Source: Candidatus Lustribacter sp.
GTDB taxonomy: Bacteria > Vulcanimicrobiota > Vulcanimicrobiia > Vulcanimicrobiales > Vulcanimicrobiaceae
Assembly: GCA_965277805.1 (NCBI GenBank)
Contig: OZ255842.1
Location: forward strand, 4,224,001-4,288,000
Direction: 5' to 3'
Length of the DNA: 64,000 bases
Part shown: one piece after another, positions 1-64,000 of the stretch
How positions within the stretch are numbered: the first letter of the stretch is position 1
Layout: each line of letters begins with the position of its first letter
Made by a program: the position numbers and the translations under genes
The notes under the pieces: model-generated
Told to the model about the DNA's origin: nothing
The model's input: the letters and a program-made list of their open reading frames with translations, nothing else
Database searches by the model: none

Positions 1-355
1 AGATCGGCGTGTACATCACGGTGTTGTTGAGATGCTGGCCCTGGATCGCCGCGTGGTTGCAGAGCACGACGTCGCCATGACGCAGCCGTTCTTTTCCATA
101 CGTCGCTAGGCCGTCGCGCACGGCCATGCCGATCGAGTCGGCCACGAACACCGGCATCGCGCCGGTCGATTGCGCGAGCAGCTCGCCGTCCGGACCGGCG
201 AGGCCTACGGCGTAATCTTTGTATTCGTAGATGTACGCGCTGTACGCAGTGCGCGTCATGTTGGCGTCGATCTGATCGGCGATCGAGATGATCCCGTGGC
301 GAATCACTTCGAGCGTGACGGGATCGACGCGCAGGCGTTCGGCCGTGGCACTCAT
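1..355 (-). CDS. Hydantoinase B/oxoprolinase family protein (5' part; runs off window start)
   Basis: Not in the ORF track. Manual translation from ATG at 355 gives MSATAERLRVDPVTLEVIRHGIISIADQIDANMTRTAYSAYIYEYKDYAVG, the typical HyuB N-terminus. ATGA overlap with the stop of the A subunit. Confidence 0.9.
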   Translation of the reverse strand, partial: MSATAERLRVDPVTLEVIRHGIISIADQIDANMTRTAYSAYIYEYKDYAVGLAGPDGELLAQSTGAMPVFVADSIGMAVRDGLATYGKERLRHGDVVLCNHAAIQGQHLNNTVMYTPI

Positions 356-2418
356 ACCGGTGCGCGCTCCTCGTATTTGCAATCGATGCGAATCTCGCGC
401 AGCGTGCCGATCGTGAACCGGTCGCCCGGCCACACGAGCGTCGTCGAACCGTATTCTTCCAGCAGGGCGGGCCCGGTGCCGGTTGCGCCGGGCTCGAGCG
501 CGTAGCGATCGTAGACGGTGGTCTCGAGCATGCCGCCCGCATCGGCGAAGTACACCATACGCGTCGTCGTCGCCGCGCGGCCGCCGGTTGCGCGCGGCAG
601 GCGCGCGATCTCCGGGCCGTCGAGTTCCGCGAAACCCGAGAGATGGAGCGCCTGAAATTCCGCCGGTGCGTCGGCATCGGCGTGACCATAACGGCGCAGG
701 TAGTCGCGTTCGAACGCGGTCCGGATCGCCGCCGCATCGGCACCCTGCGCGATCGGCACCTTGATGTTGTGACGCTGTCCGCGGTAGCGCATTTCCGCGA
801 ACCGTTCGGGGCGGAACGTTTTCGCGCCGAACTCCAAAGCCAGCGCCGCGGCCATGTCGCGTTCGAGCGTCGCGAAGGCCGACTCGAGCCGGCCGAGCGT
901 TTGTTCGGCGAGCGGTTCGGTGAACGTGATCGCATCGTCGAGCCGCGCGTCCGCGAGCAGCATGCCGGTGGCGGAAAACGTGCCTGGCTCCGGCGGAACG
1001 ATCACGGTTGGGATCGAGAGCTCGTGCGCGAGCGCGGAGCCGTGCAGCGGCCCGCCGCCGCCGTAGCAGAACAGGACGAAATCGCGCGGGTCGTGTCCGT
1101 GTTCGACCGAGATGCGCCGCAGCGCGCCGGCCATCACGACCGTCGCGATCGAGAGAATGCCGTCGGCCATCCGCACGACGCCCTCATCGTCGGCGTAATC
1201 GAGCGGCCGCGCGATGTGTTCCTCGATCGCGTTGCGCGCGGCGGCAACGTCGAGCGCGAGTTCGCCGCCGAGAAAGTTCTGCGCGTTGATCCGGCCCAGA
1301 ACGAGATTCGCATCGGTAACCGTGGGCTGCGTTCCGCCACGCCCGTAACACACCGGACCCGGTGTTGAGCCGGCGCTCTGCGGTCCGACGTGCAAGCGCT
1401 TCTGCGCATCGAGCCACGCGATCGAACCGCCGCCCGAACCCACTTCGACGATATCGACGACCGGTGACTTCACCGGAAATCCGTACTTGTATCCGCCCGC
1501 GTAGTACACCGAATCGACGGCGAAGCGGCCGGACTCGACCAGCGCGCACTTGGCGGTGGTGCCGCCCATGTCGAAGGCGATCACGTTGTCGTAACCGAGC
1601 GCACGCGCGTAGGCGCCGGCGCCGATGCAGCCGCCGACCGGACCGCTCTCGACCAGCGCGATCGGCTGGCGGCACGTGCGGTCGATCGAGAGCACGCCGC
1701 CGTTCGAACCCATCATGTAGAGGCTGCCGGTGAAGCCGCCGGTGGTGAGATCGGCTTCGATGCGCCGGATGTATTTACTCACACTCGGGCCGACGTAAGC
1801 ATTCGCGGCGACGGTCGACGTGCGCTCGTACTCATACCACTCGCGCGTCAATTCGGTGCTGTGCGTGATGAAGACACCGGGCAGAAGACGCCGCAGCGCT
1901 TCAGCCGCCGCAACTTCATGCTCCGGGTTCGCGAATGAGTGCATGAAGAAGATCGCCACCGACTCGACGTCCGACGCGCGCAATGTCTCGGCGAGCTGCG
2001 CCAACGCGTCGAGGTCGAGCGGCACGACGACTTCGCCGCGTCCGTTCATGCGCTCGGGCACTTCGAACCGCAACTCGCGCGGAACGAGCGGTTCGTCTCG
2101 GCGGTAGTGCAAGTCGAACGGATCGGGCCGGTTACCGCGCGCGATCTCGAGCACGTCGCGAAAGCCGGCCGTCGTCACGAGCGCGGTGCGCGCGCCGTTG
2201 CGCTGCACGATCGCGTTGATCACGAGCGTCGTGCCGTGATTGACCAGCGCCGCTTCCTGCGGCGAAAGCGAAACCTTGCCGAAGCATTCCATGATGCCGT
2301 CGGCGAAATTTCCATACGTGGTCGGCGCTTTGGTGTAGAGTACCCGGTTCGTGGCCCGGTCGAAGGCGACGAGGTCGGTGAACGTTCCGCCGATATCGAC
2401 GGCGACGAGGTATGCCAT
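352..2418 (-). CDS. Hydantoinase A/oxoprolinase family protein
   Basis: VDIGGTFTD, HGTT, EYERTST, ESGP, DMGGTT and GPQSAGSTPGP motifs. Start trimmed to MAYLVAVDIGG. Confidence 0.92.
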   Translation of the reverse strand: MAYLVAVDIGGTFTDLVAFDRATNRVLYTKAPTTYGNFADGIMECFGKVSLSPQEAALVNHGTTLVINAIVQRNGARTALVTTAGFRDVLEIARGNRPDPFDLHYRRDEPLVPRELRFEVPERMNGRGEVVVPLDLDALAQLAETLRASDVESVAIFFMHSFANPEHEVAAAEALRRLLPGVFITHSTELTREWYEYERTSTVAANAYVGPSVSKYIRRIEADLTTGGFTGSLYMMGSNGGVLSIDRTCRQPIALVESGPVGGCIGAGAYARALGYDNVIAFDMGGTTAKCALVESGRFAVDSVYYAGGYKYGFPVKSPVVDIVEVGSGGGSIAWLDAQKRLHVGPQSAGSTPGPVCYGRGGTQPTVTDANLVLGRINAQNFLGGELALDVAAARNAIEEHIARPLDYADDEGVVRMADGILSIATVVMAGALRRISVEHGHDPRDFVLFCYGGGGPLHGSALAHELSIPTVIVPPEPGTFSATGMLLADARLDDAITFTEPLAEQTLGRLESAFATLERDMAAALALEFGAKTFRPERFAEMRYRGQRHNIKVPIAQGADAAAIRTAFERDYLRRYGHADADAPAEFQALHLSGFAELDGPEIARLPRATGGRAATTTRMVYFADAGGMLETTVYDRYALEPGATGTGPALLEEYGSTTLVWPGDRFTIGTLREIRIDCKYEERAPV

Positions 2419-2491
2419 CAGAGGCGGTGGTTCAACGCGGTTGGGGACACCCCGATAGGATACGCGATGGTCGTGTGAAACGCAACGAACG

Positions 2492-3424
2492 ATGAAGACA
2501 CTTGCCGTGAGCTTGCTGGCGCTGGCAATTGGCGCCCTTTCGAGCGTGCCGGTGCAAAGCGCGCCGCTCACCATCAACGTCATCAGCCTGCCGAGCGACA
2601 CCGCAGGGACGCTCTATTACGCCGACGAGCTCGGCTATTTCAAGGCCGCCGGTCTCGACGTGAAGATCACGGACATGACGGCGAGCCCGCCGATCGTAGC
2701 GGCCGTGGCATCGGGCGCGGGTGATATCGGTTTCTCGGTCGTTACGTCGACGGCGGTCGCCCACGAACGCGGCATTCCGGTGCGTTTCATCGCGCCGGGC
2801 GCGATGTGGCTAACGGTCAACGGCACAGCTCAGCTGGTCGTCGCCAAGGATTCGCCGCTGCAGAGCGGTGCAAGCTTCAACGGCAAAACGATCGCCGTCA
2901 CCGGGCTTGCCGATCTCACCTACTACGGCACCAAGGAGTGGCTCGACAAGAACGGCTGCGATACCTCGACCGTCAAGTGGGTCGAGCTGCCGTTTCCGCA
3001 AATGGCTGCCGCCGTCGGGCAGCACCGCATCGACGGTGCGATGATCGCCGAACCATTTCTCGAGGCCTCGAAGCCGCTGGTGAAATTCGTCGCCCCGGTC
3101 GACGATGCGGTCGCACCGCGCTTCATGTCGACCGGCTGGATCGCAACCGACGCGTGGATCAAAGCGCACCCGGTCGAAGCGGCGAAATTCGCCGACGTCA
3201 TGATCAAGGCCGCAGCCTGGGCGAACACGCATCAGAAAGAATCCGCGCAGATCTTGATGCACCATACGCAGATCACGCCCGAAACCGCTGCGTCGATGAG
3301 CCGCGTCGGTTACGCAACCTCGCTCGATCCGAAACTCTTGCAACCGTCGATCGATACCGCCGCCAAGTACTCGAGCACGCCGATGCGTGACACACCCGCA
3401 AGCGAATTGATCTGGAGGCCTTGA
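2492..3424 (+). CDS. ABC transporter substrate-binding protein (SsuA/THI5/NMT1-like)
   Basis: Signal peptide; GYFKAAGLDV, FNGKTIAV, ELPFPQMAAAV...IDGAMIAEPF pattern. Confidence 0.85.
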   Translation: MKTLAVSLLALAIGALSSVPVQSAPLTINVISLPSDTAGTLYYADELGYFKAAGLDVKITDMTASPPIVAAVASGAGDIGFSVVTSTAVAHERGIPVRFIAPGAMWLTVNGTAQLVVAKDSPLQSGASFNGKTIAVTGLADLTYYGTKEWLDKNGCDTSTVKWVELPFPQMAAAVGQHRIDGAMIAEPFLEASKPLVKFVAPVDDAVAPRFMSTGWIATDAWIKAHPVEAAKFADVMIKAAAWANTHQKESAQILMHHTQITPETAASMSRVGYATSLDPKLLQPSIDTAAKYSSTPMRDTPASELIWRP

Positions 3425-4371
3425 TGACCACCCGCACCACATTCCTCGCTGGAACGGCTGCAGCCGGCACCGCGCTCGCCGCGGGACTTCGCCCGGCACC
3501 CGCCTTGGCCGCACCGACCACGATCCGCGTCGCCTTTCTCCCGATCGTCGACGAGTTGCCGCTCTACGTCGGCATCGATCAGGGCATCTTCAAAAATCAC
3601 AACCTCGACGTCTCGGCATTCGCGGTCGTCAATCAGACCGTGCTGGTCGACGCGCTGCAATCGGGTTCGGCGGAAATGGGGACCGCGGTCCTGGTCTCGA
3701 TGCTGCCCGCGCAAGAGAGCGGGATCAAGCTCGCGGTCGTCGCCACCTGCGTCGCGTTCCCGGTACCGAAAAACGTCGGCGTGCTGGCGCGCACCGGCCT
3801 CGACGTCAAATCGGCCAAGGATCTCATCGGGAAGAAAGTCGGATTGCCGTCGCTCAAGTCGTACTTTCAAGTGATGGTCGTGCGCTGGCTGACCGAGAAG
3901 AACGTCGATTCCTCGAAGGTCACGTTCGTCGAGGTCCCGTTTCCGAACGGCTCCGATCTCTTGAAAGCGGGCCAAATCGATGCGCTCGTAACCGTCGACC
4001 CGTTCTACCATAAAATTCTCGATGCGAAGATCGGCTATCAGTTCGACGAGTTCGAAGCGACCGTGCCGAACGGCACGATCGTCGACTGCTACGCGACGAC
4101 GAAAGACTGGGCGGTCAAGAACATCGCGGCCGTGCACGCATTCCGCGACGGCTGCGCGGAAGCGATTGCCTGGATCAAGGCCAACGATACGGCCGCGCGC
4201 GCGATCTTGGCGAAGTGGACGAAGCTGCCGCCGGCCGTCGTGGCCGATACCGCGATTCCGAATTTCAGCGTGCCGGTCAGCGCGGCGCAGGTTCAGTGGT
4301 GGATCGACCTCGCCAAAAAGCAAGGGCTGATCACCTCGAACATCAACCCGCGCGACATGCTCGTTACCTAA
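3424..4371 (+). CDS. ABC transporter substrate-binding protein (SsuA/THI5/NMT1-like)
   Basis: N-terminal export signal; GIFKNHNLDV, DLIGKKVG, EVPFP...GQIDA...DPF pattern. TGATG overlap with the previous gene. Confidence 0.85.
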   Translation: MTTRTTFLAGTAAAGTALAAGLRPAPALAAPTTIRVAFLPIVDELPLYVGIDQGIFKNHNLDVSAFAVVNQTVLVDALQSGSAEMGTAVLVSMLPAQESGIKLAVVATCVAFPVPKNVGVLARTGLDVKSAKDLIGKKVGLPSLKSYFQVMVVRWLTEKNVDSSKVTFVEVPFPNGSDLLKAGQIDALVTVDPFYHKILDAKIGYQFDEFEATVPNGTIVDCYATTKDWAVKNIAAVHAFRDGCAEAIAWIKANDTAARAILAKWTKLPPAVVADTAIPNFSVPVSAAQVQWWIDLAKKQGLITSNINPRDMLVT

Positions 4372-5122
4372 TTCGCCACCTGAGAAGGCGCGCTTCGATC
4401 GCAAAGAGTGCTTGCGCGGTGATGTAGCCGAGCGCGCCGAGCAGCACGACGCCCGCGTAGAGATCGGGCGAATGAAACGTGCGCGCCGCGATGAGGATGC
4501 CGCTGCCGAGACCCGGGCGCGATGCGAGCATTTCGCCGACGACCGCCAGGATCAGCGACACGGTCAAGCTCAAGCGCATGCCGGAGAGAATGTCGGGAAG
4601 CGAGCTCGGCAGCGCGATCTTCCAGATGACCGCAAGGCGCGTCATGCCGAGCGCGCGCGACACCTCGTAGAGACAGGGTTCGACCGCGGCGAAGCCGTGC
4701 ACCGTTGCCAGCAGCGTCGGCCACAGCGCGCCGAACGCGATCACGCTCAGGACCATGTTGTCGGAGAGGCCGAAGAGCACGATGCCGAGCGGCACGACGG
4801 CCGATGCCGGCAGCGGACGCAAGAATTCGAGCGTCGGGCCGAGATACGCGCGCGCCGGCCGCGACAAGCCGATGCACGCACCGATGATGATGCCGGCGAG
4901 CGATGCCAACAGCCAGCCCACGAGCATGCGCTGCACCGTGTTCCACACCTGATCGGGAAACGCGCCGCTAGCGAAGCCGCGCACCAGCGCACCCCACGTG
5001 CGATCGGGCCCCGGCAAATACACGGGCGAGATCAGATGCGCGTTCGCCAGCAACTGCCAGACCGCGATGAAGAACGCGCCGACCAGAAAGCTGCCGAGCC
5101 GCCAGCCGATGCGCGTCTTCAC
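4364..5122 (-). CDS. ABC transporter permease (SsuC/TauC type)
   Basis: Hydrophobic; EFLRPLP and EAA-like loop (YEVSRALGM...IALPSSLP), GEM...GLG. Confidence 0.9.
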   Translation of the reverse strand: MKTRIGWRLGSFLVGAFFIAVWQLLANAHLISPVYLPGPDRTWGALVRGFASGAFPDQVWNTVQRMLVGWLLASLAGIIIGACIGLSRPARAYLGPTLEFLRPLPASAVVPLGIVLFGLSDNMVLSVIAFGALWPTLLATVHGFAAVEPCLYEVSRALGMTRLAVIWKIALPSSLPDILSGMRLSLTVSLILAVVGEMLASRPGLGSGILIAARTFHSPDLYAGVVLLGALGYITAQALFAIEARLLRWRIR

Positions 5123-5889
5123 GGCGCCGTGCGCGCCTGCGCCGCGCGGCCGAAGAAGCGCCGCTGCGCACCATTGATGGTGAGATTCAACGTCCAGCCG
5201 ACGATGCCGATCCAGAGCAGATACGCCAGCATCAAGTCGGGGTGCAGCGACTGCTCGGCCAGCATCATGTTGTAGCCGAGGCCCAACGGATTAGCCGACA
5301 CTTCGACCGTGACGGCGACCGTCAGCGCGATTCCGGCCGCGAGCCGAAACGCGACGAAGATGCGCGGCAGCGCGGCGGGCAACACGATCTTCAGCGTGCG
5401 CGCGAACGGATCCAACCGCAACACGCGCGCGAGGTCGAGCAGGCCCCGATCGACGCCGCCGACCGCGCTGCGCGTCAAGATCAGCACCGGCCAAAACGCC
5501 GCGAACGAAACGATCGCGATCTCCATCCGGAAGCCGAACCCGAACGTCAACATCGCGACCGGAATCAGCGCGACCGACGGGATCGGCCGCAGCGCTTCGA
5601 CCGAGAATTCCATCAGGCGGTCGGCCACGATGCTGCTTCCGAGCAGAACGCCGCAGATCAGCCCGGCGATGCCGCCGAGCGCGAGCCCGCCGAACGCGTT
5701 GGCCAGCGTTTGCAGCGTTGCGACGAGGATGCTGCCGTCGGCAAACGCGCCCGCGCCCGCCACGAGTACGGCTGCCGGCGACGCCAGCGAATCGCTTTGC
5801 AGGCGCACGGCCATCGCGGCGATTTGCGCGACGGCGATCAGCGCCACCGGGAACGCGAGCCCGCGCAATGCGGCTGCCGCGCGTTTCAT
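5119..5889 (-). CDS. ABC transporter permease (SsuC/TauC type)
   Basis: EALRPIPSVALIP, KIVLPAALP, GLG motifs. Confidence 0.9.
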   Translation of the reverse strand: MKRAAAALRGLAFPVALIAVAQIAAMAVRLQSDSLASPAAVLVAGAGAFADGSILVATLQTLANAFGGLALGGIAGLICGVLLGSSIVADRLMEFSVEALRPIPSVALIPVAMLTFGFGFRMEIAIVSFAAFWPVLILTRSAVGGVDRGLLDLARVLRLDPFARTLKIVLPAALPRIFVAFRLAAGIALTVAVTVEVSANPLGLGYNMMLAEQSLHPDLMLAYLLWIGIVGWTLNLTINGAQRRFFGRAAQARTAP

Positions 5890-6638
5890 GCGTCGGCATC
5901 CTTGATGAAATCAAATAGGTGCCGGCGCAGCCGGGCAAACTCCGGGTCTTCGCGCGTCGTCAGCTGGTCGCGCGGCCGCGGCAGCGCGACCGCGACGTCG
6001 CTTGCGATGCGGCCCGGATGCGGCAAGAGCCCGATCACGCGACTGCCGAGGTAGACCGCCTCTTCTAGATCGTGCGTCACGAAAAATACGGTCGCGCCGC
6101 TGGCGGCGACGATCGAGAGCACTTCGTCCTGCAGCGTCTGGCGCGTCATCGCATCGAGCGCCCCGAACGGTTCGTCCATCAGCAGCACCTTCGGCTCTTG
6201 CGCGAGGCAGCGCGCGATCTGCAAACGCTGCTGCATGCCGCCCGAGAGCTCGTTCGGATACTTCTCGGCCTTCTCGCTCAAGCCGACGGTGGCGAGCGCC
6301 GCGGCGATGCGCGCCGGCCGTGCCTCTTTCGGCACGCCGAGCGCTTCGAGCGCGAGCGACACGTTGCCGGCCACCGTGCGCCACGGCAAAAGCGCCCGGC
6401 CGTAGTCCTGAAACATCACCGCGATGTCGGCGCGCGGCTCGACGACGCGTTTGCCCGCGTAACGCACCTCGCCCGCCGTCGGTTCGAGCAGCCCGCCCAG
6501 CAGTCGCAGCATCGTCGTCTTACCGCAGCCCGAGGGTCCGACCACGCACACGAAGTCACCGGGCTCGATGTGCAGGTCGATCCCGGTGAGGATCGGCGCA
6601 CCGCCCAACGTGACGCTGACCCGGTCGAACTCAATCAC
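5886..6638 (-). CDS. ABC transporter ATP-binding protein (SsuB/TauB type)
   Basis: Walker A GPSGCGKT, LSGGMQQR, LLMDEPFGALD, VTHD. Confidence 0.95.
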   Translation of the reverse strand: MIEFDRVSVTLGGAPILTGIDLHIEPGDFVCVVGPSGCGKTTMLRLLGGLLEPTAGEVRYAGKRVVEPRADIAVMFQDYGRALLPWRTVAGNVSLALEALGVPKEARPARIAAALATVGLSEKAEKYPNELSGGMQQRLQIARCLAQEPKVLLMDEPFGALDAMTRQTLQDEVLSIVAASGATVFFVTHDLEEAVYLGSRVIGLLPHPGRIASDVAVALPRPRDQLTTREDPEFARLRRHLFDFIKDADA

Positions 6639-6667
6639 TGAGTGCTCTGCTGTCTCGATTGTGGCGG

Positions 6668-6691
6668 TCCCTCGACAAGCTCGGGATGACG
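6668..6691. repeat. Short dispersed REP-like palindromic repeat, family A copy 1 (TCCCTCGACAAGCTCGGGATGACG)
   Basis: Near-identical copies at 32391-32413 (inverted) and 54545-54568; imperfect hairpin. Confidence 0.7.
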
Positions 6692-6698
6692 ATAGAGG

Positions 6699-8477
6699 TT
6701 AGCTGGTTGGTTTGACGCGGATTTGGATGCCGAGTTCGCGCAGCGAGGTTTCGGGGACGCTCGAGGGCGTCTCCATCATCACGTCGCGCGCCGACTGGTT
6801 TTTCGGGAACGCGATCACGTCGCGAATATTCGTCGTGCCGCACGCGAGCATCACGATGCGGTCGATGCCCAGCGCCATGCCGCCGTGAGGCGGGGCGCCG
6901 AAACGCAACGCTTCGAGGAAGAAGCCGAAGCGGTCGTCGATCTGTTCCTCGGTCAGCCCCAAACGCTGGAACACCTTGCGCTGAAACTCCGGGTTGTGAT
7001 TACGAATCGACCCGCTGCCGAGCTCGTAGCCGTTGAGCACGAGATCGTAGTGCTGCGCCGTCACCGCCAGCGGTTCGGAATCGAAGAGCGCCTGCTGGCC
7101 GGGTGCCGGCGAGGTGAACGGATGGTGCGAGAACGTGATCTCGCCGTTGTCCTCGAGCTCGAAGAGCGGGAAGCCGCGCACCCAGCAAAATTTGAAGATC
7201 GCCGGATCGCGCAAGCCGAGCCGATCGCCGATTTCGAGCCGCAACTTGCCGGCGATATCGGACGCTTCTTTCGCGCGCTCGCCGACAAAGAGGATCGCAT
7301 CGCCGTTCTCGGCCAGCGTTTCCGCGCGCAACGCGGCGATCGTCGCATCGCCGAGAAACTTCACGATCGGACCCTTCGCACCGTCGGCCGCCAGCGTGAT
7401 GTAGGCTAAGCCTTTCGCACCGAACGACTTCGCCGTCTCCGTAAGCGCGTCGAACTCGCGCCGCGATAACGACGCGCCGCCCGGGAAGCGCAACGCGATG
7501 ACGCGGTTGCCCGGCGTCTCCGACAGCGTGTGGAAGAGCGTGAAGTCGCTGCCCCGGAAGAGCTCCGCCACGTCGGTCAGTTCGAGACCGAAGCGCAAGT
7601 CGGGTTTGTCCGAACCGTAGCGGCGCATCGCTTCGTGGTAGGTGAACTGCGGGATCTCGCCCTCGATCGGCTTTTCGAGCGCGCGCGCCCACACGTCGCG
7701 CACGCAGCCTTCCATCATCGCCATCACGTCGGCTTCGCTGACGAACGACATCTCGACGTCGATTTGGGTGAACTCCGGCTGACGATCGGCGCGCGGGTCT
7801 TCGTCGCGGAAGCAGCGCGCGATCTGCATGTAGCGTCCGAGCCCGCCGATCATCAGCAATTGCTTGAGGATCTGCGGCGACTGCGGCAGCGCGTAGAACG
7901 TGCCGGGGTAGATGCGGCTCGGCACCAAGTAGTCGCGCGCACCTTCGGGCGTCGACTTGATCAGGATCGGCGTTTCGATCTCGAGGAACTCGTGGTCGTC
8001 GAAGTAGTCGCGCATCGTCTTGATGATGCGATGGCGCACGGTGAGGTTGTTCTGCATCCGCGGGCGGCGCAGATCGAGATAGCGGTACTTGAGGCGCACG
8101 TTCTCATCGACGTCGTCTTCGGACGAAACGACGAACGGCGGCGTTTCCGCTTTGTTGAGGATCTCAAGCGCCTGCACCGGCACTTCGATCGCACCGGTCG
8201 CGAGCTTCGGGTTCACGGTGCCTTCGGGCCGCAGGCGCACGCGCCCGTGCACGCGCACGACGAACTCGCTGCGCAGCGTTTCGGCCGTCTTGAACGTCGC
8301 GGCGTCGGCCGGATCGAAGGTGATCTGCGTAATGCCGTCGCGATCGCGCAGATCGATGAAGATCAAACCGCCGTGATCGCGGCGGCGGTGCACCCAACCG
8401 TTGAGTTCGACGTTTTTGTCAACGTCGTTCGCGCTGAGCGCTCCACAGGAAACGCGCGCAAAGTCAGGATGGGTCAC
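6699..8477 (-). CDS. aspS: Aspartate--tRNA ligase
   Basis: RRDHGGLIFIDLRD, TPEGARDYLVP, QIARCFRDED, GAPPHGG. Confidence 0.98.
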   Translation of the reverse strand: MTHPDFARVSCGALSANDVDKNVELNGWVHRRRDHGGLIFIDLRDRDGITQITFDPADAATFKTAETLRSEFVVRVHGRVRLRPEGTVNPKLATGAIEVPVQALEILNKAETPPFVVSSEDDVDENVRLKYRYLDLRRPRMQNNLTVRHRIIKTMRDYFDDHEFLEIETPILIKSTPEGARDYLVPSRIYPGTFYALPQSPQILKQLLMIGGLGRYMQIARCFRDEDPRADRQPEFTQIDVEMSFVSEADVMAMMEGCVRDVWARALEKPIEGEIPQFTYHEAMRRYGSDKPDLRFGLELTDVAELFRGSDFTLFHTLSETPGNRVIALRFPGGASLSRREFDALTETAKSFGAKGLAYITLAADGAKGPIVKFLGDATIAALRAETLAENGDAILFVGERAKEASDIAGKLRLEIGDRLGLRDPAIFKFCWVRGFPLFELEDNGEITFSHHPFTSPAPGQQALFDSEPLAVTAQHYDLVLNGYELGSGSIRNHNPEFQRKVFQRLGLTEEQIDDRFGFFLEALRFGAPPHGGMALGIDRIVMLACGTTNIRDVIAFPKNQSARDVMMETPSSVPETSLRELGIQIRVKPTS

Positions 8478-9369
8478 GTAAAGCCGCCTTGATACCGGTG
8501 AGATAGTGATATTGGAAAGAGAGCGTGCGCAAGAAACCCGGTGCCTTCGCGCCGTCGTCGATCCAGCGCCGCAACGGCGGGATGCGATCGATCAGGTCGT
8601 GCATCGCAAGCGAGACGGGCGTCATGCCCAAGCGCAGGCGCACGTCGAAGGTCGGGTGTTTGCGGAAGAAGCGCACCGTCGAGCGGCCGGCAAGTTCCAT
8701 GCGGCCTTGCTGCTCGTCGAACAGTACCGGGTGCCAATGATAATTCACGGCTTCCGCCGCGTACTCGATCGAGATGCCGGCGTGCTGCAGGCGGTAACCG
8801 AGTTCGAGGTCCTCGTGACCGTAACCGGTGAACGCTTCATCGAAGCGTCCGACGCGCTCGAGATCCTCGCGCCGCACCGAGCAGTTGCCGGTCATGAAGT
8901 AAAGCCAGCTCAGATGCTTGCGGGTCGCCGGGTGCAGCGGATCGCGCGCCGCCGGGTTGCCGCTCTTGCGCAGGTATTCATCGTAGGAATCGACCTGGAT
9001 CTCGCAGCCGATCACCGCGCGCCCCGGCCCCTTGGCGTGCCGCGCGAGATGGCGTGAGAGCAGGTCGGGCGACGCGATGATGTCCGCATCCGTGAAGAGC
9101 ACGATCGGCGCGCGCGCTGCGGCGATGCCGGCATTGCGCGCGCTCGCGCGACCGGTGTACGGACCGGGCAGGTGGCGCACGTTGGGCGACGAGCGCGCGA
9201 TCTCGGCCAGAAACTCGGCCGTGCCGTCGTTCGAACGCGAATCGGCCACGATCACCTCGAACGCGTCGGGGCGCAGATCTTGCGCCACCAGCGCCGGGAT
9301 GACGTAGCGAAGCGTGTCGATGCGATTGTACGTCGGTACGACGACGGAAATGTGCAGCTGGTCGGTCAT
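8464..9369 (-). CDS. Glycosyltransferase family 2
   Basis: SVVVPTYNR, ARNAG, FTDAD (DxD), GYGHEDLELGYRL. Start trimmed to MTDQLH. Confidence 0.9.
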   Translation of the reverse strand: MTDQLHISVVVPTYNRIDTLRYVIPALVAQDLRPDAFEVIVADSRSNDGTAEFLAEIARSSPNVRHLPGPYTGRASARNAGIAAARAPIVLFTDADIIASPDLLSRHLARHAKGPGRAVIGCEIQVDSYDEYLRKSGNPAARDPLHPATRKHLSWLYFMTGNCSVRREDLERVGRFDEAFTGYGHEDLELGYRLQHAGISIEYAAEAVNYHWHPVLFDEQQGRMELAGRSTVRFFRKHPTFDVRLRLGMTPVSLAMHDLIDRIPPLRRWIDDGAKAPGFLRTLSFQYHYLTGIKAALRDPS

Positions 9370-10352
9370 AGTAATCGTGCCACCGCCGCGACGATCTCGG
9401 CGCGTGAGGCCGCGAGGGCCTCCGGCGCATCGGTCGGGGGTTTGCGTAGGACCGCGTTCGGCACCCGGTACGGCGACCATTCCTGGGAGTTCAGCCAAAA
9501 GTAGGTATGCTCGAAGAGGACGATCGTCGGCCGCTTCACGGCGCTGGCAACGTGCGTGGCACCCGTGTCGATCGTGACGATGCAGGCGGCGCGCTCGAAG
9601 GCCGCCGCCCACTGCCCGAACGTCAGCCCGCCGGCCACCCGGTCGACGATCCCGGTCGCGCGGACGGCATCGGCCAGTTCGACCGCGTCCGCCCCGTACG
9701 TGGCCACCAGCGGCCGGCCCAGCCGGCGCAGCTGCCGGAAGAGCTCGAGCAGGCTCGCGGTCGTGCTGCCGTGCTCGGTCCAGCGGCGGCCGAGATGGAC
9801 GACGATCGGATCGGCGGGAAAATCGGCCACCGCCGCGCGGTCGGCTTCGCTGATCACGATGCGCAGGTCGGGGACGATCTCGGTCGCCCCGGCACGCTGC
9901 GCGAGCGCCAGCACTTGATTGACCTCGTGCATGACGAACAGGTGCGGATCGCGCTCGCACGTCGCCGGATCGGCGTTGCTGACCAGGCAGTCGGTCAGCC
10001 AGCGCCGCGCGATCAGCCGCGTCAGATAGCGGCGCTCGTAGGTGTAGCCGATGCGGCGCGGTGCGCGCGTCGCCGCCACCAGCCGCATGTCGGCGGCGTT
10101 GGGAGCCAGCGCGACGGCGAGATCGACGCCGGTGAAACGCGCGCCGAACGCCTGCGGCTTCACGCCGGGCGGCAAACATTCAACCGCATCGACGTCGGGG
10201 CTATTCGCGACGACGACCGCGTTGTATTCGCTGCACACGATCGTGATGTGGGCGTCGGGAAAGCCGCGCCGGAACGTCGCGATCGCCGGCGTCGATAAAA
10301 TCAAATCGCCCACGCGATCGAGCCGCGAAAGCAGAATGCGCGAAACGCTCAC
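9366..10352 (-). CDS. Glycosyltransferase family 9 (heptosyltransferase-like)
   Basis: ILLSRLDRVGDLILSTP; DTGATHVASA. Confidence 0.88.
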   Translation of the reverse strand: MSVSRILLSRLDRVGDLILSTPAIATFRRGFPDAHITIVCSEYNAVVVANSPDVDAVECLPPGVKPQAFGARFTGVDLAVALAPNAADMRLVAATRAPRRIGYTYERRYLTRLIARRWLTDCLVSNADPATCERDPHLFVMHEVNQVLALAQRAGATEIVPDLRIVISEADRAAVADFPADPIVVHLGRRWTEHGSTTASLLELFRQLRRLGRPLVATYGADAVELADAVRATGIVDRVAGGLTFGQWAAAFERAACIVTIDTGATHVASAVKRPTIVLFEHTYFWLNSQEWSPYRVPNAVLRKPPTDAPEALAASRAEIVAAVARLL

Positions 10353-11260
10353 TCGTGCGGCGTGTCGACGGCGGCTTCGGCGCTAGCGAGTTCGTCGTAG
10401 TAGGCGTCGGCGGCAAGGATCTGCGCGGCCAGCAGCTGTGGCGGCGAGAGACGTGCCGTGGCGTCGCCGAGCGGTGCCAACACGCGCGCGATGCCGCTGC
10501 GGTGCAGGAGCGAGCCGAGGGCGCGCTGCGGCGGCGTCGCACCGATCGCGAGATCCACGCGCCAGTGGGGATGTTTCGCGCGCAGCTGCACCGCCGTGCG
10601 GGCCTGCGCGCGCACTTGCCGCAGCATGCCGCCGACGTTCGTCCCGGCCGGCCGCGGTTTGTGATGAAAGGCGACGGCGAAACGGTTGAACACCGCGCGC
10701 GTCCCGATCGCACGCAAGCGCATGCCGAGCTCGATGTCTTCCCAGCCGTACTCGGTGAACGATTCGTCGAAGCGGCCGCCGACGCTATCGAGACGCGCGC
10801 GCCGCAGCGAGACGTTGCTGGTCCAGAAATAATTGCCGCTGTAGTTCGCGGGCGTCCACACCGGCACGGGAAGATCGTCGAAGCTTTCGGTGTTGATGAC
10901 CGCGCCGCGCACGATCACGTCGCCGTGACGGTCGTCGCTCGCGAGATGTTCGGCCGCGAAGACCGGCGTCGGCAGCACGTCGTCGTCGATGAACGCGATG
11001 CGCTCGCCGGTCGAGCGCGCAATGCCGGCGTTGCGGCCTTTGGCCAGCCCCGAGTTCGGCTGTTCGATCACGGTGAACGTGCAGCGCGCGAGCGGGCGCA
11101 CGCGTTCGATCACGGCGCTCGTGTCGTCGGGCGAACCGTCGTTGACGAGCACGACTTCGTAGGCATCGTCGGGCACGGTCTGATCGAAGAGCGCTTCGAG
11201 CACGCGTTCGAGCAGCCGCGCGCGGTTATAAGTGCAGAGCTGAATCGTCAGGCGCGGCAT
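10349..11260 (-). CDS. Glycosyltransferase family 2
   Basis: IQLCTYNR, VNDGS, FIDDD, YGWEDIELGMRL. Start trimmed to MPRLTI. Confidence 0.9.
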   Translation of the reverse strand: MPRLTIQLCTYNRARLLERVLEALFDQTVPDDAYEVVLVNDGSPDDTSAVIERVRPLARCTFTVIEQPNSGLAKGRNAGIARSTGERIAFIDDDVLPTPVFAAEHLASDDRHGDVIVRGAVINTESFDDLPVPVWTPANYSGNYFWTSNVSLRRARLDSVGGRFDESFTEYGWEDIELGMRLRAIGTRAVFNRFAVAFHHKPRPAGTNVGGMLRQVRAQARTAVQLRAKHPHWRVDLAIGATPPQRALGSLLHRSGIARVLAPLGDATARLSPPQLLAAQILAADAYYDELASAEAAVDTPHE

Positions 11261-11261
11261 G

Positions 11262-12281
11262 TCAGGCCGTCTCGCGTTCGGTGATCGCCGCCTGCAGTCC
11301 GTCGAGCGCCCGCACGATTCCGGCGACGTCGAGATGCCGCACGCAGGCGAAGTCGGGACAGGTCTCCTTGCGGTGTGCGGGCGGGCACGGGTAGACCGCG
11401 CGCACGATCGCGGTATGCGGGCCGGCCGGCGCCCAACGGTCCGGCTCGTCGGACTGCAGCGCGAAGATGCCGACGGTCGGGGCGCCCACGGCGGCCGCGA
11501 CGTGCATCGGCCCCGAATCCATCGCCACGACGTAGCGCGCGCGTTCGGCCAGCGCGGCGAAGGTGCCGATCGACGTTGCTCCGGCGAGCGAAATCGCCTC
11601 GGCGCCGCGCGCGACCGCATCGGCGACCGGGGCGTCGCCCGCCGTGCCGGTCACGAGCAACGGAATCGGATCGCGGCTGCGCAGGGCGCGCGCGAGCTCG
11701 ATGAACCCGCCCGCCGGCCAGCGTTCGCGCTGCGCGGAGAGCCCCCGCGAGGGATGCAGCAGCGCAAACGGACCCGCGACGTTGCGCGCAGCGAGCAGCG
11801 CATCGGCGGCGGCGCGATCTTCGGCCGTCGGCATGAAGGCGGGTTGCGCGACCGGATCGTCGCAGCCGATCGCGCGCGCGTAATCCAGCAGAATCTGCGT
11901 CCAGTGCGAGGTGCGATCGCCGCGCTCGCTGCGCACGGTGACGCGCTCGGTGAAGAGCCGCGAATACAGCCGCCGCGCCTGGCCGACGCGCACCGGAATC
12001 CGCGCCAGCGCCGGCACCGCAGCCGTGGTGAACGTGGCCCACGTGACGACCGCCGCGGCGTAACCGGCCGCGCGCAGATCTTCGGCCGTCGGCACGGGCG
12101 ATGCCAGCACGTGCACGCGTTCGATCGCCGGATCGTGCTCGGCGACGGTACGATGCGCGGGCAGCACGAGCGCGTCGACGTGCGCGAATTTCGAACGGAG
12201 CGCGTGCGCCACGACGCCCGCCAAGAGCGTGTCGCCGATGCCGCCGCCGGCCGCCACCAGCAGCGCGCGATCAGAGGCCAT
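11262..12281 (-). CDS. Glycosyltransferase family 9 (heptosyltransferase-like)
   Basis: GGIGDTLL; LLHP; DSGPMHVAAAVGAPTVGIF. Confidence 0.9.
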   Translation of the reverse strand: MASDRALLVAAGGGIGDTLLAGVVAHALRSKFAHVDALVLPAHRTVAEHDPAIERVHVLASPVPTAEDLRAAGYAAAVVTWATFTTAAVPALARIPVRVGQARRLYSRLFTERVTVRSERGDRTSHWTQILLDYARAIGCDDPVAQPAFMPTAEDRAAADALLAARNVAGPFALLHPSRGLSAQRERWPAGGFIELARALRSRDPIPLLVTGTAGDAPVADAVARGAEAISLAGATSIGTFAALAERARYVVAMDSGPMHVAAAVGAPTVGIFALQSDEPDRWAPAGPHTAIVRAVYPCPPAHRKETCPDFACVRHLDVAGIVRALDGLQAAITERETA

Positions 12282-13215
12282 CGAGCGCCTGCGCGATCAG
12301 CGTTTCGGGCGCACGCGCGAGTTCGCTCGCGCGCACGACGATGTTCGAGCTGGCCCACGGCCGCCAGCGGCGCGTCTGCGCGTCGAACCCCGCGTCGGGA
12401 AACACGTCCACGACCGGCACGCCGATCATCCCGGCGAGATGCGCCGCGCCGGTATCGGTGCTCACCAGCGCACCCGCCGCATCGACCGCCGCGATCCATG
12501 CGCGCGTATCGCCGGGCGCATCGACGGCGAGCGCCGGAAACTGCGCGGCCATCGCAGCGCGTTCGGCCGGTGCGGCGATGAAGCGCGCGCCGCGTTCGCT
12601 CAAACTCGTCATCACCCGCGCGATTGCCGCGCCCGCGATACCGAGCGCGTTCCACTTCGCGCCGAGCTGCACGAGCAAGCCGCGCCGTTCGGGCAGCGGC
12701 TCATCGCCCGCGATCAGCGGCCGCAGGCGCGCCGCATCGCGTTCGGGTGCTCCGGTAATGAGGCCCGCGCCGAGCCGCAGCATGACGTCCGCCTCGTGCG
12801 CATCGCTGCCGCGCACGGTCGCCGCGCGCCGGATCGCGCGCGTCACGCGGCGCTTGATCCAGGCCGACTTGAACGGCTTGGCCCAGCCGGTCGTAAACCC
12901 GACGCGCTGCGGAACGGGCGCCGCCAGCTCGTAGGCTTCGGGCTCTTCGCTCGCGATCAACGCGATGTCGTACTGCTGCGCTGCAATTTCAGCGTCAGCG
13001 CGCGCACGCGATGCGGGCGTCGAACCGTGCGCCGGCCACGGAATGCGTTCGAGCACGTGGGTCGCCGTTGCGGTTTGCGGCGCGAAGATGTCCGCGTTGC
13101 GATCGCTCAGCGCGATGCCCAGTTCGTGTCCGGCGGAGCGCAGCGCCGCGATCAGCGGCGTGCACACCAGCGCGTCACCGATTCCGTCGAGCCGCACGAT
13201 GAGCACCCGGCTCAC
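12271..13215 (-). CDS. Glycosyltransferase family 9 (heptosyltransferase-like)
   Basis: VLIVRLDGIGDALVCTP; DTGAAHLAG. GTG start overlapping the upstream stop. Confidence 0.88.
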   Translation of the reverse strand: MSRVLIVRLDGIGDALVCTPLIAALRSAGHELGIALSDRNADIFAPQTATATHVLERIPWPAHGSTPASRARADAEIAAQQYDIALIASEEPEAYELAAPVPQRVGFTTGWAKPFKSAWIKRRVTRAIRRAATVRGSDAHEADVMLRLGAGLITGAPERDAARLRPLIAGDEPLPERRGLLVQLGAKWNALGIAGAAIARVMTSLSERGARFIAAPAERAAMAAQFPALAVDAPGDTRAWIAAVDAAGALVSTDTGAAHLAGMIGVPVVDVFPDAGFDAQTRRWRPWASSNIVVRASELARAPETLIAQALDGL

Positions 13216-14069
13216 CGCAGCGCGCGTTCGAGTTCGTCGACATAGACGCCATCGAGCACGAGTTCGCGCGCGACGCGCGCCAGCGGCACCGGAACGCGCT
13301 CGCTGGTCGCGAGGCCGGCCAGCCACGCCTGCGCACCGGGCGGCGAGAACAAGCGCGAGCGAATGCGGTTGAGCGCGTAAGCGCCGGTGGCGAGCTTCGC
13401 GCGCCGGGATGGATCCTTGCGTACGAACTTCGCCGCCATACGCGCCTTCTCGATCGTTTTCTCGAGCGCGGCATCGAGCGTTTCGGTCGAGGGCGGCTTG
13501 ATGTGCCAGAGGTAGGCATCCCACGCGAAGCGCCGCCGCACGTCGAAGTTGCGCAGCCGCACACCGAGTTCGGTGTCTTCCCAGCCGTACTTGTCGAACG
13601 ATTCATCGAACCCGCCGACCGACTGCAACGCGCCGAGCGGCACCGACACGTTGCACGTGCAGAAGTACGCGTTCGAACCGTTGAGAAACGTCGGCACCGG
13701 ACGCATATCCGCCGATGGCACGTTGATGATCGGCCCGGTCACGACGTGCGGGAAGATCTGTGCGGCGTGCGCGCGCGCATGGGCGGCGATGAAGTAGGGC
13801 GGCAGCACGACGTCGTCGTCGATGAACTGCACGATCTCACCGCTCGCGACCGCGATGCCGGCGTTGCGCGCGAGCGCGCGGTTCGGCTGCGCTTCGAAGA
13901 GATAGGTCGCGCCGTGCCGTTCTGCGACCGCGCGGGTACCGTCGGACGAGCCGTTGTCGACGACGATCGCCTCGGTCGCCGGCGCACCGGTCTGCGCGCG
14001 CAGCGACGCCAGCGCCCCATCGAGTAGCGCTGCGCGGTTGCGGGTCGCGATGATGACGCTGAACTTCAT
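13212..14069 (-). CDS. Glycosyltransferase family 2
   Basis: SVIIATRNR, VDNGSSD, FIDDD, YGWEDTELG. Confidence 0.9.
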   Translation of the reverse strand: MKFSVIIATRNRAALLDGALASLRAQTGAPATEAIVVDNGSSDGTRAVAERHGATYLFEAQPNRALARNAGIAVASGEIVQFIDDDVVLPPYFIAAHARAHAAQIFPHVVTGPIINVPSADMRPVPTFLNGSNAYFCTCNVSVPLGALQSVGGFDESFDKYGWEDTELGVRLRNFDVRRRFAWDAYLWHIKPPSTETLDAALEKTIEKARMAAKFVRKDPSRRAKLATGAYALNRIRSRLFSPPGAQAWLAGLATSERVPVPLARVARELVLDGVYVDELERALR

Positions 14070-15283
14070 CCGCCTGCATCTTCGAGAAGCGCGTCGGCCA
14101 TCCGCCCCGCGGCACCGCGATGCGCCGCATAGAGCGCGCGCAAATCGCCGCTCGCCGACGTAAGCCAGGCACGATCGGCGTACCGTTCCGCCGCAACGTG
14201 CGCGATCCGCGAAGGCAGCTGCGTGCCGCGCAGTTCGTGATCGATCTCGCGCCGCGCGTCGATGTTCGGCTGCGCGTAGTACTGGAAGCGCTTGCCCACG
14301 GCGACGACCGCCGCGCGTTTGACCGGCGTGCCGATGAACGGTATGCGGTCGATGTACTGAAACGGCCCGTTGATCACGATCAGTTCGGGCGCGTTCGCGG
14401 GCGTGATGACGACGGCAGGAACCCCGAGCGCGGCCAGTTCGATGACCTTCGTGCCGGGCAGCGAGACGGCCAGCCGCGCGTTCTGCGCCGCGCGCATCGC
14501 CGCCGTCACCACCGCGAAGCGTTCGCCGGCAGCTTCGAGCGACGCGCCGTCCGCGGCGAGTTTCGACGGCATGCCGTAGGCGACGCGCCGTCCGCCGCGC
14601 GCGAGCGCGGCCCCGAGTTCCGCATCCGTCGTGAAGGGCGAGCGCGCGAAGGCGATCGGCACGCCGGGCAGCCGCCGGCGCAGCTGCACGGCGGCACGCA
14701 CGAACATCGGGAAGATCTCCTCGATCTCGTGTTTGCGCGAGCCGGGGAAGAAGATCACGCCGTCGCGCGCGGCCTCCGCGTCGGCCGCTCCGCCGAAGTC
14801 GCCGGCAGCCTCGCCGAACGCACCGTCGATGACGAGGTTCCCGACGACGCTGATCTTGGCGCCGGGAATCCCCCAGCCGAGCAGTTGCTGACGGTTGCTC
14901 TCATCGACCGCGAACACGCGCGCGAACCGGTCGACGTATTTCTTGCGCGAAAACTTGTACGCGGTCGCGGTGCCGCCGAGCCGGTCGTGCAGGCGCGCGG
15001 CGTGCATCAAATCGCCGCCGAGATATTGCACGCGATCGGCGTGGGCCGGCAACCCGTCGAGGCCGCGGCCGAGCGCGAAGCGCAGGTACTCGCCGGGCGT
15101 GTACACCGTGGCTTGCGGGAAGTAACCGCGCACGTACGCGGCCTCGTGACCCGTGGCGTAGTCGTCGGGAACGCAGAAGACGCGCACGTCGAGCGCCGGA
15201 TCGCGGGCGTAGAGCGCGGTGAGCAACGGCCGCACCCAACCCGCGAACTCGCCCGGGCCGTTGGCGGTGAGCGCAAGGATCAT
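14066..15283 (-). CDS. Lipid-A-disaccharide synthase-related (LpxB-like) glycosyltransferase
   Basis: LpxB-like motifs FPGSRKHEI, PGTKVIELAALGVP and QPNI; N-terminal NGPGE; LPS context. Confidence 0.65.
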   Translation of the reverse strand: MILALTANGPGEFAGWVRPLLTALYARDPALDVRVFCVPDDYATGHEAAYVRGYFPQATVYTPGEYLRFALGRGLDGLPAHADRVQYLGGDLMHAARLHDRLGGTATAYKFSRKKYVDRFARVFAVDESNRQQLLGWGIPGAKISVVGNLVIDGAFGEAAGDFGGAADAEAARDGVIFFPGSRKHEIEEIFPMFVRAAVQLRRRLPGVPIAFARSPFTTDAELGAALARGGRRVAYGMPSKLAADGASLEAAGERFAVVTAAMRAAQNARLAVSLPGTKVIELAALGVPAVVITPANAPELIVINGPFQYIDRIPFIGTPVKRAAVVAVGKRFQYYAQPNIDARREIDHELRGTQLPSRIAHVAAERYADRAWLTSASGDLRALYAAHRGAAGRMADALLEDAGG

Positions 15284-15774
15284 GGGCGCGAACGGATCGT
15301 CGCGACGAGATCGGTCGTACTCTTGCCCTCGACGTGCGGCGCCAGCGCGACGCGGCCGCCGCCGGCTTCGACGACGTCGCGCTCGGGCAAGTCTTCGACG
15401 CGGTACTGCGCGCTCTTCACGTGCACGTCGGGCTTCAGCGCAGCCAGCAATTCGACCGGCGTCGCTTCATCGAAACCGACCACGGCATCGACGCTGCGCA
15501 GCGCGGCCAGCACTGCCGCCCGTCCCTCGAACGGCACGTACGGCCGCTGCGGCCCCTTGAGCCCGCACACGGACGCGTCGCCGTTGAGGCCGACGATCAA
15601 CGCATCGCCTTGCGCGCGCGCCCAGGCGAGATATTGGGTGTGACCGTTGTGAATCACGTCGAAGCAGCCGTTGGTGAAGACGACGATCTTGCCGCGCGCC
15701 CGCAGCGCTTCGCGCAGCGCGACGGCGCCCGCGCGATCTAGCACCGGCGCGATGAAGTCGTCAGCGCTCGGCAT
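15280..15774 (-). CDS. hldC: D-glycero-D-manno-heptose 1-phosphate adenylyltransferase (RfaE domain II, stand-alone)
   Basis: FTNGCFDVIHNGH, GLNGDASV...KGP.RP, GKSTT. Confidence 0.9.
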   Translation of the reverse strand: MPSADDFIAPVLDRAGAVALREALRARGKIVVFTNGCFDVIHNGHTQYLAWARAQGDALIVGLNGDASVCGLKGPQRPYVPFEGRAAVLAALRSVDAVVGFDEATPVELLAALKPDVHVKSAQYRVEDLPERDVVEAGGGRVALAPHVEGKSTTDLVATIRSRP

Positions 15775-16723
15775 CGTGTTCCATCAGCGCGATGATCTCG
15801 GCCGGTGAGGCCGTCGCGGTGCCGAGTTTCTCGACCACGGCGCCGGCGGCGAAGTTGGCGAGTTGCGTGGCGGTGATCACCGGCACGCGCGCGGCCAGCG
15901 CCAGCGTCAGGACGGCGACGACCGTATCGCCGGCACCGCTCACGTCGAACACCGTGCGCGCCACCGACGGAATGTGCTCGCGCGTGCCGTCGCTGCCGAA
16001 GAGCGACATGCCGTGCTCGCCGCGCGTCACCAGCACATAACGGCACTGCAGGCGTTCGAGCAGCGCGCGCGCCGCGCGTTCGAGCGAGGCATCGTCGACG
16101 ATCGCGATGCCGCTCGCGCGCGCCGTTTCGGTGACGTTCGGCGCGATGCACGTCACCCCGGCGAAGAGATCGACGTTGTCGGGCTTCGGGTCGGCCACGA
16201 CGACCGGCGCGGCCAGCGCAGCCGCGACGATGTCGCGGTGCAGCAAACCCTTGGCGTAATCGCTGAGCACCACGGCGTCGGCGTTACCGGCCGCGCGCCG
16301 CACGGCATCGACGATGCGCCCGCGATCCGCAGCACCGATTGGCGCCGTCACTTCCCAATCGGCGCGTACGACTTGCTGGTTGTGCGCGACCACCCGCGTC
16401 TTGCGCGTCGTCGGCCGGTCCGCGAGCGTCAGCAGACCCGACGTATCGCAGTCGATCTCGGCGAACATGGTGCGGACGCGCTCGCCTTCGGCATCGTCGC
16501 CGACCACGCCGATGAACGTTACCGCCGCGCCGAGCGCGCGCAAGTTGTTCGCGACGTTGCCCGACCCGCCGAGCGTGAACGAATGTTTGTCGACCGCCAC
16601 GACCGGCACCGGCGCTTCGGGCGAGATGCGCGAAACGCGGCCCCAGATCCACTCATCGATCATCACGTCGCCGACCACCACGATGCGGCGGCCGGCCATG
16701 CGCGCGAGTTCGTCAGCGGCCAC
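15761..16723 (-). CDS. hldA: D-glycero-D-manno-heptose 7-phosphate kinase (RfaE domain I, stand-alone)
   Basis: GDVMIDE, RISPEAPVPV, SDYAKG, DVSGAGDTV. Confidence 0.92.
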   Translation of the reverse strand: MAADELARMAGRRIVVVGDVMIDEWIWGRVSRISPEAPVPVVAVDKHSFTLGGSGNVANNLRALGAAVTFIGVVGDDAEGERVRTMFAEIDCDTSGLLTLADRPTTRKTRVVAHNQQVVRADWEVTAPIGAADRGRIVDAVRRAAGNADAVVLSDYAKGLLHRDIVAAALAAPVVVADPKPDNVDLFAGVTCIAPNVTETARASGIAIVDDASLERAARALLERLQCRYVLVTRGEHGMSLFGSDGTREHIPSVARTVFDVSGAGDTVVAVLTLALAARVPVITATQLANFAAGAVVEKLGTATASPAEIIALMEHDAER

Positions 16724-17243
16724 GGTGCACGATCCATTCGGCCGCCTCGAGCAGCGTGTTCGCACGCAGATCCGGTTCCGGCCCGACGTAGGGCATCGGC
16801 CCGGGCACAGCGATGCCGGCGATGCCGGCGCGCTGACCGAGTTCCACATCGCTGCCGCGGTCGCCGATCATCGCCGCGCGCTCGAGGGTCAGGTGATGCT
16901 CGCGCACCGCTTGGTGCAAGAGCGCCGGCGCCGGCTTGCGGCAGTCGCAGCCGTCTTGATAGTGCGGACACCAGTACCAGCCGTCGATCGCGATGCCGTC
17001 GCCGGCGAGCCGGCGCACGATCTCGGCGTTCACGCTGCGCACCTGCGCATCGTCGATCAGCCCACGTGCGATGCCCGACTGATTCGAGATCACGACCGTC
17101 GCGAAATCGTGCGCGGCCAAGAGCTTCAGCGCTTCGACCACCGTCGGCAGAATCTCGACGCCGCACGGATCGCCGAGAAAGCCTTTGTCTTCGATCAGCG
17201 TCCCGTCACGATCGAGAAACACGGCCGGTCGCACCGGCATCAT
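16713..17243 (-). CDS. gmhB: D,D-heptose 1,7-bisphosphate phosphatase
   Basis: FLDRDGTL, SNQSGIARG, CPH...CDCRKP, IGDRGSD. Confidence 0.93.
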   Translation of the reverse strand: MMPVRPAVFLDRDGTLIEDKGFLGDPCGVEILPTVVEALKLLAAHDFATVVISNQSGIARGLIDDAQVRSVNAEIVRRLAGDGIAIDGWYWCPHYQDGCDCRKPAPALLHQAVREHHLTLERAAMIGDRGSDVELGQRAGIAGIAVPGPMPYVGPEPDLRANTLLEAAEWIVHRGR

Positions 17244-17806
17244 GCGAACAGCAAATCTTGTTCGACGAGGTCGCAGATGATGTGGCCGAGGGTGATGTGC
17301 ACTTCTTGCACGATCGCGCTGTAACCGTCAGGTCCCATCAGGACGAGATCGGCGATCTCGGCTAGCGGGCCGCCGCCGTTGCCGGTGAACGCGACGGTCG
17401 TCGCGCCGGCGCGATTCGCGGCCTCGATCGCGCGCAGAATGCTCGGCGATTTGCCGCTGGTCGTAATGCCCACGATCACGTCGCCCGGCTGCGCGAACGC
17501 CTCGACTTGCCGCGCAAAGACGTTCTCGTAACCGAAGTCGTTGGCGATCGCCGTCAGCGCGCTCGTGTTCACCGAGAGCGCTTCCGACGGCAGCCCGCCG
17601 CGTTCGCGTAAAAATCGCCCGCTGAACTCCGCGGCGAGATGCTGTGCATCGGCAGCGCTGCCGCCGTTACCGCACCACAAAACCTTCTTGCCGCTGCGAA
17701 ACGCGAGCACCATCGCGGCGACGATCGCCGCAACTTGGTCCGGATAGTGCGGCGCCTCGAGCTGTCCGCGCCGGTCGGCCAGCAGTTCGGCGAACCCGCG
17801 CCGCAC
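17240..17806 (-). CDS. gmhA: Phosphoheptose isomerase
   Basis: CGNGGSAADAQHLAAE, NDFGY..VFARQ, VQEVHI. Confidence 0.95.
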   Translation of the reverse strand: MRRGFAELLADRRGQLEAPHYPDQVAAIVAAMVLAFRSGKKVLWCGNGGSAADAQHLAAEFSGRFLRERGGLPSEALSVNTSALTAIANDFGYENVFARQVEAFAQPGDVIVGITTSGKSPSILRAIEAANRAGATTVAFTGNGGGPLAEIADLVLMGPDGYSAIVQEVHITLGHIICDLVEQDLLFA

Positions 17807-18270
17807 TACGGTTCGATCCAGAAGAGATCGTCGCCGAGGGAAACGAGCTGACCGTTTTCCGGAATCACGCGCGCGATCACGCCGGCGTACTCGCTCGTGA
17901 TTTCGTTCATCAGCTTCATCGCTTCTAGAATGCAGAGCGGCTGACCCGGAACCACGCGGTCGCCGACCGTGACGAACGGATCGGCACCCGGCGAGGGCGC
18001 GCCGTAGAAGACGCCGACGACCGGCGCCGTAACGCGCTTGACGTTGGCACCGGCGACCGCGCCGTTGACCGCGCCGTTTTCCGGTGTTGCGGGTGCGGCT
18101 GCGGCGGCTTGCGCCGGTCCCGCGGCCGTGACGACCGTCCCGGCCGGCGCCGGCTCGCGCGCGACGAGTTCGTATTCCGTCTCGCCGACCCGCACGCGCA
18201 CCGCATCGAGGTCGTACTCGCGCAAGATCTCGGCCAGCGCGCGGATGCGCCCGGCCTCATCGTCATTCAT
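17806..18270 (-). CDS. accB: Biotin carboxyl carrier protein of acetyl-CoA carboxylase
   Basis: EAMKLMNEI biotinylation motif; Ala/Pro linker; APVVGVFY. Confidence 0.93.
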   Translation of the reverse strand: MNDDEAGRIRALAEILREYDLDAVRVRVGETEYELVAREPAPAGTVVTAAGPAQAAAAAPATPENGAVNGAVAGANVKRVTAPVVGVFYGAPSPGADPFVTVGDRVVPGQPLCILEAMKLMNEITSEYAGVIARVIPENGQLVSLGDDLFWIEP

Positions 18271-19543
18271 CCGACGACCCTTCGACGATGGCTTGGGCGA
18301 TTCTATCCACCGCGCCGTCGAGCGGAATGCGCCGTTCGGCGCGCTGTTCGAGGTCGCGGAAGACGATCTCGCCCGACGCGAGCTCGTTGTCGCCGAGGAT
18401 CAGCGCCCAGCGGGCACCGTTGCGATCGGCCAGCTTGAAGTGCGCGGTGAGCTTGCGATCGCCGTAGTCGATGAAGACGGGCTGACCGGTGTGAGCGCGC
18501 AGCCGTCCGGCGAGCGGAATCAGCCGCGCGCGGGCGGCCGCACCCAGCGCGATTGCCTGGACGCCGCGCCGGGGCTGGGCCGCGCCGTCCTTGGCCGCAT
18601 CGACCATCATGAGGAAGCGTTCGAGCCCGAGGCCGAAGCCGACGGCCGGGGTCGCGGGTCCGCCGAGCGAGCTGACCAGGCCGTCGTAGCGGCCGCCGCC
18701 GCACACGGTGCTCTGGGCACCGAGCGCGGTCGAAGTGATCTCGAAGACCGTGCGCGTGTAGTAGTCGAGGCCGCGCACGATCCGCGGATCTACTTCATAG
18801 GCGATGCCGAGCTCATCGAGGTAGCGCCGGACACCGTCGAAGTGCGCGCGGCACTCGTCGCACAGCGTGTCGAGGAAGGCCGGGGCGGTCGCTACGAACG
18901 GCGCGTCGGCCGGCGACTTCGAGTCGAGGATGCGCAGCGGGTTGCGTTCCAGGCGCGACTGCGAGTCGGCCGAGAGCTCGGCCAGATGCGGCCGGAAGTG
19001 CGCCAGCAACGCCTCGCGATAGCGCGGCCGGCAGACCTCGTCGCCGACCGAGTTCAGCCGGACCGTCACCCCCGAGAGCCCGTACCGTCCGAGCAGCGCG
19101 GTCGCAAGGCCGATCACCTCGGCGTCGGCCTCGGGTCCCTCGAAGCCGAAGCACTCGATCCCGAACTGGTGCGCCTCGCGGAAGCGGCCGGCTTGGGGCC
19201 GCTCGTAGCGGAAGATCGAGCCGATGTAGTAGAGCCGCTGGGGACCCTGGGCGAGCAGCGAGTGCTCGAGGACCGCGCGCACGACCGGCGCCGTCCACTC
19301 CGGCCGCAGCGTCATACTGCGGCCGCCCTTGTCCTGGAACGTGTACATCTCTTTTTCGACGATATCGGTCGTCTCGCCGACGCCGCGCACGAACAGCTCG
19401 GTCGACTCGAACGTGGGCGTGCGGATCTCGCCATAGCCGAAGCTCTCGGCGATCTCACGCGCGTGGGCTTCGAGGCGGTTCCAATCGGCCGAGCGGGGCG
19501 GCAGCACGTCGTGGGTGCCGCGCGGGGCGGCCAGGCGATTCAC
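18263..19543 (-). CDS. hisS: Histidine--tRNA ligase
   Basis: PRGTHD, KEMYTF, LRPEWTA, FRYERPQAGR, VRGLDYY, GGGRYD. Confidence 0.98.
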   Translation of the reverse strand: MNRLAAPRGTHDVLPPRSADWNRLEAHAREIAESFGYGEIRTPTFESTELFVRGVGETTDIVEKEMYTFQDKGGRSMTLRPEWTAPVVRAVLEHSLLAQGPQRLYYIGSIFRYERPQAGRFREAHQFGIECFGFEGPEADAEVIGLATALLGRYGLSGVTVRLNSVGDEVCRPRYREALLAHFRPHLAELSADSQSRLERNPLRILDSKSPADAPFVATAPAFLDTLCDECRAHFDGVRRYLDELGIAYEVDPRIVRGLDYYTRTVFEITSTALGAQSTVCGGGRYDGLVSSLGGPATPAVGFGLGLERFLMMVDAAKDGAAQPRRGVQAIALGAAARARLIPLAGRLRAHTGQPVFIDYGDRKLTAHFKLADRNGARWALILGDNELASGEIVFRDLEQRAERRIPLDGAVDRIAQAIVEGSSDE

Positions 19544-19663
19544 GGGTGCCGAACTTTACCGGAAACGGTACCCCGGGCCTTCAGTGCGTTTCGTTCGCTT
19601 GCGTACGCCCGGGCCTTCTAGGCCCCCTTGTCCCCCTCTTTTTTAGCTGTTATCCTCTACGCT

Positions 19664-20077
19664 ATGCAGGAGCAGGGGGCTGGTAAGAGCCCGTTCTTGA
19701 GCGCCGGGGACGCCCACGTGCAAGCGATGTCGCTGCCGATCGGGGAGATCGTCCGCTTGCTGCTCGAGCAGCTCGATGCGACGACCGTCGCCGTGATCGC
19801 CGGCGTGTCGGAGACGCGGGCCGTGCACAGCTGGCTGGGTGGCCGCGAACCGCAGCGGCCGCAGGTCTTGCGCTTCGCGCTGCAGCTCGCCGCCATGATC
19901 GCTAATACTGCCGACGCCGAATATTGCAAGGCCTGGTTTCACGGCAGCAATCCGAACCTGAACGACCGGGTGCCGATGATCATGCTGCGCGATTTGCCGC
20001 TGGCTGAAATCCAGCCCGAGCTACTGGCTGCCGCTCGCCTGTTTGCGGCGCGCCCCGGACGCAGCTCCGCGAGCTAA
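19664..20077 (+). CDS. Hypothetical protein resembling Xre/MbcA/ParS-type antitoxin (HTH-like N-terminal part + toxin-binding-like C-terminus)
   Basis: AVIAGVSETRAVHSW.G...P (HTH-like) and AWFHGSNPNLNDRVP (W...NP.L...P). Extended -10 TGtTATCCT 7 nt upstream of the ATG. Confidence 0.55.
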   Translation: MQEQGAGKSPFLSAGDAHVQAMSLPIGEIVRLLLEQLDATTVAVIAGVSETRAVHSWLGGREPQRPQVLRFALQLAAMIANTADAEYCKAWFHGSNPNLNDRVPMIMLRDLPLAEIQPELLAAARLFAARPGRSSAS

Positions 20078-20208
20078 CACCCCACCCCGAATCGCACGCC
20101 GCCGGACAGGCTCAATCGGCGGCTCAATCGGTAGCCCGAATGGCCCCGCAATCACAACTTGTATGGGGCCGCAGTCGCGCCTATCCTTGTTGCAGAGACG
20201 AGGTTCAC

Positions 20209-20634
20209 ATGGCGATCTATTCCTTCCCGACGTTCGACGACGATTCAAATCTCGCTAATGCTAGCGCCGGTATTTTCATTCACGACGACACGAATCCGCG
20301 CGCGTCGATCGTGTCGGTGTTCGGTGAGGCAACGTTCGCCGATACGGCCACGTTGGAATCGATGGTGGTCAGCGTCGTGCGAATCGGACGGCCCGTCATC
20401 ATCGACTTGCGCGAATGCAGCTATATGGACTGCGCGACGATCGGCGTGATCGTGCGCGCCGCGAAGAATCTGGGCGATCAATTGCGGATCGTGATCCCAG
20501 CGCGCAGCCAAGGATATCGCATGCTCGACCTCACCGGGCTCACACGCGTTCTGAACGTCTTCGAGAACATCGAGAGCGCCGCCGGGCCGATCGACGACGC
20601 ACCGCCTTCACACCTGCGCATCGTCTCTGGTTGA
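20209..20634 (+). CDS. STAS domain protein (anti-sigma factor antagonist-like)
   Basis: VFGE...VIIDLRECSYMDCATIG...LDLTGL. GAGG RBS upstream of the ATG. Confidence 0.82.
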   Translation: MAIYSFPTFDDDSNLANASAGIFIHDDTNPRASIVSVFGEATFADTATLESMVVSVVRIGRPVIIDLRECSYMDCATIGVIVRAAKNLGDQLRIVIPARSQGYRMLDLTGLTRVLNVFENIESAAGPIDDAPPSHLRIVSG

Positions 20635-20667
20635 ACGCTTTTCATCGAGCGCTTCACCGGGTACGGA

Positions 20668-21471
20668 ATGCAGATGACCGCCGTAACCCACCCGTACTTA
20701 CACAATGCTTGGGTCGCCAACCCATTCGACTCCGATGCGGCGAAGCGACATTCATCGTACAGCGGCTTCGATAACGGCGAACTCACGCGACTGCTGGAAA
20801 CGGCCCCGCTCGGGGCGTTCGCACACGTTGCGCACGATGCGTTTCGGGAGTGGGTGCTCGACCCCGAGTTTTCGTGTCTCGCCGGCCGTTCCGCACTCCA
20901 CCGGTCGACCTACCGGTTCGGTGCATACGAACGGCTCGATGACGAAGACGTAACCGCCGGCCTCGCGCGCGACCTCTACGCCTTTGCGGCCGAACGCGCC
21001 GGATTCCGCAGCGGCTTCACGACCTTCGCGGCGGTGTTTCGCGGCGACCGCGACCTCGACGAGCCCGCATTCGAAGCGCGCCTGTGGTCGCAACTCCAGC
21101 GTCTGCACGATCTCGACGCGCGCTATCACCCGTGGGACGAACGCGTCGCGAGCAATCCGGGAGACGCGGAATTCTCGTTCAGCGTCGCCGGAACCGCATA
21201 CTTCGTCGTCGGCATGCATCCGCACGCGTCGCGACGCGCCCGGCGCTTTGCCTGGCCGGCCCTCGTATTCAACGCGCACGATCAATTCGAACAGCTGCGC
21301 AAGGCCGGCACGCTGGCGGGTCTCCAGCGGCAGATCCGTCAGCGGGAAATCGCCCTCGACGGCACCCTCAACGCAAATCTCAGCGAATACGGCGAAGCCT
21401 CCGAAGCGCTGCAATACTCGGGCCGCGCAAACTCAGCGGGGTGGACATGTCCGTTTCGCCCGCAACGATAA
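20668..21471 (+). CDS. YqcI/YcgG family protein (heme-dependent guanidino N-hydroxylase-like)
   Basis: F.CLAG, FEARLWSQLQRLH, FSFSVAG.AYFVVGMHP.ASR.AR, LVFN.H.QF, EA.QYSGR. Confidence 0.75.
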   Translation: MQMTAVTHPYLHNAWVANPFDSDAAKRHSSYSGFDNGELTRLLETAPLGAFAHVAHDAFREWVLDPEFSCLAGRSALHRSTYRFGAYERLDDEDVTAGLARDLYAFAAERAGFRSGFTTFAAVFRGDRDLDEPAFEARLWSQLQRLHDLDARYHPWDERVASNPGDAEFSFSVAGTAYFVVGMHPHASRRARRFAWPALVFNAHDQFEQLRKAGTLAGLQRQIRQREIALDGTLNANLSEYGEASEALQYSGRANSAGWTCPFRPQR

Positions 21472-22091
21472 GCGAGATTCCGCCGCAGAGCGGCGTTGCG
21501 TTCCTGCTGCAAGCCGGTGACGTCCTGCGCGTGATCGACCCGGCCGGCGAGCAGGTCGCCGACCTCACCGCATTCGCGCTCGACGACCGGCGCGAATCGC
21601 TCTCGTCGGGCCGTTCGATCGACTACGCCGAGACGGTCTATCTCACCAGCGGCCACACGCTCTATTCCAACCGCAGCCGCCCGATGTTCACGATCGTGCG
21701 CGACGACGTCGGCCGCCACGACTTCTTGCTCACGCCCTGCAGCCGTGAGACGTTCTCCATCATCTACGGCCATACGGGCGACCACCGGAGTTGCTTCGAC
21801 AACCTCTCGGCGAGCCTGGCCGCGCACGGGATCGATCCCGATGCGATCCCTACGACGTTCAACATCTTCATGAACGTCGAGATCGATCCGGCCGGACGCA
21901 TCGGCGTGCGGCCGCCGCGGTCGCGGGCCGGCGACTGTATCGAACTTCGGGCCGAAATGGACCTCATCGTCGGGCTCACGGCGTGTTCGGCCGAGATGTC
22001 GAACAACTACGCGTTCAAACCAATCTGGTATTCCATCGATCGAGGAAGCAGAACTCCATGGATCAATTCGGCGCATTCGCTCGTACCGTAA
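21447..22091 (+). CDS. DUF1989 / urea carboxylase-associated family protein
   Basis: RVIDPAGEQVADL, LYSNR, HDFLLTPC, CFDNL, FNIFMNV, AEMDLIVGLTACS. Confidence 0.85.
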   Translation: MSVSPATISEIPPQSGVAFLLQAGDVLRVIDPAGEQVADLTAFALDDRRESLSSGRSIDYAETVYLTSGHTLYSNRSRPMFTIVRDDVGRHDFLLTPCSRETFSIIYGHTGDHRSCFDNLSASLAAHGIDPDAIPTTFNIFMNVEIDPAGRIGVRPPRSRAGDCIELRAEMDLIVGLTACSAEMSNNYAFKPIWYSIDRGSRTPWINSAHSLVP

Positions 22092-22423
22092 ACCGTTTTG
22101 TATCGAGCCCGGCAGCAACGGCGACCGCATTTGCGATCGTCATCCTCTGGGCGGCCTGCGGCCCGGCCGCGCACTACTCCGACGGTTGGCAATTGATCAT
22201 CAACACCGGCACGACGATCGTTACGTTTCTGATGGTGTTCGTCCTGAACAACGCGCAGTCGCGTGATACCTCGGCGATCAACTCGAAGCTCGACGCGCTG
22301 ATCGTGGCGCTCGAAGCCGCCGACAACCGCGCCGTCGGCCTCGAATACCGCGCCGACAGCGAAGCGAAGGTCATCGCGGATGAGATCATTGCAAAAGTCG
22401 ATGCGGAGCTGAAGGCGCCCTAA
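22058..22423 (+). CDS. Low-affinity iron permease (Fet4-like) family membrane protein
   Basis: YSDGWQLIINTGTTIVTFLMVFVL.NAQSRD..AI..KLD signature. Confidence 0.85.
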   Translation: MDQFGAFARTVNRFVSSPAATATAFAIVILWAACGPAAHYSDGWQLIINTGTTIVTFLMVFVLNNAQSRDTSAINSKLDALIVALEAADNRAVGLEYRADSEAKVIADEIIAKVDAELKAP

Positions 22424-22812
22424 TCGCCGCTTCGCGGTTCCAGCAGTTCGACCGGAATGCCGTTGGGATCTTCGACGAACGCGATCCAGCGGTTGCCGCT
22501 GGGCGGCTTCTTCGGTTCGGTGAGAATCTTCACGCCGAGGCCGCGCAAACGTTCGATCGTGCTCTTCATATCGCCGTCGATTTCCAGCGCGAGGTGCTCG
22601 TAGCGGTTGCCGATCGCGTACGGCGGATGGTCTTCCAAATCGTAGACGAGCTCGATGTACGCGTTCCAATCGCTGCCCACGAACGCCATGTCGGCGTTGC
22701 CCGGATAGTGGTTCGGGCCGCCCAGCAACTTCAGCCCGAGTTTGTTGGTGTAGAAATCGATCGACGCCGCCATATCGTTGACGAAGATCGACGTGTGCAG
22801 ATAGCGTGCCAT
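22420..22812 (-). CDS. VOC family protein (lactoylglutathione lyase-like)
   Basis: YLHTSIFV.D...SIDFY, IEL.Y, GNRYEHLA, FVEDPNG..VEL. Confidence 0.85.
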   Translation of the reverse strand: MARYLHTSIFVNDMAASIDFYTNKLGLKLLGGPNHYPGNADMAFVGSDWNAYIELVYDLEDHPPYAIGNRYEHLALEIDGDMKSTIERLRGLGVKILTEPKKPPSGNRWIAFVEDPNGIPVELLEPRSGD

Positions 22813-22847
22813 AGGGGCTCCATTTCGGATTCAAGAACGTGCGGCCT

Positions 22848-23561
22848 ATGCCGATTGTCTTGAACGACGTCTCGATCCCCGTTTCCGGCGGCGTCATGCC
22901 GGCGTTTATGGGGTTTCCCGAGGTTACGCCCGCGCCCGCGGTCATCATCGTGCCGTCGGTGTTCGGCATCGTGCAAGCGGCGAAGGATACGGTCGAGATG
23001 TTCGCCGCCAACGGCTACATCGCGATCGTGCTGGATGTGTTCTTCCGCACGATTCCCGGGCCGAAGAGCATGGCCGACAAAACCGAGTTCGCGCAGGCAC
23101 TCCAGCGCAACGATCGCTTCGATGCCGGGCAAGGCCAACGCGACATGGAAGCGGCGCGCGATTACGCACTCGCGTTGCCGCAGTGCAACGGGAAGTGGGC
23201 GATGATCGGCTACTGCTTCGGCGGGCGCTACACGCTGCGTGCCGGCGCCTACATGGGCGCCGACGCCGTCGCGGCATTTCATCCGTCGAAAATGGGCCTC
23301 GAACTCGACGCCGCGGCGGCGATGCGCGTGCCCGCGAGCTTTCATTTCGGCGGGGCGGATCCGCAAGTACCGCTCTCCGAGATCGAGGCGGTGCGACGCG
23401 CGCTGGCCGGCAATTCGCGCGCCGAGACGTACGTTTATCCGGGCGTGGGCCACGGTTTCACGAGCCCCGGCGGAGCGTCGTACGATGCCGGCGTGGCCCA
23501 AGTATCACTCGAGCGTACGCTGCTCATGCTCGAACAGCTGAAGTCGACCGTCTCTGCCTAA
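22848..23561 (+). CDS. Dienelactone hydrolase family protein
   Basis: GYCFGG nucleophile elbow; FGGADPQVP; YPGVGHGF. Confidence 0.9.
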   Translation: MPIVLNDVSIPVSGGVMPAFMGFPEVTPAPAVIIVPSVFGIVQAAKDTVEMFAANGYIAIVLDVFFRTIPGPKSMADKTEFAQALQRNDRFDAGQGQRDMEAARDYALALPQCNGKWAMIGYCFGGRYTLRAGAYMGADAVAAFHPSKMGLELDAAAAMRVPASFHFGGADPQVPLSEIEAVRRALAGNSRAETYVYPGVGHGFTSPGGASYDAGVAQVSLERTLLMLEQLKSTVSA

Positions 23562-23842
23562 ATTCCGGAGAAATGGGCCGTGGCCCACGGCGCGGTCAGC
23601 GCGACGCCGACGAGGAACGCCGCGATGAAGATCGCCGCCTGCCGTAACGCACCGAAGCCGAAGAGCGCGAGCGGCAGCGGCGCGATGTAGAGCGCCTCGA
23701 CGCCGATATCGTGGAACGGCTGCAGCGCGATCGAGCCGTCGAGCCCGTACTGTACCCACAGCGCATCCGCAATGCGATCCACGGCGCCGAGCACCAGCGC
23801 GTAGCCGATCAGCCGGATGATGAAGCCCGCGATCGCGCCCAC
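23558..23842 (-). CDS. Small hypothetical membrane protein
   Basis: 94 aa with about three hydrophobic segments; starts 1 nt after the purH stop. Confidence 0.55.
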   Translation of the reverse strand: MGAIAGFIIRLIGYALVLGAVDRIADALWVQYGLDGSIALQPFHDIGVEALYIAPLPLALFGFGALRQAAIFIAAFLVGVALTAPWATAHFSGI

Positions 23843-23843
23843 G

Positions 23844-25424
23844 TTAGTGCAGGAAGTAGCGGTAGGTCGAGAAGACCAGCGCGATGCCGCGCTCGTCGGC
23901 GGCCGCGATCACTTCCGCGTCGCGGATCGAGCCGCCCGGGGCGATGACCGCGCTGCAGCCGGCGTCGACCGCGGCGATCAGCCCGTCGGGGAACGGAAAG
24001 AACCCGTCGCTGGCACACGCCGCGCCTTGGGAAAATTCACCGGCCCGCTCGCCGGCGATCCGTACTGCGCTCACCCGGTTTGTTTGCCCAGCACAGATGC
24101 CGCGCGAAACCACGTCGCGCACGACCGCCACGCCGTTGGACTTCACGTGGCGCACGATGTCCCAGGCGAAGATCAAATCGCGCCACTCGGCTGCGGTGGG
24201 CGGGCGTTTGGAAACCACGCGCCAGGTCTCGGGTTCGGCCTTCGGGTCGTCGTCTTCGGCCAGCACACCGCCCAGTGCCGAACGCACGCGCAGCTCGGTT
24301 GCGATGCGCTGCGGCATGCCCGCATCGTAGCGCATGATGCGCAAGTCCTTGCGCCGCTTGAGGCGTTCGAGCGCGTCGTCGTCGAAGGCCGGGGCGGCCA
24401 CGATTTCGAGGAAGAATCCGCGCAGCGCTTCGGCCGTCGCGAGATCGATCGTCCCGTCGACGGCGATGATCCCGCCGTAGGCCGAGGTCGGATCGGCGTC
24501 GACTGCGGCCCGCACGGCTTCCGCCACGGTGGCGCGTTCGGCAACACCGCACGGCACCGTATGCTTCACGATCGCGGCCCGGCAATACGCGCGGTTGAGT
24601 TCCGCCGGCGGCGGGTCGATGCCGACGTGCGCACGCACCAAGAGCCGCAGCGTGGCATCGAGGTCGAGCAAATTGTTGTAAGAGAGCGCTTTGCCCCAGA
24701 GCTGTTCGGGCAGTTGCGTCTCGCGCGCGAGATAGAACGCGGCGCGGTCCTGCGGGTTCTCGCCGTACCGCAACGGCTGTTCGATCGGGATCGAGAGCGC
24801 GAGCGAGCCCGGCAATTCGTTGGCCAACAGCCCCGACTCCATGTAGCGTGAAATCGCGGAGTCATACTCGGCCGTGCGTTCGAACGCGCGCGTCGCGAGC
24901 CGTCGCCGCGCGTCGCGTTCGAGTCCCTGCGGCAGCGCTGCGATCAGTTCGCCGTACTGCTCGGGATCGCTGAGCACGGTGACGCGATCGAAGTTCTTCG
25001 CCGCGGCGCGCAACAAGGAGACGCCGCCGATGTCGATCTGCTCGATCGCTTCTTGCAGCGTTGCGCCGGCCCGCGCGACGGTCGATTCGAACGGGTAGAG
25101 ATTCACGACGATCGTGGATAGCAGCGGAATCTTGTGTTCCGCAGCTTCGGCTTCGTGCACGGCACTCGTGGTATCGCGCAGGATCCCGCCGAACACGTTC
25201 GGGTGCAGCGTTTTCACGCGGCCGTCGAAGAGCGCCGGAAAACCGGTGAGGTCTTCCACGTCGTGTACGGTCAAGCCGGCCGCGCGCAAATGCGCGGCCG
25301 AACCGCCGGTCGCATAGATCGTGGTTCCGGCTTCGATCAGTTTGCTAGCGAGTTCGACAACGCCCGTGCGGTCGTAGACCGAGATGAGCGCCGCAGCGTT
25401 ATCCGGCAACGAGGGCCTCTTCAC
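23844..25424 (-). CDS. purH: Bifunctional AICAR transformylase/IMP cyclohydrolase
   Basis: GRVKTLHP, IDIGG, LRYGENPQ, LSYNN, VKSN, SDGFFPF, PGGSIRD. Confidence 0.97.
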   Translation of the reverse strand: MKRPSLPDNAAALISVYDRTGVVELASKLIEAGTTIYATGGSAAHLRAAGLTVHDVEDLTGFPALFDGRVKTLHPNVFGGILRDTTSAVHEAEAAEHKIPLLSTIVVNLYPFESTVARAGATLQEAIEQIDIGGVSLLRAAAKNFDRVTVLSDPEQYGELIAALPQGLERDARRRLATRAFERTAEYDSAISRYMESGLLANELPGSLALSIPIEQPLRYGENPQDRAAFYLARETQLPEQLWGKALSYNNLLDLDATLRLLVRAHVGIDPPPAELNRAYCRAAIVKHTVPCGVAERATVAEAVRAAVDADPTSAYGGIIAVDGTIDLATAEALRGFFLEIVAAPAFDDDALERLKRRKDLRIMRYDAGMPQRIATELRVRSALGGVLAEDDDPKAEPETWRVVSKRPPTAAEWRDLIFAWDIVRHVKSNGVAVVRDVVSRGICAGQTNRVSAVRIAGERAGEFSQGAACASDGFFPFPDGLIAAVDAGCSAVIAPGGSIRDAEVIAAADERGIALVFSTYRYFLH

Positions 25425-28400
25425 GCGCGGATTCGCTCGGATCGTTCCGGTTGAGTTCGGCCGAGATGATCGACGACACGCCCGGTTCTTGCATCGTCAC
25501 GCCGTACATACGCGAGGCGAGTTCCATCGTTTTCTTGTTGTGCGTGACGATCAGCATCTGCGAATCGTTCGAGAGCTCGCGAATCATGGCCGAGAGCCGG
25601 TCGACGTTGGCGTCGTCGAGGGCGGCATCGACCTCGTCGAGCAGATAGAACGGCGACGGCTTGACGCGGATGAGCGCGAAGATCAACGCTGCGGCCGTCA
25701 TCGCGCGTTCGCCGCCCGAGAGCGCCGTCAGCGGCGTCATCTTCTTGCCGGGCGGCTGCACGGCGATTTCGATGCCGGTCTCCGAGAGATGCTCGGGATC
25801 GGTCTGCCACATCTTCGCTTCGCCGCCGGGGAACAATTGGCCGAACGTTTCGGAGAAACGCGCGCTCACCAGCGCGAACGTTTCGTTGAACTGCACTTGA
25901 CTCGAGAGCTCGATCTCGGCGATCGTTGCCAAGAGCGTCTCGCGCGCCTTCTGCAGATCGTCCATCTGCTCGCGCAGGAAGCGCTCGCGTTCGACCAGTT
26001 CGTCACGGTCGGCCTCGGCGTTGAGGTTGACGTTCGCGCTCAAACGCGCGAGCTCTTCGCGCAGCCGCGGCAGCTCGTCGATCACGTCGTCGGGTTCGTT
26101 CGCGTAGCGTTCCACGACGTCGCGCTGCTCGTCGTCGGTCGCCGGATTCTGGGCGAAGGTCTGCACGAGCATGCCGAGTTCGGCATCGATCTCGGCCAAC
26201 CGCCGGCGCGACCCTTCGCCCGCCGCCGTCGCCTCGCGGTCTTCGTTTTGGGCGATGCGCTCGTCGGCTTCGCGCTGCGCCAAGTCGTTGGCGGTCGCTT
26301 CGCGGCGCGCGTTGGCGTCGTTGACCGCGGCGTCGGCCGCCGCCACCGCTTCGCGCGTGACGGCCAAGCGTTCGGATTCCGCCGCGATCGCTTCGCGCAG
26401 CCGTTCGAGTTCGTGCGCGGTCGCCTCGCGCGTTGCCGCGACGCGCTCGGAATCGGCGTCCAGTAAGCCCAAGCGCGTCGCGTGGCCTTCGCGCTCGGTG
26501 TTCAGCGACGCGATCGTTTCGCGCAACGAGCCGGCCTCAGCGGCAACTTCGTGCTGCACGCCTTCCGTCTGCGCGATCGTCTCGCGCGCCGACTCCAGCG
26601 CCGCGACCAGCGCTTCGCGACGTCCTTCCAGATCGTCCGCGTCGAGCGCGGTCCCCTCGAGTGCTGCAAAGGTCTGCTGCGCGGCTTCGAGTTCGTGCTC
26701 GGCCGTCGTGACGCGCTCGCCGATCACGTTGAGTTCACCGTCGATGCGCGCGATCTCGGCTTCCGCGCCGCCGCGGCGCGCGCTGGCATCGCGCAGTGCG
26801 GCTTCGGCTTCGCCGGCCGCCGTTACGGCCGCATCGCGCGCCGCTGCCGCGGCGTCCATGTCGGCTTTGGCCGCGAGGCCGTCGCGTTCGATCGTTTCCA
26901 GCTCGGCGCGCAACTGCGGGATGCGTTCGCGCAGCGACTGCGCCTGCGCGCGCCGGCCGAGGATCGAGCGTTCGCGCCGGTAACGGCCGCCGGTGATCGC
27001 GCCGCCGCCGAGGATCTGTTCGCCCTCGAGCGTGACGATCGAATCGCGGAAGTTCTCGCCGCGCACGAGCGCGATGCCGGTGCGCAGTTCGTCGACCACG
27101 AGCACGCGGCCGACCAGAAACGACACGATCCCGCGGAAGCGCTCTTCGCTGCGCACCAGTTCGTGCGCGTAGCCGACGATGCCGGGGCGGCCTTGCAGCC
27201 GGCCGAGGGTGTGGCCGTCGCGATTCGCCAGCGTGTCGAGCGGCAGAAACGTCGCACGGCCCGCTTCGCGTTCGCGCAAGTAGGCGATCGCGCGTTCCGC
27301 ATCTTCGCTGGTAGCGGTGACGATGTTGGAGAGGCCCGCCCCGAACGCGACGTCGAGCGCGCGCGCGTAGCGTTCGTCGACTTCGATCAGGTTGGAAACC
27401 ACGCCGTGCAACCCGGTGAGATCGCCGCGCGCGGCCGCCTCGACGACGGCGCGCGTGCCGGGAACGTGGCCTTCGAGCGTGGCTTCGAGTTCTTCGATCG
27501 TGTGCAGCCGCGATTCCGACGCGGCCAGGTCGCTCGCGACGCTGCGATAGCGCGCCTGCAGTTCGGCCACGCGCACCGTGGCCGCTTCGCCGCGGGCCAC
27601 TTGCGCCGTTGCCTGTTCGCGCTGCGCCGTTGCGTCGCGTTCGTAACGCGCGATCAGCACGTCGCACTCATCGAGCACCGCGCGCGTTTCAGCCGCGCGC
27701 GCGGTCAGACGCGTGCGCTCGCCGTCCAGCCGGCTGCGTTCGCCGGTGAGGCGCGCGATGTCGCTTTGCGTGCTCGCCAAACGCGCCCGGCGTTCGGCCT
27801 CGCTCGCCGCGCGTTCGGCGACGATCGCCTCGACCGCGCGTAAGTCGGCGTAGATCGTGTCGAGTGCGCCGCGCGCATCGGCCACGGCTTGCGTGGCAAC
27901 GGCCTCGCGCGTGCGCACTTCGTCGGCGCGCAACGTCAGGGGATCGAGCTGCGCGGTCAGTTCTTCGATGCGCGCACGCAGGCGTTCGCGCTCGCTCTCG
28001 ACGCGGTCGCGGTCGGCGATGCTGGCGTGCGACTGCGCGTCGAGCGCGTCGCGGCGCGCGGCGGCGGCGGCGAGATCGGCTTCGATGCGCGATGTCACCT
28101 CGCGCGTGCGCTGCGCTTCGACGCGGCGTTCTTCGCGTTCGAGTTCGAGCGTATAGAGTTTCGAGCGCAGCGTTTCGGCTTCGGCGCCCAGCGTCGCGGC
28201 GCGCGCGGCCGCGCCGGCGCGAATGTCTTCGTTGCGCGACGCATCGGCGGCGACGCGTTCGCGTTCTTCGCGCCGCGACGCGCTCGCGCGCAAGTACGAA
28301 AGGATCTCGAGATCGCGCACGCGGGCGGTCACGCGCCGATAGCGTTTTGCTCGGCGCACTTGCGTATCGAGCTCGGGCACGCGGCGTTCGAGTTCGGCCA

Positions 28401-28983
28401 GCAAATCGTTGACGCGGATCGCGTTCTGTTCGGTCGCATCGAGCCGGCGCATCGATTCCGCTTTCCGGGCGAGGAATTTGCCGATGCCGGCGGTCTCTTC
28501 GAAGAGCGCCCGGCGTTCGGTCGGCTTCGAGGAGAGGATCGCGTCGATCTGACCTTGCGAGACGATCGCATACGAACCCGGCCCGAGACCCGTGCCCATC
28601 AGCATCTCGATCACGTCGCGCAACCGCACCGCGCTGCGGTTGATGAAGAATTCCGATTCGCCGACCCGGTAGGCGCGGCGCGTGATCTGGACTTCGGCGA
28701 AGTCGAGCGGCAAGGCGCGGTCGCTGTTGTCGAACGTCAGCGAGACCTCGGCCATGCCGAGCGGCTTGCGCGTCGTGTTGCCGGCAAAGATGACGTCTTC
28801 CAGATGCTGCGAGCGCAGCTGGCGCGTGTTCTGCTCGCCCAGCACCCAGCGGATCGCGTCGACGAGGTTCGACTTGCCCGAGCCGTTCGGGCCGACGACC
28901 GCCGTGATCCCCGCGTTGAACTCGAGCGTGGTGGACTCGGCGAACGTCTTGAAGCCGAAAACTTTGAGGGTTTTGAGTCGCAT
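25399..28983 (-). CDS. smc: Chromosome segregation protein SMC
   Basis: GFKTF, GPNGSGKSN, long coiled coils, hinge (GRATFLPL), LSGGE, LLDEVDAALD. Confidence 0.97.
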   Translation of the reverse strand: MRLKTLKVFGFKTFAESTTLEFNAGITAVVGPNGSGKSNLVDAIRWVLGEQNTRQLRSQHLEDVIFAGNTTRKPLGMAEVSLTFDNSDRALPLDFAEVQITRRAYRVGESEFFINRSAVRLRDVIEMLMGTGLGPGSYAIVSQGQIDAILSSKPTERRALFEETAGIGKFLARKAESMRRLDATEQNAIRVNDLLAELERRVPELDTQVRRAKRYRRVTARVRDLEILSYLRASASRREERERVAADASRNEDIRAGAAARAATLGAEAETLRSKLYTLELEREERRVEAQRTREVTSRIEADLAAAAARRDALDAQSHASIADRDRVESERERLRARIEELTAQLDPLTLRADEVRTREAVATQAVADARGALDTIYADLRAVEAIVAERAASEAERRARLASTQSDIARLTGERSRLDGERTRLTARAAETRAVLDECDVLIARYERDATAQREQATAQVARGEAATVRVAELQARYRSVASDLAASESRLHTIEELEATLEGHVPGTRAVVEAAARGDLTGLHGVVSNLIEVDERYARALDVAFGAGLSNIVTATSEDAERAIAYLREREAGRATFLPLDTLANRDGHTLGRLQGRPGIVGYAHELVRSEERFRGIVSFLVGRVLVVDELRTGIALVRGENFRDSIVTLEGEQILGGGAITGGRYRRERSILGRRAQAQSLRERIPQLRAELETIERDGLAAKADMDAAAAARDAAVTAAGEAEAALRDASARRGGAEAEIARIDGELNVIGERVTTAEHELEAAQQTFAALEGTALDADDLEGRREALVAALESARETIAQTEGVQHEVAAEAGSLRETIASLNTEREGHATRLGLLDADSERVAATREATAHELERLREAIAAESERLAVTREAVAAADAAVNDANARREATANDLAQREADERIAQNEDREATAAGEGSRRRLAEIDAELGMLVQTFAQNPATDDEQRDVVERYANEPDDVIDELPRLREELARLSANVNLNAEADRDELVERERFLREQMDDLQKARETLLATIAEIELSSQVQFNETFALVSARFSETFGQLFPGGEAKMWQTDPEHLSETGIEIAVQPPGKKMTPLTALSGGERAMTAAALIFALIRVKPSPFYLLDEVDAALDDANVDRLSAMIRELSNDSQMLIVTHNKKTMELASRMYGVTMQEPGVSSIISAELNRNDPSESAREEALVAG

Positions 28984-28989
28984 CGGTAG

Positions 28990-29778
28990 TTAGGGTGCCT
29001 TCGTTCGATTGCGGGACGGGCGAAGCGCGATGACGCGCCCCTCCGGTGGGGGTGACGGCGGCGGTGATTCCGGCGGCTCGGGTTCGGGATGACGGTTGCG
29101 CAGGTATGCCAGTGCCATGGCGGCCGCACTCTGCTGAGCCGCTTTCTTCGACGCCCCGATGCCTTCGCCCACGATCTCATCGGCAATTCGAACCTGAGAG
29201 GTGAAGCGCCGGTCGTGCGGCGGGCCCTCGGCCCGCTCGAAGTAGATCGGGGCCACAGCGAACCGGGCCTGGGTGAACTCCTGGAGGGCGGTCTTGGCGT
29301 CGCTGTCGGCGGCGTCGGCGTGGTCGGCGTGCACGAAGTGCTGCGCTTCGAGGAAGCGGGCCACGCGTTCCACGTCGGTCGCGAGATACAGCGCCCCGAT
29401 GTAGGCCTCGAAGACGTCGGCCAGCACCGAGGTGTTGGATGCGCCGCCGTCCTGCTGCATGCCGACCCCCAGGCGCACGATGTCGCCCAGGTCGAGGCGC
29501 CGGGCCGACTGGGCGCAGGCGTCGCCGCTGACGATCGATGCGCGGCGGCGGCTCAGTTCGCCCTCGCCGGCATCGGGGTAGCGGCTCCAGAGCCAGCGCG
29601 AGGTGAGAAAGCCGAGGATCGCGTCGCCGAAGAACTCGAGCCGCTGGTTGGAGGGGCCTGCGCCTTCGCTCGATGCGCTCTCGTGCACGAACGCCGCTTC
29701 GACCGCCGACGGATCCAGTTCGGGCGCACCGCTCAGCTTGAGCAGCGCGGTGATGCGGCGCCTATGCTGGGATGACAT
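28990..29778 (-). CDS. rnc: Ribonuclease III
   Basis: NQRLEFFGDAIL, ADVFEAYIGA, dsRBD (KTALQE...G.SKKAAQQ.AA). Confidence 0.95.
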   Translation of the reverse strand: MSSQHRRRITALLKLSGAPELDPSAVEAAFVHESASSEGAGPSNQRLEFFGDAILGFLTSRWLWSRYPDAGEGELSRRRASIVSGDACAQSARRLDLGDIVRLGVGMQQDGGASNTSVLADVFEAYIGALYLATDVERVARFLEAQHFVHADHADAADSDAKTALQEFTQARFAVAPIYFERAEGPPHDRRFTSQVRIADEIVGEGIGASKKAAQQSAAAMALAYLRNRHPEPEPPESPPPSPPPEGRVIALRPSRNRTKAP

Positions 29779-31015
29779 GGCGCGCAAAGACGACGGTCGC
29801 GTTGTGGCCGCCGAAACCGAAGCCGTTGGAGATCGCGACGTTCACTTGCGCGTCGCGCGCGACGTTCGGAACGTAATCGAGCCGGCATTCGGGATCCGGG
29901 AATTCGTAGTTGATCGTCGGCGGAAGGATGCCATGGTAGAGCGCGAGCGCGCACGCCGACGCTTCAACCGCACCGGCCGCGCCGAGCAAGTGCCCGTGCA
30001 TCGATTTGGTCGAACTGACCGCGAGCTTCGCCGCGTGCTCGCCGAACACGGTTTCGATCGCTTGCGATTCGGCGAGATCGCCGAGCGGCGTCGACGTGCC
30101 GTGCGCGTTGACGTAGCCGACGCGTTCTTTGCTGATGCCGCTGTTCACGAGGGCGCGTTCCATCGCCAAGATCACGCCTTGCGATGCGGGGTCGGGCTGC
30201 GCGATGTGATACGCGTCGCCCGATTGTCCGTAGCCCAAAACTTCGGCATAAATGCGCGCGCCGCGCGCCAGCGCGAACTCGCGTTCCTCCAGCACCAGTA
30301 TGGCCGAACCTTCGCCGAGCACGAAGCCGTCGCGCTGCAGATCGAACGGGCGGCTCGCGCGTTCGGGTTCGTCGTTGCGGCGCGAGAGCGCCTTCATCGA
30401 ATCGAAACCGCCCATCGCCGTCGGCATCACCGTCGCTTCGCTGCCGCCGGTGACGATCGCGATCGCTTGACCGAGCGCGATCTTATCGAACGCCACCGCA
30501 AACGCATCGTTAGAACTCGCGCACGCGCTGGCCACCGAAAACACCGGGCCGCGCAAACCGTGCGCCATCGAGATGTGCGCCGCCGCCGCATTCGACATCA
30601 GCATCGGCACGAAGAACGGCGAGATGCGATCCCAGGCGGTGTTGGGCGCCACCGCGACGACGGTGTCTTCAACCGTGATGATGCCGCCGATGCCGCTGGC
30701 CACGATCGAGCCGGTGCGCGCGCGCACGTCGGGGTCGGCCGGAAAGTTCGCATCGGCCAGCGCTTCGGCGGCCGCGACGACGGCGAAGTGCGCGTAGCGG
30801 TCCATGCGCCGCGCTTCCTTGCGTCCCAGCAACGCGTCGGCATCGAAGTTCTTGACCTCGGCCGCGATGTGGGTGTGCAACTTGGAAGAATCGTACGCGG
30901 TAATCAACGCCACGCCACTGCGCCCCGCTACGAGGGCTTCCCAAAAAGCGTCCCGCGTGTTGCCCAGTGGCGTAACCGCCCCGATCCCGGTAATGACGAC
31001 TCGCCGCTTCTCCAA
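29762..31015 (-). CDS. fabF: Beta-ketoacyl-ACP synthase II
   Basis: SACASS, SRPFD..RDGFVLGEG, NAHGTST, KSMHGHLLG, SNGFGFGGHN. Confidence 0.97.
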   Translation of the reverse strand: MEKRRVVITGIGAVTPLGNTRDAFWEALVAGRSGVALITAYDSSKLHTHIAAEVKNFDADALLGRKEARRMDRYAHFAVVAAAEALADANFPADPDVRARTGSIVASGIGGIITVEDTVVAVAPNTAWDRISPFFVPMLMSNAAAAHISMAHGLRGPVFSVASACASSNDAFAVAFDKIALGQAIAIVTGGSEATVMPTAMGGFDSMKALSRRNDEPERASRPFDLQRDGFVLGEGSAILVLEEREFALARGARIYAEVLGYGQSGDAYHIAQPDPASQGVILAMERALVNSGISKERVGYVNAHGTSTPLGDLAESQAIETVFGEHAAKLAVSSTKSMHGHLLGAAGAVEASACALALYHGILPPTINYEFPDPECRLDYVPNVARDAQVNVAISNGFGFGGHNATVVFARHVIPA

Positions 31016-31050
31016 AACGTGCGGGGATACGACGACTCCGCAGCGACCCC

Positions 31051-32451
31051 ATGCACATGCCCCGCTTCCCGTCCGGCCCCGGCACCCTCGAAGCGTTCCG
31101 CGGAATGCTCCCAGCGCGCGGAATGACCGGCTTTCCCGCTTTTTTCGAGCGCACGGCCGCCCGCTACGGGCCGATCGCCAGCTCCCGGATGGGCCGTAGC
31201 CGCTTCTACTACGTGAGCGAGCCGGCCGCGATCGAGGACGTGCTCGTGACCGCGGGGCGCTCCTACATCAAGGGGCGCGGCACCCAGCGGCTCGAGCGGC
31301 TGCTCGGGAAAGGGCTGCTGACCAGTAACGGCGCCCTGCACCTGCGCCAGCGCCGGCTGGTCCAGCCGGCCTTCCACCGGGAGCGGATCGCCGGCTACGC
31401 CGCGACCATGGTGGCGCGGGCCGAGCGTTTTGCCGAGGAACTGGCGCCGGACGAGCCGGTCGACATGGCGGCCGCCCTCGCGCGGCTGACCCTCGGCATC
31501 ACCGCGGAGACGCTCTTCGGAGCCGACGTCGACGATGACGCCGGCACCATCGGACGGGCCCTGAACGAGGCGATGGTGAGCTTCCCGATCTCGCTCACGC
31601 CCGTCGGCGAGCTGCTCGACCACCTGCCCTGGGTGCCCATCGTGCGGCGCTTCCTCGATGCCCGGGCGCAGTTGGACGCGATCGTCTACCGGCTGATCGA
31701 CGCGCGGCGCGCCGCGGATCGCCGGGCGGGCGGCAATGAGGCGCCGGACGTGCTCGGCATGTTGCTGGCGGCCGGCGACGCCGAGGGCGGCATGGGAATC
31801 GAGCAGATCCGCGACGAGGTGATGACGATCTTCCTGGCCGGCCACGAGACCACGGCCATGGCCCTGACCTGGACGTTTTGGCTGCTGGCGCAGCATCCGG
31901 ACGTCGAGACGCTCCTGCGGGCCGAGCTCGCGACCGTGCTCGCGGGCCGGTTGCCCACGGTCGGCGACGTGCCGGCGCTACGCTACACCCGCGACGTGAT
32001 CGCGGAGTCGATGCGCCTCTACCCGCCGGCCTGGATCCTCGGGCGGCGAGCCGTCGAGGACGCGCCGCTGGGCGAGTGGACGGTGCCGAAGGGCTCGATC
32101 GTGCTCATGAGCCAGTGGCTCACCCATCGCGATCCCCGCTTCTGGCCCGAAGCGGCAGCGTTCCGCCCGGAGCGCTGGTCGACCGGCGAGACCGCCCATC
32201 TGCCGAAATTCGCCTACTTCCCCTTCGGGGGCGGCAATCGGGTCTGCATCGGCGAGGCCTTCGCCTGGACCGAACTGATCCTGGTCCTGGCCACGATCGC
32301 TCGCCGCTGGAGCTTCACCCCCACCCCCGGCTCGCAAGCCCTCGGCCCCCAGCCCTCGGTCACCCTGAGGCCCGCCGGCCCGGTCGTCTTGGCACCCCGA
32401 GCTTGTCGAGGGGCAGCGGTTATCGGCAAGCTTGGCGGCGGCAGCCCCTGA
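31051..32451 (+). CDS. Cytochrome P450
   Basis: AGHETT (I-helix), ESMR (ExxR), FRPERW, FPFGGGNRVCIG heme-binding motif. Confidence 0.95.
   Translation: MHMPRFPSGPGTLEAFRGMLPARGMTGFPAFFERTAARYGPIASSRMGRSRFYYVSEPAAIEDVLVTAGRSYIKGRGTQRLERLLGKGLLTSNGALHLRQRRLVQPAFHRERIAGYAATMVARAERFAEELAPDEPVDMAAALARLTLGITAETLFGADVDDDAGTIGRALNEAMVSFPISLTPVGELLDHLPWVPIVRRFLDARAQLDAIVYRLIDARRAADRRAGGNEAPDVLGMLLAAGDAEGGMGIEQIRDEVMTIFLAGHETTAMALTWTFWLLAQHPDVETLLRAELATVLAGRLPTVGDVPALRYTRDVIAESMRLYPPAWILGRRAVEDAPLGEWTVPKGSIVLMSQWLTHRDPRFWPEAAAFRPERWSTGETAHLPKFAYFPFGGGNRVCIGEAFAWTELILVLATIARRWSFTPTPGSQALGPQPSVTLRPAGPVVLAPRACRGAAVIGKLGGGSP
32391..32413. repeat. REP-like repeat family A copy 2 (inverted), inside the 3' end of the P450 ORF
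   Basis: GGCACCCCGAGCTTGTCGAGGGG is the reverse complement of the 6668 element with few substitutions. Confidence 0.65.
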
Positions 32452-32490
32452 CAGCACGGAGTGACGAAACTTGTCGTCGGACCGCCGTCC

Positions 32491-32499
32491 TGGTATACT
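32491..32499 (+). promoter_or_regulatory. Extended -10 promoter element (TGgTATACT) of rpmA
   Basis: TG-n-TATACT 9 nt upstream of the ATG; no Shine-Dalgarno. Confidence 0.6.
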
Positions 32500-32508
32500 C
32501 CCTTGGCT

Positions 32509-32787
32509 ATGTTCAAATTTGATCTGCAGCTGTTCGCGTCCAAGAAGGGCGCCGGCTCGACGCGGAACGGCCGCGACTCGAACGCGCAGCGTCTGGGCGT
32601 GAAGCGCTTCGGCGGCCAGGCCGTCGTGCCGGGCAACATCATCATCCGTCAGCGCGGGACGAAGTTCTATCCGGGCGTCGGCGTCATGATGGGCAAAGAC
32701 CACACGATCTTCGCGATCGTTGAAGGTCAGGTCAGCTTCACGACCTCGCGGAACCGCAAGCATATCAACGTTATCGCGGCCGGCTAG
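32509..32787 (+). CDS. rpmA: 50S ribosomal protein L27 (with N-terminal extension)
   Basis: [32 protein letters not shown]...RQRGTK. Confidence 0.97.
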
Positions 32788-32788
32788 T

Positions 32789-32851
32789 GGATTATCGGCA
32801 GCCTTCGCTGCCGCTAATCCTTCGCGTTTGGGTGCTCCGCACCCAAGCCGC
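32789..32851 (+). repeat. Two-hairpin structured element, family B copy 1
   Basis: GGATT-[stem]-AATCC-TTC-GCGTT-[stem]-AGCCGC scaffold, shared with 42153-42200 and 60068-60115. Confidence 0.75.
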
Positions 32852-32856
32852 ACCTT

Positions 32857-32885
32857 GAGAGCCGAAGGGCTCTCTTTCATTTTTT
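32857..32885 (+). terminator. Intrinsic terminator-like hairpin between rpmA and obgE
   Basis: GAGAGCC-GAAG-GGCTCTC followed by TTTCATTTTTT. Confidence 0.6.
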
Positions 32886-32886
32886 G

Positions 32887-34164
32887 ATGCAATTTATCGA
32901 CGAAGCAGCGATCACGCTCGAAGCCGGCAACGGCGGCGACGGCATCATCGCGTGGCGGCGTGAGAAATACGTGCCGAAAGGCGGCCCGGCCGGCGGCGAC
33001 GGCGGACGCGGCGGCGACGTGTTTCTCGAAGCGACGCCCAACGTCGGCACGCTGGTCGATTTCCGTTTCAAGAAAGTCTTCCGCGCCGATTCCGGCAACG
33101 CGGGTTCGCAAAACAACAAGTCGGGCAAAGCCGGCGACGATCTGATCATCCCGGTGCCGGTCGGAACGCTCGTGTATCGCGCGCCGATCGATGCCGAGGG
33201 CGTTGCCGGCGTGGAACGGCTCTTCGCCGACATGAGTGAGCCGATGCAGCGCACGCTCGTCGCGAAAGGCGGCCGCGGCGGTCTCGGCAATCAGCACTAC
33301 GCTACGTCCGCGCGCCAAGCGCCGCACTTCGCGGAAAAAGGCGACAAGGGCGAACGCTGCACGCTGCGTCTCGAATTGAAGCTGCTCGCCGACGCCGGTT
33401 TGATCGGGCTGCCGAACGCGGGCAAGTCGACGCTGCTCTCGGTCGTCTCGGCGGCGCGGCCGAAGATCGCCGACTATCCGTTCACCACGCTCGAACCGCA
33501 ACTCGGCGTCGTGCGCATCGATGAAGAATCGTCGTTCGTTCTCGTCGACGTCCCCGGTTTGATCGAAGGCGCGAGCGAAGGCGCCGGGCTCGGCGACCGT
33601 TTCTTGCGCCACGTCGAGCGCACGCGCGTGCTGATCCACTTGATGGACGGCGCGAAACCGCTCGACGAACTGCTCGCCGACAAAACGATCATCGAAAACG
33701 AACTCGCCGCGTGGAATCCCGCGCTGCCGCACAAGCCGACGATGCTCGTCGTCACCAAACTCGATTTGCCCGACGCGCGCGCGACCTTCGAAGTGTTGCG
33801 CGAACAGTTTTCCGGCGTGCGCGGCATTTCGGCCGCCACCAACGAGGGCGTGCGCGAGCTGATGTATGCGGCGTGGGAAATCATTCGCGCGCTGCCGCCG
33901 CCCGACGTGTCCGCGCCGGAATCCGCCGTGCACGATCTGCGCCCCGACGAACCGTTCGAAATTCGCGTGGAAGACGGCATCTACGTCGTCAGCGGAGATC
34001 GCGTGGAGCGGCTCGCGCAGATGACGGATTTCGAGTCCGACGAAGCTCTGGCGCGCTTCGAGCAGATCCTCTCGAAGATGGGCGTCACGAAGAAGTTGCG
34101 CGAATTGGGCGTGCACGACGGCGATACGGTGCGGATCGCAGGCGTGGAGTTCGACTACAGTTGA
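32887..34164 (+). CDS. obgE: GTPase ObgE/CgtA
   Basis: Gly-rich Obg fold, GLPNAGKST, YPFTTL, DVPG, TKLD, C-terminal OCT domain. Confidence 0.97.
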   Translation: MQFIDEAAITLEAGNGGDGIIAWRREKYVPKGGPAGGDGGRGGDVFLEATPNVGTLVDFRFKKVFRADSGNAGSQNNKSGKAGDDLIIPVPVGTLVYRAPIDAEGVAGVERLFADMSEPMQRTLVAKGGRGGLGNQHYATSARQAPHFAEKGDKGERCTLRLELKLLADAGLIGLPNAGKSTLLSVVSAARPKIADYPFTTLEPQLGVVRIDEESSFVLVDVPGLIEGASEGAGLGDRFLRHVERTRVLIHLMDGAKPLDELLADKTIIENELAAWNPALPHKPTMLVVTKLDLPDARATFEVLREQFSGVRGISAATNEGVRELMYAAWEIIRALPPPDVSAPESAVHDLRPDEPFEIRVEDGIYVVSGDRVERLAQMTDFESDEALARFEQILSKMGVTKKLRELGVHDGDTVRIAGVEFDYS

Positions 34165-34760
34165 GCCTCGGGATCTTCGGCGGCTCGTTCGACCCGGTCC
34201 ACAACGGGCACCTCTTCGTCGCCGAAGCGGTGCGTGAGGCGTGCGGTTTGGAGCGCGTGCTGTTCGTGCCGACGCGTCAAGCAAACCATCGCGCGAATCC
34301 GCTCTCCGCATCGGCACTCGCGCGCGCCGACATGATCCGTCTGGCCATCGCCGCCAACACGGCGTTCGCACTTGATGAAACCGACATGGCCGACGACGCG
34401 ACCGGGTTCACCGCCGATCTTTTGCCGCGTCTCGCCCAACGCTATCCCGCTGAAGAGCTGACGTTCATCGTCGGCGGCGATTCGCTCGTGCACTCGCACT
34501 GGGAGCGGCTCGATGCGATCCTCGACCAGCTCGGCGCATTCGTCATTGCGCCGCGCGGCGACGTCACGCAAACCGAACTCGACGCGGCCCTCGCCGGACT
34601 GGAACCCGTCCGGCGCGCAAAGATCCGCTATCTCGACCTGCCGCTCGTGGCCGAGTCGGCAACGTTGATTCGCGCGCGCTTGGCCGACCGGCGCAGCGTG
34701 CGTTATCTCGTTCCAGAACCGGTCTTCCGCTACATCAAGGAACACGGACTCTATCAATGA
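34161..34760 (+). CDS. nadD: Nicotinate-nucleotide adenylyltransferase
   Basis: GIFGGSFDPVHNGH, FIVGGDS, SATLIR, YLVP..V..YI...LY. TTG start overlapping the obgE stop. Confidence 0.93.
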   Translation: MSLGIFGGSFDPVHNGHLFVAEAVREACGLERVLFVPTRQANHRANPLSASALARADMIRLAIAANTAFALDETDMADDATGFTADLLPRLAQRYPAEELTFIVGGDSLVHSHWERLDAILDQLGAFVIAPRGDVTQTELDAALAGLEPVRRAKIRYLDLPLVAESATLIRARLADRRSVRYLVPEPVFRYIKEHGLYQ

Positions 34761-35980
34761 TCGATGGCGCAATCGGCGGCGTGCCCGCACGCGAACTCGC
34801 CGCTAGCTACGGCACGCCGCTGGTCGTAATCGACACCGAAAGCGTGGATCTCGAGATCGACGCGTACGTGCGCGCGTTCGCATCGCGCGGCATCGCGGTC
34901 GGTTATGCCGCCAAAGCGTTTCTCGTTACGGCGATGGCCGAGCTGCTGGCGGCCACGCCGTTGCGGCTCGACGTGTGCTCGCTCGGTGAGCTGATCACCG
35001 GCGAACGCGGCGGATTCCCCGCCGGCCGCATGTATTTTCACGGCGTCGCGAAGACCGCAGCCGAACTGCGAGCGATTGCCGACGGACGCGTGGCGTTCGG
35101 CGTGATCGATAACGCCGAAGAGATGGAGCGGCTTGCACTCTTGGCGAGCGCGCAAGCGCCGGTCAATGTGATGCTGCGGATCAACACCGGCATCGAAGCG
35201 CACACGCACGAGTTCATTCGCACCGGCGGCGAAAATACGAAGTTCGGTATTCCCGAGCGCGAGGCGCACGACGCGATCCGGCGCATCGCGGCGCTGCCGC
35301 AATTACGGCTGATCGGCCTGCACTCGCACGTCGGCTCGCAGATCGTCGACGTCGAACCGCTGGTCGCCAATCTCAGTGCACTGCTGCCCTACGCCGACGC
35401 CGCGCGCGCGCTCGGACTGCCGGTCGAGGAACTGAATCTGGGCGGCGGCATCGGGATCGAAAACGCGCCCGGCGACCCTCGCCCGATCGACCTCGAGGCC
35501 TTCGCCGAGCGGCTCGCGACCCGGGCTGCCGGCACGCCCTATCGGCTCGCGATCGAACCCGGCCGGGCCCTCGTGGCGCGGGCCGGCAGCCTGCTCTACC
35601 GGGTGATCACGGTCAAACGCCAGGGCGCGCGGCGCTTCGTCGTCGTCGACGGCGGCATGACCGACAACCCCCGGCCGCTGCTCTACGGTGCCCACCACCC
35701 GGCCGACCTCATCGCTTCGGACGCGAATGGCCGCCCGGCCCCCGCGACGCTGGCCGGGCGGTCGTGTGAAAACGACGAGATCGGCGAATACGAGCTCCCC
35801 GAGGACGTCCGCGCCGGCGACTTGGTCGCTATGCGCTATACGGGCGCCTACACGTTCAGCATGTCGAGCAACTACAACCGCTTCGGCAAACCGGCCGTGG
35901 TGTTCGTCCGGGATGGTACGCACCGGCGCGTGGTGCGCGGTGAATCCGAGGAAGAAACGTCGCGCTTCGATCTTGCGTAA
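34757..35980 (+). CDS. lysA: Diaminopimelate decarboxylase
   Basis: YAAKAF, KFG, HSHVGSQI, EPGR, CENDE, GAY..SMSSNYN. Confidence 0.93.
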   Translation: MIDGAIGGVPARELAASYGTPLVVIDTESVDLEIDAYVRAFASRGIAVGYAAKAFLVTAMAELLAATPLRLDVCSLGELITGERGGFPAGRMYFHGVAKTAAELRAIADGRVAFGVIDNAEEMERLALLASAQAPVNVMLRINTGIEAHTHEFIRTGGENTKFGIPEREAHDAIRRIAALPQLRLIGLHSHVGSQIVDVEPLVANLSALLPYADAARALGLPVEELNLGGGIGIENAPGDPRPIDLEAFAERLATRAAGTPYRLAIEPGRALVARAGSLLYRVITVKRQGARRFVVVDGGMTDNPRPLLYGAHHPADLIASDANGRPAPATLAGRSCENDEIGEYELPEDVRAGDLVAMRYTGAYTFSMSSNYNRFGKPAVVFVRDGTHRRVVRGESEEETSRFDLA

Positions 35981-36013
35981 AAGATGACGGCGCAAACAAT
36001 TTTGCACCATTGC

Positions 36014-36043
36014 TTGCGCTGTCTAAGAATCGCCGACTAGAAT
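36014..36043 (+). promoter_or_regulatory. Sigma70-type promoter for maf-mreBCD-mrdA
   Basis: TTGCGC-N18-TAGAAT. The -35 lies in the right arm of an imperfect 15-bp inverted repeat (35986-36023). Confidence 0.5.
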
Positions 36044-36079
36044 CGCAGTATCGCAAACGAACGCACCGATCTCGAGACC

Positions 36080-36670
36080 GTGGGGCTCGCGAGTGCGTCG
36101 CCCCGGCGACGTGAATTGCTGTTATCGCTCGGTCTCGACGTCGAACTCATCCCGACGTCATACGACGAAGTCCCGTTAGCCGGCCGCTCCCCGATTGAGA
36201 CGGCCCTGGTTCATGCGCGGGGCAAAGTCGCCGGCGCGGCGCCGTCGGCCTACCTGACGATCGGGGCGGATACGGTCGTCGACCTCGACGGCCAAACGCT
36301 CGGCAAGCCGCATAGCGACGATCATGCTCGGGAAATGCTGGCCGCGCTCAGCGGCCGCACCCACGAAGTCCACACGGCGTTTGCCCTGCGCGAGCCCGCC
36401 GGCCGCATCGCGGTCGTCGAGGCCGTCAGCACCCGCGTGCGTTTTGCCGAGCTCGACCGGGCCACGATCGACGCCTACGTCGCCAGCGGCGACGGGCGCG
36501 ACAAGGCCGGCTCTTACGGAATCCAGGGCTTCGCCGCAACGCTTGTCGAGCGCATCGACGGCGACTACTTCACCGTGGTGGGCTTTCCGCTCGGCGCCTT
36601 CGCCCGCGCGGTTGCGCGCCTAGGCTTCCGCCTGCTGCCTCGCCCCTCGCTCGCGGGGAACCTCGCGTGA
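36080..36670 (+). CDS. maf: Maf family nucleoside triphosphate pyrophosphatase
   Basis: LASASPRR, GADTVV, GKP, LSGRTH.V, DKAGSYGIQG. Confidence 0.93.
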   Translation: MGLASASPRRRELLLSLGLDVELIPTSYDEVPLAGRSPIETALVHARGKVAGAAPSAYLTIGADTVVDLDGQTLGKPHSDDHAREMLAALSGRTHEVHTAFALREPAGRIAVVEAVSTRVRFAELDRATIDAYVASGDGRDKAGSYGIQGFAATLVERIDGDYFTVVGFPLGAFARAVARLGFRLLPRPSLAGNLA

Positions 36671-37758
36671 GCATTTCGTCCTCGCTGCGGTCGACGATCA
36701 GCCCCGACATCGGCATCGACCTCGGCACCGCCAACACCGTCATCTACGATCGCGATGCCGGCATCCTCGTCAGCGAACCGTCGGTCGTCGCATTTCAACG
36801 CAGCGACCGTTCGGTTGTCGCGGTCGGCAATGCCGCCAAAGTGCTCGACGGCCGCGCGCCCGGCCGCATCGACGTGGTCCGGCCGCTCCGGGGCGGCACG
36901 ATTTCCGATTTCGTCGGCGCGCACACGCTGATCACGACGATGATCGACCGGGCCCTGGCTGCCCGGCCGCGGATCGCGCCGCGCATCATCGCTTGCGTGC
37001 CGGGCTGCGCGACCGACATCGAGTGCAAAGCGATCGAAGAGGCCGTTCACGCGGCCGGTCCCCGCACGACGATCTTCGTGCCGCAGGCCGTTGCCGCGGC
37101 CATCGGTGCCGGGCTTGACGTGACGAGCACCCGCGGCCGCATGGTGATCGACATCGGCGGCGGCACGACCGAGATCGCCGTGCTCGCGCTGAGCGGCATC
37201 GTCGCGATGCATTCGATCAAGATCGGCGGCGACACGTTCGACGCCGCCGTCAGCGCGAAGCTGCGCAACGACGAGCGTTTTTCGGTCGGCATCTTAACGG
37301 CCGAGCGGCTGAAGATCGAACGCGGCTACGCCGGGCGGCCGCCCGGACGCGAGCCGTATTCCGTGTCGGGTATCGACATGAATCTCATGCGTCCCGGACG
37401 ACGCGACGTCGACGAGCGGCTCGTCGGCGAAGCGATGCACGACGCGATCGATGCGATCGTGCGCGCGGCTTGGTCGATCCTTGAAGCGACCCCGCCGGAC
37501 CTCGCCGCCGACTTGATGGAAACCGGTATTACGCTGACCGGCGGCGGCGCGCTGATTCCGGGACTCGCAGGCGAGATAAGTGTCCGCACGAACGTTCCGA
37601 CAACGGTTGCGGACGAACCGCTTCTTGCCGTCGCGCGGGGCGCCGGCGAAATTCTCGCGTCGCCGAGCCTGCTCGAGCACATGCGTCCGCATGCCGACCG
37701 GCTGACGAGGTGGTACCAATCTTTACGTATCGGGATGACAGAAAGCTTTTCGCGGTAG
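36667..37758 (+). CDS. mreB: Rod shape-determining protein MreB (divergent)
   Basis: GIDLGTANT, EPSVVA, DIGGGTTE, AERLKI, LTGGGAL; upstream of mreCD. Confidence 0.88.
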   Translation: MSISSSLRSTISPDIGIDLGTANTVIYDRDAGILVSEPSVVAFQRSDRSVVAVGNAAKVLDGRAPGRIDVVRPLRGGTISDFVGAHTLITTMIDRALAARPRIAPRIIACVPGCATDIECKAIEEAVHAAGPRTTIFVPQAVAAAIGAGLDVTSTRGRMVIDIGGGTTEIAVLALSGIVAMHSIKIGGDTFDAAVSAKLRNDERFSVGILTAERLKIERGYAGRPPGREPYSVSGIDMNLMRPGRRDVDERLVGEAMHDAIDAIVRAAWSILEATPPDLAADLMETGITLTGGGALIPGLAGEISVRTNVPTTVADEPLLAVARGAGEILASPSLLEHMRPHADRLTRWYQSLRIGMTESFSR

Positions 37759-38528
37759 CCGGCGCGATTATCGTCGCCGCACTGCTTCTGCTTCTGCAAC
37801 TCGATTTTACCCGCGCCGGCCGCGCCAGCCCGCTCACCGTCGTCATCACCACCGTTACGGCGTGGGCGCAACTCGCAACGTCGTTCGTCACGAACGGCAC
37901 GCGCGACGGCATCGGAGCGGTCGTCAACGCGCCGCAACTGGCGCGCGAAAACGCGGCTCTGCAAACCAGCGTCGCGCAATTGACCGATGAGAACCGTAAG
38001 CTGACCGAAACGCTCGCTCGCGTTCCCGCCGAAGCAGCGCTCGCGCGCGCGCAGATGAGCTACCCGAACGGCATTCCGGCGAGCGTGATCGGCTTCGATC
38101 CGGAGAACGCGCTGCACGAGATCACGATCGATCGCGGCGCCAAAGATCATCTGCACACCGACGACGGCGTGATGACCGGCGACGGCGTCGTCGGGCGCGT
38201 GGTCGAAGTCGATCCGCTCTCGTCGAAGGTGCTGCTGATCAACGATCCGACCAGCCGGCTCACCGCGCAAGTGCAGCGCGGCCGCTGGTGGGCGATCGCG
38301 GTCGGCACGCTCACGCGCGTCAAACTGCGCTACATCTCGCAGGACGCGAAGCTGCACGTCGGTCAGGAAGTCGTCACCGGCGAAGGCCGCTCGTTTCGCG
38401 CCGGGGTTCCGATCGGCCGCATCCTAACGCTCGAGCCGATGAACGCCGGGGCGCTCGATCAGTCCGCGATCGTCGAGCCGGCGGTGAACCTCTCGGCCCT
38501 CACACGGGTGCTCGTTGTTCAGAAGTAG
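37710..38528 (+). CDS. mreC: Rod shape-determining protein MreC
   Basis: TM helix, coiled coil, ITIDRG, GVVGRV, SKVLLI.D, G.PIG. Confidence 0.9.
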   Translation: MVPIFTYRDDRKLFAVAGAIIVAALLLLLQLDFTRAGRASPLTVVITTVTAWAQLATSFVTNGTRDGIGAVVNAPQLARENAALQTSVAQLTDENRKLTETLARVPAEAALARAQMSYPNGIPASVIGFDPENALHEITIDRGAKDHLHTDDGVMTGDGVVGRVVEVDPLSSKVLLINDPTSRLTAQVQRGRWWAIAVGTLTRVKLRYISQDAKLHVGQEVVTGEGRSFRAGVPIGRILTLEPMNAGALDQSAIVEPAVNLSALTRVLVVQK

Positions 38529-39054
38529 CTATCGGTCGATCGAAATCGTTAGCGGTCCCTCGTTCTGGCGTGCCGCCGGCTGCGTGGCGCTCGGCTTGTT
38601 CGTGCAGACGGTGTTCGCGCCGCTGCTCGTCGTGCGCGGCGGCATTCCGTCGTTCGTCACGATCGCGGTCGTGCTCTACGCGCTGCGTTTGGGTGCCCGG
38701 CGCGGTGCGCTGTTGGGCCTCGTCGCGGGCGTCTTGACCGATGCGGTGGCCGGGACCGGCGGTGCGTGGACGCTCGCGTATACGCTGCTGGCGCTGGTGT
38801 GCGGCGGCATCACGCGCGGCTTTTTTGCCGACGGCGTCGTGCTGCCGAGCTTGTTCGTCGGTGCGGCGGTCATCGTACGCAGCGCACTGTTCTGGTTCAT
38901 CATGTCTACTGAGGGCTATCCGCGCGGCTACGGTGGGGTGCACTTGCACGCTGCGCTCGAATCGGGCGTGCTGACGGCCGTTTACGCGTTCGTCTATCTG
39001 TTATTCCGCTCGCGCTTCGGCGGCGAACCGACCCGCATCGAACGCTACGCGTGA
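38515..39054 (+). CDS. mreD: Rod shape-determining protein MreD
   Basis: Hydrophobic, G...GL.AG.L.D pattern; lies between mreC and mrdA. Start uncertain. Confidence 0.8.
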   Translation: MFRSSYRSIEIVSGPSFWRAAGCVALGLFVQTVFAPLLVVRGGIPSFVTIAVVLYALRLGARRGALLGLVAGVLTDAVAGTGGAWTLAYTLLALVCGGITRGFFADGVVLPSLFVGAAVIVRSALFWFIMSTEGYPRGYGGVHLHAALESGVLTAVYAFVYLLFRSRFGGEPTRIERYA

Positions 39055-40913
39055 AGCCCTATCGCGCCCGCTCCAACGCGCGGCTGATCGCGTTCATCGC
39101 CGTGCTCACGATCGCACTGATCGCGATCGTCGTGCGCCTGGCACAAGTGCAGCTCGTCCAAGGTGAAACGTTCGCGTCGGCCGCGCGTGCCAATCAGATC
39201 CAACTCATCCCGACCTCCGCGCCGCGCGGGCTGATCGTCGATCGCAACGGGGTGGTGATGGTGCGCAGCCGGCCGTCGTTCGTCTGCGCGCTCATCCCCT
39301 CGGAAGTGGTGCACATCGACGACACGCTGCACCAGCTCTCTGCCGTGCTGCACATCGACGAAGCGAAACTGCGCCACCGGCTCTATCACCATCTCGGCGT
39401 GAACTACGAGAACTTCGACCAAGTACAAACCTACGAGCCCAACGGTCCGATCATTCTCGCGAGCGACCTGACGCCGGCCCAAACCGCGCAGCTCGCCGAG
39501 AGCGAGTCGTCGATTGCGGGCGTCGATCTCGAAGAGCAGCCGGTGCGCAACTACCCGATGGGCACCACCGGCGCGCAAGTGTTCGGTTACGTCGGCGCGA
39601 TCACCGAAGACGAATTCCGCGCGCGCAAAAACGAAGGCTACTCGCCCAACGACGTCGTCGGCAAAGACGGCCTCGAACAAACCTACGACACGTGGCTGCG
39701 CGGACGACTGGGCGGCCAGCAGATCGAGGTGAATTCGTCGGGCGTGCTCGTGCGGCGCCTGAAGCCGGTCGATCCGATTCCTGGCAACACGCTCGTCACG
39801 ACGATCGACGCGCGCCTGCAGCGCATCGTCGACAAGGATCTGCGCGCCGAACTCGCCCTGCGCGCGAAGGCGCTCGGCCACCGCGTCGCCGGCGCCGCCG
39901 TCGTGCTCGATCCGTACACCGGCGGCGTGATGGCGCTGGCGTCGTACCCGACCTACGATCCGAACGATTTCGCGACGCCGATCAGCGCGCGCAAGTTCGC
40001 GCACTACATCGACGATCCGCTGCAGCCGCTCTACAACCGCGCGATCGGCGCGGCGTCACCGACCGGCTCGACGTTCAAGATGGTCACGGGTTCCGGCGCC
40101 ATCTCGTCCGGCGTGATCGGCAAGGATCAGATCCTCTACGACTCGGGCTCGTGGAACTGCCACGGCGTGCTGTTCAGCGACATCGTCTCGGGCGGTCTGG
40201 GCACGACCGACTTCGTCAAGGCGCTGGCCGCCTCGTCGGACGGCTACTTCTACCAGCTCGGCTACCGGCTCGGGCACGAACGCCTGCGCTACTACGCGCT
40301 GCAGTACGGTCTGGGCTCGCGGCTCGGAATCGATCTGCCGGGCGAGTACCCCGGCAACTGGCCGACCGAGGCCTGGACCCAAGCCACTTTCGGCAAGGGC
40401 TACCACCTCGAGCCGAGCGACGTCTGCCAGCTCGCGATCGGACAGGGGGCGATGCAAGCGACCCCGCTGCAGATCGCCAACGTGCTCTCGACCGTGCTCA
40501 ACGGCGGCACCCTTTACCGGCCGCACATCGTCGAGGCGGTGCGCAGCCCGCGCGGCAAGGTGCTCAAGTCGTTCGACCACGAGGTCATCCGCGAGGTCAA
40601 TGTGACCCGCGAGGCCCTGCGCGAGGTCAAGGCGGGGATGGATCAGGTCACGAGCCCGATCGGAACCGGCTACGGCCTGGCGATTCCCGGCATTCCGCTT
40701 GGCGGCAAGAGCGGCACCGCCGAGACCGGCGTCGGCGGCAGCGGAAAGAACACGACCTGGTTCGTCATGTACGCGCCGGCGCCGCACCCCAAGATCGCGA
40801 TGGCCGTGTACGTGGAAAAGAGCGGCGGCTACGGCGCCAGCACCTCCGGCATCGTGGCGCAGCACATCGTCGCCGATTACTTCGGGGTCAAGATTTCGCC
40901 AATTGGCCCATGA
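39051..40913 (+). CDS. mrdA: Penicillin-binding protein 2
   Basis: APRG.I.DRNG, GSTFK (SxxK), SSD (SxD), AIGQG, KSGTAE. Confidence 0.93.
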   Translation: MKPYRARSNARLIAFIAVLTIALIAIVVRLAQVQLVQGETFASAARANQIQLIPTSAPRGLIVDRNGVVMVRSRPSFVCALIPSEVVHIDDTLHQLSAVLHIDEAKLRHRLYHHLGVNYENFDQVQTYEPNGPIILASDLTPAQTAQLAESESSIAGVDLEEQPVRNYPMGTTGAQVFGYVGAITEDEFRARKNEGYSPNDVVGKDGLEQTYDTWLRGRLGGQQIEVNSSGVLVRRLKPVDPIPGNTLVTTIDARLQRIVDKDLRAELALRAKALGHRVAGAAVVLDPYTGGVMALASYPTYDPNDFATPISARKFAHYIDDPLQPLYNRAIGAASPTGSTFKMVTGSGAISSGVIGKDQILYDSGSWNCHGVLFSDIVSGGLGTTDFVKALAASSDGYFYQLGYRLGHERLRYYALQYGLGSRLGIDLPGEYPGNWPTEAWTQATFGKGYHLEPSDVCQLAIGQGAMQATPLQIANVLSTVLNGGTLYRPHIVEAVRSPRGKVLKSFDHEVIREVNVTREALREVKAGMDQVTSPIGTGYGLAIPGIPLGGKSGTAETGVGGSGKNTTWFVMYAPAPHPKIAMAVYVEKSGGYGASTSGIVAQHIVADYFGVKISPIGP

Positions 40914-40953
40914 CGGGCGATTTTTGTGGCCACGTCGAACAATAGCCGTTCCC

Positions 40954-42153
40954 ATGACGACCCTCGAGCAGCAATACGACTACCTCAACGCCGCCGTTTC
41001 CCGTTTGGGAAGCGAAGCCGCATTCGAGGTATTGGGCCGAGCGCGTGCGCTGCAAGAAGCGGGCCGTTCGATCGTACACCTCGAGGTCGGAGAACCGGAC
41101 TTCGACACGCCCGAGCACATCAAGACGGCCGGCAAGCTTGCGATCGATGAGAACTTCACCCACTATGCACCCAACCCGGGCATCATGGAGTTCCGCCGCG
41201 TCATCGCCGATTACGCCACGCAATTTCGCGGACTGAACACGCCGTACGACGCGAACAACGTCGTCGTCGCGCCGGGCGCAAAACAGATTATTTGGAACTT
41301 GCTCTCGGCCGTGCTCGATCCCGGCGATGAGATGCTTTACGCGGATCCGGCGTATCCGACGTACGCGGTGTGCGCATCGTACCTCGGCGCGAAACCCGTG
41401 CCGGTGCGGCTGCTCGAATCCAAAGAGTGGCGCCTCGACCTCGACGAACTGGCCGCCAAAGTTACGCCGCGCACGAAAGTGCTGATCATCAACAGCCCGA
41501 GCAATCCGACCGGTGGCGTGCTCTCGCGCGACGATTTAGCGGCGATCGCCGAGATCGCCGCCAAACACCGCTTCCTCATCCTCACCGACGAGATCTACTG
41601 TCGCCACGTCTACGGGCAGAAGTTCGAATCGATCACGCAATTCGAAGAATTGCGCGATCGCATCATCCTGGTCGACGGTTTCTCGAAAGCCTATGCGATG
41701 ACGGGCTGGCGCTTGGGCTATTGCATCGCGCCGCCGCAAGTCGCAAAAGCTGCGACGCTGATGGCCAACAACACCTACGCGTGCACGTCGACGTTCATCC
41801 AGAAAGCCGGCATCGCCGCGCTGCTGGGTCCGGACGAACCGGTGATCGAGATGCGCGACATCTTCCACAAACGCCGCGACATGGTCATCGCCGGGCTCAA
41901 CGCGATTCCCAACGTCACCGCGTGCATGCCGCCCGGCGCGTTCTACGCGTTTCCGAACATCAGCAAAGTCACTCCGGACGACAAACGCCTGGCGTCGTAC
42001 TTGCTCGAAGAGGCCGGCGTGGCGTTACTCGGCGGTTCGTGCTTCGGCGATGCCGGCGCCGGCTGTCTGCGCATTTCGTACGCGAGCTCGATCGAAAACC
42101 TCGAAGAAGCGCTGCGCCGCATGCGCGTCGCGCTCCCCAAGTTCCCGGGATAG
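40954..42153 (+). CDS. PLP-dependent aminotransferase class I/II (aspartate aminotransferase-like)
   Basis: GEPDF.TP, NSPSNPTG, DEIY, GFSKAYAMTGWRLG. Confidence 0.93.
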   Translation: MTTLEQQYDYLNAAVSRLGSEAAFEVLGRARALQEAGRSIVHLEVGEPDFDTPEHIKTAGKLAIDENFTHYAPNPGIMEFRRVIADYATQFRGLNTPYDANNVVVAPGAKQIIWNLLSAVLDPGDEMLYADPAYPTYAVCASYLGAKPVPVRLLESKEWRLDLDELAAKVTPRTKVLIINSPSNPTGGVLSRDDLAAIAEIAAKHRFLILTDEIYCRHVYGQKFESITQFEELRDRIILVDGFSKAYAMTGWRLGYCIAPPQVAKAATLMANNTYACTSTFIQKAGIAALLGPDEPVIEMRDIFHKRRDMVIAGLNAIPNVTACMPPGAFYAFPNISKVTPDDKRLASYLLEEAGVALLGGSCFGDAGAGCLRISYASSIENLEEALRRMRVALPKFPG

Positions 42154-42200
42154 GATTCACGTTCCGTGAATCCGTTGCGTTTGGGCTACGCCCAAGCCGC
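42153..42200 (+). repeat. Two-hairpin structured element, family B copy 2
   Basis: GGATT-CACG-ttc-CGTG-AATCC-GTT-GCGTT-TGGGC-tac-GCCCA-AGCCGC; fills the gap between convergent genes. Confidence 0.75.
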
Positions 42201-43190
42201 CTACGAAGCCCCCATTGCGCGCTTGACCTGATCGACCGTGGCACGAGCCACAGGACGCACGGCGTCCGCGCCCTGCTTGAGTAATTCGGTCACGGTGGCC
42301 GGATCGGCGGAAAGCTCGGCGTAGCGTTCGCGCAGCGGACGCAGCGTCTCGACGAGGACCTCGACCAGCTCTTTCTTCACGTCGCCGTAACCGCGGACGT
42401 TCGCGAAATGTTCCTCGGCCTGCGCGATCGTCGTGCCGGTGGCGGCGGCGTAAATTGCCAGCAGGTTCGTAATGCCGGGTCGTGCCGGATCGGCGCGCAC
42501 TTCACGGCCGCTGTCGGTCTGCGCCGACATCACCGCTTTTTTGATCTGCTCGGGCGAATCCAGCACGCCCACCGCGTGATACGATCCCGGCGCGCTCTTC
42601 GACATCTTTTTGGTTGGATCGTCGAGACCCATGATTCGCGCGCCCGCCTTCGGTATCGCCGGTTCGGGGATGACGAACACCTCGCCGTAGGTGGAATTGA
42701 AACGCTGCGCGAGATCGCGCGCCAACTCGACGTGCTGCTTTTGATCGTCGCCGACCGGCACGTGCGTCGTGCGATAGAGCAGGATGTCGGCCGCCATCAA
42801 GATCGGGTAGGTGAAGAGACCAACGCGCGCATCGCCGCGCTGCGTCTCGGACTTCTCTTTGTACTGCGTCATGCGCTGCATTTGGCCCATCGCCGCAACG
42901 CACGACAGATACCACGTGAGTTCGCCGTGTTCGCACACGTCGCTCTGCACGAACAGCCGCGACTTGCTCTGATCGATGCCGGCCGCCAGGAGCAGCATCG
43001 CAAATTCGAGCGTGTGGGCGCGCAAGGCGTCCGGATCCTGCGGCACCGTGAGCGCGTGCATGTTGACAAGGCAGAAGATGTTCTCGGCGTCGTCTTGTCC
43101 CGTGACCCACTGTTTGATCGCACCGAAATAATTGCCGATGTGAATAGAGCCGGTGGGCTGGATGCCGGAAAAGACGACGGGACGTGACAT
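42201..43190 (-). CDS. trpS: Tryptophan--tRNA ligase
   Basis: SGIQPTG.IHIGNY, YP.LMAADIL, VPVG.DQ.QH.E, KMSKS. Confidence 0.97.
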   Translation of the reverse strand: MSRPVVFSGIQPTGSIHIGNYFGAIKQWVTGQDDAENIFCLVNMHALTVPQDPDALRAHTLEFAMLLLAAGIDQSKSRLFVQSDVCEHGELTWYLSCVAAMGQMQRMTQYKEKSETQRGDARVGLFTYPILMAADILLYRTTHVPVGDDQKQHVELARDLAQRFNSTYGEVFVIPEPAIPKAGARIMGLDDPTKKMSKSAPGSYHAVGVLDSPEQIKKAVMSAQTDSGREVRADPARPGITNLLAIYAAATGTTIAQAEEHFANVRGYGDVKKELVEVLVETLRPLRERYAELSADPATVTELLKQGADAVRPVARATVDQVKRAMGAS

Positions 43191-43194
43191 GCCG

Positions 43195-43965
43195 TTATGC
43201 TTCGCCGCGATACGCGATGCGCATCCCCGCAAACGTTCCGCCCTGCTCGATGCGTTCGCGTACGAACGCGCGCGCGAATTCGATCGCGAGCGGCAGCGCG
43301 TCGCCGAACGCGCAGCGCACGGCGATCGCGCACGCAAGCAGCGAACCGGTGCCGCGCAAATCGAGCGGGATGCGTGCGCTGCGGAACTCGTGCACCTCAC
43401 CGGCGCGGGCGAGCAGATCGCACGCATCGCCGTCGAGATGCCCGCCCTTGAGCAGCACCGCGTGCGGCCCGAGCGCGAGCAAGGCGGGCAACGCGGCGCG
43501 CATCGCCGCCGGATCCGCGACGGGCCTGCCGGTCAGCAGCGCGGCCTCGGCGAGATTCGGCGTCAGCAGCGTGCAGCGCGCGAAGAGCGCCTCGCGCATC
43601 GCTGCGAGGGTCGCGTCGGAGGCGAGGCGGTCGCCGCCGCTGGCCGCGATGACCGGATCGCAGATCACCGGCACGCCGGGATAGCGATCGAGGCCGGCGG
43701 CCACCGCCCGCACCGAGGGCGCATCGAGCAGCGCGCCCACGCAGAACGCGCCGACCGCCACGCCGGCAAGCGCATCGAACTGCGCCGCGATCGTGGCCGA
43801 GTCGACGGGCGCCCGGGCGAGGACGCGGTCCGCATCCTGGGCGCTGACCCCGGCGGCGACCGCCACCGGCTGTGCGCCCAACGCGCGGATGACGGTCAAG
43901 TCGAGCAGCAGTCCCGCAGCGGCGTAGGGGTGGGTGGTGCCGACCGCGGCCACGACCGGGGTCAC
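43195..43965 (-). CDS. thiD: Hydroxymethylpyrimidine/phosphomethylpyrimidine kinase (ThiD-like, divergent)
   Basis: DPVIAASGG, LTPNLAEA, LKGGH, RGTGS; adjacent to thiE. Confidence 0.8.
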   Translation of the reverse strand: MTPVVAAVGTTHPYAAAGLLLDLTVIRALGAQPVAVAAGVSAQDADRVLARAPVDSATIAAQFDALAGVAVGAFCVGALLDAPSVRAVAAGLDRYPGVPVICDPVIAASGGDRLASDATLAAMREALFARCTLLTPNLAEAALLTGRPVADPAAMRAALPALLALGPHAVLLKGGHLDGDACDLLARAGEVHEFRSARIPLDLRGTGSLLACAIAVRCAFGDALPLAIEFARAFVRERIEQGGTFAGMRIAYRGEA

Positions 43966-44582
43966 GCGCCCGTCCAGGCCCCGACGAATGCCCGGGCCGC
44001 TTCTTCCGGATCGGCGGCCGCAGCGAGCGCCGAGATGACCGCGGCCATCGCGGCGCCCGTCTCGCGCACCCGCGGCAGCGATGCCAGGCTGATGCCCCCG
44101 ATGGCCGCCACCGGCAGCGCGGTCGCCTCCACCACGACGCGCACGCCGTTCACCCCGATCGGGCCGCCGGCGTCGTCTTTGGAGGCGGTCGCGAAGATCG
44201 GCCCGGCCCCCAGATAGTCGACCAGCCCCGCCGGAACGGCCCGGGCCTCGGCCGGCGTGCCGCAGGAGAGGCCGATCGCACGCGGCCCGAGCCGGTCGCG
44301 CAGCGCGCGCAGGTCGTGCCCCGCCAGATCTTCCTGACCCAGATGGACCCCGTCGGCCTCGAGCGCCAGTTCGACGTCGTCGTTGGCGATCGCCGTGCCG
44401 CCGGCCGCCCGGATCCGCGCGACCGTCGCGCGGAACAGGCCGGGCGCGATCCCGCGTTTGGCGCGCACTTGCACGAGGCGAATGCCGCCGCGCAGCAACG
44501 CGTCGAGGTAGGCCATGGGCTCGGCGTGCGCGGCCGGATCGATCAGCGCGTAGACGCCGCTGAAGCGCTCGGCGTTCGTCAT
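43962..44582 (-). CDS. thiE: Thiamine phosphate synthase
   Basis: VQVRAK, NDD, ADGVHLGQED, GPIFATASK, AIGGI. Confidence 0.93.
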   Translation of the reverse strand: MTNAERFSGVYALIDPAAHAEPMAYLDALLRGGIRLVQVRAKRGIAPGLFRATVARIRAAGGTAIANDDVELALEADGVHLGQEDLAGHDLRALRDRLGPRAIGLSCGTPAEARAVPAGLVDYLGAGPIFATASKDDAGGPIGVNGVRVVVEATALPVAAIGGISLASLPRVRETGAAMAAVISALAAAADPEEAARAFVGAWTGA

Positions 44583-45400
44583 GCCGGCGCCGCGATATCC
44601 GGCACGTCGAGGGCGAACGGTAGCTCCGAGCCGTCGCGCAAATTCGGGGCCACCGTCAACGCGAAATTCAGCGCGCCGTCGGGCAGCCGCGGGGCCGCAA
44701 ACGACAGCACGCCGGTGACTTGTGCACCGCTCGCGAGCCGCACCCCGAGAAACAGCCGGCGATCCGTACCGGCCCACGTTTTCGTGTTGACGATCGGTCG
44801 GTAGACGTGTCCGGCGCCATCACGCAATACGCTGCGGCCGTACGGAAGCAGCGTCAAAAAACCGTTGCCCCCATTGGCAAATGTCACTACACACGCGATC
44901 GCGTGCGCGTAGAACGAAACCTTTTTTACGCTGACCCGCAAGCCGTTCGACGTGCCGGCCGCCGACGTTGCAACGGCGCGCCACGGACGCCCGAGATCCT
45001 TGATGCGCGCGCGCGTACCGGAGCCGATGACACCATAGGCAACGGTCACGTTCGCCGTTGCCGGCGCATCGTGCGACGGGTCGTAGAGATGGATCGCTTC
45101 GCGCGCGAAGTACAGGCGAAATGCCGCGTTGCCGCGCGCGCCGAGCAGCGTGTATGAATCGAGCGCGAAGCGGTCGGCGGTAAACGCGCTGGCGAAATTA
45201 CGCGCGCTGCGAAAGTACGCGCGCGCCGGCGCATCGAGCAGTGCGTAGGCCTCGGCGTAGCGTTTGGCGGCCAGCGCGTCGACGTAGCGCCGCACCAGCG
45301 CGGTCTGCGGGCCGGCCGGGACGGGATCGAGCCGGTCGGCCGGTGCGGCGGCGAGCAGCACCACGGCCGCGGCGGCGGCGGCGATGCTGCGCCGGATCAC
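44579..45400 (-). CDS. Hypothetical exported protein
   Basis: Signal-peptide-like N-terminus, beta-rich C-terminal half; start/stop overlaps with parB and thiE. Confidence 0.7.
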   Translation of the reverse strand: MIRRSIAAAAAAVVLLAAAPADRLDPVPAGPQTALVRRYVDALAAKRYAEAYALLDAPARAYFRSARNFASAFTADRFALDSYTLLGARGNAAFRLYFAREAIHLYDPSHDAPATANVTVAYGVIGSGTRARIKDLGRPWRAVATSAAGTSNGLRVSVKKVSFYAHAIACVVTFANGGNGFLTLLPYGRSVLRDGAGHVYRPIVNTKTWAGTDRRLFLGVRLASGAQVTGVLSFAAPRLPDGALNFALTVAPNLRDGSELPFALDVPDIAAPA

Positions 45401-46263
45401 GCCGAGTCGCCGAGCAGAAGGTCGACGATCCGCAGCAGCTCGTCGTCATCGGAGAAGCGGATCTCGATCGAGCCGCCGCGTTCGCGCCGCACGAGCGCGA
45501 TGTGCGTCGCGAGCTTGTAGCGCAGGCGATCGACAACGGCGGCCGTCTCGGCATCCAGCGTCCTCGCCGGTGCGCGCGGCTTGGCGGCCGGCTCGCGCGC
45601 CAGCGCTTCGATCGCGCGGACGGTGAGGCCGTCGTCGGCCGCGCGCTTCGCGATCGCCTCGCGTTGCGCTTCGGGGATCGAGAGCAGCGCGCGGGCCGCG
45701 CGCGCGTTGAGCCGGCCCTCGCGCAGCAGCGCCTTGATCGGATCGGATAATGTCAATAACCGCAAGGCATTTGCGATCGCGGGACGGCTGCGGCCGACGC
45801 GCTGCGCGACCGCATCTTGCGTGAACTCGTAGGCTTCCATCAGGTGCGCGAAGCCCATCGCTTCTTCGAGCGGATCGAGGTTCTCGCGCTGGAGGTTCTC
45901 GATGATCGCGATCTCGAGCGACTGCTTGTCATCGGCCGTGCGCACGAGCGCCGGAATGACTGACAGGCCGGCCGCGACCGCCGCGCGCCAGCGCCGCTCG
46001 CCCGCGATCAGTTCGTACTTCTCGCCCTCGAGCCGGCGCACGATGATCGGCACGAGCACGCCGAGCTCGGTAATCGACGTTTGCAATTCGGCCAGCGCTG
46101 CGGCGTCGAACGTCGTGCGCGGCTGATACGGATTCGGCGAGACCGCGTTCACCGGAACGTTGATCAAGCCGGTGCGCGCTGCCGGCGCATCGGCCGGCTT
46201 CGCGATGGGATTGCCGAGCAGCGCGCCGAGGCCGCTGCCGAGTCCGCGTTTCGGCGCGCTCAC
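45397..46263 (-). CDS. parB: Chromosome partitioning protein ParB/Spo0J
   Basis: RGLG.GL.AL, NPYQPR, AGERRWRA, ENLQRE.L, HTH (SRPAIANALRLL). Confidence 0.96.
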   Translation of the reverse strand: MSAPKRGLGSGLGALLGNPIAKPADAPAARTGLINVPVNAVSPNPYQPRTTFDAAALAELQTSITELGVLVPIIVRRLEGEKYELIAGERRWRAAVAAGLSVIPALVRTADDKQSLEIAIIENLQRENLDPLEEAMGFAHLMEAYEFTQDAVAQRVGRSRPAIANALRLLTLSDPIKALLREGRLNARAARALLSIPEAQREAIAKRAADDGLTVRAIEALAREPAAKPRAPARTLDAETAAVVDRLRYKLATHIALVRRERGGSIEIRFSDDDELLRIVDLLLGDSA

Positions 46264-47066
46264 GCGGGCGTAACCTCGACCGAGCCGATGCCGCCGATCG
46301 TCTCACGCGCCAGCGAGATATACGCTTGCGCGCCGCGGCTTTTCGGATCGAAGAGCACCGCGGGTTTGCCGTAGGACGGTGCTTCGGAAAGCCGGATATT
46401 GCGCGGAATTTGCGTGTGAAACACGCGTTCGGGAAAGAAGCGGTGCACTTCGTCGAGCACTTCGGTTGCAAGCCGCGTGCGCCCGTCGAACATCGTGATC
46501 AGCACGCCGAGAATCTCGAGTTCCGGATTGAGCGCTTCGCGCGCGCGCTCGACGATCGTCGTCAATTGCGAGAGACCTTCGAGCGCGTAATATTCAGCTT
46601 GAACCGGGATGATGATCTCCTGCGCTGCAGCGAGCGCGTTGACGGTAAGCAGCCCGAGCGACGGCGGGCAGTCGATCATGACGATGTCGTACGCATTACC
46701 GGTCGCGGCCAGCGCGTCTTTCAAACGGTGCTCGCGCCGCTCGATCGTGACCAATTCGATTTCGGCGCCCGCGAGCGCCAGCGTCGCCGGAAGTATCCAC
46801 AGGTTTTCCACATCGGTGGGTTGGACCGCATCCGCGATCGCGACCCCGTCGAGCAGCACCGAGTACGAATCCAGCTCCATGGCACGCTTGTCGATGCCGA
46901 CGCCTGTCGTAGTATTGCCTTGTGGGTCGATATCGACGAGCAGCACGCGGCGGCCCATGAGCGCAAGCGAGGCTCCCAGGTTGACCGCGGTCGTGCTCTT
47001 GCCGACGCCGCCTTTTTGGTTGACGACCGCAATGATCCGCGTCGTCCCCTGCCCGTTACTTGCCAA
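46260..47066 (-). CDS. parA: Chromosome partitioning ATPase ParA/Soj
   Basis: NQKGGVGKSTT, D.DPQGN, IDCPPSLG, IPRNIRLSEAPSYG. Start codon (TTG) uncertain. Confidence 0.95.
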   Translation of the reverse strand: MASNGQGTTRIIAVVNQKGGVGKSTTAVNLGASLALMGRRVLLVDIDPQGNTTTGVGIDKRAMELDSYSVLLDGVAIADAVQPTDVENLWILPATLALAGAEIELVTIERREHRLKDALAATGNAYDIVMIDCPPSLGLLTVNALAAAQEIIIPVQAEYYALEGLSQLTTIVERAREALNPELEILGVLITMFDGRTRLATEVLDEVHRFFPERVFHTQIPRNIRLSEAPSYGKPAVLFDPKSRGAQAYISLARETIGGIGSVEVTPA

Positions 47067-48444
47067 TGCTATAGTGCTCGTCGATGTAGCGCTTAGCGCG
47101 CTCGACCAGCAGGTGCCGCTCGTTCCGAGTCGGATCATCGACGACCTCTTCGAACAGCGCGGCCAACACGGCGCCCACCCGCGCGTCGCCGCGGAAGCCC
47201 GGCGGCGCCGCCCCGGCCTCGATCAACAGCCCAATCACGTCCTCGCCCGAGATCGCAAGATCGCGCACAGCCAGCGGCGGTTTTTCTTCCAGCACCTGCG
47301 CGACGCGCGCTTCGAACAGTTCGTTGTCTTGCGAACGCTTAGGCAAGCCGCTGCCGATAATATCCGCGTGGCGTAAGGCAAAAAGCCGTTCGAGATGCGC
47401 CGGACCGATGCGATTGATGAAGCGCCGGATCGCTTTCGGCTGCAGCGTCGGATCGGCCGAATACATGTGCGAACGCACCAGATGCTCGACCGTCGCGATC
47501 GTCTCATTCGGAAAGCGCCAGCGCTGCAGCATCCTAACCGCCATGTCCGCCCCGACGTGCTCGTGACGGTAGAAATGCGGACCGTCCTTCGTGCGTGGCT
47601 TGCCGACGTCGTGGAGCAATGCAGCTAGCCGCAGCACAACATCGCCCGAAGGCGCCGCGTCGGCCGTCTCGAGGTTGTGGCGATACACGTCGTAGGCATG
47701 CCACTCGTTCTGGTCGATGCCGACACCCTCGACCACCTCGGGCCAGAGTTCGGCCAGGACACACGTCGTGCGGAGGATCTCGATGCCGGTCGATGGCCGG
47801 CCGGGGGTGCCAAAAAGCTTCAGCAGCTCTTCGCAGACGCGTTCGGGCGAGACCGTGCGCACGAGACCGGCTGCCGCTATCATTCCCTCGCGAGCGCCGT
47901 CGCTGAGCTCGAAGCCGAAGCGGGCGGCGAACTGGGCGGCTCGCAGCAGGCGAAGCGGATCTTCGTCGAACGTTTTTGCAGACACGATGTCGATCCGGCG
48001 GGCCGCGATGTCGGCCACGCCGCCGTACGGATCGATGATCACGTCGTCGCTGATGCGGCGCGCGATCATGTTCATGCGGAAGTCGCGCCGGCCGAGATCC
48101 TCCTCGATCGTGATGCCGGGGCCGCTCTCGACCACGAAGTCACGGTGGCCTGTGCCCGTCGACTGCTCGCGGCGCGGCAACGCGAGGTCGGCATTGCCCT
48201 CTAGTGCCGAGAGTTTGACGACCGAGAACGAGGCGCCAACGACATTGACGCGGCCCACGGAGCGTAGGCGGGCGACTAGTGCTTCGACGGAGAGGCCGGT
48301 GACGACGTAGTCGAGGTCCTTGGGGGGCGAGATCGTTGGATCGAACCGCGCTCGGAATTCGTCGCGTACCCGTCCGCCGACCGCGTAGAGCGACTTGGCG
48401 GGCAACGCCTCCGCGAGGCGCCGGTCTAGCGGGTGAGCGGTCAC
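47056..48444 (-). CDS. cca: CCA tRNA nucleotidyltransferase with HD domain
   Basis: VGGRVRD...DLD, EDLGRRDF, EDPLRLLR, LLHDVGK. GTG start 7 nt after TAGAAT. Confidence 0.85.
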   Translation of the reverse strand: MTAHPLDRRLAEALPAKSLYAVGGRVRDEFRARFDPTISPPKDLDYVVTGLSVEALVARLRSVGRVNVVGASFSVVKLSALEGNADLALPRREQSTGTGHRDFVVESGPGITIEEDLGRRDFRMNMIARRISDDVIIDPYGGVADIAARRIDIVSAKTFDEDPLRLLRAAQFAARFGFELSDGAREGMIAAAGLVRTVSPERVCEELLKLFGTPGRPSTGIEILRTTCVLAELWPEVVEGVGIDQNEWHAYDVYRHNLETADAAPSGDVVLRLAALLHDVGKPRTKDGPHFYRHEHVGADMAVRMLQRWRFPNETIATVEHLVRSHMYSADPTLQPKAIRRFINRIGPAHLERLFALRHADIIGSGLPKRSQDNELFEARVAQVLEEKPPLAVRDLAISGEDVIGLLIEAGAAPPGFRGDARVGAVLAALFEEVVDDPTRNERHLLVERAKRYIDEHYSIGK

Positions 48445-48484
48445 GTGCGTCATTCTACCGCACTACGCGGCTTGGGACCCGTAA

Positions 48485-48500
48485 TGTTTCCCGGGAAACA
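48485..48500. promoter_or_regulatory. parS-type centromere site
   Basis: Perfect 16-bp palindrome TGTTTCCCGGGAAACA; differs from the common TGTTTCACGTGAAACA at two symmetric positions; near parAB/oriC. Confidence 0.85.
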
Positions 48501-48515
48501 ATTCGGTGGTGGCGG

Positions 48516-48660
48516 CGAGGCGGGGCGCCGCGTTGCTGCGTGGGGGACATCGCGATTTTCCGTCCTGGAAAATCACGACTCGGCTGAGGCGCTGCTCTCG
48601 GCATCCTGCCTTCGCAGCGCCTCAGACGCCCCCCGCGCAGCAACGCGGCACCCCACCTCG
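48516..48660 (-). other. Three-way-junction structured element (candidate ncRNA or MITE-like repeat)
   Basis: About 31-bp outer inverted repeat enclosing two hairpins whose minus-strand loops read CAGGACG and CAGGAUG. Confidence 0.6.
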
Positions 48661-48677
48661 CGGCGCGATTCAGGCGG

Positions 48678-48693
48678 TGTTTCCCGGGAAACA
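48678..48693. promoter_or_regulatory. parS-type centromere site (second identical copy)
   Basis: TGTTTCCCGGGAAACA, identical to 48485-48500. Confidence 0.85.
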
Positions 48694-48706
48694 TTTTTAG
48701 CTTGGG

Positions 48707-49390
48707 TTAGAGACAGAGGGGGCGTTTTTCTGGGACGCCGTTTCGGCGGGGGAAGCGTTGCTCGGTGTGGCGCGTCTTTTGTAAGACCAGGATTCGGCGG
48801 TCGCCTTCTAGCTCGCGTTCCTCGAGTAGTTTTGCGCCTAGCATGGGGGCGGCGTCTTCTAGGGCTTGACGTTCGCGGTGCTCCATGATGGTGCGTTGGA
48901 GTAGCGCTCGGCCGCCTAGGCGGAGGAATGGGACTGTTAGCTCGGCGACCGTGGGGGCGCGTGATACGGCCCGGGCCGATGCGAAGGCGAATTGCTCGCG
49001 GTAGCGTTCGTTGCGGGCGACGACCTCGGCTCGGTCGGCGATCGCCTCGCCGGGGAGGCCTAGGTCGAGGAGGGCTCTTTCTAGGAAGGCTGCTTTCTTG
49101 GCGGTTGGTTCGATTAGGACGACGCGGGCGCCGGTGGCGATGGCTAGGGGGATTCCCGGCAGGCCGCCGCCTGAACCGACGTCGACCAAGTTCTCGGTAA
49201 CATCGTTTGCCAAAGTTAGCGCGTCCAGGAGATGCGGCAGTAGCGCTACGGGGTCTTTGGCGCCGGTAAGGTTCACTTTACGGTTCGCCTCGAGCAGCAG
49301 CGCGCCGTATGCCGCGAGGCGTTCTGCTACGTCGTCGCTGACGCCGGCTGCGGTTAGGGCGGCGTGTAGGATCGCGTGTTCCGTGGGCAA
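48707..49390 (-). CDS. rsmG: 16S rRNA m7G527 methyltransferase
   Basis: N..VNLT, H.LD.L, DVGSGGGLPGIPLAI, RAE, ARAV, FPRRNG.P.K.PL. Confidence 0.93.
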   Translation of the reverse strand: MPTEHAILHAALTAAGVSDDVAERLAAYGALLLEANRKVNLTGAKDPVALLPHLLDALTLANDVTENLVDVGSGGGLPGIPLAIATGARVVLIEPTAKKAAFLERALLDLGLPGEAIADRAEVVARNERYREQFAFASARAVSRAPTVAELTVPFLRLGGRALLQRTIMEHRERQALEDAAPMLGAKLLEERELEGDRRILVLQKTRHTEQRFPRRNGVPEKRPLCL

Positions 49391-49393
49391 TGC

Positions 49394-51262
49394 CTAGCCT
49401 GCGGGGACCGGGGTGCGTGTCTCGGGGCGTCGGTGCAGCATGACGCTTAGGACTGCGACGTCGGCTGGGGTGATGCCGGGGACTCGAGCGGCTGCGCCGA
49501 GGGTGCGCGGGCGGATGCGCGAGAGTTTGTCGCGGGCTTCGAGCGAGAGCGCGGGGATGGCGCGGTAGTCGAAGTCTTCGGGGACGTGGTGGGCTTCGTC
49601 GGCGGCGGCTCGGGCGATGGCCGTTTCCTGGCGGCCGACGTAGCCGGCCATCTTGATTTCGGTTTCTAAGCGGTCGCCGATGTGCTGGGTTACGTCCGGC
49701 AATTCGGTTGCGACGTCGTTGAATCGCACGTCGGGGCGGCGCAGGGCGCTTTCTACTGTCGATCCGGGGGGCATGACGGCGGTGCCGATGGTGCGGCCGC
49801 CGATTTTTTTGCGGCCTGCTGCATGACGGGCGGCTTCGATCGCTGCTTGTTCTTCGAGGTAGGCGTTCCAGCGTTCGTCCGTGACGAGGCCGATTTTGCG
49901 GCCGATGGGGGTGAGGCGCTGGTCGGCGTTGTCGTGGCGGAGGATCACGCGGTGTTCGGCGCGTGAGGTGAGCATGCGATAGGGTTCGTCGACGCCGCGG
50001 GTGACGAGGTCGTCGATCAATGTTCCGATGTACGATGTCTCGCGTCCTAAACGCAATGCATCTTTGCCGGCGGCTCGGCGTGCGGCGTTGATTCCGGCGA
50101 TTAAACCTTGGGCTGCGGCTTCTTCGTAGCCTGACGTTCCGTTGAGTTGGCCGCAGTGAAAAAGTCCAGTAATTCTATGGGTTTCTAAGCTGTTGTCGAG
50201 TTCGGTGGGTGGGACGAAATCGTATTCGACGGCGTAGCCTGCGCGCAACATTTTTACGTTCGCGAGGCCGGGTAATGTTTGCAGCATCGCGAGTTGCACT
50301 TCGGCGGGCAACGATGTTGAGAAGCCGCCGACGTAGAGCGTTGGTTCGTCCCAGCCTTCGGGCTCGATGAAGACTTGGTGGGTTGGGTTGTGGGCGAACT
50401 TGATGACCTTGTCTTCGATCGAGGGGCAGTAGCGCGGGCCGATGCCGCGGATCAAATCCAGGCCGTAGAGCGGGGAGCGACGGAGGTTCTCCCTGACTAT
50501 ACGGTGTGTATCGTCGTTGGTAAGGACGACCCAGCATGAGAGCTGGGGGCCGGCGAACTCCGGCTCGCGGCCGAACGTGAAGCCGAGCGGGACGGCGCTC
50601 GGGCGCTGTTCGCTCATGGCGCTGAAATCGACCGACGTGCGGTCGATGCGCGGCGGGGTTCCGGTTTTTAGGCGGCCCAGCGGGAAGCCCAGTCGCGCGA
50701 GCGTTGTCGAGAGTCCGAGCGCGGGGGCTTCGCCGAAGCGGCCTTCGGAGCGCACCTCGTCGCCGCGGAACGTCTTGCCGCCGAGGAACGTGCCGGTGGC
50801 CAGCACGACGTTGGGGGCGCGCAGCGTGCGGCCGTCGCCGAGGATGACGCCGGCGACGGCGCCGCCGTCGAGCAGCAGATCTTCCGCCATGCCACTGACG
50901 ACGGCGAGGTTCGGCGTGCGGGCGAGGACGGCGCCGGCGGCACGCACGTAGCCGGGTTTGTCGGCGAGGATACGCAGCGCGCGGACTGACGGTCCCTTCG
51001 ATTCGTTGAGAAAGCGGGCGTGCAGTGAAGTTGCATCCGCGACGCGCGCCATTTCGCCGCCGAGCGCGTCGATCTCGCGCACGAGTTGGCCCTTGGCGCT
51101 GCCGCCGATCGACGGATTGCAGGCGAGCGTGCACACGCGGTCCGGATCGCCGGTAACCAGCAGCGTTTCCGCACCAAGCCGTGCCGCCGCGAGAGCGGCG
51201 TCGAACCCCGCGTGACCGCCGCCGACGACGATCACGGCGGCATCGTGACGCGGTGAATTCAT
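49394..51262 (-). CDS. mnmG: tRNA uridine-5-carboxymethylaminomethyl modification enzyme
   Basis: VVGGGHAG, CNPSIGG, KTGTPPR, GPRYCPSIEDK, GQLNGTSGYEEAAAQG. Confidence 0.97.
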   Translation of the reverse strand: MNSPRHDAAVIVVGGGHAGFDAALAAARLGAETLLVTGDPDRVCTLACNPSIGGSAKGQLVREIDALGGEMARVADATSLHARFLNESKGPSVRALRILADKPGYVRAAGAVLARTPNLAVVSGMAEDLLLDGGAVAGVILGDGRTLRAPNVVLATGTFLGGKTFRGDEVRSEGRFGEAPALGLSTTLARLGFPLGRLKTGTPPRIDRTSVDFSAMSEQRPSAVPLGFTFGREPEFAGPQLSCWVVLTNDDTHRIVRENLRRSPLYGLDLIRGIGPRYCPSIEDKVIKFAHNPTHQVFIEPEGWDEPTLYVGGFSTSLPAEVQLAMLQTLPGLANVKMLRAGYAVEYDFVPPTELDNSLETHRITGLFHCGQLNGTSGYEEAAAQGLIAGINAARRAAGKDALRLGRETSYIGTLIDDLVTRGVDEPYRMLTSRAEHRVILRHDNADQRLTPIGRKIGLVTDERWNAYLEEQAAIEAARHAAGRKKIGGRTIGTAVMPPGSTVESALRRPDVRFNDVATELPDVTQHIGDRLETEIKMAGYVGRQETAIARAAADEAHHVPEDFDYRAIPALSLEARDKLSRIRPRTLGAAARVPGITPADVAVLSVMLHRRPETRTPVPAG

Positions 51263-51314
51263 AGCAGCATTACGTTCGCGGGGATCGCGGCGACCACTGC
51301 ATAAATCGCGCAGT

Positions 51315-52265
51315 ATGCAGCGGAACGGCTTTCTCTCGGCGCTGGGAGCGCTGTGCGCGGCGGGCGCTCCACGCGCTGCGTTCGCCGCCACTGCGCCGGT
51401 GACGATCCGCGCCGCCGCAACGCTCGACGACGACGCAACGCCGTTCATCTGGGCCACGCAAAACGGAAACTTCAGCCGCAACGGCATCGACGCATCGATC
51501 ACGCGCGGAACGAGCGGCGCGGCCATCGCCGCCGGCGTGATCGGCGGCGCCTACGAGATCGGCAAGTCGAGCATCACGACGCTGTGCGCGGCGCATGCCC
51601 GCAACGTTCCGCTGGTGTGGATCGCGCCCGCCGGCGAGTACGACAGCACGATGGCGATGCGGCTCGCCATGATCGTGAAATCCGATAGCCCGATCAAGAC
51701 CGGCGCCGACCTCAACGGCAAGACGATCGGAGTGTCGGGGCTCAACGACATCTTCTCGCTTACCTCGCGCGCGTGGGCCGACAAGAACGGCGGCGATTCG
51801 TCGACAATCAAGCTCGTCGAGATCCCGATGGCGCAGGCCGGGCTGGCGGTGGAAGCGGGACGGCTCGATTGCGCCGTCGTCATTCAACCGTTTTTGGATG
51901 CGGCGATCGCGGGCGGGAAAGTGCGCGTGCTCGCCGATCCCAACAGCGCGGTCGCGCCGCGGTTCATGCAAGCCGCATGGTTCACGTCGGCGGATTTCGC
52001 GGCGAAGAACCCGGCCGCGATCGACAGCTTCATCCGCGTCATGCGCGACGCGTCGACATACTGCAATAGCCATCACGCCGAAACGGCCAAGCTGCTATTG
52101 AGTTATCTCAACATCACGGTACCGCTGAACTCGCGCATCCTGCTCGGCGTGCGCTTCAATCCGGATCTGATCCAAACGCTGATCGACATGCAAGTCCGCT
52201 ACAAAATGCTGCCCGCACCGGTGAACGCGCGCGACTTGATCTACCCCGCCGCTCTCCGCGCCTGA
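51315..52265 (+). CDS. ABC transporter substrate-binding protein (SsuA/THI5-like), no cognate permease adjacent
   Basis: Export signal; DSPIKTGADLNGKTI, VEIP...GRLD...QPF; similar to 2492-3424. Confidence 0.82.
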   Translation: MQRNGFLSALGALCAAGAPRAAFAATAPVTIRAAATLDDDATPFIWATQNGNFSRNGIDASITRGTSGAAIAAGVIGGAYEIGKSSITTLCAAHARNVPLVWIAPAGEYDSTMAMRLAMIVKSDSPIKTGADLNGKTIGVSGLNDIFSLTSRAWADKNGGDSSTIKLVEIPMAQAGLAVEAGRLDCAVVIQPFLDAAIAGGKVRVLADPNSAVAPRFMQAAWFTSADFAAKNPAAIDSFIRVMRDASTYCNSHHAETAKLLLSYLNITVPLNSRILLGVRFNPDLIQTLIDMQVRYKMLPAPVNARDLIYPAALRA

Positions 52266-52275
52266 GGAAATGTGA

Positions 52276-53550
52276 ATGCTCTCTCACGCTGACAATGAAC
52301 GCCTCACCCGGGTTGGGCCCGGTACGCCGATGGGAACGCTCTTCCGGCGCTACTGGCTGCCGGCGCTCTTGGCCGAAGAGGTGCCCGAACCCGACGGCGC
52401 GCCGGTCCGCGTGCGGCTGCTCGGCGAAGACTTGGTCGCGTTTCGCGACAGCGCCGGCAAGGTTGGATTGATCTCGGCGTACTGCCCGCACCGGCGCGCA
52501 CCGATGTTCTTCGGGCGCAACGAAGAGTGCGGGCTGCGCTGCGTCTATCACGGCTGGAAATTCGACCGCAACGGCGCCTGTGTCGACATGCCGTCCGAAC
52601 CGCCGGATTCGCTGTTCAAGACGAAGGTCACGATCGATGCCTACCCGACCTGGGAAGGCGGCGGCATGATCTGGGCGTACCTCGGGCCGCCGGAGCTCAA
52701 GCCGGAACCGCCGGGTCACGAACTCGTGCGCACCGCGCCCGAGAACCGCTACGTCTCCAAATCGCTCGAGGACTGCAACTTCTTGCAGGCGCTCGAGGGC
52801 GGCATCGATCCGACGCACGCGACGATCATGCACAACGGCAACATCGGGGACCGCACGTTCCTCAACGACTACGACAAGCTCGTTGCCGAACTGAACCTCG
52901 ACCGCACGGATTACGGCTTCACCTACACCGGCATCCGGCCGCGCGGCGCGCACACCTGGGTGCGCGGTTATCACTGGATCATGCCGTCGTTCCACATGCG
53001 CGCCCGCTCCGAAGGCAACTTCGGCCGCAAAATAGATCACGACGAAATTCCAACAATCGACGGCCACATCTGGATTCCGATCGACGATACGCAAACGTGG
53101 GTCTACAATTTCGGCTACTCGCACGATCCCGCGCAGCAGCTCTCGCGCGAACAAGCTCACGTGATCGAAACGCGGCTCGGACGCGGCGATTATCTCGATG
53201 CGAACTACGTCTCGCGGCTCAATCGCTCGAACGATTACGGCATCGATCGTCAGCGTCAGAAAACGCAGTCGATGACCGGGATCGAGGGCATCAACACGCA
53301 AGACTTCGCGCTGCAAGAGGGCATGGGCACGATCGTCGATCGCTCCAAAGAGCATCTCGGCACGACCGATCGTGCGATCATTACGCTGCGTCAAATCTTG
53401 CTGGAATCGCTCGACGCGCTCGACCGCGGCGAAGACCTGCGCGCGATCGATCCGGCAACCTACCGCAACGTGCGCTCCATCGATCGCATGGTCGACAACA
53501 CCCTCGACTGGCGCCTCGCCACCAAAGAAGACTTCGTTGCACGATATTAG
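52276..53550 (+). CDS. Rieske non-heme iron oxygenase alpha subunit (phthalate 4,5-dioxygenase-like)
   Basis: N-terminal NE.LTRVGPGTPMG.LFRRYW.P; Rieske CPHR...CVYHGW; mononuclear site EGGIDPTH...H; QD.A.QE.MG.I.DRS.EHLG..D. Confidence 0.9.
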   Translation: MLSHADNERLTRVGPGTPMGTLFRRYWLPALLAEEVPEPDGAPVRVRLLGEDLVAFRDSAGKVGLISAYCPHRRAPMFFGRNEECGLRCVYHGWKFDRNGACVDMPSEPPDSLFKTKVTIDAYPTWEGGGMIWAYLGPPELKPEPPGHELVRTAPENRYVSKSLEDCNFLQALEGGIDPTHATIMHNGNIGDRTFLNDYDKLVAELNLDRTDYGFTYTGIRPRGAHTWVRGYHWIMPSFHMRARSEGNFGRKIDHDEIPTIDGHIWIPIDDTQTWVYNFGYSHDPAQQLSREQAHVIETRLGRGDYLDANYVSRLNRSNDYGIDRQRQKTQSMTGIEGINTQDFALQEGMGTIVDRSKEHLGTTDRAIITLRQILLESLDALDRGEDLRAIDPATYRNVRSIDRMVDNTLDWRLATKEDFVARY

Positions 53551-54526
53551 GGGAGACGCCACGCCGCTGCTTGCGGTCGCGATCGGCGATCCGTCGGGCG
53601 TCGGCACCGAAATCACCGTCAAGGCACTCGCCACCGGCGAGCCGCAGCGGCGCAGCCGCGTCATGCTGATCGGCAATCACGACGGCATCGTCGAGACCGC
53701 GCGCACGGCCGGCCTCGATCTACGGTTCGAGCGCGTCGCGGATGCGGCGCAGGCGGGCGCGTTGCCGGGTGCGGCGATCCCCGTCTACGACGACGGCGCG
53801 GTCACGCTGGGTGACTATACCGTCGGGCAGCCCAGCGCCGCCGGCGGCCGCGCCACGGCGGGCTGGATCGCGCGCAGCGTGGCGTGGGCGGAGGCGGGCG
53901 CGATCGACGGCTTCATCATCGGGCCGGTTGACAACAGCTCGTTCAAGCTGGCCGGCTTCGCCAAATCTCCGCCCGGCATGAACCCGGCCAACTCGTACCT
54001 GCTGCGGATGTCGGGCAAGCTGCGCTTCATTCCGCTGGGCGAGCACGTCATGATGCGCGACGTGCCGCCGATGGTCACCACGGCCAAGGTGCTCGAGGTC
54101 ATCACGCTGATCGGCAAGACCCTCACCGGCTGGGGCGTGTCCAATCCGCGTATCGCCGTGGCCGGGCTGAACCCGCATGCCGCGGGCAGCGAAGATGCCG
54201 AACAGATCGCCCCGGCGGTCGCCGCCGCTCAAGCCGCCGGTCTCGACGTCAAAGGCCCGCTCTCGCCCGATACCGTCTTCCGCCGGGCGCTCCACGGCGA
54301 GTTCGACGTGGTCGTGGCCATGTATCACGACCAGGGCCAGATCGCCATCAAGACGACGGGCTTGGAAGAGGCCTGCGCCATCTTCATCGGGCCGCCCTAC
54401 GTCCGGGTCGGCACGCCCCACGGCTCGGCCCTGGACATCGCCGGCCAGAACAAGGCCCAGTTCGGCACGATGCTGACCGCCCTGAACGCCGCCTCGTCGC
54501 TCGCCGCCGGCCTCGGCCTCTCGTAG
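53537..54526 (+). CDS. PdxA-family decarboxylating dehydrogenase
   Basis: GDPSGVG.E, AGLNPHA, GP.SPDTVF, MYHDQG, HGSALDIAG. Confidence 0.85.
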   Translation: MHDIRGDATPLLAVAIGDPSGVGTEITVKALATGEPQRRSRVMLIGNHDGIVETARTAGLDLRFERVADAAQAGALPGAAIPVYDDGAVTLGDYTVGQPSAAGGRATAGWIARSVAWAEAGAIDGFIIGPVDNSSFKLAGFAKSPPGMNPANSYLLRMSGKLRFIPLGEHVMMRDVPPMVTTAKVLEVITLIGKTLTGWGVSNPRIAVAGLNPHAAGSEDAEQIAPAVAAAQAAGLDVKGPLSPDTVFRRALHGEFDVVVAMYHDQGQIAIKTTGLEEACAIFIGPPYVRVGTPHGSALDIAGQNKAQFGTMLTALNAASSLAAGLGLS

Positions 54527-54544
54527 GCGCGCGATTGGGGGGTG

Positions 54545-54568
54545 TCCCTCAACAGGCTCGGGATGACG
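54545..54568. repeat. REP-like repeat family A copy 3
   Basis: TCCCTCAACAGGCTCGGGATGACG; 22/24 identical to 6668-6691. Confidence 0.7.
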
Positions 54569-54665
54569 TGGGGCACTTCTTAGGGTCGCCCCACGGGGCT
54601 TGGAGGAAAGCCTAACTCGCCAATTAAACGCCCCTAACTATGAGCAGCCCGGCGAGTCCCCGTTC

Positions 54666-54878
54666 GTGATCGTCTGTATGTGCAATGCCCTGGGCGAGCG
54701 CCAAATCTGCGCCCAGCGCGATCGCGGCGTGGCCACCGCCCGCGACGTCTTCAAAGAGCTGCAGTGCGAGCCGCGTTGCGCGACCTGCGTCCCCGAAATC
54801 GAAGACATCTTGTCGGCGAAGGCGTTTCTGCCGGTCTATCAATCCTCGCCGAATTCGCCGGCCGCGGATTGCAGATAA
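54666..54878 (+). CDS. bfd: Bacterioferritin-associated [2Fe-2S] ferredoxin
   Basis: MIVCMCN...CATC (CxC...CxxC) pattern next to bfr. Confidence 0.85.
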   Translation: MIVCMCNALGERQICAQRDRGVATARDVFKELQCEPRCATCVPEIEDILSAKAFLPVYQSSPNSPAADCR

Positions 54879-55321
54879 TTCGGTTCGCCCATCTTTTGGG
54901 CCAGACCGAGTTGCGTTTCGAGATAGTCGATATGCTCTTCGGAGTCAACCAGTATCTTCGTCGCGATCTCCCGGCTGACGTAGTCTTTTTCGCGTTCGAA
55001 CAGCTCGATCGCGGCCGCCGTGTCGTTGCGCGCCACCGTCTCGAGCTTCAAATCCGCGCTCAGCGTTTCGAGCACGTTCTCGCCGATGTGCAGTTTCCCG
55101 AGGTCCTGAAAATTCGGCAGCCCGTCCAACAGCAGAATGCGTTCGGTGAGTTTGTCGGCATGTTTCATCTCGCCGATCGACTCGTGGTAGATCTTTTCGC
55201 CGAGCGCCGCAAAGCCCCAATGCTTGAGCAGCCGCGAGTGCAAGAAGTACTGGTTGATCGCGGTCAACTCGTTGTAGAGCATCTTGTTGAGCGCCGCGAT
55301 GATCTCCGGGGGTGCCTGCAT
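54839..55321 (-). CDS. bfr: Bacterioferritin
   Basis: ELTAINQYFLH, ESIGEMKHAD (heme Met), EEHIDYLE, NYLQ. Confidence 0.97.
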   Translation of the reverse strand: MQAPPEIIAALNKMLYNELTAINQYFLHSRLLKHWGFAALGEKIYHESIGEMKHADKLTERILLLDGLPNFQDLGKLHIGENVLETLSADLKLETVARNDTAAAIELFEREKDYVSREIATKILVDSEEHIDYLETQLGLAQKMGEPNYLQSAAGEFGED

Positions 55322-55371
55322 CTTGAGCCTCCGATTCCTGCGCCGACGCCCTTCGCGAAACGGGCGGCATA

Positions 55372-57252
55372 ATGCTCTGCGTCCGCCGCATCCTGATCGT
55401 CGCGTTTTTTATTCTATCCGCGTGTCTTGCGCACGCCGGCGCCGCCTTTGCCGACTTCGACAACGCACCGCCGCCGGGCATCAATCCCAATACAGTCGGT
55501 ATGCAGCCGCTCGTCGCGCCGTTGCCGGTCGCCACCGCGGCGCCGGGCGAGTCCCCGCTGCGCCCGCGCGAAGATGGTTCGTTCGATGCGATCCCGCTCG
55601 TGCAGGGCAATCAGAAAACGTTCACGCTCGTAGAACGCTCCGCGCCGTGGACGCTCAAGCCCGGACTGACCGTTCTCGCGACGACGTATAATGGCGTCGT
55701 TCCAGGGCCCGTGCTGCAGGTGAACGAGGGCGATCGCGTCGTCATCAATTACACCAACGCTTCGGACACGCCGGACACGATCCACCTGCACGGCATTCAC
55801 GAGATCCCGGTCTCGATGGACGGTGTCGGCGGCATCTCGCAACCGCTCGTGCAGCCGGGCGGCCACTACCAATACCGCTTTACCGCCGACACGCCCGGCA
55901 CGTTCATGTATCACACGCACGGCAACGAAGCGCAGCTCGATAAGGGACTCTACGGCGCAATCGTCGTGCTGCCGCGCCATCCGCGGCCCGAAGAAGCGAA
56001 TACGAAGCACGACTTCGTCGAAATGCTGACCGGCTGGCACATCCAGAGCACGGCGGAAAATCACTGGACGATCAACGGCAAAGAATATCCGGCGACGCAG
56101 CCGATGAACGTAAAAAAGGGCGAGCGCTTCCGCATCCGCTGGATCAGTTTGACCGCGGAAGACACGCACACGATGCACACGCACGGTCACTACCAAGTGA
56201 TCATCGCGCGCGATGCGCAACCGGTCGAGACGCACGACGTAATGGACACGGTGCCGCTCGCGCCGGGCCAGCGCGTCGACGTCGTCGTCACCGCCAACCA
56301 GCAGCCGGGCACGTGGCTCGTGCACTGCCACGTCATGGATCACATCGAAGACGCGGGCGGCATGCCGGCGGGCTTGATCACCGCGATCCAATATGCGGGC
56401 GCGCCCAATCTTCTAACGGCCATGGGCCCGGCGATGTCAGTCGGCATGACGATGCCGGCCGGGCCCAAACCGCTCGACTTCACGACGACCGTGATCCTCG
56501 GCCTGATCGCGGGCTTGACGATCTTCGTCGGCTTGCCGATCGCCCGCACGTCGAAGCTCTCGCCGTACAAAGTCGGCCTGCTCAACGCGCTCGCGATCGG
56601 CATCCTGCTCTACCTCGTCATCGAGATCGCGCAGAACGCGATCGGTCCGATCTCGCAAGCGCTCACGTCGTGGCACAACGGCGTCGGCAGCTTCCCCTAC
56701 GCGCTGCTGGCCGTCTTCGTTGCGGGTCTGCTGATCGGGCTCGTCGGGCTCGGCAGCTTCGCGACGATGCTCACGAAACGCGCTGCCAAACGCGCTGAAA
56801 ACCCGCTGATTCTCTCCGCGATCATCGCGATCGGCATCGGTGCGCACAACTTCGGCGAAGGCCTCGCCATCGGTGCATCTGCCGCATCCGGCGCGACGGC
56901 GATCGCGATCGGCTTGATCGTCGGCTTCGGGCTGCACAACGCAACCGAAGGCTTCGGCGTCGCGGCGCCGCTGATCGGCAAGTACGTGCCCAGCTGGACG
57001 CAAATCGGCCTTGCCGGCCTGATCGCGGGCGGACCGACGTTCCTCGGCACCGTGGTCGGCTACTCGTTCAACTCGCCGGTGCTCTCGGTGCTCTTCCTCT
57101 CGATCGCGATCGGCGCGCTGGTCTTCGTCATCGGCGAATTGTGGTCGGTGCTCAAACACACCGGCCTCACCGCGATGGCCACGACGTGCATGACGATCGG
57201 CTTCCTGATCGCGTTCGCGACCGAACTCTTTCTCGACATGCAAGGCGGTTAG
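55372..57252 (+). CDS. Two-domain multicopper oxidase fused to a ZIP-family metal transporter
   Basis: Signal peptide; Cu motifs IHLHG, YHTH, HTMHTHGH, HCHVMDH; then about 8 TM segments with ZIP motifs HNFGEG and HNATEG; single uninterrupted ORF. Confidence 0.88.
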   Translation: MLCVRRILIVAFFILSACLAHAGAAFADFDNAPPPGINPNTVGMQPLVAPLPVATAAPGESPLRPREDGSFDAIPLVQGNQKTFTLVERSAPWTLKPGLTVLATTYNGVVPGPVLQVNEGDRVVINYTNASDTPDTIHLHGIHEIPVSMDGVGGISQPLVQPGGHYQYRFTADTPGTFMYHTHGNEAQLDKGLYGAIVVLPRHPRPEEANTKHDFVEMLTGWHIQSTAENHWTINGKEYPATQPMNVKKGERFRIRWISLTAEDTHTMHTHGHYQVIIARDAQPVETHDVMDTVPLAPGQRVDVVVTANQQPGTWLVHCHVMDHIEDAGGMPAGLITAIQYAGAPNLLTAMGPAMSVGMTMPAGPKPLDFTTTVILGLIAGLTIFVGLPIARTSKLSPYKVGLLNALAIGILLYLVIEIAQNAIGPISQALTSWHNGVGSFPYALLAVFVAGLLIGLVGLGSFATMLTKRAAKRAENPLILSAIIAIGIGAHNFGEGLAIGASAASGATAIAIGLIVGFGLHNATEGFGVAAPLIGKYVPSWTQIGLAGLIAGGPTFLGTVVGYSFNSPVLSVLFLSIAIGALVFVIGELWSVLKHTGLTAMATTCMTIGFLIAFATELFLDMQGG

Positions 57253-57267
57253 CGCCGCCGCGCGCAC

Positions 57268-58617
57268 TCACTTCCCGATACAGAAGCGGGCGAAAATGCC
57301 GTCGAGGACCGCTTCGGTTGCAACGGCGCCGGTGATCTCGCCGAGCGCGGCGAGCGCGGCCAGCAGTTCGGGCGCGATGAGATCGAGCGCGTCGCCCAGG
57401 TCGAGCGTTTCGCGCGCGCGGGCTAGCGCTTCGCGGGCACGCGACACGGCGCCGGCCTGGCGCGCGGAGGCGAGGTGCGCGCGGGCGAGATCGATGCGTT
57501 CGGTGCCCCAGCCGGCGCGCGCGATCGCGCGGCGCAGCAGATCGAGTGTGGGCTCCGCGAGCACGCTGCCGTGCAGCGCGTCGGCCTCCGGGGCTTCGCG
57601 CGCGTCGTAGCCGGCGCGGCCGAGGTCGCTCTTGTTGAACAGCACCACGCGCGGACGCGTGCGCGTCGCCTCCAGCACCGCGATCGCATCCGCATCGAGA
57701 GGCTGCGCACCGTCGACCACCACTAGCGCCACCGCCGCGCCTTCCAGCGCGCGCCGGGCCCGCTCGATGCCGATCTGCTCGACCGCATCTTCGCTCGCGC
57801 GCATTCCGGCGGTGTCGAGGATGCGCACCGGCACGCCGTCGATGAAGAAGCGCTCCTCGATCACATCGCGCGTCGTGCCCGCCGTCGCCGCCACGATCGC
57901 GCGTTCTTCGCCGAGCAGCGCGTTGAGCAGCGACGACTTGCCCGCGTTGGGCGGGCCCACGATCGCAAGCGACAGGCCCTCGCGCACGAGCCGGCCGCGC
58001 TCCCAGTCCGCAACCAGCGCTGCGAGCGCCGCTTCGCACGCCGCGAGCCGCCCGTCGACGTCCGCGCGGCCGGGCTCGGGCACTTCGTCCGGATAGTCGA
58101 TCGCGCCGGCGAGTTCTTCCAGCACCGTCGCGAGCGGCGCGCTCACCGCGTCGATCGCGGTCCGCAAGCCGCCGGTCAGGTTCGCTTGCGCCGCCCGCGC
58201 GCCGGCCCGCGACTCGGCCTCGATCACGTCGGCAACCGCCTCGGCTGCGCTCAGGTCCAGCTTGCCGTTGAGAAATGCGCGGCGCGTGAATTCGCCCGGT
58301 CCGGCCGCGCGCGCGCCGGCGGCCAAGAGCGCGCGCAGCGTCTCGCGCGCGACCACCGGGCTGCCGTGCACGTGCAGTTCGACGATGTCTTCGCCCGTTA
58401 CGGTGCGTGGCGCGTCCATCGCGAGCGCCAGGCCCCGATCCAGCACGGCGCCGTCGACGTCGAGGATCTCGCCGTAGGTCGCAACGCGGTCGGCGAGCGG
58501 TGCGCGGCTGCGAAAAACGCGCGCCACGATCGTGCGCGCGTCGGGACCGCTACAGCGGACGATCGCGATCGCACCGCGCCCCGGCGGGGTCGCGATCGCC
58601 GCGATCGTCTCAGGCAC
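57268..58617 (-). CDS. mnmE: tRNA modification GTPase
   Basis: TIAAIATPPG, GEFTRRAFLNGK.DL, GPPNAGKSS, GTTRD, DTAG, FCIGK. Confidence 0.97.
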   Translation of the reverse strand: MPETIAAIATPPGRGAIAIVRCSGPDARTIVARVFRSRAPLADRVATYGEILDVDGAVLDRGLALAMDAPRTVTGEDIVELHVHGSPVVARETLRALLAAGARAAGPGEFTRRAFLNGKLDLSAAEAVADVIEAESRAGARAAQANLTGGLRTAIDAVSAPLATVLEELAGAIDYPDEVPEPGRADVDGRLAACEAALAALVADWERGRLVREGLSLAIVGPPNAGKSSLLNALLGEERAIVAATAGTTRDVIEERFFIDGVPVRILDTAGMRASEDAVEQIGIERARRALEGAAVALVVVDGAQPLDADAIAVLEATRTRPRVVLFNKSDLGRAGYDAREAPEADALHGSVLAEPTLDLLRRAIARAGWGTERIDLARAHLASARQAGAVSRAREALARARETLDLGDALDLIAPELLAALAALGEITGAVATEAVLDGIFARFCIGK

Positions 58618-58619
58618 TT

Positions 58620-59204
58620 TTACTTCGGAGAAACGACCAGCCGGCGATCGGGGTCGACGCCTTCCGATTCGGTCCGCACGACCGACGATTCCGATAGCGC
58701 GAGATGCACGATCTTGCGTTCGCTCGGCAACATCGGCTCGAGTTTGATCGCCTTGCCTTCGCGAATCACGCGCTCCAGCGTCGCAAGCGCGAGCGTCTTG
58801 AGCTGGTCCGCTTTACGCGCGCGATAGCCTTCGGCATCGATCGTGTAATAGCGCCGGTTGTTGCGCACGCCGGCGTTGAGGATGTTGTTGAAGATCAGGT
58901 TGAGCGCTTCGAGCGTGTTGCCGTTGCGGCCGATGAGATTCGCCAAGCGCGGCCCGCGAATTTCGAAGTACTCGCCTTCCGAACGCGCGATGTAGACGAT
59001 CGACACATCGTCGATGCCCATCTTCCCGAGCAGCTCTTCGAGCAGCGTGCGCGCAGGTTTCGCTTCGGCCGGCTCGACCGATGCCGCGGTCGTCGAACGC
59101 GGCGGCGCCGGCCGGCGATCGAACCGGCCGCCGCCGCCCGAGCGTCCGCGCCCGCGGTCGCCGTAGTCGCGCCGTCCGGAACCGTGATCGTTATCCATGC
59201 TCAA
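58620..59204 (-). CDS. jag: Jag/EloR/KhpB-like RNA-binding protein (KH + R3H)
   Basis: LIGRNGNTLEAL (KH), ERKIVH (R3H); lies between yidC and mnmE. Confidence 0.88.
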   Translation of the reverse strand: MSMDNDHGSGRRDYGDRGRGRSGGGGRFDRRPAPPRSTTAASVEPAEAKPARTLLEELLGKMGIDDVSIVYIARSEGEYFEIRGPRLANLIGRNGNTLEALNLIFNNILNAGVRNNRRYYTIDAEGYRARKADQLKTLALATLERVIREGKAIKLEPMLPSERKIVHLALSESSVVRTESEGVDPDRRLVVSPK

Positions 59205-59222
59205 TCCTTCGTCCTAAAAAAT

Positions 59223-60065
59223 TTAGCGTTTGCTGCGGCGCGATGCGCGGCCGCTGGTACTGCCGTTCTTACCGCCGGTGATCGCCGCGCGGTTCGAGGT
59301 TTTACCGTTGGTGAGAGGGGCCGCTTCGACCGTTTCGACGGCGGCTTTTTTCGGGCCGATCAAACCGTAGCGGCGATACATGTAGAACTGTTGCGCCATC
59401 GTCAGCACGTTGAGCATCAGCCAGTAGATCAACAGCGCCGATGCCCAGTGATAGCGCCAGCCGAAGTACGCGATCATCGCCGGCGAAACGATCGCCATGA
59501 TCTTCTGCGTCTGCGCTTGCTGCGGATCGCTCGACGGCGGACTGCCGTAACGCACGCTCAAGTACATCGATACGACGTAAAGCACGAGCAGCACGAAGTC
59601 CATTTCGCCGAGGTTGGCGGCGAGCACGCCGTGCGTGAGCTTGTCGATGCCGTCTTGCATCCACAGGAAGTGCGCGGCTTTGAATTCCGCGAGCTGCGAG
59701 TTGATGGCGTAGAACAATCCGAGCAAAATCGGCAACTGGATCAGCATCGGGAAGCAGCCGGCCAGCGGATTGACGCCGTGTTCTTTGTAGAGCGCCATCG
59801 TCGCGGCTTGCAGCTCTTGCGGCTTGCCCTTGAACTCGGCTTGGATCTTCTTGAGCAGCGGCTGCACTTTCTGCATTTCCGCCATCGACTTGAACTGCTG
59901 TTGCGCGAGCGGGAAGAGCGCGAGGCGCACGACCAGCGCCAGCAGCACCATGTCGAGTCCATACGACGGAACCACCGAGTGGATCGCTTTGAGCACGCCC
60001 AGCATCGCGTCGGTAACCGGCTGGAAAAAATTAAAGGCGAACAAGGGGGACTGGGAGCCTTTCAC
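59223..60065 (-). CDS. yidC: Membrane protein insertase YidC (short form)
   Basis: VRL.LFPL, LYKEHGVNPLAGCFPMLIQLPI, LLIYW...N....QQ. Start uncertain. Confidence 0.93.
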   Translation of the reverse strand: MKGSQSPLFAFNFFQPVTDAMLGVLKAIHSVVPSYGLDMVLLALVVRLALFPLAQQQFKSMAEMQKVQPLLKKIQAEFKGKPQELQAATMALYKEHGVNPLAGCFPMLIQLPILLGLFYAINSQLAEFKAAHFLWMQDGIDKLTHGVLAANLGEMDFVLLVLYVVSMYLSVRYGSPPSSDPQQAQTQKIMAIVSPAMIAYFGWRYHWASALLIYWLMLNVLTMAQQFYMYRRYGLIGPKKAAVETVEAAPLTNGKTSNRAAITGGKNGSTSGRASRRSKR

Positions 60066-60067
60066 AG

Positions 60068-60115
60068 GCGGCTCGGCCGAAGGCCGAACGCGAAGGATTC
60101 GCCGACGGCGGATCC
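60068..60115 (-). repeat. Two-hairpin structured element, family B copy 3
   Basis: Minus strand GGATC-CGCC-gtc-GGCG-AATCC-TTC-GCGTT-CGGCC-ttc-GGCCG-AGCCGC between yidD and yidC. Confidence 0.75.
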
Positions 60116-60119
60116 ACCA

Positions 60120-60329
60120 CTAAGGAACGGGATCGAACCCGCCGGGATGCCAGGGCGCGCATCGAACGATGCGCCGAACCGCCAGAAATACCCCGCGAAA
60201 CGGACCATGTTTCTCGATGGCAGCCGCCGCGTACTCCGAACACGTGGGTACGAAACGGCACGCCGGCGGCAGAATCGGCGAGAGCAAGCGCTTGTATGTA
60301 GTGATGAGGGCGACGAGCAGGCGGGTCAC
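60120..60329 (-). CDS. yidD: Membrane protein insertion efficiency factor
   Basis: [24 protein letters not shown]. Confidence 0.95.
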
Positions 60330-60640
60330 CGGAAGAACCGTCCGAGTTCCGCCGCGACGGCCGCGAATTCGGCCTCGCCGGCCCCCGGCCGGGCGATCAG
60401 CACGACGTCGCGGTGCGGGGCCGCGCCGAAGGCCGTCCGGTCGAGAAACGCTTTGACCCGCCGGCGCAGACGATTGCGGACCACCGCATTGCCGATCGCC
60501 TTGGAGACGGTGATGCCGACCCGGGACGGCCCGCGCGTGGCGGCGGTCAGGAAAACGAAAAGGGGCCCAACTTGCCGCTCGCCGCGACGTTGGACCCGCG
60601 CAAAGTCGCTCCGCCGGCGGAGCGATTGGTACCGGCGCAT
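60326..60640 (-). CDS. rnpA: Ribonuclease P protein component
   Basis: [21 protein letters not shown]. Confidence 0.93.
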
Positions 60641-60659
60641 CGGGCAGCAGCCCGCGCGC

Positions 60660-60794
60660 TCAGACGGAGAGGCGGTGGCGACCCTTTTTGCGCCGCGCCG
60701 CGAGGACCTTACGGCCGTTCTTGGTGCTCATGCGCTCGAGGAAACCGTGGACGCGCTTGCGTCGGCGGTTGTGCGGCTGAAAGGTCCGCTTCAC
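60660..60794 (-). CDS. rpmH: 50S ribosomal protein L34
   Basis: Manual translation [52 protein letters not shown]. Confidence 0.97.
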
Positions 60795-60836
60795 GGTACT
60801 GGTGCTCCTAACGAATGGGTAAACTTAAAGCACCGT

Positions 60837-60866
60837 ATTGTATCGGGCCCAGGCCCGCTACGTCAA
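60837..60866 (-). promoter_or_regulatory. Sigma70 promoter of the rpmH operon
   Basis: TTGACG-N18-TACAAT on the minus strand. Confidence 0.7.
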
Positions 60867-60898
60867 GGGTAAAATGGGGATTGCGAATAGTTCTTAAG

Positions 60899-61067
60899 TT
60901 GTCCACAGCTGTGGACAGGGCTGTGGACAAGCCCCAGGAGGAACGCGTCCCGAACCCTTGTTCCACGGGGGTTCCTGCCGCATAAATGGGATCCCGGAAA
61001 GTTGCGGAGAACCCCGAAAAGTCCCCGCTTTATCGAGAGATTAAGCCCGCTTACGGCCTGTGGATAA
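60899..61067. promoter_or_regulatory. DnaA-box cluster upstream of dnaA (oriC part 1 / dnaA autoregulation)
   Basis: TTGTCCACA 60899, TGTGGACAG 60910, TGTGGACAA 60922, perfect TGTGGATAA 61059. Confidence 0.85.
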
Positions 61068-61184
61068 GTGCAGAAAACGGGGGATGAAAAACCGCAGGAA
61101 GGCGTCCTCGCCTTGCCAATCCGTCAGCCTCATCTCTCCGGTCCATGGACGGGCCGGCCGGTATCTTTTTGGCAGGTTTTTTGG

Positions 61185-62543
61185 ATGCACACTTCCCTCG
61201 CGGATGCCCAAACCTCGGATCTCTGGGCGGCGGCGCTGGAGCTACTTGAACCGCGCTACAACAAGCCGGTATTCGAAATGTGGCTCAAGCCGATGCGCCT
61301 GGTCGAGCTCACCCCGAACGAGATCGTTCTCGCCGTAAATACGACTTTTGCGCGCGATTGGGTTGAGAACCGGCTCAAGAACGACATCACGAGCGTCCTC
61401 CACGATATTCTCGGGGCGGAGATCGCGCTGCGGGTGGTCGTCGATGCCGGCCCGGGCACGGAAAGCGTCCCGACCGCGGTCCCGGCCAAGCCGGCGGCCC
61501 TCGTCGACGAGCTGCGCGCGGGGAACCTCAACCCGCGCTATACCTTCGATGATTTCGTCGTCGGAAATTCCAACCGGTTCGCTCACGCCGCCTCGCAGGC
61601 GGTGGCTGAAGCGCCGGCTATGGCCTACAACCCGCTCTTTCTCTACGGCGGCGTCGGTTTGGGCAAGACCCATCTCATGCACGCCATCGGCCATCGCGTG
61701 CTGGCGCGCAATCCCAACGCCAACATCGTGTACGTGTCGAGCGAAAAATTCACCAACGAATTCATCATCGCGATCAAAAACAACCAGACAGTCGAATTTC
61801 GCAACCGCTACCGGCACGTCGACGTGCTGCTGATCGACGATATCCAATTCCTCGAGGGTAAAGAACAAACCCAAGAGGAGTTCTTTCACACGTTTAACTC
61901 GCTGCACGAAGCGCAAAAGCAGCTGGTAATTTCGAGCGATCGGCCGCCGAAAGAAATTCAAACCCTGGAATCGCGTTTGCGCTCGCGGTTCGAGTGGGGA
62001 CTGCTCACCGACATCCAGCCGCCCGACTTCGAAACGCGCGAAGCGATTTTGCGCAAAAAAGCCGAGACCGAAAGCGTTGCGGTGCCGGACGACGTGCTGG
62101 CCTTCATCGCGAAAGTCATTCCCTCGAACATCCGCGAACTCGAAGGCTCGCTCATTCGCGTCGTCGCGTATGCCAGCCTGACGAAGGCAACGCTGACGGT
62201 CGAACTGGCCGGCGAGGTTTTGAAGAATGCCGTCGCGGCCGCGCCGATGCATCGCGTGACCATTCCGCTCATCAAAGACAAGGTCTCGAAGTTCTTCGGC
62301 ATCTCGATCAAGGAGATGGAAGCGCAACGGCGCGATCAGCGCGTGACGATGCCGCGCCAAGTCGCGATGTACATCGCCTGGCAACTCACCGGCGCGTCGC
62401 TGCCGCAGATCGCGCGTGAGTTCGGTAAGAAAGACCACACGACCGCGATGTACGCGCGCGACAAGATCGCCGATCTCATGGACTCCGATGAAGCCTTCCG
62501 CAACCGAGTACGCACCCTCATCGCCCAAGTCCAGTCGGACTAG
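61185..62543 (+). CDS. dnaA: Chromosomal replication initiator DnaA
   Basis: YTFDDFVVG.SN, YNPLFLYGGVGLGKTHL, LLIDDIQF, RELEG, DHTT. Confidence 0.98.
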   Translation: MHTSLADAQTSDLWAAALELLEPRYNKPVFEMWLKPMRLVELTPNEIVLAVNTTFARDWVENRLKNDITSVLHDILGAEIALRVVVDAGPGTESVPTAVPAKPAALVDELRAGNLNPRYTFDDFVVGNSNRFAHAASQAVAEAPAMAYNPLFLYGGVGLGKTHLMHAIGHRVLARNPNANIVYVSSEKFTNEFIIAIKNNQTVEFRNRYRHVDVLLIDDIQFLEGKEQTQEEFFHTFNSLHEAQKQLVISSDRPPKEIQTLESRLRSRFEWGLLTDIQPPDFETREAILRKKAETESVAVPDDVLAFIAKVIPSNIRELEGSLIRVVAYASLTKATLTVELAGEVLKNAVAAAPMHRVTIPLIKDKVSKFFGISIKEMEAQRRDQRVTMPRQVAMYIAWQLTGASLPQIAREFGKKDHTTAMYARDKIADLMDSDEAFRNRVRTLIAQVQSD

Positions 62544-62576
62544 CCTTGCGACGAACCCAACCCGTAGTGAACGAAG

Positions 62577-62609
62577 CCCGGAGAAGCACTGCTCTCCGGG
62601 CCTTTTCTA
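62577..62609 (+). terminator. Terminator-like hairpin after dnaA
   Basis: GCCCGGAGA...TCTCCGGGC followed by CTTTTCT. Confidence 0.5.
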
Positions 62610-62667
62610 TCGCCACGGCGAAGCGCAGCCGCAGGCGAGCACCGCGACGGCTTCGCCTGTGGGCGAA

Positions 62668-62862
62668 GCCTCCACAGGCGATTGTACACGGGGTGGATAA
62701 TGCGAAATCGCGCGGTGAGTGGGGAGTCCGGGGATAGATGACCGTCTCCGTACACACCCCGAAAAACGCGTTGACGCAGCAGCCACGGGTGTTTTCCCGA
62801 TCTATGCACGCCGTGCACGTGCCTACTGATACGACGGTTATCTTCTATACTTATATACAAAC
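62668..62862. other. Probable oriC unwinding region in the dnaA-dnaN spacer
   Basis: Degenerate DnaA boxes (e.g. GGTGGATAA 62692, TTGTACACG 62682) followed by GCC-TAC-TGA-TAC-GAC and the AT-rich TTATCTTCTATACTTATATAC tract. Confidence 0.65.
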
Positions 62863-62892
62863 GCGACGACGTCGCGGCGGAGCGGTGGACGA

Positions 62893-64000
62893 GTGAAGTT
62901 TACGTGCAGTACGAAAGACATCGCTTCGGCGGTTGGAGCCGCGAGTAAGATCGTCAACGCGCACACGACGGTCCCGATTCTCTCGAACGTGCTGCTGACG
63001 GCCGACGAGGGCGGGATCAAAGTGCGCGCGACCGATCTCGAGCTGACGTTGGAACAATCGTTCCCGGCCGAGATCTCCGAACACGGCGCGGTCACCGTCC
63101 CGGCGAAGCTGTTCTCCGGCTATCTCGGCAACTTGCCCGCCGGCTTGCTCGAACTCACGGGCTCGCCGACCCGCGCCTCGATCAAGGCCGAACGCTCGAA
63201 CTACGATTTTCTCGCGCTCCCGCCGGATGAATATCCGCCGCTGCCGAGCGCGCAAAAAGGCGCCTCGTTCGGGATCGCCGCAAAGAAATTTCGCGACGGC
63301 GTCAATTCGACGATCTTCGCCGCCTCGAGCGAAGAAGCGCGCGGCGCGGTGCTCATGGGCACGCTGCTCGAACTCGAAGGCTCGTCGATTACGCTCGTCG
63401 CGACCGACGGATACCGGCTGGCGAAGTGGACCGGCACGCTCGACCGCCCGTTCGAAGGCTCGGCCAAATACATCGTGCCGTCGCGCGCCCTGGCCGAAGC
63501 GGCGCGCAATCTCGGTTCGGCGGAAATGCTCGAAGCAACGGCGCTCGGTGCGCAGGCCAACCAGCTCATGTTCACGGCCGGAACCACCTCCATCGTGGTG
63601 CGTCTCGTCGACGGGCAGTACCCCAATTACGGACAGGTAATTCCGGCGAAATTCGACCGGTCGGTCACCGTGAACACCAGCGGCCTTATCGGCGGATTGC
63701 GCCGGGCCGAACTCGTGGCCGGCGATCGCGCCTCGATGGTCAAGCTGGAAGTTGCCAACAACACGCTGATGATCACCGCCAAGTCCGACGTGACCGGCAA
63801 CGCCTACGAAGAACTCGAAGTCGAACAGACGGGCGACGACCTGACGATCGCCTTCAACGCGCGCTATCTGGTCGAGATTCTCAACCACGTCGATTCGCCG
63901 CAGACCGTGCTCGAGTTTCTCGGGCCGTTGTCGCCGGCGGCGATTCGCCCGCTCGAAGCGAACGATCTGGGCACGCAGCTCTTCGTGTTGATGCCGCTGC
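62893..64000 (+). CDS. dnaN: DNA polymerase III beta clamp (3' end just beyond window)
   Basis: Not in the ORF track. GTG start MKFTCSTKDI...PILSNVLL...ATDLE...VATDGYRL...IAFNARYL...VLMPL. Confidence 0.96.
   Translation, partial: MKFTCSTKDIASAVGAASKIVNAHTTVPILSNVLLTADEGGIKVRATDLELTLEQSFPAEISEHGAVTVPAKLFSGYLGNLPAGLLELTGSPTRASIKAERSNYDFLALPPDEYPPLPSAQKGASFGIAAKKFRDGVNSTIFAASSEEARGAVLMGTLLELEGSSITLVATDGYRLAKWTGTLDRPFEGSAKYIVPSRALAEAARNLGSAEMLEATALGAQANQLMFTAGTTSIVVRLVDGQYPNYGQVIPAKFDRSVTVNTSGLIGGLRRAELVAGDRASMVKLEVANNTLMITAKSDVTGNAYEELEVEQTGDDLTIAFNARYLVEILNHVDSPQTVLEFLGPLSPAAIRPLEANDLGTQLFVLMPL

Follow-up and report, generated by a model that had tools for sequence, protein, structure and literature searches.

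Background

Bacterial interspersed mosaic elements (BIMEs) are composed of REPs that alternate in opposite orientation. Correia elements have TA as their target, and the palindrome-associated elements derived from IS200/IS605 insert immediately 3' of a short fixed motif, with no clear duplication and with hairpins near their ends. GTAG-tagged REPs, together with the REP/RAYT "REPtrons", were reportedly the subject of Nunvar 2010. The relevant sections of Di Nocera 2013 (PMC3733652) already report that the ends of GTAG-tagged REPs supply TAG stops; they also describe CGTC REP families, whose 8-9 bp stems begin with A-T pairs, which carry a CCA tail, and for which the question of spread without a dedicated transposase is raised.

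Three sites of the window (the whole stretch of 64,000 nucleotides that was analysed) are most probably members of a dispersed, modular palindromic DNA repeat family of the REP/BIME type. Gain and loss of the repeat unit take place at the DNA level.

Repeat units in the window

The three copies lie at 32789-32851 (+), 42153-42200 (+) and 60068-60115 (-), which bears out the positions and the two-hairpin fold given in a preliminary description of this DNA (Table 1). Each is made of hairpin 1 (GGATY, a variable top, AATCC), a 3-nt linker and hairpin 2 (GCGTT, a variable stem, AGCCGC). The scaffold AATCC-N3-GCGTT-N8-30-AGCCGC has 3 matches in the window, against a mean of 0.01 in 100 dinucleotide-preserving shuffles (0/100 reached 3), and the RNA fold z-scores of copies 1, 2 and 3 are -7.5, -5.0 and -2.5, with two hairpins in each. 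The TAG that had been noticed before every window copy is a true gene end, that of rpmA, of the aminotransferase gene and of yidD, respectively. Since the trpS stop abuts the 3' end of copy 2, the spacer between the aminotransferase gene and trpS consists entirely of the repeat.

Table 1. Coordinates of the repeat copies and of the adjoining features in the window
Feature	Position	Strand	Remark or basis
rpmA (L27) ORF	32461-32787	+	TAG 32785-32787, 1 nt upstream of copy 1
Copy 1, hairpin 1 (long variant, 32-nt arm-loop-arm)	32789..32820	+	sequence, fold
Copy 1, linker TTC	32821..32823	+	sequence
Copy 1, hairpin 2 (GCGTT ... AGCCGC)	32824..32851	+	sequence, fold
Terminator-/attenuator-like hairpin and T-run upstream of obg	32857..32885	+	distinct from the repeat
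Aminotransferase TAG stop	42151..42153	+	G common to the stop and copy 2 (first base)
Copy 2, hairpin 1	42153..42173	+	sequence, fold
Copy 2, linker GTT	42174..42176	+	sequence
Copy 2, hairpin 2	42177..42200	+	sequence, fold
Convergent trpS stop TAG	42201..42203	-	adjoins the 3' end of copy 2
yidD (60120-60329), TAG stop	60120..60122	-	4 nt upstream of copy 3
Copy 3, hairpin 1 (single C-A mismatch)	60095..60115	-	sequence, fold
Copy 3, linker TTC	60092..60094	-	sequence
Copy 3, hairpin 2	60068..60091	-	sequence, fold
yidC listed start GTG	60063-60065	-	2 nt beyond copy 3

The hairpin and T-run that precede obg are also kept in relatives devoid of the repeat. Copy 1 was rejected as a terminator, this separate terminator-like hairpin being present downstream of it, and an intrinsic (Rho-independent) terminator was rejected for the family, a T-rich tail being found in only 4/90 copies.

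Family size and host range

The element had been presented as having three copies, which proved wrong: the proposed covariance-model scan of the genome and its relatives found further copies in both, with 16 in the source genome (nhmmer and covariance model) and hundreds in relatives. The model was built from 14 copies and the 2 that were held out were both recovered; copy 1, with its long hairpin 1, was left out of the model and was recovered at an E value of 6e-5.

The family is restricted to one Eremiobacterota clade, whose members are uncultured bacteria of soil. All seven other genomes of the same genus were positive, with 3-76 matches each, and the repeat was detected in one of the 17 other genera sampled in the taxonomic family and in 0/16 genomes outside it. 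In a sample of the order, it was present in 21/121 genomes and 8/39 genera, at 1-76 copies per genome, and in none of the 44 genomes of genus g30. Public records carrying the repeat are MAGs of Eremiobacterota/Vulcanimicrobiota.

The usual unit contains two different hairpins placed head to tail, and modular variants occur (hairpin 1 alone, hairpin 2 duplicated, a third hairpin module). The copies seen were all arranged head to tail or in tandem, with no inverted pairs of the REPIN type.

Gain and loss at orthologous sites

No repeat is present at the aminotransferase/trpS junction of G001, G002, G003 and G006, which in G001 and G006 is reduced to a bare CTAG in which the two stops overlap; G004 has hairpin 1 only, and about 1 kb of extra DNA separates the genes in G007. 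Between rpmA and obg, the repeat is present only in G000 (the source genome) and G003, in place of a spacer of ~30 nt, and the rpmA stop is TAA or TGA in the aligned relatives that lack the repeat.

From relatives, 84 copies were fetched, and both flanks could be mapped in the source genome for 57 of them; 36 of these 57 sites are empty in the source genome (gap <=36 nt). Among 31 refined filled/empty pairs, the insert starts directly after TA, TAG or TAGT in 22, and TAA in the empty allele is opposed to TAG in the filled one in 8; no target base was lost in 7 pairs, and 1-30 bases were replaced in 24. On the left, the junction usually follows the TA of a TAA or TAG stop without any gap; the first G of the repeat then completes TAG, hence the position of copies "just after a TAG". 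On the right, the junction is ragged, a few to ~30 bases of the old spacer being often replaced, and matches no known transposition chemistry.

Mean pairwise identity over the 48-nt core is 0.96 in G004 (21 copies), 0.91 in G003 (19 copies) and 0.94 in G005 (12 copies). Some orthologous copies are old and have kept their pairing despite changes on both sides of the stem, as seen between the copy at genome position 5531338 and its G003 ortholog, and likewise between G000 and G006 in their yidD-yidC copies; selection on structure may therefore act after insertion.

Stop codons and orientation

Most copies have the same sense as the upstream gene and lie 0-4 nt from a stop codon. The statement that the element always follows TAG fails at the scale of the genome, where a real TAG stop precedes 9/16 copies and TGA precedes 2/16; the remaining five are antisense (four, to both neighbours) or in a divergent spacer (one), and the TAG is lost in 4/5 of them. 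For the 14/16 copies that could be placed between Pfam-supported neighbours, the latter are convergent in five cases, in the same direction with the copy in sense in three and antisense in four, and divergent in one, the last copy having a single sense gene upstream.

Among 100 copies, the in-frame stop of a convincing ORF abutting the repeat is TAG in 59, TAA in 6 and TGA in 3, these counts being based on crude ORF calls (ORF length and third-position GC) that missed the short yidD and counted under TAG what is, in at least one case (genome position 1187457), a shadow ORF according to Pfam. In 11/100 copies the ORF enters the repeat and is mostly stopped by an in-frame TGA within hairpin 1. 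TGA stops are avoided by the repeat, as they make up 41% of the stops of the source genome (P = 4e-12 for three or fewer TGA in 68). TAG stands at a fixed offset in 46/97 copies, with TA followed by a G overlapping the stem in 8 more, and is preceded by G in just 17/97.

Stem pairing and the RNA reading

Across 97 copies, 98.1% of cells are paired and both sides have changed in 10/19 pairs (211 cells). A pairing statistic as high was obtained in 0/500 shuffles, and pairing falls to 31-53% when the partner is slid by 1-3 columns. Hairpin 1 has a 9-bp stem and a loop that is usually of 3 nt, hairpin 2 has 10 pairs and one bulge, and the commonest linkers in the 97 copies are GTC (34), TTC (33) and GTT (11). 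C-GNA-G is an unusually stable DNA mini-hairpin motif, and the GNA loops noticed on the opposite strand of the window copies recur in 91 parsed copies, where triloops are mostly TNC on the sense strand (hairpin 2: triloop in 76/91 copies, of which 70/76 are TNC; hairpin 1: triloop in 71/91, of which 48/71 are TNC).

This strong covariation, and the position of most copies within 4 nt of a stop in the sense of the upstream gene, could be accounted for by a cis-acting 3'-UTR or intercistronic RNA motif, protein-bound or involved in stability or processing, that would be under selection at each locus and for which stop proximity would be functional. The U-G pair of hairpin 2, retained in 72/95 copies, and the pairing-preserving differences between some orthologous copies point in the same direction. 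We nevertheless consider such a motif improbable, and its protein-bound form, suggested in the preliminary description, is left unsupported, because close relatives lack the element at orthologous sites (those after rpmA and the aminotransferase gene among them), copy number goes from 1 to 76 among related genomes, copies inside one genome are near-identical, and 4/16 copies of the source genome are antisense to both neighbours, with one more in a divergent spacer. In addition, stem mismatches are symmetric, 9 of the G-U type vs 8 of the A-C type, without G-U excess; the fold is equally good for either strand; and the avoidance of TGA indicates a DNA sequence and not a stop-codon position. In Rfam searches, nothing in the whole window reached the gathering score, and the surroundings of copies 1 and 2 gave just noise (E of at least 2.7). 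Strong covariation within a repeat family is not to be taken as evidence of RNA function.

Search for a mobilising gene

The Y1/RAYT model PF01797 had no match in the 6 repeat-bearing genomes G000, G003, G004, G005, G006 and G023, two of which are single contigs that are 94-95% complete, and matched 6/14 control genomes; the RAYT/TnpA(Y1) gene anticipated in the preliminary description was thus not recovered in these six. At the scale of the order, PF01797 was detected in 6/121 genomes (one flagged unpublished), one of which, with a weak match, also carries the repeat, and no association between PF01797 and the repeat was found in the 121 genomes.

These results bear on the possibility of a true GTAG-type REP moved on single-stranded hairpins by RAYT, a Y1 HUH transposase that would either be absent from the assemblies or have diverged beyond the reach of the Pfam model. 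The TAG "tag" beside hairpin 1, the fixed left junction and the C-GNA-G triloops on the opposite strand of most copies are all in its favour, and GTAG REPs are reported, in the relevant sections of PMC3733652, to give flanking ORFs their TAG stops. We hold it to be highly improbable, given six repeat-bearing genomes without a match where 6/14 controls matched, a single and weak co-occurrence among the 6/121 genomes, the scarcity of G before TAG (17/97) and the lack of inverted REPIN-type pairs among the copies seen.

Five genomes were searched for other transposition genes: TnpB was found only in G004, as was the IS630-type DDE_3 domain (PF13358), absent from 4/5. No pair of repeat ends was found to bracket a transposase gene in the source genome. 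One 2.3-kb candidate located between repeat ends contains ordinary membrane-protein ORFs, as judged by eye.

The repeat might also be a MITE, on the model of the Correia elements of Neisseria, derived from a cut-and-paste transposon with TA as its target and with hairpin 1 as collapsed terminal inverted repeats. This would agree with the TA found at both ends in a subset of cases (copy 2, genome position 451780, and junction pairs 26, 29, 38 and 40) and with the existence of copies reduced to hairpin 1, and the left end, TAGTGGATT, matches the terminus of the Correia repeat given in passages of PMC5039591 at 9 identical bases. Such a 9-base identity could be due to chance, and no inverted repeat closes the right end of the two-hairpin unit; TA is missing from most right junctions, which show variable tails or replacements, target bases are replaced in 24/31 junction pairs, and TA...TA flanks are a minority. 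With DDE_3 missing from 4/5 genomes searched and no end pair around a transposase gene in the source genome, we give this origin very little credence.

Most of the genomes are incomplete MAGs (72-97% complete), so that a mobilising gene could be absent from the assemblies. As none was found, the spread of the repeat is read from comparative patterns alone.

Proposed mode of spread

The REP-like reading of the preliminary description stands as to the kind of element, in view of gain and loss, subfamilies, variable copy number and the TA(G) left junction; its HUH/RAYT transposase was not found. For a REP/BIME-type mobile repeat, we propose that TA, TAG or TAGT would serve as a 2-4 nt microhomology for joining in the unit, by some enzyme or by host repair or recombination acting on hairpin-forming DNA, and that selection would then retain the insertions that leave flanking genes a stop codon. 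The inserted hairpins would be transcribed within the 3' UTR or the intercistronic spacer and, by analogy with REPs, probably protect or delimit the 3' end of the upstream mRNA.

In a bolder version, which we regard as rather unlikely, the palindromic element would home to stop codons and be copied in without any known transposase. The C-GNA-G mini-hairpins of the opposite strand would fold while the DNA is single-stranded, and either a host repair pathway or some new enzyme would use 2-4 nt of microhomology to insert the copy at the TA of TAA or TAG; the TAG of the upstream gene, sometimes also the stop of a convergent gene, would be rebuilt. Homing of this sort, if true, would be a distinct, harmless way for selfish hairpins to spread in compact genomes, and would provide a steady supply of TAA-to-TAG changes.

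With this repeat, a metagenome-only phylum gains a clearly bounded REP-like family for which a usable covariance model exists, and annotators can mask it rather than mistake it for a regulatory RNA. The filled/empty pairs offer an unusually clear view of hairpin arrival, at the TA of a stop, with change of TAA to TAG, a ragged right end and no RAYT found, and they bear on the means by which a REP-like repeat can spread when it has no transposase of its own.

Comparison with known systems

As to a match with a described REP family, the type agrees with GTAG-tagged REPs as characterised in the relevant sections of PMC3733652, and the sequence family was not found in Rfam or in the literature searched. 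The resemblances to these sections of PMC3733652 comprise short stem-loops bearing on one side an unpaired tag that contains TAG, subfamilies distinguished by different but still complementary stem bases, a location between convergent or same-direction genes at no more than ~20 bp from the upstream stop, a repeat end that gives the flanking ORF its TAG, and some copies that extend into ORFs. GTAG REPs are recognised by a short palindromic unit (20-40 bp) with a 6-13 bp stem and a small loop, and by placement downstream of ORFs, near a stop and between convergent or same-direction genes; the repeat conforms in both respects, with the 9-bp stem of hairpin 1 and the 10 pairs of hairpin 2. Unlike GTAG REPs, which have an unpaired terminal GTAG or a listed variant in >90% of copies, the repeat has an NTAG tag, with TAG at the fixed offset in 46/97; its two unlike hairpins are head to tail instead of forming inverted dimers (REPIN/BIME); a RAYT gene, typically repeat-flanked in GTAG REP genomes, was not found. 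Copies number 1-76 per genome, against >100 for GTAG REPs and hundreds in the relevant sections of PMC3733652, where the uncultured host phylum is unmentioned.

Like CGTC-tagged REPs, for which the same sections of PMC3733652 know of no dedicated transposase, the repeat has C+GTC before hairpin 2 in 34/97 copies; hairpin 2 opens with GCG and lacks CCA, which differs from the terminal CGTC/TGTC/CCTC, A-T-opening stem of 8-9 bp and CCA tail of that class. With Correia repeat-enclosed elements it shares the terminal bases TAGTGGATT and the habit of adjoining genes and being co-transcribed with them (passages of PMC5039591), but its unit is of ~50 bp without a matching right end, whereas Correia elements measure ~100-150 bp and have a 26-bp inverted repeat at either end. 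Fixed-motif insertion, the lack of clear duplication and hairpins near the ends recall the IS200/IS605-derived palindrome-associated elements, from which the repeat differs in its two unlike hairpins, in the lack of a detected TnpA and in the occurrence of TnpB in 1/5 genomes searched. Like the BIMEs of enterobacteria, it is a mosaic of hairpin modules and short linkers, the modules occurring alone, duplicated or in varied combinations; unlike in BIMEs, all modules have the same orientation and differ in sequence. The repeat is a new relative of known REP elements, closest to the GTAG-tagged REP/BIME type, and not a new RNA signal.

Anatomy and context of the window copies

The two-hairpin repeat consists of hairpin 1 (GGATY, a variable top and AATCC), a 3-nt linker and hairpin 2 (GCGTT, a variable stem and AGCCGC). 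The three copies of the preliminary description were confirmed in position, anatomy and gene neighbours, and both hairpins appear in the MFE folds of these copies. The scaffold pattern had 3 matches in the window, against a mean of 0.01 in shuffled sequences, none of 100 of which reached 3. Contigs of four DNA runs were compared with the locus, and one from a related strain (run X5, record 19) bridged copy 1 gap-free.

Coordinates of the window copies of the two-hairpin repeat and of features near them
Feature	Window position	Strand	Context
rpmA	32461-32787		followed by obg; beside copy 1
Copy 1	32789-32851	+	after rpmA
Hairpin with T-run	32857-32885		directly upstream of obg
Aminotransferase gene			convergent with trpS; beside copy 2
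Copy 2	42153-42200	+	after the aminotransferase gene
mnmE, jag, yidC, yidD, rnpA; dnaA	57268-62543	-; dnaA on +	origin-region set
yidC, listed GTG start	60063-60065	-	2 nt past copy 3
Copy 3	60068-60115	-	after yidD
yidD			followed by yidC; beside copy 3
Weak covariance-model hit	62632-62676	-	not counted as a copy

The window spans the origin region, since rnpA, jag, mnmE and dnaA are also present in it. The listed start of yidC leaves no space for a ribosome-binding site after copy 3, and the real start may be a later one, or translation could be coupled. The hairpin with T-run upstream of obg is conserved in seven same-genus genomes, whether the repeat is present or not, and may act as an attenuator in the rpmA-obg spacer. 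Ribosomal protein L27, encoded by rpmA, carries an N-terminal extension of the type that is cleaved off by the Prp protease. The rplU gene and a gene resembling prp are not adjacent to rpmA, being located about 0.95 Mb away (L009 3755-4406, genome position ~5.209 Mb), and in the relative G003 a copy of the repeat lies between rplU and prp.

Family size and distribution

An nhmmer profile made from 11 pattern-found copies matched the 5.53-Mb genome 16 times at E < 1e-4. A covariance model, proposed earlier as a means of finding further copies, was built on 14 copies, with copy 1 and one degenerate copy (genome position 5214366) held out; it recovered both of these, all 16 genome copies in total, and more in the relatives. 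Two weak hits of this model were left out of the copy count, one in the window (without the scaffold on inspection) and one at genome position 4328901. Both weak hits and 4 of the 16 solid copies fall within about 75 kb around the origin-region set (genome 4.256-4.329 Mb). Some 40 nt upstream of the copy at 4317646, a hairpin-2-like sequence (L007; nhmmer E 0.08) lies within the upstream coding region.

Among 40 relatives scanned, the repeat was present in all seven of the same genus (3-76 matches each) and in 1 of 17 other genera of the family; 16 genomes from beyond the family had none. Across the order, evenly sampled, it occurred in 21 of 121 genomes, spread over 8 of 39 genera, and genus g30 had no match among its 44 genomes. 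When public genomes were scanned for the exact pattern, at least 117 stretches came up; nearly all of the 80 matches listed are titled as Eremiobacterota/Vulcanimicrobiota MAGs (Baltobacteraceae, Elarobacter, Lustribacter, Aquilonibacter). Also among the matches listed are four genuine copies in MAGs labelled Acidoferrum or Limnocylindrales/Limnocylindria (L124, L138, L148, L165), which could reflect mis-binned contigs or transfer between phyla. Pattern matches L126, L163 and L179, without hairpins, were rejected as chance.

Pairing and covariation

Of the cells in the 14 seed copies, 98.5% pair, and both sides are changed in 6 pairs. When 97 copies were aligned to the model, 98.1% of cells paired and 10 of 19 pairs (211 cells) were changed on both sides, figures that are somewhat favoured by the fitting of this alignment to the model. 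The covariation of the 97 copies was reached by none of 500 shuffles, and sliding the partner by 1-3 columns lowered pairing to 31-53%. From these pairing and covariation figures, the description of the repeat as a fixed scaffold with exchanged stems is correct. At the U/G position of hairpin 2, 72 copies have U-G, 20 have U-U, 2 have U-A and 1 has U-C, and the "internal loop" originally described is as good an account of this position as a wobble pair with a bulge. GNA loops on the opposite strand were borne out as well, with TNC as the sense-strand triloop in 70 of 76 cases in hairpin 2 and 48 of 71 in hairpin 1.

The modules vary in number. Hairpin 1 is found alone in some copies, hairpin 2 and the linker are tandemly duplicated in others (L072 in G005, L090 and L092 in G023, L114, L147), one hairpin 2 variant is 87 nt long, and a third hairpin module recurs downstream of hairpin 2 in G005 and several MAGs (L120, L152, L153, L174). 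Head and linker are linked into subfamilies: a "TAG-T" head is combined with TTC or GTC as linker, a "CTA-GG" head with GTT. Copies within one genome are on average 91-96% identical.

Filled and empty sites

Orthologous junctions compared between genomes indicate that the repeat is inserted DNA. The junction of the aminotransferase gene with trpS is a bare CTAG, with overlapping convergent stops, in G001 and G006; there, G002 and G003 are also without the repeat, G004 has hairpin 1 alone, and G007 has an extra ~1 kb between both genes. Between rpmA and obg the repeat is present only in this genome and G003, the five other genomes having an unrelated spacer of ~30 nt and TAA or TGA stops. Between yidD and yidC it is present, with differing stems, in this genome, G003 and G006, and the site is occupied by a shorter sequence in G002, G004 and G007.

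Conversely, 84 relatives' copies were found in 80 loci fetched from G002-G007 and G023; both flanks of 57 of them map together in this genome, which is empty (gap of at most 36 nt) at 36 of these sites. In 31 refined filled/empty pairs, the insert begins directly past TA in 10, TAG in 9 and TAGT in 3. The empty allele has TAA and the filled allele TAG in 8 of the 31 pairs, so that the last base of the codon is the repeat's own first G. No target base was lost in 7 pairs, and 1-30 bases of spacer or gene end were replaced in the other 24. In a few cases the insert starts slightly before the end of the gene, and the ORF then closes at a TGA within hairpin 1 that shares its frame with the TAG.

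Stop codons and orientation

Using ORF criteria that are crude, an in-frame TAG was found to abut 59 of 100 copies, TAA 6 and TGA 3, with an ORF entering the repeat in 11 and no ORF in 21. Among long high-GC3 ORFs of the genome, stops are TGA in 1029, TAG in 883 and TAA in 582, a usage that is unusual for 64% GC, with TAG at ~35%. Against this usage, the TGA shortage (P = 4e-12) and the TAG excess (P = 3e-18) beside the repeat are not due to chance. The repeat might simply need to follow a stop codon, whichever it is; the avoidance of TGA argues instead for a requirement that would lie in the DNA sequence (TA) rather than in stop-codon position as such.

The orientation of the 16 genome copies was classed by Pfam-supported neighbours, after automatic classes by ORF length and third-position GC had been dropped because they misplaced copies 1 and 3. 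Five copies lie between convergent genes, three in sense between same-direction genes (copies 1 and 3 among them), one after a sense gene with an unclear downstream gene, four antisense between same-direction genes and one in a divergent spacer; two were left unclassed. The preliminary description had placed the repeat always just after a TAG, in the sense of the upstream gene: the preference for TAG stands, but the antisense copies depart from the rule. TAG is retained where it is a working stop and decayed in 4 of 5 antisense or divergent copies, and is thus conserved as a stop codon and not as a piece that the repeat itself requires. The landing site of the repeat and its manner of insertion account for the TAG rule.

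Two antisense copies, at 3853107 (L006) and 5244845 (L011), share a similar 5' flank in which the next gene, on the opposite strand, has its ATG within 2-3 nt of the repeat. C-rich, G-poor gene tails were not seen upstream of the repeat (skew -0.055, versus -0.045 in 2478 control gene tails), and upstream skew was alike in filled (-0.070) and empty (-0.075) alleles.

Candidate mobilisers and mode of insertion

Spread by a RAYT/TnpA(Y1) enzyme, a possibility raised in the preliminary description, found no support: PF01797 (Y1/RAYT family) had no match in six element-bearing genomes and, in the order sample, showed no association with the repeat, matching in 6 of 121 genomes (one flagged unpublished), of which only one, weakly matched, also had the repeat. 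PF07282 (TnpB) and PF13358 (DDE_3, IS630-type) were present in G004 alone among five genomes searched. All three families were rejected as mobilisers for want of association with the repeat.

An autonomous parent element was not found among left-arm 8-mers and their reverse complements in this genome or hairpin-1 sites in G003 and G004. Five 8-mer pairs at most 6 kb apart were counted, against ~3 expected by chance from a rough hand estimate; the best, 5293313/5295600 (2.3 kb), was rejected since the ORFs it spans resemble, by look, ordinary membrane proteins. The 80 hairpin-1 sites of G003 and G004 gave no pair enclosing a 1-3 kb gene. The left junction is fixed and microhomology-rich and the right one ragged, which suggests that the repeat may be copied in one-endedly or via repair.

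The genome also bears a second palindromic repeat of a different and more abundant family (143 sites at no more than 2 mismatches from a 17-base core, whole genome), with several REPIN-like inverted pairs ~47 bp apart (395516/395564, 975292/975338 and 1260730/1260778, for example); a Y1 transposase was not found in this genome. One orthologous site (filled/empty pairs 22 and 39) carries the second repeat here and the two-hairpin repeat in G003 and G004.

RNA or DNA

Action as an RNA motif would be favoured by a strand-specific signal. Both strands fold equally well, and G-U-type (9) and A-C-type (8) mismatches in the stems are balanced, so such a signal was rejected as RNA evidence. A T-rich tail follows only 4 of 90 copies, and copy 1 has its own conserved terminator-like hairpin downstream. 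Comparison with Rfam revealed no described family, with nothing at gathering score over the window and only noise in permissive scans around copies 1 and 2. None of these results points to an RNA function. By analogy with REPs, the repeat might nonetheless affect mRNA 3' ends; Liang, Rudd and Deutscher are said to have found in 2015 that REPs at most about 15 nt from the stop codon reduce translation via ribosome stalling.

Comparison with known repeats

According to Di Nocera et al. 2013 (PMC3733652), GTAG-tagged REPs have 6-13 bp stems with alternative complementary bases and G-T pairs and lie no more than 20 bp from the 3' ends of ORFs that converge or run in the same direction, and CGTC REPs are without a dedicated transposase. 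The two-hairpin repeat works like both. It differs from GTAG-tagged REPs in its tag, in copy number and in the lack of a RAYT match and of inverted dimers. Its left end has 9 bases in common with the Correia repeat terminus as given in PMC5039591, an identity that is a lead and may be a chance match. No description of this family was found, by title and abstract, in literature on palindromic or repetitive extragenic sequences of Eremiobacterota. The two-hairpin repeat is a real feature, and it adds a new REP-like variant to a phylum that is uncultured.

Follow-up and report, generated by a model that had tools for sequence, protein, structure and literature searches.

The stretch of DNA analysed here (the window, 64,000 nucleotides) encodes at 55372..57252 of its forward strand one polypeptide that joins a periplasmic multicopper oxidase (MCO) to a ZIP permease, and this fusion is genuine and conserved. 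Its favoured but tentative reading, to which a probability of about 0.4 is given, is oxidase-coupled iron acquisition according to the logic of Fet3/Ftr1, with a ZIP replacing the FTR1 permease.

The gene is a single ORF of 626 amino acids plus stop, recognized by Pfam and NCBIfam models, by the homologue scan and by Logan contigs, and all the features of the protein given below lie on the forward strand. An earlier reading, made from the letters of the sequence only, had named four His motifs in one ORF of this length. Every motif could be placed in the translation (IHLHG at aa 137-141, YHTH at 180-183, HTMHTHGH at 266-273 and HCHVMDH at 318-324), and the layout described there, a signal peptide followed by two cupredoxin domains and about eight transmembrane (TM) segments, is confirmed. 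The signal peptide is of the Sec type (aa 1-27, 55372..55452) with a predicted cleavage between AFA and DFDN, the site being a probable one. The aligned N-termini of the orthologues display a hydrophobic core in all cases, followed by AxA, the cleavage point and DADE. Tat export and lipoprotein anchoring were both ruled out upon alignment, as the RR (twin-arginine) motif and the LSAC lipobox-like string of the signal peptide vary among orthologues. The first cupredoxin domain (Cu-oxidase_3, aa 97-202, 55660..55977, E 1.7e-33) holds HxH pairs at 138/140 and 181/183 and is devoid of a type-1 Cys. The second one (Cu-oxidase_2, aa 228-326, 56053..56349, E 5.1e-25) holds H266-x-x-H269-x-H271 and the type-1 site H318-C319-H320-x3-H324. 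Both exceed their Pfam gathering scores. A linker (aa 346-369, 56407..56478), predicted to form a short helix at 348-357 and containing a Met-rich string, AMGPAMSVGMTMPAG, at aa 350-364 (56419-56463), leads to the permease half (aa 370-626, 56479..57249), where 8 TM helices are predicted. The metal-site motifs of this half are HNFGEG in TM4 (aa 492-497, 56845..56862) and HNATEG in TM5 (aa 522-527, 56935..56952).

An assembly or frameshift artefact is ruled out by the conservation of the fusion in other genomes. The region of the linker (56400-56480) is in addition bridged with 0 differences by Logan contigs (X1 56056-57300, X2 55200-56973 and X3 56323-56630), which stem from three runs of one sample, perhaps the source of the assembly itself, and are therefore not independent evidence. 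Among 8000 scored sequences, 1393 homologues were obtained at E<=1e-3, and the best 120 of these 1393 measure 528-651 aa and carry the Pfam MCO domains. Both halves are contiguous in 98/201 genomes of the phylum, confined to three families of one class (f1 81/113, f2 1/3 and f3 15/15), and the other 18 families gave 0/69. The host of the window is a soil bacterium.

The oxidase half resembles the two-domain MCOs mgLAC (2zwn), the blue copper oxidase of Nitrosomonas europaea (3g5w) and SLAC. Its best match is 2zwn by sequence (E 1.7e-50) as well as by fold (Foldseek E 3e-27), and the top Foldseek matches are 2zwn, 3g5w and 3gdc. All eight His of the trinuclear site (HxH, HxH, HxxHxH and HCH) are present together with the type-1 His-Cys-His. 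The restriction of the type-1 Cys to domain 2, already noticed in the sequence-only reading, was verified (YHTH in domain 1, HCH in domain 2) and distinguishes the fusion from 2zwn and 3g5w, whose Cys is located in domain 1 (YHCH); we take this to be the SLAC-like 'type B' arrangement. When three copies of the MCO half were modelled together, an ipSAE of 0.95 was obtained versus 0.02 for the best control, the calibration mark of this score being reached by 20/30 solved pairs and 1/23 single chains. The run agreement amounted to at least 95% and the partner pLDDT to at least 92. In the predicted trimer, H138/H140 of one copy contact H271/H269 of the next copy. Trimeric two-domain MCOs have already been solved as structures, and the score therefore shows likeness to such complexes. 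The MCO half very probably forms a homotrimer according to these models, and the trinuclear Cu site would therefore arise between subunits, where domain 1 of each chain meets domain 2 of its neighbour. None of the solved two-domain MCOs is joined to a transporter, unlike the fusion.

The permease half scores lower against curated models. For the window protein alone, Pfam Zip covers aa 480-585 with 24.2 bits, under its gathering score of 35.1, and the NCBIfam ZupT model spans aa 371-612 with an E value of 2.4e-10, under its cut-off; the domain scan thus places the two oxidase domains above their thresholds and the ZIP domain below them. A profile was needed to reach a solved structure because the ZIP half alone, searched with phmmer, matched no ZIP in the PDB. 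Built from the ZIP half and 29 stand-alone relatives, this profile matched BbZIP (5tsa) with an E value of 3.2e-11, profile positions 8-255 corresponding to chain residues 60-305. In the AlphaFold2 model (pLDDT 90.5), 8 helices are found between aa 370 and 623. The N-terminus of the ZIP half lies outside, TM1 being preceded by a signal peptide and an exported MCO, and the K/R-rich loops after TM1 and TM3 appear to fit the positive-inside rule. The 8 TM helices and the HNxxE of TM4 (HNFGEG aligned to HNlpEG of BbZIP) are common to this half and to ZupT/BbZIP, the GufA-like members of the ZIP family. In TM5, by contrast, HNATEG is aligned to QDvpEG, giving HN in the fusion versus QD in BbZIP. 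The fusion further differs from both by a very short cytoplasmic TM3-TM4 loop and by the 340-residue oxidase on its N-terminus.

Conservation extends to both metal sites. In 32 sequences of 42-93% identity, the Cu ligands H138, H140, H181, H183, H266, H269, H271, H318, C319, H320 and H324 are invariant, and so are H492, N493, E496, H522, N523 and E526 of the ZIP half. Furthermore, two proteins (P0246 and P0249) display the reverse order, with the motifs of the same ZIP subfamily N-terminal and the MCO C-terminal. The invariance of both metal sites, together with the occurrence of these two families in either order of fusion, makes it very probable that the halves cooperate, as judged from these alignments. 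If the halves were independent, the ZIP might serve chiefly to hold the protein in the membrane or transport on its own account, while the MCO would resemble a laccase, with organic or humic compounds as its substrates at the cell surface. In keeping with this reading, the closest solved relatives bear the name laccase, and MCO-only relatives exist, namely G011 (a called 406-aa ORF inside a 442-aa open frame) and P0243 (a single C-terminal TM helix). The anchored form P0243 has however lost HCH, an anchor has no need of an invariant metal site, and the joining of the same families in both orders also speaks against independence, which is accordingly considered improbable. No MCO was found within 6 kb of the 80 closest stand-alone ZIP relatives (0/80 loci), and no bacterial unfused pair therefore backs the coupling. 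In two further proteins, P0358 and P0331, an EfeO-like identity of the extra domains was rejected, as they gave just a weak match to 8vuk (E 0.088) and no M75 domain.

An exact palindrome, TTAGG-N4-CCTAA, is found at the start of the gene in 33/40 distinct fusion loci of families f1 and f2, the window being left out of this count. Its end lies 0-35 nt upstream of the start codon, or else the palindrome overlaps the called start. The palindrome is rare, with 1-3 copies per genome in five genomes, three of which have one at the fusion gene. In family f3, the fusion gene belongs to an operon with a DtxR-family gene, located directly upstream on the same strand in 12/12 genomes examined, and the palindrome precedes this regulator gene in 4/4 loci read, once with a mismatch. 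An RNA hairpin was considered and rejected: its 5-bp stem would be weak, the regulator gene is preceded by the palindrome as well, and a second site lies about 22 bp upstream. A DNA operator is the preferred interpretation of these sequence patterns. Overlap with the gene start is usual for the operator of a metal-loaded repressor, and expression would therefore be expected at low metal.

The window's own copy departs from this scheme. The best nearby score of the operator matrix (PWM) is 8.5 versus a training minimum of 19.9, and in the surroundings of bfr and the fusion gene any classical box of the IdeR or Fur type has at least 7 mismatches of 19. The fusion gene is separated by a divergent spacer of 50 bp (55322..55371), devoid of TTAGG-N4-CCTAA, from the bacterioferritin gene bfr (54839..55321, reverse strand; TIGR00754, E 1.8e-63), whose 3' end is overlapped by a bfd-like [2Fe-2S] ORF (54600..54878, forward strand; Fer2_BFD, 30.2 bits versus a cut-off of 26). 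Coordinates and family models thus confirm the arrangement given in the sequence-only reading. The link to iron storage that had been drawn from it did not withstand comparison: bfr adjoins the fusion in this genome only, and bfr or bfd was found beside the fusion gene in 0/29 other loci within 1.5 kb and in 0/20 loci within 7 kb, a genome of the same genus included. The 15 f1/f2 loci read to 7 kb did not reveal any conserved neighbourhood in family f1. The head-to-head pair with bfr is what could suggest iron efflux or detoxification, in which the ZIP would run outward and the oxidase would trap Fe(II) as Fe(III), bfr being co-expressed at high iron, after the ferroportin/hephaestin logic. 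The coupling of an exporter with a ferroxidase is established in mammals. This adjacency is nevertheless missing from the other loci, the operator of the relatives predicts expression at low metal, and all the characterised ZIPs known to us move metal into the cytoplasm, so that efflux is regarded as highly improbable. Relevance to iron is nonetheless plausible on another ground, the DtxR/IdeR-like repressor and its operator, which go with the gene in relatives though not in the window.

The nature of this repressor bears on the identity of the metal. The f3 regulator displays Met/Cys/Glu/His at the IdeR primary-site positions in 4/4 copies, and the main DtxR-family homologues of f1 have Cys at the aligned IdeR primary-site position in 5/5 cases. 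In Eremiobacterota, the regulators linked to the fusion thus have Cys and, in f3 and in genus g4, Met as well; in genera g1 and g19, Glu and not Met is found at the M10 position. A different picture is given by the stand-alone ZIPs: a DtxR-like gene is present in the 6-kb flanks of 32/80 closest loci, and these 32 regulators mostly have E/D at the IdeR M10/C102 positions (ED 12, EE 3, HE 4), with Cys at C102 in 0/32. Two such ZIPs (L086 and L108), with an E/D-type regulator nearby, are preceded by the same palindrome, which therefore does not tell Fe from Mn. The fusion might be a Mn importer with a redox guard. Its ZIP would then import Mn(II), as MntR-linked ancestors probably had done, while the MCO would keep competing or toxic Fe(II) and Cu(I) out by oxidising them at the entrance, or would oxidise Mn itself. 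A guard of this kind would leave no paradox of an oxidase destroying the substrate of its ZIP. The E/D-type regulators and shared palindrome just mentioned agree with this reading, as does the best NCBIfam match of the f3 regulator, a Thermus-type MntR model (129 bits, far under the cut-off), and a precedent is provided by TmpA, reported in PMC8844249 as a bacterial ZIP importing Mn. On the other hand, the Cys and Met of the fusion-tied regulators are those of the Fe-sensing IdeR/DtxR, a canonical D/E-type MntR-like paralogue coexists as a separate gene in one genome (G177), and Mn-related genes were not found at the other palindrome sites. Import of Mn is on balance unlikely. One of these other sites precedes a gene for a Cyc2-like cytochrome-porin in three genomes (G000, G145 and G143), and the remaining PWM matches in G000 are weak and located beside unrelated or unknown genes.

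The regulatory context also renders less favoured the chemistry preferred in the sequence-only reading, where the oxidation of Cu(I) to Cu(II) would feed the ZIP. In its broader form, Cu acquisition would proceed in this manner or through a ZIP supplying the Cu of its own oxidase. A Sec-exported MCO has to obtain Cu in the periplasm, and two conserved Met are carried, according to the alignment and the AlphaFold2 model, by a short helix directly ahead of TM1. The Met-rich linker announced in the sequence-only reading is indeed present as a string, yet most of its Met positions vary: M351 is found in at least 90% of the sequences, M355 is invariant, and no other Met is kept. Moreover, 20 fusion loci examined to 7 kb do not contain any cop/cus/csoR-type gene, and the repressors at hand belong to the DtxR family, of which we know of no Cu-sensing member. 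An archaeal MCO1 and its ZIP are mildly up-regulated under Cu limitation in the data excerpted from PMC7785015, a point in favour of Cu. Taking both sides together, Cu acquisition is rated as quite unlikely.

Oxidase-coupled iron uptake can be pictured as follows. The ZIP half would derive from an old ZIP module, present in several phyla under DtxR-family repressors, and within a single class of Eremiobacterota its outward-facing N-terminus would have acquired an MCO, the accompanying repressor having IdeR-like Cys, and often Met, as putative metal ligands. The fusion would be made under iron scarcity. Sec export would place the two-domain MCO in the periplasm as a trimer with an inter-subunit trinuclear site, tethered by a linker of about 25 residues to the ZupT/GufA-like ZIP. 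The type-1 Cu of the tethered MCO would then oxidise periplasmic Fe(II), and the oxidised iron might be passed straight to the ZIP beneath it. The architecture, its conservation, the topology and, among relatives, the association with operator and regulator are observed; which metal is moved, in which direction, and its passage in oxidised form to the ZIP half are inferred. A reliable alignment of the MCO half to the substrate residues of Fet3p was not found, and no residue was assigned to a ferroxidase substrate site. ZIPs carry divalent metals, and the oxidation of Fe(II) would remove the known ZIP substrate; we know of no precedent for the transport of Fe(III) by a ZIP. The absence of the operator from the window copy and the mostly E/D-type, Mn-like regulators beside stand-alone ZIPs likewise count against iron. 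A more specific and doubtful proposal is that the ZIP takes its metal, perhaps Fe(III), from a covalent trimeric ferroxidase under IdeR-like control shared with the Cyc2-like cytochrome-porin. If true, it would extend oxidase-permease uptake for the first time to a permease outside the FTR1 type, and would amount to an iron redox relay across two membranes in Eremiobacterota.

Among known systems, Fet3p/Ftr1p of yeast would be the possible counterpart of the fusion, with an extracytoplasmic Cu oxidase coupled to a permease and iron-linked expression, and Fet3p (1zpu) itself appears at rank 17 among the structures matching the MCO half in the Foldseek search. EfeUOB and FtrABCD are bacterial systems of oxidase-dependent Fe(II) uptake. 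To our knowledge, oxidase-permease coupling in high-affinity iron uptake is known with FTR1-type permeases only. The permeases of these three systems are of this type, with REXXE motifs, whereas the fusion employs a ZIP with HNxxE; Fet3p is in addition a three-domain monomer, in contrast to a covalently coupled two-domain MCO predicted to be trimeric. No FTR1 domain was found in the fusion protein, whose membrane half is a ZIP, and the fusion is therefore a possible functional analogue and not a member of the Fet3/Ftr1 type. ZIP transporters are seen as dimers, and a threefold-symmetric oxidase mounted on such a family constitutes a structural puzzle. As a Rosetta stone, the covalent fusion, class-wide and also found in reverse order, is evidence for a capacity of MCOs and ZIPs to act jointly, and it offers a single-gene construct for testing their coupling. 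Related questions are raised elsewhere: the permease partner of a Fet3-like ferroxidase devoid of FTR1 is stated to be open in a passage on Drosophila Mco4 (PMC12218971), and in Paracoccidioides, which has no Ftr1 according to the excerpted text of PMC4585334, ZIP genes rise under iron deprivation.

No description of an MCO-ZIP fusion was found in the literature, and the statement of the sequence-only reading that none has been characterised holds to that extent; the fusion is apparently undescribed so far. What that statement had overlooked is the unfused MCO1 and ZIP pair already described in ammonia-oxidising archaea, which is the closest published analogue. As in the fusion, a two-domain MCO is there genetically linked to a ZIP (Kerou 2016 as cited; passages of PMC7785015 and PMC5817080), and a table in PMC5817080 lists 'MCO1+ZIP' among the genomic traits of ammonia oxidisers. 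The pair mildly up-regulated under Cu limitation is that of N. viennensis, where MCO1 lies beside the ZIP permease gene, and the oxidation of Cu followed by its import has been proposed for the two, unvalidated in the passage concerned (PMC7785015). The two arrangements, likened here by their description in these excerpts, differ in that the archaeal genes are separate, adjacent and discussed for Cu, whereas the bacterial fusion is a single polypeptide associated with a DtxR/IdeR-like repressor.

The gene at 55372-57252 (+) encodes 626 aa, and the sequence-only reading, which had described a multicopper oxidase (MCO) joined to a ZIP permease in one frame, is borne out: a single ORF is listed there and each quoted motif was found at its given position. 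In Pfam searches the oxidase half is clear, with Cu-oxidase_3 at residues 97-202 (E 1.7e-33) and Cu-oxidase_2 at residues 228-326 (E 5.1e-25), whereas Zip is matched at residues 480-585 only below threshold (24.2 bits; gathering score 35.1). The NCBIfam model ZupT covers residues 371-612 (E 2.4e-10, under the model's cut-off). An AlphaFold2 model of the full-length protein, built on an 81-row alignment (pLDDT 90.5, pTM 0.75), displays eight helices at residues 370-623 and a short linker helix at 348-357. No ZIP in the PDB was matched by the ZIP half searched alone; a profile of this half and 29 stand-alone relatives matches BbZIP almost from end to end (E 3.2e-11), with HNFGEG of TM4 aligned to HNlpEG, while HNATEG of TM5 is faced by QDvpEG. 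The signal peptide, the exported oxidase and the eight helices together give a ZIP topology with the N-terminus outside, as had been proposed, and the protein belongs both to the two-domain MCOs and to the ZIP family. The orthologues start with Sec signal peptides of ordinary type, ending in AxA directly before DADE. Neither a twin-arginine motif for Tat export nor the LSAC string of the window protein, considered as a lipoprotein signal, is conserved among them. At the predicted mature N-terminus an acidic, DADE-like tetrapeptide is conserved, and so is a GxQPLxGxIPxATPAPGES segment between it and the first cupredoxin domain (loci L005-L032 and others).

The architecture is real and conserved. 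A search of 5.8 billion proteins yielded 1393 homologues at E<=1e-3 among 8000 scored; the best 120 of them measure 528-651 aa, come from contigs as long as 3.9 Mb and bear the source names Candidatus Eremiobacteraeota, Cybelea, Lustribacter or Vulcanimicrobiaceae, and the protein Atlas cluster of the query is labelled Vulcanimicrobiota. Both halves are contiguous in 98 of 201 genomes of the phylum, as a single frame in 94 (cut by contig ends in G067 and G129), as two adjacent frames in three (G161, G173, G134) and over two contigs in one (G087). The unpublished genomes G178 and G128 are included, and the conclusion is independent of both. Contiguous halves occur in three families of one class, f1 (81/113), f2 (1/3) and f3 (15/15); the fusion was found in none of 69 genomes from the other 18 families, where just MCO-like matches at 32-40% identity appear. 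Across the linker, Logan contigs from three runs of one sample, which may be the assembly's source, span the junction without difference. Among 32 aligned fusions (42-93% identity) the eleven Cu ligands, H273 and the ZIP residues H492/N493/E496 and H522/N523/E526 are invariant. The Met-rich linker noted from the sequence is retained in part: M355 is invariant and M351 is present in at least 90%, but the other Met positions are not kept.

When 1.84 billion cluster representatives were scanned exhaustively, only two other full-length proteins of the same order (P0241 and P0242) came up, together with two of reverse order, ZIP first and MCO last, both singletons from short contigs: P0246 (667 aa), which retains HNFSEG/HNATEG and HCH in MCO domain 2, and P0249 (620 aa), which displays QCH. 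What looks like a second kind of fusion between a ZIP and a redox domain is suggested by the metagenome proteins P0358 and P0331 (593 aa each), in which a ZIP of the same subfamily carries a C-terminal cupredoxin-like domain (Pfam Cupredoxin_1, E 7.9e-6; weak match, E 0.088, to the EfeO-type cupredoxin 8vuk) and a helical domain of about 240 aa. In P0285 (659 aa), another fusion of an MCO with a membrane protein, a DUF4396 membrane domain is joined to a two-domain MCO. MCO-only relatives at 52-56% identity are P0243 (392 aa) and G011:C1:1898924-1899952 (locus L049); in P0243 the HCH motif is gone and a lone TM helix closes the chain, so that it may have arisen from the fusion by decay or re-purposing.

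The closest solved relatives of the oxidase half are the two-domain MCOs 2zwn (E 1.7e-50) and 3g5w (E 2.8e-44), which are also its top fold matches. These enzymes carry HCH with the type-1 Cys in domain 1, whereas the window protein has YHTH there and an Asp at the aligned type-1 His position (PDTIHLHG); in domain 2 its HCHVMDH is set against HDH of 2zwn. The type-1 Cys is accordingly confined to domain 2, in agreement with the sequence-only reading, and the layout is the SLAC-like 'type B' of two-domain MCO nomenclature, yet the sequence is nearest to 'type C' enzymes. Three copies of residues 60-350 are predicted to form a ring with an ipSAE of 0.95 against 0.02 for the best control (the calibration mark being reached by 20/30 solved pairs and 1/23 single chains), at least 95% contact agreement between runs and partner pLDDT of at least 92; since trimeric two-domain MCOs have already been solved, this pass indicates likeness and not binding. 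In the predicted trimer H138/H140 of one chain contact H271/H269 of the next, forming an inter-subunit trinuclear site.

The gene neighbourhood was less constant than the fusion. In the window, bfr (54839-55321, -; TIGR00754, E 1.8e-63) does lie 50 bp from the fusion gene with a bfd-like ORF (54600-54878, +) beyond. This linkage is not conserved: it is absent from all 29 further fusion loci examined over 1.5 kb, the same-genus genome among them, and from all 20 examined over 7 kb, and is incidental. Upstream of bfd, a Rieske/LigXa-like oxygenase (52276-53550, +) and a PdxA-family dehydrogenase (53372-54526, +; both Pfam) appear unrelated to the fusion. On the other side lie mnmE (57268-58617, -; Pfam) and ORFs at 58620-59204 (-) and 59223-60065 (-), presumably jag and yidC; the order mnmE-jag-yidC is usually met near the chromosomal replication origin. 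No conserved neighbour was found in f1 loci read to 7 kb. In f3, a DtxR-family gene (Fe_dep_repress, Fe_dep_repr_C and FeoA domains) stands directly upstream on the same strand in 12/12 genomes examined (G128, G067 and G087 left out), either sharing 4 nt with the fusion gene or lying a few bases away.

An operator accompanies the gene in relatives. The exact palindrome TTAGG-N4-CCTAA, whose arms are those of the classical IdeR/DtxR box at a spacing 5 bp shorter, lies with its end 0-35 nt ahead of the start codon or across the called start in 33 of 40 distinct f1/f2 loci, the window excluded, with a half-palindrome about 22 bp further upstream; L038 and L051 carry versions with one mismatch. 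Five genomes contain 1-3 exact copies each (reversed control 0-2), and in G177, G097 and G143 one of the sites falls at the fusion gene. In f3 the palindrome precedes the regulator gene in 4/4 loci read (one mismatch in L043). The window's spacer has none (its highest PWM score is 8.5, the lowest of the training sites 19.9), neither an IdeR-like nor a Fur-like box of the classical kind was found near its fusion gene, and the palindrome of the same-genus genome looks disrupted. Among lower PWM matches a second recurrent palindrome, of the form TTCGGCATGCCGAA, occurs several times in the window's genome outside the window (for example at C1:672165, 2094100, 2195898 and 2203935) and may be another regulator's operator.

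In an alignment to the IdeR structures 7b24 and 1fx7, the positions of the IdeR primary metal site (M10, C102, E105 and H106) hold Met, Cys, Glu and His in 4/4 copies of the f3 regulator; the ancillary-site His residues are replaced. The main f1 homologues have Cys at C102 in 5/5 and, at M10, Met in G177 and G097 and Glu in G143, G145 and the window's genome; G177 holds a further paralogue whose ligand pattern, D/E, is that of the Mn sensor MntR. Among the 80 closest stand-alone ZIPs, Chloroflexota, Actinomycetota, Dormibacterota, Patescibacteria and other groups are represented. A DtxR-like gene flanks 32 of these loci, 7 have the exact palindrome no more than about 100 nt upstream of the ZIP gene, and an MCO within 6 kb was found at none of the 80. 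None of the 32 regulators has Cys at C102, and most are of E/D type. The ZIP half thus derives from an ancient DtxR-ZIP module that was probably Mn-responsive; in Eremiobacteria this module acquired the oxidase, and its regulator acquired IdeR-like ligands. These ligands fit a shift towards iron, unproven because E/E-type regulators share the operator at stand-alone loci L086 and L108. Given such an ancestry, the ZIP might still import Mn, the attached oxidase clearing competing Fe(II)/Cu(I); beside the Cys-bearing regulators of the fusion families this seems rather unlikely. That the halves of the fusion, both with invariant residues, are functionally independent is quite improbable.

In the window's genome the sole other strong operator site (G000:C1:367481) precedes a secreted-protein gene (G000:C1:365.3-367.5 kb; locus L053 1821-2999, -), and its orthologues (L054, L056) likewise lie behind sites in G145 and G143. 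These proteins (371-393 aa) have one N-terminal CxxCH motif and an aromatic C-terminal residue, and are matched by no Pfam or NCBIfam model. PMC13741234 lists the same features for Cyc2, a cytochrome-porin that oxidises Fe(II), and PMC8357290 reports a Cyc2-like gene from an Eremiobacterota MAG; the secreted protein may be a cytochrome-porin of Cyc2 type controlled by the same repressor.

Because the operator lies over the gene start, the unit would be expressed when the sensed metal is scarce; a role in metal efflux and trapping is, beside this, highly improbable. Iron would be the metal, to judge by the Cys/Met ligands of the regulator, the Cyc2-like protein behind the same operator and the neighbouring bfr, this last confined to the one genome; the oxidase would act on the metal being transported. 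The logic of Fet3/Ftr1 with a ZIP as permease is the most economical model, to which we assign a probability of about 0.4; its chemical weak point is that ZIPs are known as carriers of divalent ions.

The MCO-ZIP architecture is apparently undescribed: a full-text literature search, in which subscription journals were thinly covered, found no published or characterised fusion, as had been supposed. The nearest case is a gene pair, MCO1 and an adjacent ZIP permease in ammonia-oxidising archaea, for which PMC7785015 proposes, without validation, Cu(I) oxidation for uptake; 'MCO1+ZIP' is also tabulated for ammonia oxidisers in PMC5817080. An equivalent scheme here, in which the MCO oxidises Cu(I) and the ZIP imports Cu(II), would suit a divalent-ion permease and is unlikely beside the iron-type regulator ligands. 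The fusion lacks an FTR1 domain and is therefore not a member of the Fet3/Ftr1 family. By analogy it may work like one, and it extends the oxidase-permease principle in a new form.
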